This document shows, piece after piece, positions 1 to 64,000 of a stretch of DNA of 64,000 bases (the first letter of the stretch is position 1; every line of letters begins with the position of its first letter). The translations under genes and the position numbers were made by a program. The notes beneath the pieces were generated by a model. The model searched no databases, was not told the DNA's origin, and worked only from the letters and a program-made list of their open reading frames with translations. Source of the stretch: Bugula neritina (Eukaryota; Animalia; Bryozoa). Location: the NCBI GenBank assembly GCA_964035545.1, contig OZ037767.1, positions 17,047,781-17,111,780 on the forward strand, read 5' to 3'.

Positions 1-3000
1 ACCCTGTAGGCAGTTGCCATAGCAACACAGGAAATGAACTTTTTAATATTCTATTACATATACAATGCATCAACCTACATGGTGACAAATTTCAAGTGTA
101 TTTATGATTTAACTGTAGAGGTATATGGAATACAAGGCAGCCCAAATTAGTACAAACTGTTGATAGTTTCAAAAGTTGAGTCAGTAGAATTGCATCCAAA
201 TAGCTGCTTTCTGCCAAGAAATTACTAAAGCATATATAGTGTAATAATTTAGTACAGAAGTTGAGCGCAAGTAGTATTAGTAAAAGAGTGTTTTGTGAAA
301 AACTGAGTGTGAAATTACTTCGGTATAAAATAGGATTCAAGACTGACAACTCCAAACTAAACAACGTAGACATTTAGTTAATACTTTGAACGACACTAAG
401 ATGTAGGGAATCGTAACTCCTGTACCTGCTACACTGAGAACGAAGCTGGTGGTGGCTGCAGACGTCCCAGCCTCATTTTCACCTTCACACGTGTAAACAC
501 CATTGTGTGCAAGGGCAGACAACTTGTGTATCCTCAGCTTGTTGGGTTCCAGTATAGAGTATATATCCTCTAGTAAGAGTGTTATTCTATGAAAAAGGGA
601 GATAACTCAAACAATTAGCAGTGAGAGTTGCCTTCTCAACAACTAGTGTACTTATCAGCATCAAGAAGTGAAAATATCGATTTTATTTTGTCTAGTTTTA
701 AAATTAAAATTTTACAAATGCATTCCAGTAAAAGGACACATTTAATTAACAATGACTACTCTGCAATCTTAACAAGCTCTCTTCTACATTATATTCTATT
801 CAACCACTTTAATGGTTGTTAAACAAATGTAATAATTTATTATTAATCTTTACTAGCTGTGGAAACACTGCATGTAGAAATAACTGTTTATATTGAGAAG
901 ACAATTGCTAATGATTGATGAGACAAATTAAACTACACTCACGGTTGCTGATTGTGATACCAAGTAACCAGGGGTTGAGGCACGCCATCCACCCCACATT
1001 TCAGAGTTATTTCATCGCCAGATATTAACACACCATCTTTTGGTTTCCTTAGACTGACTTCAGTCTCTTCAGAAATCCCTGCAACAAAAGGGGGGCAGAC
1101 TTGGCTATTGTGTTATCAGGTAACACTATCACTGCGTTTCCATGACTGCGCATAATGCGAATGAATGCTTCGTACGGATTATTTGTGGTTTGCATTACCT
1201 TATAGTTGCGGTTTCATCCGATGTAACTGTTTCCATTAGCTGAATGAAAAAATCCATTCGCATAATGCGATAATGGAAACGCAGTGTATAAAACACGAAA
1301 AGGAATTTAAAACAAATAATCTGTCAAAAATAGAAATTTTGGCCAGCATGAAATTTTAAAATAGTGTTCCATTTGTACACTTGAAACTAAGTTAGGAACA
1401 ATTCTGGTAATAGTAAAAGATACATCTAAAGTAGATATGTAGCTTGCCGGCCTATAATTATAAACATTCTCAACCTGCAGTTAAGTTTATAAATTTGAAT
1501 TGAAAAGCTTTAATTCAACTAAACATTATTGTCACAGCATTACCAACTTTAGAGTGAGGAACCCTTGCCTAGTAATTAGTACATTCTAGCTGTGTTATTA
1601 TTTCTGCAGAGCCTTAACAACATTATACAGCATTAAGATACTTCAAATTGTTATCATGTGACAATTCAGTACTCCATGGTTTCTGTATTATTAGTGGTTT
1701 AGCTGTTTGAATTTTTGATGAGAAGATGCTTTGAAAGAGAAGATGCTTCGAGATGAAGCAGTGAGAAGTGACTCACAGTTCAAAGATATAGACTTCTAAA
1801 GCTTTTTATGTGGTAACGTAACTTGACTACCAATTAGCATGAAGAGATCATTGCTCTTCTGAATATACAGTATTTCAGACAAAGGAAATTATAGGAGAGA
1901 CTGAAGGGGCGTGGCCTCTTTTACAACCAGAAATAAGTTGACTTTTAACTGCTTTTGTAGGCTTGCATCGATCTTTACTTTATTACTGATTCCATTTGAG
2001 ATTTTGATTAATTAATACTCCAATTCTAACGTTACTCGCAGTTCAACATACATGGAACTCAACCCCAAACCCTGAACTATCAAGAACTACCTTCAACATA
2101 AGAAAATAATTTAGTTAGATAAGCCATCATAACAGGGTTGCAGAACAAGAAGTGGTAGCGAATTCACTTCATTGTTTTGTAGGCACGCCACTTGTTTTGT
2201 CTGCTGTCATGTTTGATGCGGCTAGATCAGTCACCCTTTGTTGAGTGAATTAGTATACAAATATTAGCAACTAGACATGGTAAATATAAACTAGTAGGAG
2301 TACAATAGAGTAGATTGCTGAGGAGATTGCTCTAACCACAAGAAGCCAAGACAAAAGTAGACCCTCCACAGTAGCAGTTTGTGATGAAAACTCACAGAGA
2401 AATCAATACTAGTAAAACCCAAGGATCTGAAAGTTTGTTTAGTATTTCATACTCAGTTTGAGTAAGATTGAGGAGTTAAATATTCTAGAGTTCACACAGT
2501 ATAGCATGTTTTAAATCCATGCAAAAACTTAGTTCCTAAGCAATTGGGCAGCTTGAAGCTTTTTTTGTTTAATTTGAACCTTGAAGAAACATCACACAAA
2601 TTTATTCATTCAATGGGCCAAAAAGAGATTTTGATTAATTAATTAATAACGGCTGGCAGTATACACAAAGCTTAGCTTCATGCTCATCTAATCAGTAGAG
2701 CTACTAGCTAGTACTAAAAGCATTCAAACCTCTGCACAAGCAATGCATAAAATATAGTCTAAAAACATGAGAATCCAAATCTAAATTATGTGCAATTTTG
2801 CCAAGCTTAGGCGGCCTGCTCTGAAAACAGATTTTTAGGTTGTTGAAAGTGAGAAACCAATAGGCAAAGTCTAATACCAGAAAGATAGCCAAAACCCGAA
2901 CTGTGTAGTAAAATGGTCAACAAAACCTAGCTAGCTTTTTTATTTCCAGACTTGACTGATTTATAAGTTATATATAGTTTGAATGATATCTGATGATTTC

Positions 3001-3577
3001 CTTAATTTTGTGGAAAAGCTGTAACAGTTAAAAAAGCAGCCCTTACATCCGATCTTTGAGCAAAAGGGAAACAGAATGATTTTTTCTTTCTAATTCAAAA
3101 ATTTGATAGAGTAACAAATTTCTAGTAAAAAGTGATAGCGAAGGAAACTTTCTTGTGCAATTTAAAGTAAAACCTAGTTTCTGAAAAAACCGACATAATG
3201 GTATGGGTTATGCTGAACTATCTCAACTAAAACTTTAAAAAAGAACAATTTCTGGCTGGCAACGAAAAATTATTCTTAAAAAAATCACTGTTACAGAATA
3301 ATTTAGGTATGGAAAAGATTTACACTGATAAAATGCTGTAGCAACTTTTTATTTTTGCATTAAACTTGATTTCCATTCAACTAGGAGCCCTATAGCCCAA
3401 CAGAAGTCAGCTGCAAGCAACAGTAGCTGAAGACGCAAGATAAAGAGTTGAATACTCACAATATGATGTATTCTGTGACACACAGACCTCCACCTCCAAG
3501 GATATCAGGAGAAATCCAATAAGAAATAAAGTAAATCGAGAAGATGAAGCAATCGAAGTGATCAGAGTCATTTTCAT
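1..3577 (-). CDS. Signal-peptide, immunoglobulin (I-set-like) domain cell-surface/secreted protein, 5' portion; continues off the left edge
   Basis: Phase-compatible exons: 3577-3460 (MKMTLITSIASSSRFTLFLIGFLLISLEVEVCVSQNTSY, signal peptide-like; GTGAGT donor), 1078-943 (..GDEITLKCGVDGVPQPLVTWYHNQQ, Ig B-strand Cys and C-strand Trp), 586-426 (..LRIHKLSALAHNGVYTCEGENEAG..FVLSVA, F-strand GxYxC). A further acceptor (ctacag) opens a candidate exon at 3-1. Family (PTK7/otk-like or other IgCAM) cannot be resolved from one domain. Confidence 0.8.
1130..1286. mobile_element. 157-bp MITE with CACTG..CAGTG termini (CACTA/CMC-like)
   Basis: Imperfect ~32-bp TIRs (cactgcgtttccatgactgcgcataatgcgaatg vs revcomp cactgcgtttccattatcgcattatgcgaatg), flanked by a 3-bp direct repeat TAT; lies in intron 1 of the Ig gene. 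Confidence 0.7.
2696..3392. mobile_element. Possible decayed non-autonomous TIR element with TAG..CTA ends
   Basis: Left end tagagctactag vs revcomp of right end tagggctcctag (10/12); flanks cag/tag give only a 2/3 TSD match. Weak. Confidence 0.3.
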
Positions 3578-5880
3578 TTTGAAATAAATTTATGAGAAGT
3601 TGAAAATATTAATCGAAAGAGACTCCAGAAAACTAAATGCCCATATGCAAAGCTGAACTACACAGCTTTTCCTTCCAAATTCAAAGTGCTAGCTCAAATG
3701 TATAGTCTCACAGGCTAGCAAACGCTCCTACTGTAGAATTGCTGGGGTAGTGAAGTACAAAGCTAAGACAGAGGAACCTCTTAGTGCGAATTGCACCAAC
3801 ACACCTCCTTTATTACGATTACTCAGGGCTCGTATTAGCTCTCAGGAATAAACAAAGGGCTATAGCTATCTACTCAGTTACTGTATTTGTCACTATGTAC
3901 TTGATTATTATCAAGTGCTGCTATCAACATTTGATAACCTTTTATTGTACAAATGCTAACCACACAAGACTTCCCTAAGAGCTCAATTTAAACAATTAAA
4001 TCTCAAGCACACGGCTGTTAGCATATTTTATTGGGAAAAAAATTTTATTCTGATAATTTTATATAGTTTCCTACAAGTAAAGCAGCAAATCAGGGTGTTA
4101 CAGTAGCAGAGGGCAAATCAAATAACAATAATGAATGAACGTCTTAACTGCTATTAATCTAATAAAGGGCATCTGCTTATTAGACTTTCAGTTTACACTT
4201 GCAGTAATGAATCAGAAAGATTTCACTTGCAGCTACCCTACATTTCATATGACTCAACGCTAAAACTACTAGCAAAGAGCAAATCTACCTTCAGCTACAT
4301 GTATCAGCAATGAATTTCAGAATACTTGATATATTACTAAAATATTCTTTAGAAAGACAATCATTATAATATAAAATACTACAGCGGTTTATAACTCATG
4401 AGCTTCACCTTATAGTCTGTGCTACGATTTGCAATTGTGTAAATTACTACATTAAGCTATCAATTACAGAATTTTCATCAGAACCTTTTCAAACTCCATA
4501 TGTATCATAATTATATTTGTAACAAAACAAACATATGTTTGAAAATACGAAATTATATTAGTCTGAAGTGCGTGCAATTATGAAACTGGTAAAGAAAATC
4601 AATATAACCAATTTATAACAGTCTTGTATTTATTACATGACGGATATCGTATACTTGATCCACTGGTAACTTACAGTTGTTGATCTTATAAGTGCAAACT
4701 TTTAAGCAATTCAATGTCTAAAGTTAGTAAATGAAGTAAAAAATACTGAAAATAAATATTACAGGGAATTGCAGTTTTTAAACAAAAATGATGTATGTTT
4801 TCTCACAGAAGCATCAAATATCAAACTCAATAACTACATATAGAGCATTTGATAACGAATAACTGGCTGCAAACTTTCACAAATCTGTTACTACTGCTAC
4901 TTAAAACGTACAGTAGCCTAATTTATAATTTTTATAAGATGAGCTTACATTTTTAATTCACATAAATTGAAATAATGTGTGGTTTTCTGCTTTTAAATGA
5001 AATTAATTATAATTGTGTACTAGCTGTTGTGCATTGCTATGTGTTATTGTGTATAATTAATATGCGTTATTATGGATAATAGTAAATAGTGTGTATTAAA
5101 TTGTACATGTATAGCTGTGTGAAATTGGATATTATTACGTAAAAAATGGTTATAAATAGGCAAGCCTTTACACCTTGCTTTATCTATGTTACAAAATGAA
5201 GCTTGTCATAGGAAAAACAACTTCAAATTTTGCTATACTGTACTTCTAGTCTGAATTTACTTTTTGGCTTGTTCATTCATTGTTCATCTCAACTTTATTT
5301 TGGTTGTGTGTGTTTTTGTGCATATACTTTAATTCACTTTATCTTTGGTTACAAAATATTGTTTTACATCAGTATGAACATTGGATATTTACATGTTTTA
5401 TATATTAGACTGCATGAATTTAATAATTTCAACTTTAACAGCAATTAACAACAGTACATTAATAAATTGCAGAGCTTTCAGTATTATAACTTAAAAAATA
5501 ATGATTTTTTTATTTGATATAAAATAACAAATTAGAACAAATTATTAGAATAAAAAATTAAATATGATTCATTTTACTAACCAATAAATGATAATTTGGC
5601 TCTTGGTAATGGCTAGCATTAAAATGAAAATGTAGAATAATGTAAATATAATTTATATAAAAGTTCAAAGCTGCATGGCGAGGTGTAGTAAACTGTGGGT
5701 TCTGAATGCAACTAGTGCCTACATGCTCTAGAAAGAATAAGCCAAGTATTTGAGTACAAATGAGGATAACCTTTATTGTATCAGATACAGCTCATGTGGT
5801 CCTACTACCAGCGAGCTCCAGTAGTAGTCTGAACTACACTGGAACTCGCTGGCTTTTATATACAAGCGAGACAAAGACAT

Positions 5881-5979
5881 TCCTTTGTTGCCGAGATCGG
5901 GGTTCCGAAATGCCGAAACGCCGATTTTCGGCATATCGGCATTTCGGAAGACCGAAATGCCGATCTCAGCAACAAAGGA
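5881..5979. repeat. GC-rich nested inverted repeat / hairpin
   Basis: Outer arms tcctttgttgccgagatcgg (5881-5900) and ccgatctcagcaacaaagga (5960-5979) match 19/20; inner perfect 14-bp arms ttccgaaatgccga / tcggcatttcggaa. Confidence 0.8.
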
Positions 5980-7574
5980 CACACACAAAAGAAAGCAACA
6001 TTAGTAAAAGAAATATTACATAACTTCAGAATGCGTATTTCAGTAAAATTACATTATGTTGAGCTTTAACCGTAATTACCATACTTAGGCATTAGCAAGC
6101 TAACTTACTTAACTATAATTACAGAATTAAGAATGATACGCAACAGTATTTATAATATACTGTTGCACGCTGTTATTTCGAAACTAAAAGAGGGTGAAAA
6201 TCCATTACAGAGGCTAACCACACATTAATCAAATTTGAAATAAATATGAACTTTAGCCATAGGCTGATAAAACTTTTCAGCATATTAATTATTAATATTA
6301 TAAATGTAAAACAATGTTGCTATAATATTAATATAATAATAATAATTATAACCATAATTATAATACTTATAATATTAGTAAGTAATTTATTATATACATA
6401 ACTATTATAGCAGTTATAATGTATTTATATTCATTTTATTATTGAAATCCATGTATAATCATTATATACAATATCAACATTATCATCCTGATTATTTGAA
6501 AATCACACAAACTGAAACACTGGTAGTGGTATCCGCATCATCTTCAGATGATCATGATGAGCATTAGCATAACGTTTAATAATTATATTATTATTATAAC
6601 TATTTTTAGCTACATTTCAACAAATTAAATTTGCACTCTAACAATTAGGTGTATAATTTTGATTTGCTAAAAGCATAATATATTAACATTGATAATATTA
6701 TTAATATAATATAAATTAAAATATGGATATTAATTTCATATACAATATGGCAACACATGTAGCTGTAGTGTGTACAGCAAGCAGACGCTTGAGTGCTTGT
6801 GAGGCTTTGCCTTAGCTCAAAATCGGCACCTCATTTGAAAGAATGCATTATTACAAAGACCAATGTAATAGACTACAAGCAATTAGTAGCGAGCCAAACT
6901 TAATAATTTAAAACGACCTTGGCATGGTTTCGCACTAGAAACAATTTTACTCAAAAGGTTTGAAGGGTCACAATTACCATTTGTATTATGCGAGCAAGAG
7001 ACTTTTTTAACTTTCAACTTTTAATATCAATTTCAAGATGTGTTACTCATTTTGTACAAGTGATTGAAGTTTAGAATTAATCATAAGGATAATGCTTTGC
7101 TAGTTTTTCTCTTGAAAGCACGTAGTATTAAAATTAAAATTATTGAATTCAAATCAAAGTTTTCAATGAATTACTCTTGTGGTTGTTTGTGGCATAAACT
7201 TAAAGTTATATTGCGTCATCACTCATCACAGATCACTGACTCTGAGATCAGTGATCACTAGTCCTAGAAGTAGATAGTCATAAATCATAATGATAATCAT
7301 ATCACATTCAGTGATTTACTGTCATGAAAGTGACTTATGAGTGATGAGTCATGATTATCATCACAATCTTAATGCTATTGCTAATTGCTATAATTAATAT
7401 TATAAATAATAATTTAAATTACAACATGAACATCTGGCCTTATTTTTTTATTGTGACTTCAGATGCATTTTGGTGGTACTTTAAGTTGATGCAAAAGAAA
7501 TTCTGTAATATGAAATTAATAAACACTTGTGTGTTAGTATTAAAGACATTATTGGTATTTGAATTTCTGTTTAG

Positions 7575-10500
7575 ATGCTGCCCAGGTGGTTTTCTTGTTC
7601 TGGCCGTCGCAGTGTGAAGCTCAGCTTTCCTGTTGCATTGAGAGTTTCCTTTCTAACACCAGGAACCAACATAGGGGCAGTTGTACAGAGAAGCTGTCAT
7701 GGTGCTAGCAAACCTGCAAAGACGAGACGTAGTGAACTACGCAACTTGTTATCTTTAGCTGAGCCTGAGAAATACAGGCTAACAGGTACAGGGAGTGTTG
7801 AGACTGAATGTGGTTAAATGATATGTTCGTTATTAATATATGTAAGACTGTTTATAAGATGTGGAGTTACCTCCTCAGCAATGACTTTCAACTTGTCATA
7901 CTCTTAGGGGCTGTGGGGCTACTATTTATATCCACTGGCGTTACTATGGCCGTACCGTACGCTGTTGGAGCGTTCATAGACATCATACACACGAGCAATG
8001 CTGACCCAGCTGCTGTTAAAGCCACACTGCTGCCGCTATGCAAAGTGTTAGGAGGGGTGTTCATCATTGGAGCCATGGCTAATTTTGGAAGAGTTTATCT
8101 GATCCAAACATCTGGTATGTCAAGGTTGTTTTAAGGATTTGTGGTGGTTGCAATATTTATTGATTTAGCGCTTTAAATAGAAGATGAGAATTCTAACAAC
8201 TTTACAAAAGTTGTTCAAAGGGTAGAATAGAATATTGGATTGGATTAAAAGGCTTGTAGATTTTTGTTCAAACTTATTAATAATATGATGTGCCAGACAA
8301 ACCTCTCACATTTTTATCCCTGAAGGTCAAAGGTTAGTGCGGAGGTTGAGAGGTCAAGCATTTGAAGCCATCATGAAGCAAGAGACCGCCTTCTTTGACA
8401 AGAACAAGACGGGAGAGTTGGTGAACAGATTGTCAGCTGATACTAGTGTTGTGGCCAACTCTCTCACTCAGAACGTGTCTGACGGACTGAGGGCTGGTGT
8501 CACTGCTACAGCCAGTACAGCTATGATGGTGCAGTAGTAATATATAGTACTCACCTAGTAATATATAGTACTCACCTAGTAATATATAGTACTCATCTGG
8601 TAGTATATAGTACTCATCTGGTAATATATAGTACTCACCTAGTAGTATATAGTACTCACCTAGTAATATATAGTACTCACCTAGTAGTATATAGTACTCA
8701 CCTAGTAATATATAATACTCACCTAGTGATATATAGTACTCACCCAGTAGTATGTAGTATTATACTAATAGTATATAGTATCAATTTGGTAATACATGCA
8801 TATATATTAATTTAGTAATGTATTTGATGATATCGTAATATATATTTTTAGGTTTGTAATAAATATGATTAAGTTAGTAATATATATGATAAAGTTAGTA
8901 ATATATATATTCCAGATATACACCTCACCACTTCTATCCTTACTCGGCCTCGCCATTGTTCCAATAGTCGGCATTATGTCTGTTCCATTTGGTCGTTATC
9001 TCAAACGCTTGAGTAGGAATGTGCAAGACAACCTTGCTCAGTCTACGCAGGTAAGTTCCCTCTTAGGTTCATATACGCAGGTAATAGTATTGACAATTTT
9101 GCTCTGTTATGTGTCTATACCATACTCAAGGGTGTTTAATACAGTACATAGTGTATATATAGCAGTGCCACATATATATAGTATATATATAGTATATATG
9201 TGGCACTGCTATGTGTGATAGTGTTGAACTTATAATTGTAGTTTAAATAATGTAAAGGTATAAGTTTGGTTTGTGTGCTGATGAGCTATAAATGTTAAAC
9301 ACTGTATATTCACCACCTGTATATTCACCTGTATACTCACCTGTATACTCACCTGCATACTCACCAGGTAGCGGAAGAGAGGCTGTCCAACATCCGAACT
9401 GTGAGGTCATTTGGCAGAGAGATGTACGAAGTGGAGAAATATAACAGCAGAATTCAGAAGGTTCTGGAAGTGTCGTACTCTGAATCTCTGGCTAGAGCTT
9501 GCTTCTTTGGGCTCACAGGTCTGCAACACTTTACCTGAGTTGTCCTTCCTTTTCACTTGCAGATTGGATAGATAACTCCTTAGCACATGTACATGACCCT
9601 CTCTAGTTTCAATACTATTACCAGGAGGTTTTCATAGGTTAATACTTCTACAATTAATACATGAGAACTGCAATATGTTACAGGCTGCAAGAATTCACTG
9701 CTCATTACTTATACAGGTGCAGATAACTTCCAGCTAACTGTATCAGAATTCCCCATTTTTCCTCTAAGATAGAATAATTCTAAATTTTTGTGGTGTTCTT
9801 GATGATACGCTACGATATGATACTGTGATATGATATACTATGATATGATAGACTGTGATATGATATCCTGTGATATGATATCCTGTGATATGATATACTG
9901 TGATATGATACACTGTGATATGATATACTGTGATATGATATACTGTGATATGACACACTATAATACGGTATATGACATGCAGGTCTGATAGGAAATGGTC
10001 TAGTGATAGCCGTGCTAGGAGGAGGGGGTATGCTCGTATCGTCTGGTTCCATCACAGTGGGCCAACTTTCCTCCTTTATGCTCTACGTAGTCTTCACTGG
10101 CACCTCAGTCAACGGTCTCAGCTCCTTCTACGCTGAGCTCATGAAAGGTAGTGCTTCTCTTATTGGCTCTCCTCAAACCCCTTATTCAATCAGATGCTGG
10201 TTTAGTTATCCTGTGTGTTTAGTCACTCCTTACTGTCTATTTGTTATGTAGTGAAGTGATTGTTTACACGTAATGTGTGTTCTGCAGTTTTATTGGCTGC
10301 TGTGGTGTTTATCGTCCAATGAGCTGATTTGTATGTTATTCTACAGGTCTGGGCTCATCTAGTAGACTGTTTGAGTTAATACACAGAGAGCCTCTCATTC
10401 CTATAGCCCAAGGACTACAACCTCAGGCAGACTTGGTGGGGGATATCTCTATAGACAATATCAGCTTTTCATACCCCACCCGACCTGACATACCCATATT

Positions 10501-12228
10501 CAATGATCTCAGTCTCAAGGTCACAGCAGGTAACCATAGTAACACTCCATCTGGTGTCTATATTGTAGTAGTTGCCAGCCCCTGACGCTGTCATGTGCTG
10601 CTTGGTGTGTTGAGTATTGCGTGTCACTTTACAGGTGAGGTGACGGCTGTCGTAGGTGCCAGTGGCTCAGGCAAATCAACCATAGCGTCTCTCTTACTCA
10701 GACTATATGATATCGAGAGAGGGCAAATCCGAATTGGTGACATGAAGCTAAATGAGCTGAGCCCGCAATGGATCAGAGAGCATATAGGGATGGTGTCACA
10801 GGTAATACATATATAATATCAGAGAGTATATATACACTGTATTATATATAATATCAGAGAGTATACATACATTGTATTATATATAATATCAGAGAGTATA
10901 CATACACTGTATTATATATAATATCAGAGAGTATATATGCATTGTATTATATATAATATCAGAGAGTATACATACATTCTATTATATAAAATATCAGAGA
11001 GTATACATACATTCTATTATATATAATATCAGAGAGTATACATACACTGTATTATATATAATATCAGAGAGTATATATCTACTGTATTATATATAATATC
11101 AGAGAGTATACATTGCAGGAACCTATCCTCTTCTCCACGAGTATCAGAGAGAATATAGCATACGGGGCGAGTGATGACCTCCCCACTGATGATAAGATTA
11201 TAGCTGTGGCCCAACAGGCTAATGCCTGGAGGTGATTCCTTGCTTGTAAAATATTTAAATGAGAGAATTTATAGACAGTAGAGTGTAGACAGTAGAGTAT
11301 AGACAGTAGAATGTAGACAGTAGAGTATAGACAGTAGAATGTAGACAGTAGAGTATAGACAGTAGAGTGTAGACAGTAGAGAGTAGACAGTAAAGTGTAG
11401 ACAGTAGAGAGTAGACAGTAGAGTGTAGACAGTAGAGTATAGACAGTAGAATGTAGACAGTAGAGTGTAGACAGTAGAGTGTAGACAGTAGAGTATAGAC
11501 AGTAGAGTATAGACAGTAGAGTATAGACAGTAGAGTATAGACAGTAGAGTATAGACAGTAGAGAGTAGACAGTAGAGTTTAGACAGTAGAGTGTAGAGAG
11601 TAGAGTGTAGACAGTAGAGTGTAGACAGTAGAGTGTAGACAGTAGAGTATAGACAGTAGAGAGTAGACAGTAGAGTATAGACATTATAATGTAAATCTTG
11701 CAGGTTTATATCAGAATTTCCCGAAGGATTAGACACTCTGGTTGGAGAAAGAGGGGTTATGTTATCTGGAGGCCAGAAACAGAGGGTGGCTTTAGCCAGA
11801 GCCCTTCTTAAAGATCCTAAAATTCTCATCTTGGATGAGGCTACGAGGTGAATAATTAATTGACTGCTTTAAATAGGTGTTAGACTCCTGCTTTACCCCC
11901 TCCTACTGAACATTACATATCTGTGTACACTCCTGCTCTACCCCCTGCTATGTATTACATATCTGTGTACACTCGTTGCAGTGCCTTGGACTCGGAGAGT
12001 GAAAGTCTGGTGCAGCAGGCACTGCAGAGAGTGATGGTTGGTAGGACTGTTGTTGTTATAGCACATCGACTCTCCACCATAAGAAACGCCCACAACATAG
12101 TCGTGTTGTCAGACGGTAAAGTGGCCGAGTCGGGTACATACTCCCAGCTAGTTGATATACCAGACGGATATTTTAGTAACCTTATTATGAGACAGTTGGA
12201 GCTGGAGAATCAGCCAATCACCAACTGA
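7575..12228 (+). CDS. ABCB10: Mitochondrial ABC half-transporter ABCB10 (~641 aa, 11 coding exons)
   Basis: Exons 7575-7785, 7908-8114, 8326-8528, 8916-9050, 9368-9518, 9983-10147, 10347-10529, 10635-10801, 11119-11231, 11704-11847, 11982-12228 (1926 nt, in frame). Arg/Ser-rich presequence; TMD motifs [18 protein letters not shown] and [14 protein letters not shown]; Walker [10 protein letters not shown]; signature LSGGQKQR; Walker [13 protein letters not shown]; H-loop IAHRLST. The ATG directly follows an AG acceptor, so an upstream exon is likely. Confidence 0.92.
8535..8780. repeat. 21-bp intronic minisatellite (tagtaatatatagtactcacc)
   Basis: About 10 copies starting within ~7 nt of the ABCB10 exon 3 donor. 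Confidence 0.9.
9302..9367. repeat. 12-bp repeat (cacctgtatact) whose last copy forms an ABCB10 acceptor
   Basis: 4-5 copies ending actcaccag|GTA at 9367/9368. Confidence 0.8.
9812..9977. repeat. 15-bp minisatellite (tgatatgatatactg) abutting an acceptor
   Basis: About 11 copies ending just before cag| at 9982. Confidence 0.9.
10808..11115. repeat. 35-bp minisatellite filling ABCB10 intron 8
   Basis: Unit atatataatatcagagagtatacatacactgtatt, ~9 copies running from donor to acceptor. Confidence 0.9.
11269..11684. repeat. 14-bp minisatellite (agacagtagagtat)
   Basis: About 30 copies in ABCB10 intron 9; source of the spurious STVYTLL ORFs. Confidence 0.95.
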
Positions 12229-12967
12229 CACACGTCTGTTCAGTCAACACATCTATATCTCTTGAATCTAACACTGTCCAATACTGTCTCCTCACTCTCT
12301 ATGTGTGATGTTATAGAACAGGGTTTTTGGAAACTAAATGTATGTAGGATTATGACAGTATATATTATATTATGTTGTATTACATGATTATCGCGATATT
12401 TATATATGCACAAAGTATCATCTTTTAATTTTTTTATACAAAGTTTTTAAGCTTTAAATTATTAATATTATTGCTTACTGTGCCCTGCTGTACAAAAGTA
12501 AGATGGAATTTCATGGCAGTATTCAATGATTTTTAGGAATAGATTTTTTGGTAACTTTTTAAATTTTTAATAAATCCGTCACCATTTGATGCTCAGAGGT
12601 GAGGGCAAGAAAGAGTAACTGGTTATTGTTGGACAATAAACTGTATTTACTTTTGATTATTTTGGTAAATGATAAAAAAACATCAACAATTCAAAACTAA
12701 TTGACCAACCTACAGTTTCAGTGTAAATAAAGATATCGTAGATATTAGATTTATACTGACAGATTACTAAATATAAATACTCCGTACTTCTAAAGCAAAA
12801 AAATATCAAATGCCATGCAGAGAAGAGTAAAACAGATACCACAAAAAGGTAAGACCAGGTAAAATCAACAGCAAATGAGACATGTAAAGAGATTGACAGG
12901 GAAAAGGGCATACTGTGACATGGTACAAGTAAATATCAGTACTTTGGTGAGAGCTGTATACAGGAGT

Positions 12968-13214
12968 CGACACGTTCCAGCAGGTGCTAGATACGGACAC
13001 ATTCCAGCAGGTGCTAGATGCTGACACATTCCAGCAGGTGCTAGATACGGACACATTCCAGCAGGTGCTAGATGCTGACACATTCCAGCAGGTGCTAGAT
13101 GCTGACACATTCCAGCAGGTGCTAGATGCTGACACGCTCCAGCAAGTGCTAAATGCTGACACATTCCAGCAGGTGCTAGATGCTGACACATTCCAGCAGG
13201 TGCTAGATGCTGAC
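12968..13214. repeat. 27-bp minisatellite overlapping the ADSS stop codon
   Basis: Unit acattccagcaggtgctagatgctgac, ~9 copies; on the minus strand copies carry GTCAGCATCTAG (or the variant GTCCGTATCTAG), the last codons plus stop of ADSS. Confidence 0.92.
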
Positions 13215-15952
13215 GTTGATGACAGAATCCCTTGACTGTCCTACCCCGACATACCGCACTAAAATAAACATTACATTACAAATACATGATACATGCATAT
13301 ATACAGATAATCATGTATTAGCAACAGCCATATATAGAGGCAAACTCACCTGGTATATTCAGTTGTGACTGTATGATTTCCACATACTTCCTGGCATTGT
13401 CTGGCAGGTGCTCAAACTGTCGCACACCTGTGATGTCAGAGCACCAGCCTTCGAGTGTCACATACTCCACTTCTATCAGTTGCATTTCCTCATCACTAGC
13501 TATAAGTTACATCATATAATACAATATACACACCAAGTTATCAAATATCACTATACCGGAAATAATCAACACTTCATAATTCATATTCAACACATAGTAG
13601 TATCAACACTTCATATTCAACACATAGTAATATTCAACACAAGAACACAGACAATATTTACCAGGGAAGTAGTTGATAGGTTTTCCATCCTTCAGATATC
13701 TCGTACAGATTTTCACTTCTTTGAATGTATCCAGTATGTCTAGTTTAGTTATGGCCAGTCTACAGGTACAGAGAGAAGACAACTCAAGGACAGACAACAC
13801 TGCAGTGAATATTCCATAGACCTCTACACTAAAACGTGGTGCTAATAGAGAGAGTCTTACGCTGAGTAGCCGTTTATCATGGCCGTGTGTTTGACTACCG
13901 CCAAGTCCAGCCAACCACAGCGTCTCCTTCGCCCAGTCGTAACTCCGAACTCCTTGCCTATTTCCTGTAGCTTCTCCCCGACTTCCTGCAACACAAGATA
14001 AACAGGCTACTAGCTGTGAGAGTACACAGACTATAAGCTGTTAGAGTACTAGGATCATTTTACTTAATTTAGTACACACTGGATATCTACAGTTTTTGGC
14101 TATTTTTCACGATTTAACTGGTAATGAACATGGTTTTTTGGCAAAAACCAGTAAAACATCAATAAATACACCCAAATAATCAAATTTCTTTTTAATTTTG
14201 CTTCATTTCCCATATTTTTCCTTAATTATTCAGCTAGTTTTGGTTACGGACCGTTACGGTTTTTTCGTAACGTCCGCACATATAGAATATTAAGTGCATA
14301 TGACAATGACCTGTGCTTCAATGTTGGGGAATCCCCTCCCAGCCTTTTCTGTTATGCCTAGTTAAAACCAGCACATAAAAATACCATGTATAGTAAATTT
14401 CAATTACTTTTGAGCAAACTTTAATGTTAGGTCATAAGTTGCTGGTGTGTACTAAATGAAGTAAACTGGCTCAGACTTACACAGGCTACAAACTGTTAGG
14501 GTACACAGGCTACTAGCTGTTAGGGTACACAGGCTACTAGCTGTTAGGGTACACAGGCTACTATGTAGATGTAGAACACATAGACTAAGTTTCAGTGACT
14601 TACATTGAGCTGCTCGGTGGGAAGCACACCCGTACCGACCCGCGTAGTGTAGGCCTTCACCACTCCTATCACGTCTCCCACAGCCCTGCAGGGGATACCC
14701 AGACCAGTGCAGACTCCGCCAATAGAACAGTTGGAGGAAGTGACGTATGGGTATGTACCTGAGTTAGTAGTATAAGCATATGCTAATGAGTAGTATAAGC
14801 ATATGCTAATGAGTAGTATAAGCATATGCTAATGAGTAGTATAAGCATATGCTAATGAGTAGTATAAGCATATGTTAATGAGTAGTATAAGCATATGCTA
14901 ATGAGTAGTATAAGCATATGTTAATGAGTAGTATAAGCATATGCTAATGAGTAGTATAAGCATATGCTAATGAGTAGTATAAGCATATGCTAATGAGCAG
15001 TATAAGCATATGCTAATGAGTAGTATAAGCATATGCTAATTACTATAGCAATACTGATAGAATTCCCATCTGTAGATGAAGCAGACGTACCAAAGTCTAT
15101 ATCCAACATGGTGGCGTTGGCTCCTTCTACAAGGATATGTTTACCAGAAGACAGGCTGGTGTTGAGGAGAGGAATTGTGTCTGTAACCAGAGGTCTAATC
15201 CACTCTCGGTACTCCTGTAGAGTATGTAGAGTGTACAGAGCAGAGTATACAGAGTAGAGTGTACAGAGTATACAGAGTAGAGTATACAGAGTAGAGCATA
15301 CAGAGTATACAGAGTAGAGTATACAGAGTATACAGAGTAGAGTATACAGAGTATACAGAGTATACAGAGTATACAGAGTATACAGAGTACACAGAGTATA
15401 CAGAGTAGAGTATACAGAGTAGAGTATACAGAGTAGAGTACACAGAGTATACAGAGTAGAGTATACAGAGTAGAGTATAGAGAGTATACAGAGTAGAGTA
15501 TAGTAGAGTATAGTAGAGTATAGTAGAGTATACAGAGTATACAGAGTGTACAGAGTATGCAGAGTGTACAGAGTAGAGTATGCAGAGTATACAGAGTATA
15601 CAGAGTAGACTGTAGAGTGTGCAGAGTGTGCAGAGTGTGCAGAGTGTGCAGAGTGTACAGAGTGTACAGAGTGTACAGAGTGTGCAGAGTGTGCAGAGTG
15701 TGCAGAGTGTGCAGAGTATACAGAGTATACAGAGTATACAGAGTATACAGAGTATACAGAGTATACAGAGTATACAGAGTAGAGTATACAGAGTAGAGTA
15801 TACAGAGTAGAGTATACAGAGTAGAGTATACAGAGTAGAGTATACAGAGTAGAGTATACAGAGTAGAGTATACAGAGTAGAGTATACAGAGTAGAGTATA
15901 CAGAGTAGAGTATACAGAGTAGAGTATACAGAGTAGAGTATACAGAGTAGAG

Positions 15953-16050
<98 letters not shown>

Positions 16051-19000
16051 AAGTACCCCTAACAAAGTCTTCAATTCTGACTCCAACTGGAAATCCGTAT
16101 CTGGATAGAGTCTCTGATAATGAGAGCCGAGACTCATAAACCTATAAACATAATATTCTATAGAATAGTACAATATAATACAGTATAAATATAGCACAAT
16201 ATGGTATAACATAGTATATAGATTGAGGACGGGATTTGGAGTTACCTCTCCGAGAACTTAGCTGGGTCACCCAACAGATCACAGACCCTTAGCCCACGTC
16301 GTCCCGTCTTACTTGAGTAAGTTGGACCAATACCTTTCTTTGTGGTTCCCAGACTACAAGAACATGAACTATGAATATATACCTGCATTATGTGAGGATG
16401 TTGCACCAGCATATAGTCTAGACTCTAGAAGTAACCTCCCAAAAAGTGCTCAAAAAATTGGCTTATTACACTTTACTAGGTGGCCACTCAAAAAAAATTG
16501 TTTCTATATCAGAATTTTGTGCTGATTCTGGATCTACAAACTCTAGAATTCTATCTCTACCCAAACTCAAGTTATTGCAAAAAACAAATCGACATCTTGG
16601 ATGGGTGATAAAAAGAAATGTGGATTGTGCAAAATAGTATCCAATTTTATCAAGCTATCTTGAAGAAAAAATATTTGCTGAAATACCAAAAATAATTGCC
16701 TCTTACTTAGAATTCTATGCTGATACTGAATTTAAAGACTGCAAGACGCTATCTCAAATTAAAACCAAGTTGTTTATATAAACATATATGTTTGTTATGA
16801 ATCGCCATATTGCATGCGGCATAAGCATGCAGAATAATTGTATGACCAAGCTATTTATACAAAAATAAAAACAAAGTCATGCTGATGTGTGAAAAAACTA
16901 TATTTATAAAATTGTAGCACAAAATAAATGTTGAAATGAATAAATATTGAAATCTTTTAAGCACAACCCAAGTTAATCATTTGCTAGTCTAGCTGTCAGT
17001 AGCCGTTAGATATCTGCAAAAATCAACAAGATTCTGTAAAATTATTTAGAGGAACAGAAGCATGAGAGATGATCAAAATCAAATTAGTTAGAGCAAAATA
17101 TATAACAAATGTCTAAAAATAGTGCTTAATTATGAAAACCTATTCTCGCGATCACTGTCACTGCCGTCAGTCTCATCAGCTTCTTCCCCAATATAGAGCT
17201 TCTTTTCAGACAATCCTTACATTGACAAACATCAGTGCATGCACTGCATTTGAGACTCCTGACATCCACATTTTGATATGTTGCAACCGGTCTTACAGGA
17301 GCAGTTTAAACTTTGCAATATACATGTTCATGTGCGGAAGCTTGAATCATCTACTTTATATTTATGCTGCCATGATTCTCAACAATCCTTCCATGATGTT
17401 CTGGGGGTGGTGCACCAATATAAGCTGTTGTCACCCTTCTCCAAATGGCTGCCTGATAATTTGCTTGTTTTACGTGCAAATTTAATTCATCTTTTGTTGG
17501 AGGCAAGCTGTATTAAGTTATTTTAGACGGTGAACAAAATATAGTGTATCGGACATTATCTATATTTGAATTTCCTGCTCCATAAAGTTTATAGACAAAT
17601 TGTTCTACTTCAGCCGCTGTAATAGCTTACAGCTTAAAATACTTCCCAAGGTGTTCAAAGCTTCCCATACACTATGGATATTTTTTCAAAAGAGAGTGGG
17701 CTGTGCGCTATCCTTTTCCATAAAAAGCACTATAGTCGAATAACTTATACCTGTTAAAGCATGAAATCTAGTAAGTGTTGCACACAACTGCGGTCTGGAT
17801 TTATTTGCTGCAATATTGGCATCCAAATATCTAATATGATTATGGTTTCCTCCCAGATAGGTTTCTTTTTTATTTTGTTACCATATATATTAATATTACC
17901 TATATAACTGTTGATTTGATTGCTAAATAGCTAATATGCTAATAGCTATAGTAGCTAACATGAATTATCTAGAATAATATTCTATTATTATTACGAATTT
18001 GTGTGGGACAAAAAGTAGTAATACATTAATAATAGACACTTTCTTTAATGAATACTTATTAACAAAATATCTTTTCAAACAATAGGCAAGATGTATAAAA
18101 TATAAAAATTAATAAGTTAATGCAAATCAAAGGAATTTATTTACGTGCTAAATAACAAGCAATTGATCCAAGTTTAATAAATATACATATATTTCAATAA
18201 TATTAAAATAAGTTGCACGTGAAAATACATTTTACCAAAATAAATAATAGCGTCGAAGTAGGAAACTTAGCCTAGCCTCTATCTGACATGACATCATGAT
18301 TACCACACCGTGAAAAAATATAATTGGTAGGAAGGTAATGTTTTGCAAATAGCGAGACTTAAGGTGAAAACATCAACGTGTCTTGAGATTTGATTATTAC
18401 ACGTGAGATTACGATGTTCATAAGATATTTTGCACGTAACAAAGTTTGTGTATCTGCTTCCTCGTGATCTAATTGTAAACATTTGAGTTCTGCTTTCTTA
18501 AGAATTTCACCATGTTTGAAAAATTCTAGTTGAATGCAATTTTTTTTGGTATGCAACAACTATAATAATAATAATATTGTTCTCTAAAATATGTTTACTC
18601 CATGTTTCACACAAAAATGCACCAGTCTCAAACTCAGCTTGTTTTATTTGCTGATAAGAAATTATTATTTTAGTGACAAATGGCACACATGAAAAAAGTA
18701 CATGCCTATGGTCTTTGAATAAAGCAGCTCAAGGTCAATTTTCTAATGGGTGGCCTAAATATAATCACATATATTTTAAATTATAGGGAAGCTTTAGGGT
18801 ATTTCTTCTGTAACTATAAGTGAGCTAAATTGACTCTATAGAGTCATTATATCAAGATAGTATAAAAATATGCATTTTAACCAATAACATTGTTTTAAAA
18901 ACCAAATTGCTTATTTATATATAGTTCAGCTTAAATTTATTGGCAAAGCTCAATCATACACATTTAAAATATTATTTTCCGGAGTCCAGACCAATCTACC

Positions 19001-22000
19001 CATGCTTTTCATTACCATTTTGTAAAAATAGTTATTATGATTAAAATCGTGAAGAAAATCATTATCAGACACATATTTACTTATAATTCGGTTTTTTTAT
19101 AGCTGATCAATAATAATGTTTGCCTTATAACTAGAAAACCCATTCCTTTGCTTGTTTTCGTCCATATAGCCCACTTTTTTTCAGATATTTTCACAAGGAA
19201 ATCACTAGAATTAAACTCAGAGAAGTAAAAAATACATCTATGATTATCTGCAAAAGTTTTTGCTTGTATATATAATAAACTAGCTTCAATAATTCCAAGA
19301 TAATATTTAATGGATTTGGACAAAGTTGTGGGGAAACAACTCCTGTAAAATTTTAAAGAGCTTTTGTGACTAAGTAGGTGGACAGAAAAATTTAGAGTTT
19401 TTATAACAGAAATGTGAAAAGAGTATCTATAATTATCAGCAAAATTATTTTGCTTATATAAAATAAATTAGCTTGAATAATTCCAAGATATTTGGCTGAT
19501 TCACAAAAACGTTAAGAGAAGACAACTCCTAATTCAATTTAAAAGTTTGAAGCGCTTTTGTGGCTAACTGGGTGCACAGAACAGTCTAGAGTTTTCACAG
19601 ATTAATTAGAACCCTTCAAACTCTCTATTTCTAAAAAAATTGTGTGGCCACCCCTCGGAGTGTAATGAGTGAAAGATAATTGGAAGTTACTTCTAGACTA
19701 ATATATTATATAGTTGTGAGAGTATATAATATAGTAGAGTATATAATATAGTAGAGTATATAATATAGTAGAGTATATAATATAGTAGAGTATATAACAT
19801 AGTAGAGTATATAATATAGTAGAGTATATAATATAGTAGAGTATATAATATAGTAGAGTATATAATATAGTATAGTATATAATATAGTAGAGTATATAAT
19901 ATAGTAGAGTATATAATATAGTATAGTATATAATATAGTAGAGTATATAATATAGTAGAGTATATAATATAGTAGAGTATATAACATAGTAGAGTATATA
20001 ATATAGTAGAGTATATAATATAGTAGAGTATATAATATAGTAGAGTATATAATATAGTAGAGTATATAATATAGTAGAGTATATAATATAGTATAGTATA
20101 TAATATAGTAGAGTATATAATATAGTAGAGTATATAATATAGTATAGTATATAATATAGTAGAGTATATAATATAGTAGAGTATATAATATAGTAGAGTA
20201 TATAACATAGTAGAGTATATAATATAGTAGAGTATATAATATAGTAGAGTATATAATATAGTAGAGTATATAATATAGTAGAGTATATAATATAGTAGAG
20301 TATATAATATAATAGAGTATATAATATAGTAGAGTATATAGTATAGTATATAATATAGTAGAGTATATAATATAGTAGAGTATATAACATAGTAGAGTAT
20401 ATAATATAATAGAGTATATAATATAGTAGAGTATATAATATAGTAGAGTATACAATATAGTAGAGTATATAATATAGTAGAGTATATAATATAGTAGAGT
20501 ATATAATATAGTAGAGTATATAATATAGTAGAGTATATAATATAGTATAGTATATAATATAGTAGAGTATATAATATAGTCGAGTATATAATATAGTAGA
20601 GTATATAATATAGTAGAGTATATAACATAGTAGAGTATATAATATAGTAGAGTATATAATATAGTAGAGTATATAATATAGTAGAGTATATAATATAGTA
20701 GAGTATATAATATAGTAGAGTATATAGTATAGTAGAGTATATAATATAGTAGAGTATATAATATAGTAGAGTATATAATATAGTAGAGTATATAGTATAG
20801 TAGAGTATATAATATAGTAGAGTATATAATATAGTAGAGTATATAGTATAGTAGAGTATATAACATAGTAGAGTATATAATATAGTAGAGTATATAATAT
20901 AGTAGAGTATATAATATAGTAGAGTATATAATATAGTAGAGTATATAGTATAGTAGAGTATATAATATAGTAGAGTATATAATATAGTAGAGTATATAAT
21001 ATAGTATAATATATAATATAATATAGTGAAAATGAAACTAACTTCTTGGATCCTCTGTGACTCTCTTCCATCCCATCAGCCGTCTGATGGAAGTTGAACA
21101 CTGCAAGTTAATCAATATATCATCTGTCACAGATTCTATTTTATAAATTATCATTATTATACTATATATATGTAATATATATCATAATCTCTTGTATTTA
21201 GCCTACATTATAACACTTACAACTATGGCATGCAATTCTATGGCAATCTATTATTGCAATACTTGTTTACATGTTTAGTCAATGTTTATTGTACTATATT
21301 GTACTATATTGTCAGTTCCACATGATTCATGCACATGGTGCAATACAATGAAGGTTTCTGGACTATGTATCAAGTTAATATAGAAGCAGATGCTTATTGG
21401 TAAACTACAGTTCAACAATATAAACCACACAGCTCAAGAAAAACCATCATAATATGACATCTCATCTCTAATTCTGGCAGAGAAAGATACCAGATATTTC
21501 TAAACCAACCTTCACACTGCACATCAACTTTGTGACAATAATAAACTGTATAATATATAGTATATACTATATAGTATACACTATATAGTATACAGCATAT
21601 AATGTATACACTGTATATTTACCAGACAACAACACATTGTACCCAGAAGTTTCACCACAGGTTAGTTGAGTAAGGAGGTGAGATGTACATGTATACAGAG
21701 TAGGAAAGAGAAAGTAGGATTTAATTTAGCTAACAATTATTACATTCTTCTATTCACAAAGCAAGTTCCACTTATTATAAATACATTCTAATTGTTCCAA
21801 TTCTAAAGGCAATTGGGGGATAAAATCTTATGGGGGTGAATTTTAGGTCAGTACACAAGATTATAAGTCATATGTGATGTAATAATTAGACTTGTACTGT
21901 TGTACAGCTTTACACAGACAAAGAGCCAAGTTAATAGGTGCACTCAGACTTCATACTTTGTATGAATAACTAGAAGGATTAGGGCTCGTTATAACAATTG

Positions 22001-23216
22001 AAGAATTCGGCAATTCTTGCAACCATTGAACGACATACAAAAGCCATTAATTATTACATCAGTGCATGAGTTGCAGGTCACGTGATAATCAGTATATAGT
22101 ATACTGATAGAAGTAGTACTGTATACTAACAGAAGTAATACTGCATAGGTCAATATGGCTGCATCTGTTGACATTCCACAACTATGAATCAAATATGTTT
22201 GGCCAAAATAAAGAAATTAAACTATGAAATGTATTCTATCACCAGAAAAACTAGGTTATCTAAAAGCATGGCATTACTGCGGTACATACCACATACAGGT
22301 ATGTTATTATTGTGGTACATACCATCATATAAAGGAACGGTATTATTGACGTACATACCGAGATGTGCTCTGTCAGATATCACTAGCCGCTTCCGCCAGC
22401 TTACTAGCCCTTTCTCTTCAATGCCCCGTATCTCTTGAAAGAGTCCCGGCAAGTGTATGACGACTCCGTTACCGAGAACAGACAGACAGTTGTCATTGAT
22501 GATTCCGCTGGGAAGGAGATGAAAGAAGTAACTCACTCCATTGACCACTACAGTATGTCCGGCATTGTTTCCCCCCTGCAGTAACATGGTTAGGTTATAT
22601 GGATGACACGCAGATATTCAGTAATCAATACTCATCAGACTTAGTTATACCTTACATTAATTTCAGTTAACCAATTTCGCTAGTTACGGTTACTATCAAG
22701 TTTAACTATTAAGAATAAGTAACTCTACCTGAAACTACTATGCAGATTAGTATTACTACCAGTAGAAGTACTAGTCCACCAATATCAGTAATTATAAAGC
22801 AAATAATAAATAATTATCATACTAATAGTAATACTAATACTTTGGCATTCACATCAGCATTCAGTTTCACATATTGAAAAAAAGTTCAAGCTAAAGTTAG
22901 AACATTTTAATATTATTATAATAAAAATTGTTATTTTGTAATAATATTAATAATTATAATATACCTGATATCATTATGACTATCAGTCAGTGTGACCGAG
23001 ACTCGGACTGAATGTCACAACTCACATGTCCAACTCAGTGAGCAAGTCTTTAAACAATTATAATTAGAATTACAAACTCGGTAATGGTATAACGTTTACC
23101 TGGCATCGACAAACAATATCTTGATTAGATGCAATAAGATCCACTATCTTTCCCTTTCCTTCATCTCCCCATTGAGCACCAAGAACAACGGATACTTGAT
23201 TACTTTGAGAACTCAT
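13203..23216 (-). CDS. ADSS: Adenylosuccinate synthetase (~430 aa, 11 exons)
   Basis: Exons 23216-23100, 22575-22359, 21100-21043, 16353-16246, 16141-16057, 15214-15091, 14758-14604, 13985-13861, 13759-13662, 13499-13350, 13258-13203 (1293 nt, in frame). Motifs: [83 protein letters not shown]. Confidence 0.97.
14070..14454. mobile_element. ~385-bp MITE-like insertion with TAG..CTA termini in ADSS intron 7
   Basis: Inverted termini (att)tagtacacac / gtgtgtacta(aat). It separates two parts of a 24-bp repeat (acacaggctactagctgttagggt) seen at ~14000-14050 and ~14480-14560. TSD ambiguous. Confidence 0.6.
14764..15040. repeat. 23-bp minisatellite (gagtagtataagcatatgctaat) abutting an ADSS acceptor
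   Basis: About 12 copies; most units hold the palindrome agcatatgct. Confidence 0.92.
15217..16045. repeat. Compound 9/14-bp satellite (agagtatac / agagtagagtatac) plus (TA)n
   Basis: Fills nearly all of ADSS intron 5; a ~90-nt TA tract at 15954-16044. Confidence 0.95.
16414..19700 (-). mobile_element. Decayed, internally deleted Academ-type (XPG-encoding, AcademX-like) DNA transposon in ADSS intron 3
   Basis: Termini TAGTCTAGA(ctctaga)AGTAACCTCC / revcomp TAGTCTAGAAGTAACTTCC; inner TIR block attacact..ggtggccac; 3-bp TSD ATA (16411-16413, 19701-19703); ~190-bp imperfect subterminal direct repeats at 19240-19600; coding remnants described in the next feature. Confidence 0.8.
17190..18520 (-). 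pseudogene. Frameshifted XPG/FEN1-like nuclease and Cys8 zinc-finger remnant of an Academ transposon protein
   Basis: Minus-strand translation gives [17 protein letters not shown] (~18465-18367), FHALTG / SAFYGKG* (~17765-17710), [29 protein letters not shown], then CSCKTGC..KCGC..C / [10 protein letters not shown] (~17305-17210), with stops and frameshifts. Confidence 0.8.
19718..21026. repeat. 17-bp satellite (agtagagtatataatat), ~1.3 kb
   Basis: About 77 near-identical copies between the Academ end and the donor of the 58-nt ADSS exon 3. Confidence 0.97.
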
Positions 23217-24703
23217 GTCTGGTCTCTACGTTTCGGCTTAGCCTTGTACAGTTATACTTATTTGTTCAGTCAACAAATTGATAACTAGGAAAAACGTGGT
23301 TTAAATATAACAAAATATAAAATGAAACCAATGCGATATGACTGTCAAAGCCTTGTTTAAAAATTAAACCTATAAATACAAAACTTTGCCAATTATAAAG
23401 TTGATGACCAGATCTAGGCGTGATGCCAAAAGTTGCCGACCGCCAGCTCTGTTGTTAGACTAGCTTGTCTGAGACAAAGGGTTAAAGGGCATATATCCAA
23501 CTGCTCCGAGATCATATGACACCCACAACCACAAGCTAGACTAGTGAATTGAAACAATAGATTAAGCGAGTCAAACACATTTCGTTTTTTTTAAAAATAT
23601 AACACAAATTCCTAGAAGAAAATGCTTTGTGACTACGCGGAGACCTATTGAATATCTTACGAGTGTCAGCTCTGAAAAAAGGTTCTTAGACAACTACTCC
23701 CACTTCCGTAATGAGAGGAACTGCACAACAAAATGAGAATGAAAACCTAACTTTCAAGATGAAAATACAATTTACATTTCAGTATTTGCTTACTTTATGC
23801 TTATGATCGTGGATAACAGTTTTTATGTTATAAAAATTATAAATATATTTACTTTTATAGTTGATAAAAATTACTATAATTATACTAATAGTAATTGTTT
23901 TCATTTTAAAGTGAAGCTATTGCCATTGGCGTTGCATTTGTTACACTTACTCAGTTACTGGTAGTGGTATTACTATTAGTATTACATTTGCCCTTGGTAT
24001 TACATTTACTAGTAGTAGTAGTAGTACTAACTAACTAAGTATTACTATTAGTATTAATATTATGATGATAATCGTCGTGAAATGGAATAAGTATAACCGT
24101 TTAGCCTTTAGGTTTAACAGCTTGCAATTAATATTATCATTTTGATTATCATTTCTTCACATGGAATATCATTATCATAATCATAAGGATTATGAATAAC
24201 TTTTTGTGATAATAAAATAGAATATCAATATGAATGTGATACAACTATCAGTATTACTAGTACTGCTATAATATATAAGTATAAGATTAAGTATGTTACA
24301 CTCATGTTTAGTATGAGTATCAACATGTTAATGTTGTAGTTTCTATTTTATTGTTGAACTTAATCCTAAGCTAGCAGTACCATAAACGTGAAAGTTGAGG
24401 AAGCTGACTATTCAATTTTACCCGGACTTCACTGTAGTTAGTTTTAGTTGTTAGTACTAATAGTAATAGATAAAAGCAATAAATAATAGACTAATATTAA
24501 TTTTGTTTGAAGAATATTTTAGTAGGTCATGTATTAGTGTAGGTTAATGAAGTTAAAAATAAACTACTACTACTAAAAGGTTTAATGAATTTATTACTTG
24601 CTACAGACTAAGTGAACTGTGCTGCAAAGGTATAGAAGTCATGTCAATAAGCACTAGCCATTGTTGATCGACATAGTTTTGACTCTGGTGCTAGAAACCA
24701 ATC
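23217..24703. promoter_or_regulatory. Putative bidirectional promoter region shared by ADSS and PPP1R21
   Basis: Divergent ATGs ~1.5 kb apart, with a relatively CpG-containing core (~23400-23730) flanked by very AT-rich DNA. TSSs not determinable. Confidence 0.6.
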
Positions 24704-27700
24704 ATGTCTGACGCAGATGCCAAGTACAGGAAGATTGCAACAGAATATGCCAAGGTATGTGTCATTATGTTTACTATTTAGAGCAACTTTCTGATTTTAA
24801 ACTGTGCTACACTTTATTGGATTGTCAAAAGTAACTTTTTAATTTATGTTTATTTTCAATTTTTTGATAAATAGCTAACCAGGTTAAAATTTAATTTAGT
24901 ATTTTGAGTTTTTTTAAATTGTTGTTTTAATATTAACACATATTGATTAACATTTCTAAGAAATTGGTTTATAAAATATACAAATGTTGCAGCTTAAAGC
25001 GCAGCTGCCTGTCTTACGGAAAGCAATTCTGGACGAGCAGCAAAAAGAAGCTGTTTTGAAAGTGAGTTTTTATTGTCTAATATGTGTATTATATCGTATA
25101 TAATATACCGTACAGTGTTGTATATAATATAACGTAGCATATACTGTATCATATATAATATAACACAGCATATACTGTACAGTGTAGTCTAGTATATTAT
25201 ATATAATATAACACAGCATATACTGTACAGTGTAGTCTAGTATATTATATATAATATAACACAGCATATACTGTATAGTGTAGTCTAGTATATAGTATAT
25301 CATATAACACAGCATATACTGTATAGTGTAGTCTAGTATATAGTATATAATATAACACAGCATATACTGTACAGTGTAGTCTAGTATATTATATATAATA
25401 TAACACAGCATATACTGTATAGTGTAGTTTAGTATATAATATATAATATAACACAGCATATACTGTATAGTGTAGTTTAGTATATAATATATAATATAAC
25501 ACAGCATATACTGTATAGTTTAGTCTAGTATATATTATATAATATAACACAGCATATACTGTATAGTGTAGTTTAGTATATAATATATAATATAACACAG
25601 CATATACTGTATAGTTTAGTCTAGTATATATTATATAATATAACACAGCATATACTGTACAGTGTAGTCTAGTATATTATATATAATATAACACAGCATA
25701 TACTGTACAGTGTAGTCTAGTATATAATATATAATATAACACAGCATATACTGTATAGTGTAGGCTAGTATATAATATATAATATAACACAGCATATACT
25801 GTATAGTGTAGGCTAGTATATAATATATAATATAACACAGCATATACTGTATAGTGTAGGCTAGTATATAATATATAATATAACACAGCATATACTGTAT
25901 AGTGTAGGCTAGTATATAGTATATAATATAACACAGCATATACTGTATAGTGTAGTCTAGTATATAATATATAATATAACACGATATGTTGCTCAGGACA
26001 AGGTGAAGGAGAAAGATCAGTGTATCCGAAAGTCCGAACAGGAACTGGAGAGTCTCATGTTCCGGAATGAGCAGCTTTCTAAGAGAGTCTCCGTTCTACA
26101 AGATGAGCTAGACAGAAACCTTGCCCAGTCTAACAAACATCGCAGGTAAACCTAGCCCAGTCTAACAAACACCGCAGGTAAACTGCTTTTTTCATTTTGA
26201 AGTGTGTTTATTTAGTAGTGTAGCTATACAGGAGTGTACCTATACAGTGGTGTAGCTATACAAGGGGGTACCTATACAGTGGTGTAGCTATACAGTGGTG
26301 TAGCTATACAGTGGTGTAGCTATACAGTGGTGTATGAGGGGGTATTTGCTAAGGTAACATAGTATAATATTGCAGAGGAAGAGCGGACACAGGGGGTGAC
26401 AACTCCATGAACAACACATCTGTTCTGTTGAATGAGGAGCTGCAGAGGAAAATCAGAGAGAATGAGATTTTACACACTGAGCTGAACAACGTGAAGGAAG
26501 ACACAAACAGACAGATGATGCTGGTAGTTATACTATTCAGGAGTTATCTTATCTCATACAATAGTTCTCTCTGTTCAAGAGTTTTCCTATCTCATACAAT
26601 AGTTCTATCTGTTTAAGAGTTGTCCTATCTCATACAGTAGTTCTCTCTGTTTAGGAGTTATCTTATCTCATACAATAGCTCTCTCTGTTCAAGAGTTGTC
26701 TTATCTCATACAGTTGAAAGATAAAGTAAGCAACTATGAGTTCTCCGAAAAGCAGTATTCGGCCACCATACAAAAACTAGAAGAGGAGAATAGAGGTCAA
26801 TTGGACAGGCTGAGAGAGGAAAAAGCATTATTAGAGGTTCGGTTAGAGGACCAGGAGAGATCAGTGCGAGAGGCGAAGCTGGCAGCCTCATTATCGTGAG
26901 TACGAGCTCTTAGAACTTGGGTTATGTGATACAGATGCTATGCTATATACTCAACTGTTAGAAAGTTGGTTTTCTTTGATAGAAAAGACAAACTGGTGGA
27001 ACTTGAAAAGCTCATGACCTATGAACTCACTCAAGCTAGAAAGACGATAGAGGAGAAAATTCCCTTCAACGATATAAGTGAGTGACTAAACCCAGCTATA
27101 TACTTTATTGTAGATATATACTATCTACTATACTGTATACTATACTATATTATAAACTATACTGTATACTATACTATCTACTATACTCTATATACTATCT
27201 ACTATACTCTATGTACTATATGCTATACTCTGTATGCTATATACTATACTCTATGTACTATATGCTATACTCTATATACTCTACAGAATGTCCAACACTC
27301 AACAGTTTCAACTTGCCCACGCACAACAGACACCACCAAATGCAGGTTGCTAAGCAACTGCAGCATATAAATGGACTCGTTAGAGATCTGTGTGATCACC
27401 TGTCTAGTGTATTCACTTACATGGAGCAGAGATACCACATATACCCTGTCACCTCTACACTCAATACTCAGGTATATACCCTGTCACCTCTACACTCAAT
27501 ACACAGGTATATACCCTGTCACCTCTACACTCAATACACAGGTATATACCCTGTCACCTCTACACTCAATACACAGGTATATACCCTGTCACCTCTACAC
27601 TCAATACACAGGTGAGTATACAGGTAGAGTATACAGGTAGAGTATACAGGTAAATAAGTAGGCACACCATAGTTATATTCACTAAGAGGGAATGCCATTA

Positions 27701-30700
27701 GATGCCACTGCAAAGTCTACATTAATTTTAGTGCTTACCAAGTCTGGTGCAGGAAGTTGTTTTAGCTTTACCTTCAGGAAGGACAACTCCCTGTATCATG
27801 TTGTAACCATTTCTGTTTGTTGAATACAGAGTATAGTATGGTGTATTCTTTACTGCTGATACCTTTCATTATTAATGCAATGATATTAACTATCAAATGT
27901 GTATATAGCTGTACTGTTTTATTCTACTGCAAATTAAGCTTTCAGAATAAAAAGCTATGAAAGCTTTTGCTTATAGCATGATGCAACGTAACACAGTTTA
28001 GTATTTATGTTTCAGTTGTGTTGCCATTTGCGAGCCGCTCCAGCCATTTTGAAAATTCTAGCAGACACGTTTAGAAACTTCACAGAAAGTCAGCCGAAAG
28101 ACATAATGTTAGCCTTGGTGAGTTTGCTACTGTAGGGTAACACATTATTGCATAACTCTGGTACATTCCGCATTGCCTGGTAACACCAATTAATTCACTG
28201 TTTCAACTAAAAGGTTTGCCATCAGTGTATATGAAAGAGAAGATAACAACGAAAGCGAGTTGGAATACAATCATATTATCACATAGCCAGTGATCCTCTC
28301 TGTTTACTACTTTACTGTATGCTTTTAGGACACGGCCCTGAATCTGCACCAATTTGCTCAGCAGTTTCAAGTATTTTCTAACTTCTTACAGAAGTTAATC
28401 CCGTATTTCAGTCTAAGGTGAGGGTCATATTGTGTTACAGAACTTTGTGAAATCTCTACACGTTGGCTACTTGCTGGTGTTTCTGCTGCACGCAGTGTGT
28501 CTTCTGTGTTTTAGTCTGAGGAAAGAGAACCTGCAGCCCCTCTCTAACCAGACTATGTGCAAACAGAATGAGAAGACGATTCTAACTCTTGAGCAGTTCT
28601 CTCACAGCGTGGACAGAACCAGCAGCTACTTGCAGCTTCTGGCTGACCAGAGTGAGTCACCTGGCAGCGGCAGCGTGATGTAATGTCTGCTGTTACAGGA
28701 GAATGGTTCAACTTTTTGCATTATTCAAGAGGATATAAAGTGAATATTTAGTGTGAAGTGTTGATGTGAAGTGTTGATGTGAAGGATGTGAAGTGTTGAT
28801 GTGAAGTGTTGATGTGAAGGATGTGAAGTGTTGATGTGAAGTGTTGATGTGAAGTGTTGATGTGAAGTGTTGATGTGTAATAAAGTTACAGAATAGAAAT
28901 CTTAAGATAAAATTCAACAGTGACTTGGCATTTCCATACTTGCTGTGCTGATCAGCTTCAATAAAATGAGATTTACCTATAAACACAGTATTGTGTAATA
29001 TAGACATTTTATATTATCTGATGCAGGCATGTGATGTTACATAGTAACTTGTATTTAACAGGTAATAAAGCCTACGATTTCCCTAAACATAACCAGTCAA
29101 AGATGGTGGACCTCCTCTCTAAAGCCCTTTCTCAGCTCCAACTCACAGCTAAATGTAGGTCAAGGTTATTTCACAATGTCTTCACTTTAATTCATGTTTC
29201 TTGGCTCTTCTGAGATTAGCTAAGGGTAGTAGATTGTCTTCACTATTCACTCAGTATCTGTGATATGGTTGGATGAAGTTGATGCTAGTCAGCTTAATAT
29301 TGCTCTGTATTCTATAATAATAGTATGTCATGTAATATATAGCACACTTTACCTCTTCTCCATCACGTAGCTTTATTTTAGTTAATTCTGTGAAGGATAT
29401 TTACACTGTAAACTCTCCTATAATATAAACTCTCTAATACTATAGACATTGTAATGGTGTAGATTATCTAATAATAGAAGCTATGTAATAATATAAACTC
29501 TCTAATAATATGGACTTGTATTTATCATAAACTTGCTAAACTCAACTCTTGCTGAACTTACTGTAGCCTTAGGCCTCTCCTGTTGTAGCCTTAGTTCTCT
29601 CCTGTTGTAGCCTTAGGTCTCTCCTGTTGTAGCCTTAGGCCTCTCCTGTTGTAGCCTTAGTTCTCTACTGTTGTAGCCTTAGGTCTCTACTGTTGTAGCC
29701 TTAGTTCTCTACTGTTGTAGCCTTAGGTCTCTACTGTTGTAGCCTTAGGTCTCTACTGTTGTAGCCTTAGGTCTCTACTGTTGTAGCCTTAGGTCTCTAC
29801 TGTTGTAGCCTTAGGCCTCTCCTGTTGTAGCCTTAGTTCTCTACTGTTGTAGCCTTAGGTCTCTACTGTTGTAGCCTTAGTTCTCTACTGTTGTAGCCTT
29901 AGTTCTCTACTGTTGTAGCCTTAGGTCTCTACTGTTGTAGCCTTAGGTCTCTACTGTTGTAGCCTTAGGTCTCTACTGTTGTAGCCTTAGGCCTCTACTG
30001 TTGTAGCCTTAGGGGTAGCGTATCACATGAAGAGTGAGTTGGAGACGAAGCTGCCCACAGCCCCAGAAGAACTGCTCACGACTGACCAGTGTTTGCTCAA
30101 GTCCTTCGTGTCTACCAATAGCTCACTTTCACGAGTTAGTGTGTTTCTTCTCTAAATATTTGTTATATGTGAGAAACTCACACTGTATAAGCATATTCTA
30201 TAAGCATATTGTATAAGCATACTCAATGTGGCAAACTAAATCCTAATATATACCAAATACACAGACGGAATATCTTTACAAACCGATTTAAGTAGAGAAC
30301 TGTTGTATTTTCTGTTTGTAGTTGTCTGCCTACGTCACTGAGCACTACGAGGGAAGGTCAGCCAGTGACTCACATGCTAAGTCGGCAGCAACCAACTCGA
30401 CAGCTAAACATGACCCCGCGGTGACCCAATTGCATAATCAGTCGGCAGCCTACCTCAAGCTGATACACAGAGTTAGTATGATTAGTTGATAGTACACAGT
30501 GAGTAGTACACAGTGAGTAGTACACAGTGAGTAGTACACAGTGAGTAGTACACAGTGAGTAGTATACAGGTGAGTAGTACACAGTGAGTAGTACACAGTG
30601 AGTTGTAGTACACAGTGAGTTGTATACATTACTTTTAGCCTGTGGCCCCCTCGGTCCCCTACCACGTCTCTCTAGAGAATATGAAGACACTGTTTAGTTC

Positions 30701-33229
30701 CACAGAGAGCCGAGAAAGTCTCCACGAGCAAGTCAGCAGGCTAAACTCAAAAGTGTCGAAACTGGAACAGGAAAAAGAGCGGTGGATGTTGGACGCACAA
30801 CTCCTGCGTATCAAGTTTGAGAAACAGCAGAAGGTTCAGTTATTGTATTTCTGCACGTCTGCTGCTGGAGTTGTCTTCTATTTGAATATATTCTCTACAG
30901 AGCGGACAACTCTCTCATTCTGTTGTTTTTCTATAATTTATAGTATTAGCTGTTGTGTTTCAGCTTTTATCAACAAATCATATTGCTGAGGCTAAGACTA
31001 AGGACTCGACTACCTCAGATAACTCTACAGCGGGTGGTGAAGGAACCCCCTCTGATAGCTATGACTCAACTGAAGTAAGTTCTTAGTCTATTTAGTTTAT
31101 TCAAGTAAATTCCATTCCATTTGATATTAGAAGATTCAGAGGTATAAATATGGGCTAAGCAAGTAAAATAATAAAAAAGATGAGTGGAAGTGATGTAATT
31201 CATTTACAACTTTCAGTACATCACTGTGTAGCCTGTGCTCTGTTTTACCTTGCTGACCCCCCAACCTAGATGGTCACTTGTGTCGTCTGCAAGTCTTCTG
31301 ATTTTCTCCAATTATTTACTAATTAGTCTCTTCCACCACTGCTAATCTGTCTCGTGTCTTTCTGTATCGATATAGTGGTTTAATTTGCTAGTAATTGTGG
31401 ATAATAAGAAGGCATTCGAGTGCAATAGACTGGGTTCAGTTTGTTGGAGGGAGTGTGATAGCCTATGTTCTATACCCAGTTAGGTGTGGTGGAGAGGGGT
31501 GGCGCTGTACCCGACACATCAGATGAGGCTACCAGAGAGGCCCTGCTACACGCTCACCTGTCCAGTAGGATAGAAGAGCTGACCTCACAGCTCCAGCTGG
31601 CCGACAGCAACGCTGTCTCCTCCCACGCGGAGTGTAGAGCTCTGAGTAGACGACTACAGATCAGCTCTAAGGCTAGACTGAAGGCACAGGAGCAGCTGAC
31701 ACAGGCCAACGCATCAATCAGCCACCTTCAAGTAAGAACTCAAGCTAAGCAGAGGGGTGCAGCTGTTAGTAATTAGTACTAATGTATAATTGATAATAAA
31801 GTAAATGAATTCTAATTTGATGTAGAATAAGCAGTAATTAGTCCTTACATACCTGGGGGAGGGGGGGACACTCCCTGTGTACAATATATCTTACTATAAC
31901 TATTACACTTTGAGTTATGTTGAGATGGAGGATATCCACAGCGAGGAGGGGGGGGGAACGGTCCACACCATGTGCTGGACTGTCATACAACCTTCCTTCT
32001 CTCTGGACAATATTACTTTAAGTAATATCCAATGCTGCTTTAAGCAGCTGCAAATTTGAAATTACCTTCTCCAGTGTGTTTATTCAACATTATTGATTGA
32101 TTGATTACATAACACAGACATGAAAACATGTTGCGAAATTCAGTGTAAATACTTAAGAAGTAGACATAATAAAGTGGAAAAAATATATCAATAGCACTTT
32201 TTGCCATTTAATAGTCAGCTTAAATACGGTGAAAACTGCAAATATTCTCTGTAAACTATTAGAGAGAAATAAGATATCCATATATACCTACAAGGTGGTT
32301 TCTTTATATATAAATCACACTGAATAGCCATAATATGTTATAATCTACCACCACTAATAAAATAGTAATAAATCCGAAGGTAATCTGTGTCAGTATTAAA
32401 TATGCCATGTCATGTGTATTATCTTACTTCAGCATCTTAATCCCTGAAAATATTAACTGCCATAGATATAGTATACAAGAATAACTAATCTTTAATTGAT
32501 GTCTAGAGCTTTTGATGTCTTTAGTATGCAATGAGTTCTCCCTTTCACTATCATTGTATTGTTGATCTCCATTGATGTCTTTACACAGGACGAACTGCTC
32601 ACGACTAAGAAAAGTTACGATGCCCAGTTGATGACGATGAGTGAAGCTTTGGCATCTATGAACGGGAATTTGGCTTCTCAGCAGGACGAGATTGAAGAGT
32701 TGAAACAGCAGCTTAAGGTTGGTTAGTGATGAGTAGAGAGAGTATATAGAGTATAGAAAGAGTATGTAGATATAGAGAGAGTGTAGAGAAAGAGTATAGA
32801 GTGAGTATAGAAAGAGTATGTAGATATAGAGAGAGTGAGTATAGAGAGTATAGTGAGTATAGAGAGTATAGTGAGTATAGAGAGTATAGAGTGTAGAAGA
32901 GTATAGAGAGTATATAGAGAGAGTATGTACAGAGATAGTATAGAGAGAGTATATATACAGTGTAGAGAGAGTATAGAGAGAGCATAGAGAGAATATAGAG
33001 AGAGTATAGAGGGAGTATATAGAGAGAGTATAGAGAGAGTATATAGAGAGAGTATAGAGAGAGTAGAGAGAGTATAGAGACAGAGTATAGAGAATATAGA
33101 GAGAGCATAGAGAGAATATAGAGAGTATAGTATAGAAAAACTCCCAAGTATTGTTCCCATCAGGTTTCAGGTATAGAATGTACTTAAACTCCTTTTTGTT
33201 TACAGATTGCCAGAAAAGGAAAAAGATAG
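24704..33229 (+). CDS. PPP1R21: Protein phosphatase 1 regulatory subunit 21 (FERRY complex subunit; ~762 aa, 18 exons)
   Basis: Exons 24704-24754, 24993-25061, 25997-26145, 26376-26523, 26714-26895, 26983-27077, 27287-27471, 28016-28117, 28329-28417, 28515-28651, 29062-29154, 30007-30134, 30322-30471, 30639-30833, 30964-31074, 31480-31731, 32589-32717, 33206-33229 (2289 nt, in frame). N-terminal KYRKIATEYAKLKAQ (KLRAQ motif), SLMFRNEQLSKRVSVLQDEL, IPFND, SSTESRESL, LEQEKERWMLDAQLL, LTSQLQLADS, SYDAQLMTMSE. Confidence 0.92.
25110..25982. repeat. 48-bp minisatellite filling PPP1R21 intron 2
   Basis: Unit acacagcatatactgtatagtgtagtctagtatataatatataatata, ~18 copies. Confidence 0.95.
26540..26713. 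repeat. 38-bp repeat whose last copy forms the PPP1R21 exon 5 acceptor
   Basis: gagttatcttatctcatacaatagttctctctgttcaa x~4.5; the final copy reads ..tctcatacag|TTG. Confidence 0.85.
27439..27613. repeat. 35-bp repeat of the PPP1R21 exon 7 end plus donor (5 copies)
   Basis: Unit atataccctgtcacctctacactcaatacacaggt; CAG|GT after 27471, 27506, 27541, 27576 and 27611. Confidence 0.93.
28751..28878. repeat. 13-bp intronic repeat (gatgtgaagtgtt)
   Basis: About 9-10 copies in PPP1R21 intron 10. Confidence 0.85.
29562..30013. repeat. 22-bp repeat containing the PPP1R21 exon 12 acceptor (~20 copies)
   Basis: Unit tgttgtagccttaggtctctac; the last copy is ttgtag|CCTTAGG. Confidence 0.95.
30490..30626. 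repeat. 14-bp repeat (tacacagtgagtag) carrying GTGAGT in each unit
   Basis: About 9 copies filling PPP1R21 intron 13. Confidence 0.9.
32730..33135. repeat. Degenerate (agagagtat)-type low-complexity satellite
   Basis: Begins just after the PPP1R21 exon 17 donor. Confidence 0.85.
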
Positions 33230-33279
33230 CCCAAGAAGATAAATTAGCAGAACAACTTTCACCAATACTAATTGTGTGC

Positions 33280-33407
33280 AACAAGGCCATGCTATTCCAA
33301 CAGGACATGTTATTCCAACAGGACATGCTATTCCAACAGGCCATGCTATTCCAACAGGACATGCTATTCCAACAGGCCATGTTATTCCAACAGGACATGT
33401 TATTCAA
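33280..33407. repeat. 18-bp repeat in the PPP1R21 3' UTR
   Basis: caggacatgctattccaa x~7, starting ~50 nt after the stop. Confidence 0.9.
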
Positions 33408-35029
33408 GGTTTTATAGTTGCTTTATGATTTCTATCAGACATACATACTAATTATGGTGCTTCCAAATTACATATGATTGGCTACTGCGCAAGGTCACTG
33501 CAGACGGAGACGTTGCGTCATGACACGATGTCTTGGCCATGTGTCATTCTTCTGAAATAGTGATGAGAATTGTAAGAGATTGTGCAGATTAGCTTTCCCT
33601 GAAAATGATGTTTTGTCCGAGTATTTTTCTAGTTTAATTATAATAAAATTTTATTAGATTTTTACACAAGGCAAGTCTATTGGAGATCTTAGTAGTGTTG
33701 TTTAGTGGCCATTAATAGGCTACTCCTATCTAAGCTGTGATTGGTTAACCGAGTCAATTGAGAAAGGAAAGAGCACTTCAAGATGTCTGATTGACAGACC
33801 AACAGTTTCACTACTTCCTTCCTGTCCCCATTACTCAAGTTACATAATATCCGGAAGTGCTCTATCATTACATAACTCTTATCTAATCCAGGTACTAGTC
33901 TAGTTGTGGTCAGCAATTGATAATTGTTACATAATGTTGACAAATTGATAACATTTTAAACCCAGGTAACCAAAATTTAATTATATAACAATTGTTAAGC
34001 AAACTTTTACTACCTGTTGATATAGAATTAGTTCCTAATAAGAAAGTGTCAGATTAGAGGTAATTATCTCTAATGATATCTGGCTGAGGTTGAGTGAAGT
34101 ATGTCGTCCAATGAGGTGTAAGCTTACAACTGGTATATGTTAGTTAAAGCTATGAAGAGCTCAATTAGTTAAATCAATTTGATTTTTTGTTAGAAATCAC
34201 CACCCAGGCTTAACGTCTACCACGGAATTCAGTAAACAAGAAGTAAAGAATGAAATGAGCAGCAAAATTTGAGAGAACATAGAGTTTACTTTTATTGATC
34301 AGTGAGAGAAAATCTAAAAAAGCCTGTGTCCTAGACAGAAATTATCAACTGGCACTCAGAACCAAAATTAAAAAAACAATCAAAAAACTGAAGCTATTGA
34401 AAGCATCTCAATTTCAAAGTTGGTTACAAATAAAGGACATTGCAATATATAAAATCTGTTACTGGTGTTCACCTTTTACAAATTTAAGCCACCAAAAATA
34501 TGAGCTGTGGTAAAAACTAATACAGACTATAATAATATAACTCGTGAGTAATTAAACTTTAACAACTAAACATAACAAAGCCTCATCTAATATGTCAATA
34601 ACAAGTTAATCCTTGAACCAATAATATGTAAAAGCTAGCAAATGCTCTAATTACAATTTAATCCACCTAACCATACTGTATAAATAAAATAAATAAAGGT
34701 TTATCTATATGATAAGCCTACTAATAAATATTTTATATGGAGAATAGTAAAATAGAAAATTAGACTAACCAAACCATAATACAGTATCAGTCCCTGTTCT
34801 GATAATCCAGATTTTATCTGTGCTAAGAAAAGTACTGCTTTGAGCTAAAAGTTTTGTTCTACTAGATAAATATCAAATTCTAACACAGCCAGAAAATATA
34901 AACTCCTAAAGGTCAGTTTTACTCTGGTGGCAGTTTTGAAAGTATTCCAAAATGCATGCAATTTTAATATTAATCTAAGACATTAACAATCCTATAATTC
35001 ACTATTGGTGACACCAGGCTATACATGGA

Positions 35030-35259
35030 AACTCCAAGAGTTGCAGCAGACTACAGTAAATCCAAAAGTTGCAGCAGACTAGAGTATCTCCAAGAGTTGC
35101 AGCAGACTACAGTATCTCCAAGAGTTGCAGCAGACTACAGTATCTCCAAGAGTTGCAGCAGACTACAGTATCTCCAAGAGTTGCAGCAGACTACAGTATC
35201 TCCAAGAATTGCAGCAGACTAGAGTATCTCCAAAAGTTGCAGCAGACTAGAGTAACTCC
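35030..35259. repeat. 28-bp minisatellite overlapping the TECPR2 stop codon
   Basis: Unit ctccaagagttgcagcagactacagtat, ~8 copies; the terminal copy is ctagagtaactcc, revcomp of the last codons plus TAG. Confidence 0.9.
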
Positions 35260-38200
35260 CAGTCTCCATCAGTCTGTCTTTCCTCAGAGTCAGCCTCTGT
35301 AGAATCTCTAACATTTCCGATGACTCGATGCTGTAGAGTGACCAGTTGACCAGAAGACAACAGAGCCGTTATCTCATTGGTTGGCGAAACTGAAACCGTC
35401 AAATCATATTGTAGAAGACTCAGTCAGCACAATAATTCATTTTAGGTACAGATAACAAGTACCACCACATGAATAAAATTTCAATAACTTATGAACAATG
35501 ACACCATTCTAAGACGTCAACTTTCAAGTGTTGATTTAACTTTGAAGTCCGTTTAGTTTTTTTCTAAGCAAAACGTTAAAAATTCAAGACTAAATTGAGT
35601 TAGCTTCAACAAAGAAGACTAAAGCTGCTGTTCCAAGTGTCACCTGCTAGCTAGGTGAGAGAGTACTACCTGCTATGTGAGTAGGTGAAGCAGGTATTTT
35701 CTTCCAGTAGTCTCCTTCAAACAACCGATCTGTGATACCAACTCTACAGAGAAGAGAGTTGCTGGAGTCTATCACCCACACCGTGTCATTGCTTACACTC
35801 ACTGCCTTTACTTTCACCTCTACAACAGTACAGCCACCTTATAATGATGACGGAGCTTTATGTTTTGTGATGGCAAAGCTTTGTTTTGTGATAAATAAGC
35901 TATTTGCTTTTTGGTAACAAAGCTTTATGATTATTTCCAAAGGAGTCATCATAGCAAGAGCTTGTTTTCTTTACCAAAAGCACAAAATTAGTTTGCAAAT
36001 TTTAGTTCAAAATAACATTTGTTATGAAGTGTGTTGTTGTCCAAAACTTTCTTTGAAACTTGAATATCACTCCCCCAGAAGGAACAGCTATCTGAGGGTT
36101 TTAATCAGCCACTTCGTTGCTAAAAATTAGTTTCAACAGCTCCCAGATACTTTCTGTTCATAGACTTATCCACAGTGTTTGCTTGACCAATTATTCATGG
36201 TAACAAATCTCAGCAGAATCTCTGATCAGAACCACAACAGAATAATCTCGTTCAACAGGAAATTCCGTTTGATTACAAAAACATCGGGCAATAAGTAGTG
36301 GCACATGAGTCCATGTGAAATAGCCTTGGGTCTTACAACCAAACCAAACTGGGTAACACCCAGCATGTCCCGAGATTAGTAGAGAAACAGATTTTGATGC
36401 GGCTAAACTTATGATTTACAAGTAATGAGATTTTTTTTATCCTGACAGCGTCTTGAAATGGAATCACCTTATTTTTATTGACAAATGATTTTCATTCTAT
36501 TCAATTAGTTCTGTGAAGCAAGCTAATAGTGATGGATGAGAGTTTCCAACTATATACAGTCACTTCCACACATTGATTAAAATTTCAATTAAATTTAGCT
36601 TCAATTAGCAGAAGTAATTACCATTCACTGACACTAGCCAGCAAGTATTAGCTTTTATAAAAATAAGTTGGAGGAATGCGAACAATTGGAAACAATAACA
36701 TGTCAATTTTCAGCTAATTTTATAAATACTAATATAACATAGGTCTAACAACTTTATTCCATTAAATTAGATGTTGTATATATGGTAAACTGGTGAAACT
36801 GGTATATTACACTCAATTAGCGTAAAACCAGTCCACCAGCCTATTTCCTGATAACCCCCATTTTGTAAATTATGTACAAGAGAAAAATATAAATGAAAAA
36901 GATTCTGTGAAAGAATCCAAGTATGGAAACTTTTCGTTTGAGAATTGCATTCCCAACGATATTAGAATCCCATGTCAAGTGCAAATTACAAACTTGAGTG
37001 AACTTCATCAAAGACGGAGAAGTGTGCTGTTAGATTACCAGCAGAGTACAAATACTATTAGATATCCCATAATAACTTCCACCTTTGAATACTTGGGTTA
37101 GTAAAGAAGATTCCGTGGTCTAAAGGAAATGCTGTTTATTACTGCGCCTCAGTTTTCAATCTAATCTTATAAAAACTGCAGATTAAAATATTTTCCTAGA
37201 CCCCACAGACTACAGACAGAAACTAAGTGCAAGCCACATGTAATCAATTCATGTACCCCTTAAAGTATGCAGAAACCAAAAGGTCTGCACTTGTACCACA
37301 CTGTTTGCAAGATGAATTAAGGCACTCCTAGTTTTTGCACTTTTATCATTTAATCAATAGATTGGTTTTTCAAATCTCCACAAAAAATTCATTTTCTTCA
37401 ACTTTAAAACAACTCAGTAATATAGATACTTGAAATGTTATAAAACATACAAAGTACAGCATCAATTTGTTATACAGTAAACAAGAAAAGACAATTGCAA
37501 AGAGTGGATTATAATAATTGTATTGATTATATATATATAAATAAATAAATACATATATATAATCTTAAGCTCTTTATAATTAGCTGCAATTTTTACAAGA
37601 TTACAACTGAAATATGCTAGCTGTCAGTGCAAGAAGCTTGTGTTATTTTAAACCTATAAGGTTAAACGATTACATTATTGTAATTTATACCGCACTTTGT
37701 TACTTGCATATATAGCGTCATTATTTCACAAATTTAGCATTATTTGACACCAGCATTAGAAAATAAACTTTTTTGCATTTAAAAAGTTCACAGCAATTTT
37801 ACTGACTAAATTATTCACAAGAGTATTGGGTGACATAATTGCTGAATATATAATTTCATTGATAAACTTCACCCTTGTCAGCACAGCTCGCTGTTTGAGA
37901 AAGGTTTGTATTCGTACACGTAGTTGTACAAACATCAAACACCATTCACCACAAAACTACCATAGGTGGCCAAAACAAGGGTAATTAGAGAAACAATTTC
38001 TCGCTATCTTGAGATCTTGCTGGTGGTAAGATGATAAATTATTGAGTAGTTTACATTGCTAACTGTTAGCTAAGTAGGAGCAGAAGTAGTTAAATGATAT
38101 TAATGCTATAATCTTAACATCTAGATGAAAAGGAATATCCACATTATGTTAATTAGGCAGAAACATTAGAAAGTTTAAGGGTAAACATTTAATAATGTCT

Positions 38201-41200
38201 AAATCATTATTGGAAAGTTATCACCTATTTTACACTTCTTAAACATTCAACTATTACTTTATCCGAAAGAGACTAATCGTACTTACAAGTTTATTTCCCC
38301 TTTGATTTAAAAAAACTGCAGTGGTTGAAGTAAAGATTATAAGAGTAAGAAGGTTTGTAGGAAGCACATCTTAAAACCCACCCCAGATCTGTTTAAACAG
38401 GAGCAGGAATATGAACATTATTGTTGTTAATTATTTTAGGTAGACATTGTTGGTTATTATAACTGTTGGTTGTTATTGTTGGTTGTTGAAACATTAAAAC
38501 AATCACTGCTACAAACGCTTACTACGAAGAGTAACCTACCCACCCTCACTTACTACTGGTCTTAGCCACTGAGAGTTTATGCTAATTCTTTACACTGTTC
38601 TTTATAGAAATAAAAATTCTGGCACAAGGCATAATTTTCACATTTGTAAAATTTTTACAGACTTCATAATAATATATATTTAAGTAACATTGTGGAGCAT
38701 CTAACAGTAAGACAGGTATTGTAGATAACGTGCCACAAGGTGATTTATCATTACACATGATTAAGCAGTCAAGAAATATGAAAGATATAGGAATAGATGA
38801 TGATATGATCAAAAACATCAAGAATGACGGCACTGAAAGTAGATATTTCCTTGTCCCCAGACAACTATAATGACCAACCTGTATAAGAACATACATTCAG
38901 CATGATGCAAGTTTAGCCAATCTTATACCAGGAAACACAAAACAGTGAATCTGCTTTACCATTTGCCAATAGTTTTCTTGTCACTTTTGAAGAAGGAAAA
39001 CTGAAATTGTGGTTGAATAGCTTGGTGCACATTTGAGCTTTTAAAAACTGACCAAAGCTTATTTTGCAAAACAAATTTTCAAAATTTATAGCAAAAAAAT
39101 CCCTTCCTAAAGATTTAGAGGATGTGGCGGAGGGCGGTTAATAAACTTGAGGAATTTATGAAACCCTCCTGCAGCTGCTGGAGTGTATATCCAGCCATTA
39201 TTATCTTATTAAAACGACTTATTATTCAAAATGCTGATAAATTATCCTTAAATAAGCCTATTAAAAACTCCTTATTGAAATAGAAGTGTTATTAGAATTC
39301 CTAACATTACGATAGCTTCCAAGTAGATCATTTTTTGCTTCCTCTATGCCCGCAGCTTTGGCGAAAAGAAAAAAAAAAATCAAATTTAACTCTACTCAGT
39401 ATGGCTACGGCTATCTTTATCAACCATGCTTCTTGCCAACAATAGCAAGCGGAACATGGTTTCAATTATCTATCAGAGAAAAGCTGACCATATTGGACAT
39501 GCCGTGTGTTCCAGAGAGACTTGTTGCCCTGGTAGACCTTACATGGTAACCATAATCAATACTCCTGACATGGTAATGAATGCATTCATCATCATATCGG
39601 TGGTTGAAAGCAGATAATATCAGAGATAATTAAGGCATATCTGAATAGAACTTGTCTGTTTTAAAGGTAAATAATGTATTGACATCCTATTGTTATTCAG
39701 TTGTGGAAGTTATGTTAAGATGTAAACTTGAAATATCTCCTTTGTGATAGGTTATTAAATGCATAATGTCCAAACATGCATATTAATGGAATATATACAT
39801 AATTTTATACATGTTTAGCAGTCATCAATAAGACGCCACTTTCCCTATTACAATACAAACAGAGAGGCGTGTAATCACTAGTGTTTCCTGTGCTAGGTTC
39901 AAATTACCGAAAGACTCTTGCGAGTTGACCTATACATAATAAATGCACAATTGATGCAAACTACCAATCATTACTCTTAAGTAAAATAAGTTTTTCAAAC
40001 ATAGGTTGTTACAAAAATAAGGCTTGTTTTGACTATTACTGACTCATTTGTATAAATTTGCATTCTTGAAAATTAAAAACGTGACTTGACAATAATTTGA
40101 GTGAGAAACGGTCAGTGTAGTGTCGGGAAGAGTACAGGTATAAGTAGTAGGTTGAAAAGGCTGTCTGCTAACAGTACACACATTTCCAGTGAGCCCCTGG
40201 CTATGCACTGAAAAGACAGCTTTGTATTGTGAAATAAAAGCAGCTTTGACAGGCAAAAGGCAGTGTAACTACGTATTGGTGGTAATAACTATAATAATAT
40301 AACTTGGACTTTAGATATTATAATATATTTCTTTTTTATTATTACAAAGCTAAACATTCTACATCAAATGCAGTATTAAAATAGAAAAAAATATGTCTAG
40401 AAAAGGTATCGCTGATGTAATCATATCGCATAATATATTTTCGAAAATTACGTACCAGTAGGCCATTAAAAAGAATAACGTAAAAGCTTTCTAAATATAT
40501 AACCGCTAGGCTTCAAGGGCTGTTAAAAATTTGACTCAGCATGTTTTCCAAATTTTACTAATGAGTTGTGATTCCACAAGTGCACCTGCCCTAGTGCTCA
40601 GTAGGGCGCAGCGTGTTACAGCTTCATCATAATAGTTTCAATATCACATCAAGGCAAAGCTTTTGCTCCAAATGCAACAGAAAATAGGGAGCTTCATCAA
40701 AATTAAGATAAATGGTAGCAACTGGGAAAAATAAAAAACATCAAATTAGAAATTTACGTACATGAACAAAAAAGAATTAAATAAACTGGTAATTGAAAGT
40801 AATATTTATTGCCTCCCCTAAAAATTTATTACTGCAGAAAAATATGTAAGTACTTGGAATAAACTTGCTATTCAGGTGCAGCAGCTAAAAATAGCCCAAC
40901 TTAGAAAATCAGTACCGACACTGGTAATTAAAATTAGATAAGCAAAAACGTAATGCAGGAAACTTCATGCTGGGCACCAGAATGCTAATTATATATATAT
41001 ATGTACTACAGGGACATAATGATTATTTATTGAGATTTTATGTAAATGGCGGGTTAAAGAGTTGAACCGCAAGAATATGGCTACGCTGTAGTTATAGAGA
41101 GTTACCCAGCGCAGACATAATAGAGCAATATTAGACATTAACATGATGTCTCCACGCTATTATTACTTTTTACTTATTATAGTCATTATACCTGCTGTTC

Positions 41201-44200
41201 ATAACTATTCATAGCTTTTCATAGCTTTTCACAGCTTTTCACAGCACTTCATAGCTTTTAGTAATTACAAACCAGAGTCGACGTATTTTGTAGTAAGCAG
41301 TAATTTGGTTACTGGAAAATCTTCAAACCATAAAATCAAAACATTATCTATATTGTACTGTCAGTCAAATTTATCTTCTCGTTAAATAATTTCCAAAAAC
41401 TCAATCAATAAGAATTTCATATGCTGTAAGCTAGTGTTAAATGTTGTGTACCAAATCAAAATTACAACTTGTAATAACAAATTGCTCAAGAAATAGAATT
41501 CCTAAAAATAAGTGGGCCTCAGGCTGGAGGCTTTCTACCTGATAATGGTAAAAGCTATACATCGCTATATTTATGTTTTTCAAAGTCAAAGTTGCCATTA
41601 ATTCAAATGTAAGGGATTTCTTAAGTTTTTCAATAAATCAAACTTTCTAAAATAAGTGCTAGGCTCTACTTCTCTCCAGCTCATAACAACCCAACAGTTG
41701 GAATGCTCCATGTTTTGGAGTATTAATAATCCAGTACTGAATGAACCCGCAATCTACAGTACATCTGAAGATAGCAGGAGAGTACAAGCAGGTATTCCTT
41801 ATCACTACAGTGCACTTCAATTTACCAATATCAAACTGTATAGGGCCAAAATTCTTAATCATTAAAACTTTGAATGGCAATTACAGAGATAACTTTCAAA
41901 TTTTGACCCATCAATAAATAAAATCAAAAAGTTTGAATCTGAAATTGACAATTTAATTAAATTCAACCAGATTTAGTTTGAATTTGGCCAAAAATTAACA
42001 TTTATAATCTTAAATTCAAGCCATGTTCAACATTAGGAAAAAAAATGTACGAGCAGAGCTTTAGATCTTGGGACAAAATGTAGGTGTCCATGAGGCAATT
42101 GCATTATTGAAGCTCTTGTTATAGTTATAGCTAGTAACACCACACTGGTTCCATCACAGAAATGTTAGCTAAATACACAGACCAATACTAACTATTTTTG
42201 ATAATATAAACTTTTATGAAGTATAATTGGATCCATGCACAAAAGTGTGAAAGTGAACATATGCAGCGTAGAACTTCTCAAAGCTGAGAGCTTGCTGCTT
42301 CAGCAAAATCTGCTTTAATGTATATATGAATAGCCTTTAAATATGCACATAGATTATAGCTCCCTGCAATAATTGGATGGTTAGAAGTGTTTGAAATTGT
42401 TTTTCAGACTCGCTTAAAAGATATCTAGGACATTATGGCTGGTAAAGTGTGGCTGCAAACCAACATATTGAACTCAGTTGACAGCTGAGAAATATTGTAG
42501 CCTAAGGGCTTAAGCCAACGTGTTCCCGTAACAATTTGTACCCACCATCATCAACCACTCTAGCCACACCCTCCACCGCTGGGATGAGCTTAGCCAACTG
42601 ACAGGCTGTGGACATGTGAAAAAATGTATTAGCCTATAGTAGAAGCATGATAAATAGATGCTTACTAGAGCTATTGAGATGAGATACACTAAAGGAAGAA
42701 GTGCACGAGGTATGGCTTAATGGTGCGTTGAATGTGATAGTAGAGAGCTCTGTGTGGTGGTATGCCAAGGGTGTGGCGTATATGTCTGTGTACAGCATAT
42801 ATAAGGGCAAGCAGGTCAGGAGGGTAGCTCTGTGAATAGAGGATTCTGCTGAAGTGCAGAGCTGTTGGAAACTAACCAGCTAAGACAACCACCGCTGCTT
42901 ACAAAAAGAGAAAACAAACATTTCTGCTATGCAATTAAAATAAACAACAGAAGAAAAAAAAGTAGCATTTTTTAATCGTAATGCATTAATAGGTGCAACC
43001 TATTTTTAAAATGGAATGAATGCAAGCTGCTGGAAAGTCTGGAAACACCGTTGAATCTAACAATATCCACTTCACAAACATGGAAGACAAACACCAGGGA
43101 TTGCTCAGTCGGATTTTAATTATTCTCATTTATTTCTTGCTAAATGGAGAAGTTGCAGAAAGTGGTATGGTGCTTCCTAAGAACAACTGCTTTCGAGTAA
43201 GTAACTATAATACTTGCCATATAACCTAACAACATTTTACGGCATTGTTAAAATATCAAAAAACCTAATTTGATACATTAAAGTATTTTGTTATATAAAA
43301 ATATAAAGCAATTTAACCCATAAATCTTTATCAAACTTAACTTTGAGACAAGTTTTGCATAATTGCATCAACATCAGTTATCAATGCACTTCTATACAAC
43401 TTGAATTTTACGATAAATTTGTAATTGGTGCATGAAAACACGCAGTGCTATTCAACTAAATCAGTGAACATTTAGGAGGCAAAGACCAGCCATTGTAGTG
43501 GAAATAGTTACCAAAGGTAAATATCTAGGCAAGTCAATTTATAGCAAACTTATTTTATTTATTATAGTTGCCATTATTTTAACTAATTTTCAATCATTTT
43601 GAATCTATAAAAAAATTTTCAAGCTAAAGCATGATGAGACTTAAATAGATTGGCAGCTATTTACATATTTTGAAAGCTGCTTATAAGCCTTTATTTTTAA
43701 GAAGCATAAAATAACTAGTTTATTGTTTTCATAGATATTAAAAAATGCAGCCTAAAGGGATTTCTCAGCCAAAAAATAATTCTGCCGAGTCTATGAATCA
43801 ATATTGAATATGTTTGTTTACATTTCAATCACCAGGTTGGTTTTTCCCAGGCTTAACTTCAACGGGCATCAAAAACTGGGAACTTTATAGTGGAAAGCCC
43901 AGTAGCATGGCTGTTGTTCAAATGACCTTGAACTAAATAGTGAAGAAGTCTTTTTCTAGTCATGTTAAAAAAATAAAACGCTTTTTCAAAGCTAAACTCC
44001 TAAAGTATAGAAATACAAAAAGTTAGACTAGATTCTAGAAGAAAGTAAAATCAAACTAATGTTATAGGTTGGAATATTAAACATAGTCTATTTGACATGA
44101 AAATTGTTTACTTTTTGCATTATTTCAAATAAGTAATGTGCGATTATGTAACGTACTATTAACTGCTTAATCACTATTCTACCAAAAAAAAGTAAAAAAC

Positions 44201-47200
44201 AATGAATCCGTTAAAAATGTATGACACTAAGTAATGGGCTGTTAGGAGCAAATCTCTACTAAGGTTTGTGCATTGCAATTTGTAATTGATTAGACTTTAG
44301 AAGTTATCTGTTGATGCTTTATATGCAAAAAATTATTCAAAAAATCAAATTAGCAAAAAAATATATTTTGATCAACAAATGCAGTTTTATAATTCAGAAA
44401 TTAATCAAGTTATTCAATGACTTCTCTCGGTCAAACATGCCAACCTAATTATGTTAATAACACTTCCATGAGACGCAAAGTATACCATTGCGTTTCAACA
44501 CCAAGGAGATCTAGGCTTTGAAACCATCTTTATAGCCTCTATTTAGGGATTCATTAAAATACCTGTGCTATGGAAATTGCTATTTTTCCCTACAGTAAAA
44601 TTAATATTCACTACTATTAACGGAAAACTGCCTATCTGCAACACAGATGATGTTACTTTTCACGTCTCTATTTATAAGGCAATAGGAAGTCATGGATTGT
44701 CAAAAAATATTGTGAAAGTGGTAAATATAGGACAAGCTTGTAAGTACAGAAACTGAGTTTATACGCCGTATATTATAGTAAGAAATTTTCTGAACCAATT
44801 ATTCATATCATGATTCAGCATCTTTAGTCTCATTAGTTCTTTAAAGCGATACTATTTAGGAACTGAAACATCGGGTTTTGTTATTTAGCAAAAGCAGAGT
44901 ACTAAATTGACATTTATGAAAGTGGGCATACCTATTCAAAACCAAATTACTCTCAACAGGAAACTCAAGGCTGTGTTTGTCGCATTGCTTATGATAAAAG
45001 GGCAGAGGATTAATTTCGAAATGTATTGTTTCAGCTTATTTGTGCCTGCATCTATTACATCTTCTTCCCAAGTGAACGCAAGATGGCAGCTTTATTTCTG
45101 TAACTTCTACACTTTGCTTAATTCTTTTCTTCTCTCCTTTACCTACGATATCTTGCTGACTGTTTCCCTTCACCGTGCTCAATGTGCTGTCGCTACCTTT
45201 GTAGACATTGCGTGTTCGTCCTGTCGCTGCTCGTACAACCGCCCCTCCCAGTTCTGCTGACTCTAGCGACGAGGGAAGCACAAGTTGTGTTGCGGGCACA
45301 CTGCTGTGTCCCGAGGAACTGCTCAGGGAAGGTGGTAGAGATGCTCAGTCTATCAGGGTTGGTATCCATGCAACAGCTTCCATAATGTGGCCAACATACA
45401 ACACTTCCATCAAAATATATGTTAATAGCTGTAGGTTTCAATAATAGAAGAAAAAAATTTTCATGAAATTCTGGTCACCGCTTCTTCATCCAATAAATTT
45501 TATCAGGTTTTCCATGTGATAAATAATATTGTAGCTGCAGATAGGCAGACTGCTCGATGCATTCCTACGAGGGAACACTTCACCACACAAAATTTTTTAA
45601 CAATAACAGTTTAATAATACAAGGTTATTTTAATGACTGGAGCACATATTTTAAAGTTTATCATAAATTTTAGTGACAGTTACTACAAAACAGATGTTGC
45701 TAAACCTTGCTTTCACTTTGAGCATAATTTATAGGTCCAGTTATGGTTGACAATATAATGAGGTGAATATTTCAAAGCTTTTTATTATTAAATGACGGAC
45801 AATTAATGTTTAATAGACTTTCTTCAGAACTTCAAAAGTGAATAACAGAGAAAAACAGGTTTAACCACCATATAAATCATAGAAGAAAGTTTACATAAAT
45901 TCTCTGGGTGAAATATGTTTTATGATGTAAGCAATATAGCAATATAACTTTATAACTTTGTTTTAGAGCCCAAAATAGCAATATTCATTTAGAACTGTGT
46001 TACCGAGACCAAAATAAAAGTAATAATGTATAACTGTGTTATAGAGACCAAGAGCACCGAATGAAGTTGTCTACTTTATTGCTGATGATGTAAATTCATG
46101 CATATACTGGAGATGCCTGACTTCCATCACAGCTGTAAGAATGCGGTGTGCCCCTGGCTCAAAAGTACCGGACAATTACGTAGGCGGGTCTGGAAACCCC
46201 TGCACTGTAAGATACTTTGAGTCAGCCAGCAAAGCTTGCACAAAGAAATCTTCAACAACTGAAAGTGTTACGACCAGAGTATGTTGATCTCTAAACATAA
46301 AGTGCAATTTCATTCTCTGGAAAAACCAAAAACTCACTTATCACAACATATACGTAAAAATTATTAAGTATTGAAAACTTTTGATTAACCTATAGAATTC
46401 ACTTGTCTCTTGCAGGCAACACCGATTTTACCGACACTTTCAGGAGGTATAGTTGTACCAACAGAGATTCCTGGTCCTGTGACTCGACCTCCGTTCACAA
46501 CAAACTCTGTGGGTAATGCTGCAGATGCAGCTGACACTTCATCTGAACCAATCACAGAGCGCTCACGTTTAACACTGTTATTACCTCGAAGAAATCGGGG
46601 TAGATCCCCACTCTCTTTAATAAGCCCACCAACAACCACTGTTCAACCAACCACGAAACCTCCAGAAGTGCTAGATCTACGAGTAGCAAGTGTACCAACT
46701 ATTTCTCCATCTGCAGGACAGCCAAGGTCGTCTGCAGGACAGCCAAGGTCCGGGTTAGCAAATATTCTGCCCACACCGCCAAATAATAACCAAGCATCAA
46801 GAACCAACAATAATCGAGGCAGTTCAACTATAGCTTGAGGACCACTGGATATTGTAAAGGGATGCATCAGGTATGTGTTGATACTTCTAGTAAAGCCCAC
46901 CACAGACACTTACAATAAGTGTCATCTTAATAAAACATTCCAGACGGAAAAGTATTCCACCAAAGCAACAGCGTTTCATTTTGACAAATATGGTATGTGA
47001 ACAAAAACAGATCGGCCTTCTAACAATTATTGTGTTTTATTGATGTTTGATATATATATATATATACCCTGCACCTGCACCAGGTAACTATTAGGTAAAA
47101 TATGATGGATATTTTTCAAATTTCCACTCTACCAATTAATCATTCAGATATGTTATTTTAGTCAATTATGTCAAAGTCAATGTTGACACACAATAGATAT

Positions 47201-50200
47201 ATATTTTAGTCAATTATGTCAATGTTGGTGCACAATAGATATATGCACTGCACAAGATGGAGGGTTGAAATAATTAGTGATTTATATAATTTCCTCTATT
47301 CAGTAAATACATAAAAGGATAAAATTTGGCATTCAAACTTGGTTATAATAAATCACAGTATTGATCTTCATTGAGTGATTGAAAGGGGACAAAAATATGA
47401 ATAGAACCGGAAAATTCAACTAATTTCTACTGTCAAAGTAACTAATTTCTAGATACGTTACAAAATGGCCACATGGAATTGACAGCCTGGCATGTAAGCA
47501 ACGCTCAAAGCTATTATATGAGCTGAATATTATAGTCATAACTAAAGTAGGCAGGGACACTTCACCTGGAAATACAAATTTATGTGATTAATGGGCTTTT
47601 AAAACTCAAATTTTTTAGCTAACCAAAAATTTGTTATACAAAAATGCACAAATTGGAGCAACAAAAATAAAATGTTTCAAAACAGACTGATCTGTGATCG
47701 AGAAACTTGTGTCTACGAAACAAGAAAGGGTTAATTTTACATATTCCAGATTTTTGTGTAAAATGAAGCACCCAAATATTTTGTAAAAACACCAAAATAT
47801 TTTGTAAAAAAACACCAAAATTGGATAAGACAGTTTATTAAATTATACAGCATTGACTGTGAACAGAATTGTAGATGCACTCATTTAGTTAGATATTCTT
47901 AGAAAATAAATTCATATCCATAAGGAGTACGCATGTGGATGAATAATGAATGAATAATGGGATTGAGTACATGCTTGGTAGAGTTGGTAGTGGCAGTGCC
48001 CCTCAAATACTAATTAAAGTATAATATATTTAGATCCAAGGTGTAAATACAATGTAGATGCCTGATTCATTAGGAGTGTTAGCTGTTCATGTCACTGCAA
48101 ACTACTCAACACATAGGGGGGTGTCATAGCTTGAACAGAGCAATGGATAAGAGGACATTTACGGATTTATTAATAGCTTTACCTGTACATTTACTACTAT
48201 AATAATTATGTCGAGCAAGGTCACTAGACTCATATCATAAACTAGAACAATGGAACTTGAAAATATCTCTTTTTGATCTCAGAGTGCAGGAATTATCAAT
48301 AATTCTAATAAAATTTTTGAAGCATGCATTTGTTGAGGTGAAGGAATTTTGTGATGGAGAAGGTTCTTGATCGCATTCGGATATATACTTTACTGCCTAC
48401 GGTACCTTGTCTGGGTTGCAGAAACTCAATTAGTAGAACTTAGTACAAATAATATTAATAATAGAAATGAAATGTGTTGTAATAGTTTGCCCCCATTGTC
48501 TTTACCTCGGTTCATTGTTACAAATAATTGTGAATGATGCCAATCTACTGCGAGTACGCTTACCACGTAGTGTAGATTTACTAATAGTATCGTGGTTGTG
48601 GCTTTTTTAAAGTTAGCTTCAAAACGATCATTAATTATTATTTTTGATTGTATTGCAAATAAATTTATTGCTCAGTCCAAGTAGACAATGGCAGGAAAAG
48701 CATCTGGCAGACAAAGGGAAAATATGATGGCAGTTCTAATATCTGACATAAAAGTAAAATATTGCTTGGTGTTAATTATAGATGGGGTGTAGTTATTAGT
48801 AGTAGGCATTAGATTTCACACCAACTTCTTTGATGTGAAACATTGGTAGAGGAATTCAATAATATACAGGAAATTATTGAGGAAATAAGCTAATTACATA
48901 AAATACTGCTTGCATAGTTTTATGTAACTTTATGAATTATCATTTTCAAATAATGAACCTGTTGCCATTTGTTAGAATACTGGTTTGCAACACTTCCTGA
49001 TTTGAAGCTTCTTAGACGATTCTTTTTTCTAAATTTATGGGTGTTTATATAACTTAAATTATACTCATTATTCAAGCAGTATTATACGACTTGTAAGGTA
49101 CGCAGGGGTTTTATGCAAATGAATGATTGGACGTTATGAAGACAGAATGTGTGTGTGAGCACTGGACTTTCAAATATTGCTAAAAATAGTAAAAAGGAAA
49201 TTAATTTAAACTTGATGTTAAATATGGGTTAATCAAAAAACATCATTTGTTATTGATTAGGTATCATTATTAGATTCATACACCTCTCTTTATTGCTGCG
49301 TTCTATATAACTAAGTAGGCTTTACATCCTAAAACTACATTAATCTTGTAGGTCCATTACGAAGAGAAACACTGAATCTAGAAGATGCAGAGTAATTACC
49401 TTATACCCTATGCTTGTATTAAACACAGATCATTCCTTAGGTGAACTTGGAGGAATATTTCCACAGGAGACAATCCTAATTTTAAAAACTTGGAGCAGCT
49501 ACTAAGCTAAAAATGTGTAAATCAGTAGCAGGCTGAGTACCACCAATAACAACATATTGTAATACTCGCTGGTAAAGATATTAGTTTGACAGTATTTTTC
49601 TTCAATTTAGTACGAAAGCTTTTACAATTCTTACAAGTACTATTTTCAATAGGATTTTATTGGAATGCAACCTATTTTTTTAGTCTCAGTTATAGATATT
49701 TATTAATATTACTCATAGTATTAGACATTGCAATTTGTCAATTACTGGTAATACTACTGTTTGGTCACCTTTCTCAAGCTGCTGACAAGGTTAGACAGAG
49801 TATGTATTTTTAGGATGGTTATTTTAAACAAATTTATTTCATCAGCATGTTGAAATTATCAAGCATAATTTAATAAAAAAACATGACTGGGAATTTAAAA
49901 GTTTATTACCGACAGAATTATGTTGTCGAAACCTTTTTCATTAACAAAACTGTAGCAGCAGGGAAACTAGCTGTTGCTCATTCAATAATTTGTTCAAATG
50001 TGTTTTATTAAGGATTCAATGTAAGATTAGTAACAGTATTTGCAGAAACAATACATAAAACCAAAAGTCTGAAGCAAAATATAAACTTTGATAACATGTC
50101 AACTAGTGAAAACAAAATGGTTACAAGAATAAGCTTTGACTTGATATTCAATTCTTTACTACTTTCCAAAACAGAGTCGTTGTGTTTCAGCTACTCTCAC

Positions 50201-53200
50201 CTGTAGAGCAAGTTACAAATATATATTAACATGATACCATGAACTAATACATGTGCAGCTCCAGCCAAAACTTTGTGTGAGCATAATTTGCATTGCATTG
50301 AATTTTAAATTACCATAATTATTTTATATATACACTAGAGTAAGTATATCAGGTAAAGGTGTTGTATTCTGACCATGCAAATCTGCTGGTGGGAGAGAAA
50401 AAGTGAGAATATTTAATAGACTAGTAGGCCAATACTAGCAACCTTAAAGAATCTCTGACGTACTTCATTCATGCAGTATTAAAATATTCATATATATCTT
50501 AGCTACTATCGTTTTAGCATACAACCCTCAAACAGTAGGCTATGTGGATGATAGCTAAGCTATATATGAACAGTTTAATACTGCATAAACCAAGCGTGTC
50601 AGAGATTCTTAAGGTAGCGTGCACAAGGATTAGCTGTACAGAGTGTCTAGCTGTTCACAAAAACTTACTATAATTATTATAATATGTAGTTTTACTATTT
50701 AAGCATCTCATCTAATTGCTTTCAACAAAAAGGAAGAAACTTTCAGCATGAAATATAACGTTGCTGATTCTATAGATGCTGAAACAACATTTCTCATTTC
50801 TCTCAGAAAATATTATTCAGTATAATAACTCAATTCAAAGAAACATGTACGTACCTTGCCAGCTGTTAACAGATCTCACTTCTGACTTTTGTCATCATTC
50901 AGAACTTAGAGGATAGCGATTATTTTAATTATTAAAACTGCAAGTCTTAGCAAAGCGCTGTTCGATTGAATTCAAAGTGAGGTAATGCACAAGCTAGAGA
51001 TTGCACGAGTGAGGTATGGCACGAGTGAGGTATGGCACGAGTGAGGTATTGCACGAGTGAAGTATTGCACGAGACCGCAGCTGTAGCTAGCATGCTAGTG
51101 GCGCGCCTACAATTCACACACCTACACAGTACGTTCTCCGCCTACATTGACACGGTATTGTGTAGTAACAAACAATATTGGCAACAGATAGTCCCGCATG
51201 CTACATGGAAAAGCATGGCAGTTGGAGTGTTTGGGATGGTATGGCGGTAACTCCCATTTGGGCTGGTGGGGCGGGTGTACAGTTACACAGCTTACAAGAA
51301 GAGCAGTAAGTAAACCTACCTTCTAGAAGGAGCCACGAGGTACCGATAGGAAGACGGCTAGTGATGCCCTGTCTAGCATAGATGTTAGCCTTAGAATCCA
51401 CTGCCCACACCATATCGCTCTCATTGTTAACATACACAGCACTGAAGTTACAGTTACATCCCTGCAGAAATCAAAGGGCTGTGCATTGTGGGATATATCT
51501 GTAGTACTCAAAGGGTGATTTTGAAATCTTTTTTTAATGAGTTTAAGTACATTATGCTTATATTACACAATATGGAAGCATTACTTTTAATGCAGAATTA
51601 GAAAGAAAACCTAGGGCCAACGTAAATCAACGTCAGTTTAGTTGGTAAAAGCAATCGAACTAACTTTAAACTCATTGGGGAGAAAGCTAACCAGCAAGAG
51701 AAAGTAATGGAGCTAATTGGTGGCATTGTGGGTACAGAGAGTAGTTTACATGGCTATCTATATCTACACATTTATAACTGCTATATAGCTTGTTAAGAGG
51801 ATTAGCTAGAGTAATTCCCTACAAACACAGATAAATGTACATTGTACCAACTGGTCTCAACAATACACGGACATCAAAGCTTCACAACCAGCAATTAATA
51901 CTAAACTTTCTCTCCATTATAAGGTAAGAGCATGAGAGGCAACTCCTTATAGTCTGTGTATTACAGACTATACAACTGGCAGGTAAGAAATCGAGGGGTA
52001 ATATAATACTATGCAGGTAACCAACATGTGGAAAGGCAACACAATTCAAAGATTGATTTGCTGGAAATTCCTGAGAGTAAATGAGTTAAAACTTCATCAA
52101 ACCTCAGGTTCTCTTATCACATAACCTCTCTCTCAATAAATATTTCAATCACCAAGGATTGGATTAAGAGATTTATTACTGGAACAGGAAATCAACATAC
52201 TTTGCACCATGTAGGACCTATGGCAGAGGAATATTCCAGAATATTATAGAACAGAATTGCACAATGATTATGTTATGCAAGCAGAATGACACTTTAGTGT
52301 CTCATTCTAGCTTCTCATTCCAATGTAGAATCTATTTTTACGACAAATTTACCTCTATACGTGATATGATGAGTAATAACAGGTAATCGATGTTATATTG
52401 CATGGGTTACTGACACCTCACAGCAAGTGTTTGATGTCAGGTGACCTTGAATGGGTTACTGACACCCCACAGTAAGTGGTTGATGTCAGGTGACATTGAA
52501 TGGGTTACTGACACCTCACAGCAAGTATTTGATGTCAGGTGACCTTGAATGGGTTACTGACACCCCACAGCAAGTGTTTGATGTCAGGTGACATTGAATG
52601 GGTTACTGACACCCCACAGCAAGTGGTTAGTGTCAGATACTGAGACCTAGCATTAACTATCAGTAAAAGAATTAAGGTTAATTTCTGTAGATTTTACTGC
52701 TATTCGTAAGCCCTGCATCCTGTACTATCCATGATGAATTACTGGTACTTGTGTGAGTAATTGATTTATTGGAATCATAAACTTTATTATATGATAGATA
52801 TAGAGCTATGTGATAGATATAGAGCTATGTGATAGATATAAAGCTATGTGTTAGATATAGAGCATACGTTAGAGTCGACTGGGATCCAGGCGGGACTCAT
52901 ATCAGTGCTGCTGTCGCGTCTTACATTGATGCCGAGAGACATGCGAACTGACCCAGTAGAGTCTGTGGCCCAGGCTGAGGTCTTGCCCACTGAGAGGTGC
53001 TTGATAGTACCTCTTCCTACAACAGTGTCACTGGAGATAGAGAGCAGAGGCTATAAGGAGAGAGCAGGGGGTATGAAGAAAGCGAGAGCAGAGGGTATGG
53101 AGAGATAGAGAGCAGAGGCTATGGAGGGATGCTGAGGGATTAAGGCTAACTTTACTGCAACAGACAGGTACCACAGGTGAGAGATAATAGATACAACATC

Positions 53201-56200
53201 ATAAAGAAAAATCTAAATTAAAAAATTTTCTAATTTTTCAAATGAGGATTAAATGTAGTCAGGAAAACTGAAGATTATAACTCAAGTGCACATTGTCTGA
53301 GTTGCCTTCTCTTTATTACATAATATTATTCTATTCTAATATTCTAGAGTAGAGAGTGAATAGTGAGAGTAGAGAGTGAATAGTGAGAGTAGAGAGTGAA
53401 TAGTGAGAGTAGAGAGTGAATAGTGAGAGTAGAGAGTGAATAGTGAGAGTAGAGAGTGAATAGTGAGAGTAGAGAGTGAATAGTGAGAGTAGAGAGTGAA
53501 TAGTGAGAGTAGAGAGTGAATAGTGAGAGTAGAGAGTGAATAGTGAGAGTAGAGAGTGAATAGTGAAACTCACCAAACATAAAAGTGTCGAGTCGTCGCC
53601 AAGTAATACCGAGTCGGACAGAGTCGATACTGGAGGTGTTGGTGTTGTAGAATACCGAGCCGTCCGACAGCAGTATCCATATCGAGAGAGAGCATGCTGC
53701 CAAATGAATGACTTTGCAGTCATCACTGTGTTGGATACAGAAAAAATAGTATACTTGTAATAAGTTTAAAGTCACTGTACACAGGTTTAGTATAGAAATA
53801 TTACGTAAACTTCTGCAATGATGTCAAGCTGGTATGCGGTTAATAGTTAGAATACTAATAGTCAGTCAACAGTTAGAATACTAATACTCAGTCAATAGTT
53901 AGAATACTAATACTCAGTCAATAGTTAGAATACTAATACTCAGTCAATAGTTAGAATACTAATACTCAGTCAATAGTTAGAATACTAATACTCAGTCAAC
54001 AGTTAGAATACTAATACTCAGTCAATAGTTAGAATACTAATACTCAGTCAATAGTTAGAATACTAATACTCAGTCAATAGTTAGAATACTAATACTCAGT
54101 CAATAGTTAGAATACTAATACTCAGTTAGAATACTAATACTCAGTCAGTAGTTAGAATACTAATACTCAGTCAATAGTTAAAATACTAATACTCAGTTAA
54201 TAGCTGGAGAGACAAGGTTACGGCTTACACCAAAGTATCTCACCTCACATCAGTGGGGAAGTTCACCCCCAACGCTACGCCCCTTCTGGTGTCGATGTAG
54301 AAAAGCTCTCCACTCTCATACAGAGCAAACACGCTGCCTTCGTCTACCGAACAGATGTCCTTCCATTTAGCTGTGGAGATGAACGCCGACAGGGATAGGG
54401 GCTCCCAACAGTACCCTGCCCATGTTTACAGAGACAGGAAAGTTAGAATCACAGGCTATCAGCACCGAGTCAAGTAGTCAACAGGAAACAGTAAATAGAA
54501 CCAGTTGCAGAAATGAATGAAGGGTCAAGAATAGAAGAAATCTAAACACACTTTGGCATTTTGGAAATTCAACTTGCGTTTGCTGTGAATATTGAAAAAC
54601 AGCAGTGAAAATATCTCATTTGTCTGAAATGATTTAAACCATCTCTAGATATATTACTTTTTTAAAAATAAATTCAGCCAAAATTATTCTATTTTTAACC
54701 CAGAGCAAATAGAGGTGAACAGCATCAGTATAGAATTAATTAAACTACATCAAACAACAGCTCAAAACACAACATGTTGACAATGTTTTATTCTGTAAAA
54801 TGGAGCTGTTAGCATTTAAAATGCTTTAATATGAATTACATAATTATCCCCAGTGCAATTTACACCTCAAATAGATTGGAGTTTTTAGTTCAAGGGAGAT
54901 AATTCTAAAAGCAATAGAAACAATTTTCTTTTAGGGCCAGCAATGTTTAGTTTCAGTGCACAGGCTGTGTGTAGTGGTGACTTTGCTTTAAGTGTTTCTA
55001 GACTTGAACAGAAACTACATTCAGCCTCTTTCCACAGAGAGCTGGAGGTAGTATTTATGGTGTATGAATACATGCCAGGAAACGCTTCAAGTATTAGTGC
55101 ACGTGTACCGATAGCGTGAGTTGAGCAGATTTCCACTTCCTGGTTAGACTGAGAGCACACAATAGCCACAAGGTCTTCAGACACAGCTATAAGTTGGTGA
55201 GGGTGAGCGCTAGCAACTGGCCACTTTCCCCGACTTGAGTTGAGGCTGTAGTTTGATGAAGGGTGTCTCTCGTAGTTCACCTGAAGTTACCATAGGAGTA
55301 GTAACTATAGCAGCAATAGGGGTAGGATGTATACTAGTAGTAGGGGTAGCATGTATACTAGTAGTAGGGGTAGCATGTATACTAGTAGTAGGGGTAGCAT
55401 GTATACTAGTAGTAGGGGTAGTAACTATGCTAGTAGTAGGAGTAGCATGTATACTACTAGTAGGGGTAGCATGTATACTAGTAGTAGGGGTAGCATGTAT
55501 ACTAGTAGTAGGGGTAGCATGTATACTAGTAGTAGGGGTAGCATGTATACTAGTAGTAGGGGTAGCATGTATACTAGTAGTAGGGGTAGCATGTATACTA
55601 GTAGTAGGGGTAGCATGTATACTAGTAGTAGGGGTAGCATGTATACTAGTAGTAGGGGTAGTAACTATGCTAGCAGACTTGGCACAGACCTGCCATATCT
55701 TATGAGAAGAGACTCCAGAACTGCCAACCACCACGTCTGTGATGCACCAGACGATGTCACTCCTGTCTATCACCCAGCAGACGCTGCCGTCTGCACCAAC
55801 GCTGATGTCGGAGATGTTGTTTGCTTCACCAATTTGCTGCCAGTTATCTGAAAGAGTCAGCACGACTTCAGAAATACAGAGAAGTATTGGAGCTGCCGCT
55901 AGTGTCAGCACGTATGTTGGAGCTGAAATTGTATCCATCTGTTGGCAGCTCATATCAACCATGACTGCAGCAGCACTTTAAAAGGTCAAGGATTAAAGAA
56001 CTATTGGCAGAATCTAAATTCTTTCCCACATGGGAGACATAACTCCCAAACTCTCACCACAAACACGGAGCTGCACCTTATACAATACCATGTAGTTGTT
56101 TATACTGCAACGGCTACTGCAATGTATACACACCTTTAGGAGAGCTAGCCTCAGCTACATGGTAGAATATCTCCCCGCTCTTAGAGAGGGCCCACGTAGC

Positions 56201-59200
56201 ACCCGCTCTGCTGCAGATCTTCACGAAGGAGTGTCTGCAGCTTACTTGAACTCCGTGTTTGATTGGTCGATCTTTGGAGAGGTTTGACTGGTACCAGACT
56301 TCGTCATTAGTCTTTATATACCTGCAAGTAATACGGTATTAAAGTAATATATATTACAGTAATATATATTATAATATTGAGTAATACGGTATTACAGTAA
56401 TATATATTGCAATAATATATTACAGTAATATATATTACACTAGGTGTATTTACCAGGCACAGTTCTCATCTACAGCGACAGAGACGACTCCCTCAGCAGC
56501 CTTAGTCCACTTCATATTCGAGGGAGTATATGGGGGGTGTCTGTGGCTGCCCGCATAGGCTGTGCCTTTCTCTACTCTCCATGCTAGGGCACCTGTCACA
56601 GAGTGTCAAACTACTGATAGTACTACGTGATAGTATACACACAGTAATACGTGATAGTAGTACTGTGTGGTAGTAGTACTGTGTGGTAGTAGTACTGTGT
56701 GGTAGTAGTACTGTGTGGTAGTAATACTGTGTGGTAGTAGTACTGTGTGGTAGTAGTACTACGTGATAGTAGTACTGTGTGGTAGTAGTACTGTGTGGTA
56801 GTAGTACTGTGTGGTAGTAGTACTGTGTGGTAGTAATACTGTGTGGTAGTAGTACTGTGTGGTAGTAGTACTACGTGATAGTAGTACTGTGTGGTAGTAG
56901 TACTATTAGTATACTCCATTGATCTCTAGAGTCAACTTACCAGACGGAGCAACAGAGAGGCATTGAGCTCTAAAGTTTGACTTCTTCCACTCCAAGCTGT
57001 AGCCCGAGGACTTAGCGGCCCAGACAGTAGAGTTCCTGTCGGTCACCCAGATGTGTTGCTTAGTGAGGACAATACTGGTGGGTCTAGAGGTCTTTGAATT
57101 CCACGTCTTCCATTTCTCTCTAGCCTGAATAAAATGCTCCACTAGTTATGTTGAATCGGAGGCACATTTGGGAGTTAACTTCTCCCTGAAGGTGAATGCG
57201 TTAATTTATCAAAATGTTAGTGTTAAAGTTTTATAGTTTGTTTATACTGCTTGGCAATTCCATTTGATAGACTGCAAAGTGCCGAGGCCAAAAAGGAAGT
57301 GATGAGCTCACACAGGAAGTGCCGAGCCCGCACAGGAAGTAATGAGCCTACACAGGAAGTGCCAAGCCTACACAGGAAGTGAGATACTCACAAGGAGAGA
57401 GGTGAAAGACAGAGTTGTAGCGAGTGCACTATCCTTAGCCTCAGGCTCTCTAAGTGAGGCCTTGAGAGGGGGCATCTGAGTGACCAGAGCGTCACGCTTG
57501 TATATGTCCTGAAAGTAAGAAACCCATTCTGTGTGTAGCTGAGCTTGACATACATGGTGTATATAATATAGTCAACCCATACTAGAGAGAAGACAACTAC
57601 GTAAGCAATATCTCATTTACTTTGCAAAGTTAAACCTTTGCTCTAGCCTGTCTGGTTCAGCTGTCTTTAATAAAATACATTTCATTATGAAGAAGTGATT
57701 GTGGCATATACTGCACTGTTCAGTGTTGATGAGCAGACAAATCTAGAAACAGATTGCGTTACACACATAGTGTTTATATTATATATAGTATATATAACTT
57801 ATATGATGTAATGTAGGTAATATAATGAGTTTACCTCTTCATCAGAGTCTGACAACTCCTCGCAGACTGAGTTATTCACTGGTCTGCTGGCTACAAATAT
57901 AATATAATAATATGATATAATGTAATATAATATAGTATAATAGTATGATATAATGTAATACAATATAATATCATGCACTATATTTATTTCAATTTAAAAC
58001 TGTATTAAATCCATTTGTTACATAGAAATTCAAACAAGACAGTGATATGCTAAGATGTCCCAAGTTTCAACTCTAACCTTTCACCTCGGCCACACCCTTC
58101 TTCTCTGATGCAACTTGTACTCCCGCAGCATTCTTCTCGGCGCACATTTCCCTCAGCAAGTCGAGAGAGGACTTCCTGTCCGTCTGAGCAGCAGACAACA
58201 AAACATTCAGCCTCTTCAGCAGATCATTCTCCGGCGCATCTGATTGGCTGGTCGAGAGATTGTCAGGTTCTGATTGGCTGGACAACTGGTCATCATTGGC
58301 GCAGGAATTATATGATTGGTCGAGGTTTGCAAGAGGCTCCTGTGATTGGTCAGTCAACAGCAAGCTGTCATTTGATTGGCTAGTCTGAGATGTGCTACTT
58401 TCACTGTGCTGGTCAGCATTACAGTCATCAATAGCTGGTTGAATAATGCTGGAAGGTTCTTCGAGGTCTTCCGAACTATGAGTCAATATTCCATCCTCAA
58501 CAATTTGGTCAGACAACTCCTTGTCACTTTCTGATGAAACTTCCTGACTTTCAGATAACTTGGGTTTAGAAACTGGTTCTGTACTCGTCTCTGTATTAGC
58601 TAGTAACACAACATTCTGATGTCAACAGCAACATTATTATGGAATAAACTCGTTTGAAAATTATATGTCTCAGCTATATAATAAACTTGATACAAAATAT
58701 ATTCACAATAACCATTTTGGCTAACAGCTTGTAGATTTAATCGCACATCAAAGACATCCATGAAACGTGAAAACTAACAGTCACACTGAAGCAACAATCA
58801 ATGAGTAAAAGCCTTAGAACTCACCACCATCTTCCTTTTTATTAGGGGCGAGTCTGATGACCAGACAGTCTTCAGCAGGAGAGTAAGGTTCTGAGGCTAA
58901 CTCAGCGTTGAGCAGAGTTGGTGGTGGTTTGACTGGACCATCCACTTGGTCTGCCTCAGAAGGTGTCTCGCAGTCAGAAGAGTGTCTTTCAGCTTCAGGG
59001 AATGACTGAGACTTCCTAAACAGACAACACATACTAGACCTGACACTAGTATGTCTCTATTCTACAGTATATTCAGTCACACGATACTAGTCTGCGTGAT
59101 TCTATTACTAGTTCTCCATAAAGTATCAGTTGAAACACAATATATTGAAAAATTCAGGTTGCTCATCTGACAGCATATCAATCTGACCGGTTCAGTTTGA

Positions 59201-62200
59201 TCGTGTGATTACATATACAAGAGGTCAAAAGAAAAATTACCAGCTGACAGGTTACAGCCAATCATATGCTATCTTACGGCAGCAACCTGATACGACTCAC
59301 AGACCGTCTCATTCACTTACGTCGAAGGGACAGCATTCTGTATTTTTGTGAAGAAGTTTCCAAACCCCATTTTGACTGACTGACCAACCTGTTTGATGCC
59401 GTCTCCTGACGAGGTCAGCTGCAACAGGAAGTCATCAGACAGAGTCAGCATAGAGAAACAGTCAGCATCGAGAGAGAGTAGTATGAAATAAACCTGCTTT
59501 ATAAAACACCCAATACCCAAGTTGACTGTCACAAATGCATCTGATACCTAGAGCATGAGTTGCAAATATATGACACCTTGTGACACATATTGTATACATG
59601 TGTCACAAGGTATCATAAACCTACCTTTTGCTTTACCATGGTCAGCCGGCCCTGAAACTGTTTAAACTTGCCATCATTGGAGTCTTCTACTGCATCCTGT
59701 CAAATACCAAGACACTTAGAGCACTGTATACACGTGTCATATTCACTTAGAGCACTGCATACACGTGTCATACTCACTTAGAGCACTGTATACACGTGTC
59801 ATATTCACTCAGAGCACTATACACATGTCATACTCACTTAGAGCACTGTATACATGTGTTATACTCACTTAGAGCACTGTATACATGTGTCATACTCACT
59901 TAGAGCACTGCATACACATGTCATATTCACTCAGAGCACTGTATACATGTGTCATATTCACTCAGAGCACTGTATACACGTGTCATATTCACTCAGAGCA
60001 CTGTATACACGTGTCATACTCACTTAGAGCACTGTATACACGTGTCATACTCACTTAGAGCACTGTATACACACGTTTCATACTCACTCAGAACACTGTA
60101 TACACATGTCATGTATAAAACACTATATATAAGTTTAATTTAAGAGTTATATTATTGAAGTTGAAAAGCAGGCACAGACGATCAAGTTTTCTGTATAGCT
60201 TAAAAACTTTTACTTTAAAAAATATACAAAGCAAAGTAATTGAATGGATATTTTTTCAAAAAAAGCTTCACATTCAAAACTAAAAACCGGGTTACCATTT
60301 CTGTTAATGCACTTTTATTGTCTGTAGAGGTTTGTTCATCAGATAGACTAAGTTCTAAGAGATCAGCTGCTTCCACGATAGGGGGCAGGTCCACATCTCC
60401 ATCATTCTACACAGGGAGTAGTATTGTAAGATTAAGTCTTTTCACAGTAATAAATTGAAAGTGAATGGTTAGTATAGGGAAGTAACTGACTGCCACATTG
60501 CAATTCTCCAAGCATCTTCTATACATGTTTAAATCATTACTTCAAGTATGATATACAAATAATTTAATTGCCAACTTGATTTTTCTTCACTACTCAGGTA
60601 GGAGACTAGAGTCTCCCAGTCTTGAGAAAACTTGAGATATACAGAATCTACTTAGCACACCAAATTCTATACTCAAGGAAAAGGTTCCCTTATGAATACA
60701 TTATGCAAGACCAAATAATGTCTAAATGATATATTATATGTTTGTACAAGTCAATAGACCTGAAGTATTCATATGACAGACGATTGCCCGTTCTCATGGC
60801 TACTTAACTCCTTCACATCTATGTACCAGTATGACACACCCCTTCACATGTACCAGTATGACACACCCCCTTCACATGTACCAGTATGACACACCCCCTC
60901 CACATGTACCAGTATGACACACCCCTTCACATGTACCAATATGACACACCCCCTTCACATGTACCAGTATGACACACCCCCTTCACATATACCAGTATGA
61001 CACACCCCCCCTCACATGTACCAGTAAGCCACACCCCTTCACACCCATGTACCAGTATGACACACCCCCTTCATATGTAGCAGTATGACACACACCCCTC
61101 ATATGTAGCAGTATGACACACCCCTTCACATGTACCAATAAGACACACCCCTTCACATGTACCAGTATGACACACCCCTCTACATCCATGTACCAGTATG
61201 ACACACCCTCTTTACATCCATGTACCAGTATGACACACCCTCTTTACATCCATGTACTAGTATGTGGTGCTACTGTAGAAAAACTTGATAATAATTTTGC
61301 ACTATTTGTGACTCATACCTGTTGAGTGGTGGCAGAAGACTCGAGAGTAGTAGTAGAGGTAGAAGTAGTAGTGGAGGTAGAAGTAGTAGTAGAGGTTGGA
61401 ACTGCAGAGCTTTCAGCTGGTGCAGAAAGATTATTTTCAAAGCCTTCTGCTGATTTGGAATCATCAGCTACAAGAGTAACACAACTTCCCTTCACTCTGA
61501 TTACATATTAAAGTCAATCATATATGATAATACTGACTTGTTTCAGTTTGCTGCTCGAGATTTTTGGGAAATTTTGAACTAAGATTTAGTTCCAAGGTAA
61601 CAAATACAATAACTAACAAAAAAAATAACTGTACAACTGGCTAACTGTATAACTAATAACTGTATAACTAATAACTGTATAACTAATAACTGTATAACTA
61701 ATAACTGTATAACTAATAACTGTATAACTAATAACTGTATAACTAATAACTGTATAACTAATAACTGTATAACTAATAACTGTATAACTAATAACTGTAA
61801 AACCTGGGAGGTCACACCTTGCAATATAAAGCTCAACTAGAATAACTAAAACCATGGAACTTGAAGACAAAATTAATTCTCAATTTTTATAGAAGTTTAA
61901 ATTTAAAATGTGAAAACAGGCAAAGTGAAACCGAAAGATGGTGTTGGTGCTAGTAATTTGGAATTTATAAATTGTTACAAAAATAAACAATTAAACTCGT
62001 ATTTGAAAATTTCTTCTTTCAAATGTTTAAAACATGTCCAGAGTGTGATAGAAAATGAATATAGAAGCCTCAGAACAAAATAACTGGAGCTTTCACTTGT
62101 ATGACTATAATCTGCTTACACTGTCTGGCATGAAGGCATGTAGAGTCCGGTTTCATAGAGAGTCTGTGAAGTCTGCGGGTGGTCCCCTCACCCCCGAGTA

Positions 62201-62250
62201 TAAAGATGTCACCAGAACAGCAGGCTACGTCTATTATGGGTAGTGTTAAT
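35247..62250 (-). CDS. TECPR2: Tectonin beta-propeller repeat-containing protein 2 (autophagy adaptor); 5' WD40 exons not found in window
   Basis: 20 phase-compatible exons: 62250-62120, 61467-61319, 60406-60296, 59696-59625 (or 59637), 59418-59321, 59015-58825, 58599-58078, 57890-57835, 57508-57392, 57124-56941, 56592-56454, 56321-56134, 55847-55690, 55280-55109, 54415-54244, 53725-53574, 53016-52868, 51461-51320, 35819-35670, 35389-35247. End of WD40 region (IDVACCSGDIFILGG), acidic Ser-rich linker, TECPR repeats (VWAVDSKANIYARQGIT..IGTSW; GDYWKKIP), C-terminal LIR-type DGDWELL*. Confidence 0.85.
42562..42830 (+). promoter_or_regulatory. TATA-box core promoter of the nested gene
   Basis: TATATAAG at 42798-42805, ~280 nt upstream of the ATG; CACCC/GT boxes gccacaccc (~42563) and gggtgtggc (~42769). 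Confidence 0.55.
43080..46838 (+). CDS. Secreted protein with a chitin-binding type-2 (peritrophin-A)-like Cys domain and a Ser/Thr/Pro mucin-like tail (~308 aa), nested in the TECPR2 intron
   Basis: Exons 43080-43196, 45205-45357, 46045-46278, 46416-46838, all phase 0 (927 nt). Signal peptide LLSRILIILIYFLLNGEVAES; LLCPEE..YFIADDVNSCIYWRC..RMRCAPG..NPC..C; tail ATPILPT..PPTTTVQPTTKPP. An in-frame upstream ATG exists at 43020. Domain assignment is by motif resemblance only. Confidence 0.7.
50438..50618. mobile_element. ~180-bp foldback MITE (Kolobok-like TTAA|AG..CT ends)
   Basis: ~70-bp imperfect inverted arms: accttaaagaatctctgac..atgcagtattaaa..ttcatatata.cttagcta vs the revcomp of 50549-50618. 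Confidence 0.7.
50998..51075. repeat. 16-bp repeat (gcacgagtgaggtatg)
   Basis: About 4.5 copies, ~250 nt into the large TECPR2 intron. Confidence 0.8.
52402..52638. repeat. 49-bp minisatellite
   Basis: atgggttactgacacctcacagcaagtgtttgatgtcaggtgaccttga x~4.8. Confidence 0.9.
53345..53566. repeat. 20-bp perfect minisatellite abutting a TECPR2 donor
   Basis: agagagtgaatagtgagagt x11. Confidence 0.95.
53841..54203. repeat. 26-bp minisatellite
   Basis: aatagttagaatactaatactcagtc x~14. Confidence 0.93.
55293..55674. repeat. 21-bp intronic minisatellite
   Basis: gtagcatgtatactagtagtaggg-type unit, ~16 copies filling the intron 55281-55689. Confidence 0.9.
56616..56905. repeat. 16-bp minisatellite (gtagtactgtgtggta)
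   Basis: About 16 copies filling a TECPR2 intron. Confidence 0.92.
57278..57392. repeat. 20-bp repeat with AGGAAGT in each unit
   Basis: Five copies spaced 20 nt apart, running into the GTGAGT donor at 57391. Confidence 0.8.
59712..60112. repeat. 31-bp minisatellite
   Basis: cacttagagcactgtatacacgtgtcatatt x~13, beginning ~15 nt from an acceptor. Confidence 0.93.
60810..61263. repeat. ~27-31-bp minisatellite (catgtaccagtatgacacaccccttca)
   Basis: About 15 variable copies. Confidence 0.9.
61627..61800. repeat. 15-bp minisatellite (taactgtataactaa)
   Basis: About 11 copies. Confidence 0.92.
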
Positions 62251-64000
62251 CTGAAAGACAGAGCAAGTCTATAAAACATAGCCAAGGGAGATGATTGCCA
62301 AACATACACTTATGTGAATTCTGGGAACGAAAGTTCAAAGTTGAACTTTTCATTTCAAATGTCTCGTAGAATGTGACAGAGGAGATAACCTCTGAACCCA
62401 CAGGCTGTGTTTTCCTGCTCCATGCTATAGTCTCTTGGTAAAATGTAAACCTCTACCTTGAAAAATGACATATTAACTAAACTTAGATATTTAATACCAA
62501 CTTGCATATGCCGAGTAGTTGAGAGTTATCGTCCCTTGATATGTCCACAATTAGAATACTTTTGTCATTCCAAGAGACAAGTGTTGAGTCATTCACAGAT
62601 TTAATTATACCAAACTGTGGTATAAAGCCAGCCGCATTCTAACAAATATAATAGCATAGAATATGATATATTACAGCCAATAAAAACAGGGCAGACAACT
62701 ACCAGACTGAGTGAACAAATGTGTGTGTTTCGGAAGTTAGGATTAGAAAGAAATGTCTAGATATTAATCACTAAACTGTGGTTTGTCAGAAAAATCACTA
62801 TGGCAAACTAAGAGACAAGAGAGAGAAGAATGCCGGGGAGAGAAAGGGGAAAGAAAGGTGAGAAAAGGAGAAAGGGAAGAAGCAAGGGAGAAAGGATGAA
62901 GAAATAACGAAAATCCCCCTGGCAGTGTTAAAGGCCGTAAGCTTCCAGGTTATTTATTACATTTGAGCAAAAGTTTGCATGCTTTTCAACTGTTTTATCA
63001 GCATTTTATCCAATTTCTTATACGAAAACACTACAAAAATACAAGTAAAAGTGGTCATATTAGGTGTCTTAGACTTGCCCAGACTTGCCCGCGAGCTTGC
63101 CCTCCGTGTCCTATTCTGACGTGGGGATGGCAAAATAGCCCTATTGTAGCGTGAGTTTATATCGCGTAAAGTTATTAAGAAGCGGGTTTGTCACAGATTC
63201 TCGTTATTCGTAGCTCAAATCATATGAATGTTACTCTTCGGGCGGCTACTAATAACTAACGTTAGCTACGCAACATCAAGAAAGGTAACTAATTTGACTG
63301 TTTTCTAATGGACTATTCCATTTCGCTAGTTTGTAACTTGCTGTAAATCACAAAATAATTATTTTTCCTATTTTAATTTCAATTATCATGTCGACCACAC
63401 TACCAGAAAATTACTCTTAAATATGCAGTTAATGATGATTTTCAACCGTTTTGTGATGAACTATAGGTTAATAGTTGTCTACGTAAAACCAAGTTTTAAA
63501 ATTTGTAATTGAATCAGTGAATCACAGTATGAGTATCACTATGAGTATGACTATCAGTATGAGTATCACTAGTCTATGTCTATGACTCTCACTCTAAGTC
63601 TATGACTATCGCCTATTAATATTGGTGAACTATTATTAATAACATTCAATGGTTATATTTATTAATACCATTATTAGTCATAATGATAATCATATAACAG
63701 TATCACTATCAGTATGTTAATGTTACGGAGCAGGATCAGTTTCGAAACTAATAGTAATAAAGTAATAGTAATACTTGTAATATTAGTTATAACTATAAGT
63801 ATAAGTTATACCGATAGCTATATTAACATAAATATTTATATTCATAGTAATACTAATAGCAAATCTAATATTATTATGTTAATAGTAATACTTGTAAGTT
63901 ATAATATAAAGCAAACGACACAAGTATTAATTTGAACTGTTGGTCTTAAAATAAAAAGTAAAATAAATATAAATAATAAAATATAAATTATAATAATTTA

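What the first reader, a model, noticed from the sequence alone, without database searches (positions are those of the whole stretch)
7575..62250. Recurrent tandem duplication seeded at exon borders: a series from 2-copy junction duplications to 20-copy decoy splice-site arrays
Seen: a large share of introns in ABCB10, ADSS, PPP1R21 and TECPR2 carry their own, mostly unrelated 12-49-bp tandem array, usually starting within a few to tens of nt of a splice site. In at least ten cases the unit is a copy of the junction itself: donors x2 (9042-9085, 26115-26183, 35641-35690), x3 (22270-22359), x5 (27439-27613); acceptors x~5 (9302-9367, 26540-26713), x~20 (29562-30013); stop codons x8-9 (12968-13214, 35030-35259). 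Every CDS stays intact if the exon-proximal copy is used. Inference: a local mutational process (e.g. transcription/splicing-coupled lesion repair with slippage or template switching) nucleates duplications at exon edges, and the spliceosome here must choose sites by position/exon definition rather than strength. Selection simply removing exonic duplications is the null model.
Basis: partly seen in the sequence, partly recalled or inferred. Interest (0 to 1): 0.85.

Follow-up and report, generated by a model that had tools for sequence, protein, structure and literature searches.

The report
Bryozoan intron minisatellites, some splice-junction "mirages"
In four housekeeping genes of a bryozoan, most introns hold short head-to-tail repeats, and a handful of these copy an exon edge with its splice signal, a repeat type already named "mirage" in lancelets and likely a by-product of unstable repeats in very short introns rather than of a new mutation process aimed at exon borders.

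Summary
The arrays are real. 34 of 56 modelled introns carry a tandem array, and 27 of 44 arrays in short introns start within 20 nt of a splice site. "At least ten junction copies" is overstated. Four are clear exon-plus-signal copies, one is weak, one repeats the donor only, two are intron-end arrays without exon sequence, and two span stop codons. Junction-crossing arrays (5 of 44) are no more common than random placement predicts (5-11). With arrays collapsed, the bias towards intron ends vanishes overall and stays modest in longer introns (p 0.006-0.10). Runs about 7% diverged hold about two acceptor copies where the window has 20, and about 2.6 stop copies against 8, so the two-copy-to-array series is supported. 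RNA contigs of that lineage match the exon-proximal models, but no RNA from the window's own alleles was tested. The junction arrays match amphioxus "mirages" and the human F7 intron-7 repeat, and this scan has found the same pattern in other genomes. A splicing- or transcription-coupled origin has no support: there is no strand bias, and stop codons are copied too.

The parts
7575..12228 (+). ABCB10-like gene, 11 coding exons, 10 introns, 7 with arrays or a sub-threshold junction copy counted separately
Evidence: Open frame; ABC_tran hit; all 10 introns matched by RNA contig joints.
13203..23216 (-). Adenylosuccinate synthetase gene, 11 coding exons
   Evidence: PF00709 on three exons; open frame; introns 6-10 matched by RNA joints
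24704..33229 (+). PPP1R21 gene, 18 coding exons
   Evidence: PF21636; 59% identity over full length to the Watersipora subatra protein; exons 5-16 equal in length to an RNA contig
35247..62250 (-). TECPR2-like gene, 20 modelled exons, 5' part not modelled; the 15.5-kb intron 18 is unverified
   Evidence: Hyd_WA and Tectonin hits on one exon; open frame; last acceptor matches an RNA piece end
9042..9085 (+). Two-copy degenerate copy of the ABCB10 exon 4 end plus donor, 30 nt apart
   Evidence: 8 of 10 exon nt matched; stack; RNA uses the first donor
9302..9367 (+). 12-nt array ending at the ABCB10 exon 5 acceptor; upstream copies lack AG, so not a decoy array
12969..13214 (-). 27-nt x9 array that begins with the last ADSS codons and the stop; lies in the 3' UTR
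   Evidence: DNA run X3 and RNA run X9 contigs end inside it
22273..22359 (-). 33-36-nt x3 repeat of the ADSS intron 2 start; donor repeated, one exon base only; decoys score higher than the real donor
   Evidence: scores 8.0 and 7.7 against 1.8
26114..26183 (+). 32-nt x2 copy of the PPP1R21 exon 3 end plus donor; 4-nt microhomology at the seam
26536..26713 (+). 38-nt x4.7 intron array abutting the PPP1R21 exon 5 acceptor; no exon sequence in the unit
27439..27652 (+). 35-nt x5 copy of the PPP1R21 exon 7 end plus donor, followed by a 13-nt x3.5 donor-bearing array; the last 35-nt copy has a stronger donor (12.4 against 7.6)
29562..30013 (+). 22-nt x20.5 copy of the PPP1R21 intron 11 end plus 7 exon nt; about two copies in the diverged lineage
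   Evidence: joint 29572 to 30001 with 11 letters between in X2 and X3
30490..30628 (+).
   Evidence: array also present in X2 and X3
33279..33405 (+). 18-nt x7 array in the PPP1R21 3' UTR, 50 nt after the stop; about 91 nt shorter in the RNA of the diverged lineage
   Evidence: arithmetic table 8 against the model
35032..35259 (-). 28-nt x8 array that begins with the last TECPR2 codons and the stop; about 2.6 copies in the diverged lineage
   Evidence: joint 34896 to 35191 with 141 letters between in X2, X3 and X8
35641..35690 (-). Weak two-copy repeat of the TECPR2 exon 19 end plus donor
   Evidence: 7 of 10 exon nt
8535..61803 (.). About 40 further intron arrays (period 10-49 nt) wholly inside introns, for example 8535-8780, 10809-11113, 11272-11683, 14766-15040, 15217-15953, 19719-21020, 25121-25982, 32731-33130, 53346-53566, 55317-55661, 59713-60112, 60821-61249

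Best explanation
These are locus-born minisatellites in a compact bryozoan gene cluster, and the few that span a splice junction are "mirage" repeats, likely left where short random duplications happened to straddle an exon edge and were tolerated. Inferred steps: (1) slippage at short microhomologies makes two-copy seeds; (2) further slippage or unequal exchange amplifies some seeds quickly, with copy-number differences shown between lineages about 7% apart; (3) selection removes seeds inside coding sequence and those that break splicing; (4) because the underlying introns are only about 50-300 nt, survivors lie near a splice site, and arrays probably also replace unique intron sequence while insertions pad the intron middle; (5) decoys likely stay silent through ordinary exon definition and first-donor choice, with nearly all mis-splices giving early stops.
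For: Junction crossing is 5 of 44 against 5.0-11.3 expected. Position rank within collapsed short introns is 0.50 (n=44, p 0.46). If ancestral introns were 134 nt or shorter, 28.7 of 44 arrays are expected within 20 nt of a splice site, against 29 observed. 10 of 34 array introns collapse below the shortest array-free intron (87 nt), and 14 of 44 arrays have both flanks <=50 nt against 1.1 expected, which points to replacement of unique sequence. Two-copy state in X2 and X3 against x20 in the window; stop array about 2.6 against 8 copies. 4-nt microhomology at the seam of the 26114 duplication. No strand bias. Stop-spanning arrays in 2 of 4 genes. RNA contigs fit the exon-proximal models. 18 of 19 decoy uses tested in PPP1R21 give early stops; one donor (+105 nt) keeps the frame (the +6 row is a second AG inside the last unit and is not counted). 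Precedent: PMC3087553 section 16, PMC3902484 passage, PMC1557585 abstract and discussion.
Against: Array density falls with distance from coding exons: 5.75 per collapsed kb within 50 nt, about 1.8 at 51-200 nt, 0.41 beyond 1 kb (binomial p 1e-4 and 3e-4). In introns that collapse to 150 nt or more, arrays still lean to the ends (mean rank 0.35-0.38, p 0.002-0.03). After removing two insertions absent from X3 the lean is 0.34-0.43, p 0.01-0.10. With ancestral lengths drawn from all 22 array-free introns, only 12-17 of 44 arrays are expected near a site against 29. Repeated 8-mers outside arrays are in excess within 100 nt of exons (15 against 6.1 +/- 2.5), though most are 30-60 nt apart and need not be duplications. 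The RNA comes from the diverged lineage, so site choice among 20 or 5 decoys was not tested. Direction of change rests on one comparison lineage.
Confidence: 0.65

Rival explanations
1. Short tandem duplications arise more often on and beside coding exons (for example through exon-centred chromatin, methylation, repair or recombination). Selection clears the coding part and leaves a halo of arrays at exon and stop-codon edges. The reader's splicing- or transcription-coupled repair is one version of this.
For: Density gradient of about 14-fold. End bias in longer introns. The two longest introns carry arrays 22 and 41 nt from an end. Three of four 3' UTRs have an array at or within 50 nt of the stop. 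DNA 7-50 nt from exons resembles the units in make-up (AA/TT 0.174 against 0.240 far away and 0.096 in units).
Against: Junction-crossing arrays, which should be most common under an exon-centred peak, are not enriched. No strand asymmetry. Far DNA is confounded with young insertions: X3 lacks 267 nt in PPP1R21 intron 7 and a high-copy element in ADSS intron 7. Unmodelled exons may lie in the far class. One window, four genes.
Confidence: 0.22
2. The arrays are kept because they do something: they tune splicing, send transcripts to decay, or hold introns above a minimum size.
For: Several decoys score at or above the real site. One decoy donor keeps the frame (+35 aa). Ten array introns would be under 87 nt without the repeats, so the repeats now supply intron length.
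Against: Arrays differ between close lineages. Units are unrelated. The orthologous PPP1R21 stretch of a more distant relative has no array (L001, 2 weak TRF rows in 2325 nt). RNA contigs show only the normal joints, although contigs drop rare forms.
Confidence: 0.08
3. The arrays are assembly artefacts.
For: Raw long reads were not available. Run X1, which holds the arrays, may be the sample behind the window.
Against: Units carry patterned variants. Contigs of a diverged lineage run into the arrays at 10809, 11272, 12969 and 14766 and loop at 11899-11974 and 30490-30569, and an RNA contig ends inside the ADSS stop array.
Confidence: 0.02

Closest known systems
Amphioxus 'mirage' minisatellites: Adh3, globins BflGb6 and BflGb9, troponin C, PGBD5 (PMC3087553, section 16 read whole plus passages; PMC3902484, one passage; the original Adh paper PMC117041 was not held and was seen only as a cited title)
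   Same: Tandem units spanning an exon-intron boundary at either end; unit sizes inside the 10-72 bp given for Adh3; copy number varies; many but not all copies keep GT or AG; normal splicing reported; origin stated as unclear.
   Different: A bryozoan rather than a lancelet. Junction arrays are a minority among many purely intronic arrays. Two arrays span stop codons. Variation is seen here between lineages; haplotype and somatic variation were not tested.
Human F7 intron 7 37-bp VNTR (PMC1557585; abstract and discussion read)
   Same: The first unit holds the exon-intron junction, followed by identical functional pseudo-donors; only the most upstream is used, even against stronger ones. The 27439-27613 array has the same layout.
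   Different: F7 was tested with constructs; site choice here is inferred from frame, homology and RNA contigs of a diverged lineage. F7 says nothing about acceptor arrays such as 29562-30013.
Minisatellite-driven changes of gene structure in human paralogues (PMC2812944; outline and section 9 read)
   Same: Units of about 30 bp with a few copies; slippage or unequal crossover named as the driver.
   Different: That study concerns changed gene structures in segmental duplications; here the modelled coding sequences are unchanged.

Membership tests
Mirage minisatellite | Tandem unit spans an exon-intron boundary | tested here: met
   Met for 26114, 27439, 29562 and 9042; weak for 35641; donor only for 22273; not met for 9302 and 26536
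Mirage minisatellite | Copies keep GT or AG signals that could act as cryptic sites | tested here: met
   4 equal-or-stronger donors listed at 27439 (5 counted with the 13-nt array) and 14 equal-or-stronger acceptors at 29562
Mirage minisatellite | Length instability between alleles or lineages | tested here: met
   About 2 against 20 copies at 29562, and about 2.6 against 8 at 35032, between the window and runs X2 and X3; between lineages, not shown within one population
Mirage minisatellite | Normal splicing is kept | tested here: inconclusive
   RNA contigs match the models but come from the diverged lineage, and contigs drop minor forms
Mirage minisatellite | Somatic instability (reported for Adh3) | not testable with these tools
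   Needs single-molecule reads from one colony
F7-type donor VNTR with first-site choice | The most upstream donor is used while downstream copies are functional but silent | tested here: inconclusive
   The first donor is the only one that gives the RNA-matched length; function of the decoys was not tested
   5 of 44 against 5.0-11.3
   GC skew positive in 19 of 44, purine-rich in 17 of 44; splice-like motifs equal on both strands, Wilcoxon p 0.96 and 0.44. A mechanism without a compositional strand signature is not excluded.

The most novel reading that the evidence does not exclude
This bryozoan lineage has a mutational process that makes 10-50-nt tandem duplications several times more often in the 50 nt beside coding sequence than elsewhere, and the resulting minisatellites take over whole introns within a few percent of divergence. 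Sister lineages with 2 against 20 identical acceptors would then be a natural experiment on both exon-centred mutation and position-based splice-site choice.
Probability: 0.2. Interest if true: 0.65.

Novelty: new member of a known kind. Interest (0 to 1): 0.3.

Why it matters
As it stands, this is a dense example of a described but little-studied repeat type in a phylum where my searches found no report of it (two bryozoan genome papers searched do not discuss intron repeats). It adds a direct view of a two-copy junction duplication in one lineage and a 20-copy array at the same site in another. It also matters for annotation, since 42% of short-intron DNA is array and decoys can mislead gene predictors. 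If the residual excess beside exons held genome-wide after controls, it would point to an exon-centred bias in duplication mutations, which would be a real finding and would bear on how introns grow and how new introns arise.

Tried and rejected
No whole genome is held, so no genome-wide test was possible. No RNA holder close to the window's own alleles was listed; this is no evidence on expression. A homologue search with a TECPR2 exon found nothing. The metagenome scan gave one orthologous contig, L001. Hairpin seeding: 21 of 44 units hold a 6-bp palindrome against 16.2 expected (z 1.6), not supported. Selection against strong sense-strand decoys: no sense-antisense difference. The inverted-repeat scan was swamped by a TA run and did not help to map insertions. 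Thirteen frames from the long TECPR2 and ADSS introns gave no Pfam hit above cut-off, so nested genes were neither shown nor excluded. The 11787-to-12943 joint has only 21 letters on one side and was set aside as a chance match. Both read-laying outputs were cut (44 and 28 joints not shown), so the state of the x5 donor array and of 26114-26183 in X2 and X3 was not seen. TECPR2 exons 1-18 were never laid. PMC117041 and PMC1783408 are not held. Searches listed no genome-wide study of minisatellite position against splice sites in invertebrates; most subscription papers are not covered, and no supplements were read.
Full report
What the window is. The DNA is eukaryotic and about 35% G+C. A PPP1R21 exon finds one homologue, from the bryozoan Watersipora subatra (68% over the exon; 59% over the whole modelled protein), so the window is most likely from a bryozoan. 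No whole genome is held. I modelled four genes by coordinates: an ABCB10-like transporter, adenylosuccinate synthetase, PPP1R21 and a partial TECPR2-like gene. All 56 introns are GT-AG and all frames are open. RNA contig joints match 15 of 15 modelled introns in 7500-15200. For PPP1R21, four intervals between anchors of one RNA contig equal the model exactly, 1718 steps in all. TECPR2 rests on frame alone, apart from its last acceptor.

The observation. Tandem Repeats Finder gives 113 rows, which merge to 63 arrays at score 50 or more and period 7 or more. 53 of these lie in modelled introns, 44 of them in introns under 1.5 kb. 34 of 56 introns carry an array, and arrays make up 42% of short-intron bases. 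27 of 44 start within 20 nt of a splice site. Units are mostly unrelated (24 of 1953 pairs share 10 nt or more), although very high summed depth over some arrays in other runs suggests that several low-complexity motifs recur elsewhere in the genome. The clear ones are true duplicates: decoy donors matching 8 or more of 10 exon bases number 3 against 0.22 expected when exon ends are swapped between introns.

Is it real, and how old? Two DNA runs from two studies (X2, X3) come from a lineage about 7% diverged (43 differences in 573 nt). RNA run X9 shares 23 of 24 listed differences in ABCB10 exons 1-2 with X3, and RNA run X8 shares the 34896-35191 joint with X2 and X3, so both RNA runs belong with that lineage. 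In X2 and X3 a single contig crosses the x20 acceptor array, skipping 428 nt with 11 letters between and 225 nt on the shorter side. This leaves about two acceptor copies. Depth over 29564-29887 is under 2 in X2 and X3 against 168 in X1. The TECPR2 stop array is about 153 nt shorter (about 2.6 copies) in X2, X3 and X8. Other arrays are shared: X3 contigs run into and stop within the arrays at 10809, 11272, 12969 and 14766 and loop at 11899-11974, and X2 and X3 loop at 30490-30569. So the arrays are not artefacts, and two-copy and many-copy states exist at one site. Direction (expansion in the window's lineage) is inferred from the 95% identity of the copies, not from an outgroup. X1 may be the source sample and is not counted as independent. 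A more distant orthologous contig has no array (L001).

Are duplications seeded at exon borders? I collapsed each array to one unit and asked where the unit sits. Junction-crossing arrays number 5 of 44. Random placement predicts 5.0 to 11.3, depending on how much intron a unit must hold and on a floor for ancestral length. Adding the two sub-threshold cases (7) is still not an excess (P 0.22-0.98). Within short introns the mean position rank is 0.50 when crossing is allowed, and 0.36 (p 0.0005) when only intron-internal placement is allowed. In the subset that collapses to 150 nt or more, arrays lean to the ends (0.35-0.38, p 0.002-0.03). Removing two insertions that X3 lacks weakens this to p 0.01-0.10 (the ADSS insertion length is my estimate). 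The count near splice sites (29 of 44 in collapsed distances) exceeds a null built from all 22 array-free introns (12-17) but equals a null built from the 8 shortest (28.7). The verdict therefore depends on ancestral intron length. Ten of 34 array introns collapse below the shortest array-free intron, and 14 of 44 arrays have both flanks at or under 50 nt against 1.1 expected. This suggests that arrays replace unique sequence until the splice signals stop them, or that they favour minimal introns. Density does fall from 5.75 per kb within 50 nt of exons to 0.41 beyond 1 kb, but far DNA is confounded with insertions and possibly with unmodelled exons. No transcription-strand signature appears, and palindromes are not enriched. 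The stop-codon arrays show that edges of coding sequence, not splice sites as such, bound the survivors. That fits a selection filter, though their closeness to the stop also fits an exon-centred bias.

How splicing copes. With a weight matrix from the window's own junctions, several decoys equal or beat the real site: the last copy at 27612 scores 12.4 against 7.6, the ADSS intron 2 decoys 8.0 and 7.7 against 1.8, and 14 acceptors in the x20 array at or above 8.8. In PPP1R21, 18 of 19 decoy uses tested give early stops and one keeps the frame. RNA contigs of the diverged lineage follow the exon-proximal models, including past the two-copy acceptor and the array after exon 13. This has not been shown for the window's own alleles, and contigs hide minor forms. 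The inferred mechanism is ordinary exon definition and first-donor choice, with decay of mis-spliced transcripts.

Comparison with what is known. Tandem repeats spanning exon-intron boundaries are described in amphioxus as mirages, with 10-72-bp units at Adh3, variable copy number and normal splicing; their origin is stated to be unclear (PMC3087553, section 16; PMC3902484, passage). The human F7 intron-7 repeat shows by experiment that only the most upstream of several functional donors is used, even against stronger ones (PMC1557585, abstract and discussion). I reached this match before consulting earlier scan notes; those notes report the same pattern in several other genomes and none for this genome. 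My searches found no paper on it in bryozoans and no genome-wide positional study in invertebrates, within the limits of the library.

Verdict. The feature is real and dense, and the junction-spanning part is a new instance of a known kind. The proposed junction-seeking mechanism fails the two tests that could be run. A modest excess of arrays beside exons is left unexplained and needs a genome-wide test. Interest 0.3.

Noticed in passing
window 14050-14470: High-copy element (summed depth 60,000-90,000 in X3) inside ADSS intron 7, absent at this site in X3. It lies between degenerate copies of the 24-nt unit at about 14000-14050 and the array at 14478-14563, as if it had inserted into an older array.
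   Followed up: partly
window 27693-27959 and 32092-32153: A 267-nt insertion absent from X2 and X3 in PPP1R21 intron 7, and a short high-copy repeat in intron 16.
   Followed up: partly
window 9314-9365 and 27608-27652: Two arrays at unrelated loci share 12 nt on opposite strands. The ABCB10 one reads as a top-scoring donor array on the antisense strand and as branch-point-like words on the sense strand; the array at 8535-8780 also scores high as an antisense donor.
   Followed up: partly
window 9511-9526 and 9975-9990: ABCB10 intron 5 has the same 8 letters at its donor and acceptor (RNA joint ambiguity of 8), a layout expected if an intron arose from a duplicated proto-splice site. Intron position in other animals was not checked.
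   Followed up: no
window 27440-28020: PPP1R21 is 6 residues shorter than the Watersipora protein around the exon 7-8 junction that carries the x5 donor array; the RNA of the diverged lineage has the same length as the model.
   Followed up: partly
window 337-606 and 939-1112, minus strand: Two open frames that look like immunoglobulin-domain exons by eye (label from recall). The surrounding 7 kb has almost no arrays, unlike the four housekeeping genes.
   Followed up: no
window 35820-51319: The modelled 15.5-kb TECPR2 intron has few, weak arrays and several open frames without Pfam hits (42510-42880, 45040-45470, 46390-46910); it may hold unmodelled exons or another gene.
   Followed up: partly
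window 17129-17626: Short frames with Cys-rich motifs inside ADSS intron 3, possibly a decayed transposon; the two frames scanned gave no Pfam hit.
   Followed up: partly
window 50447-50610, 5881-5979, 9160-9212: Imperfect inverted repeats of 76 and 45 nt and a hairpin-like stretch in ABCB10 intron 4 seen by eye.
   Followed up: no
window 61346-61396: An in-frame 18-nt repeat inside a modelled TECPR2 exon (Thr/Ser-rich), the only array wholly within coding sequence.
   Followed up: no
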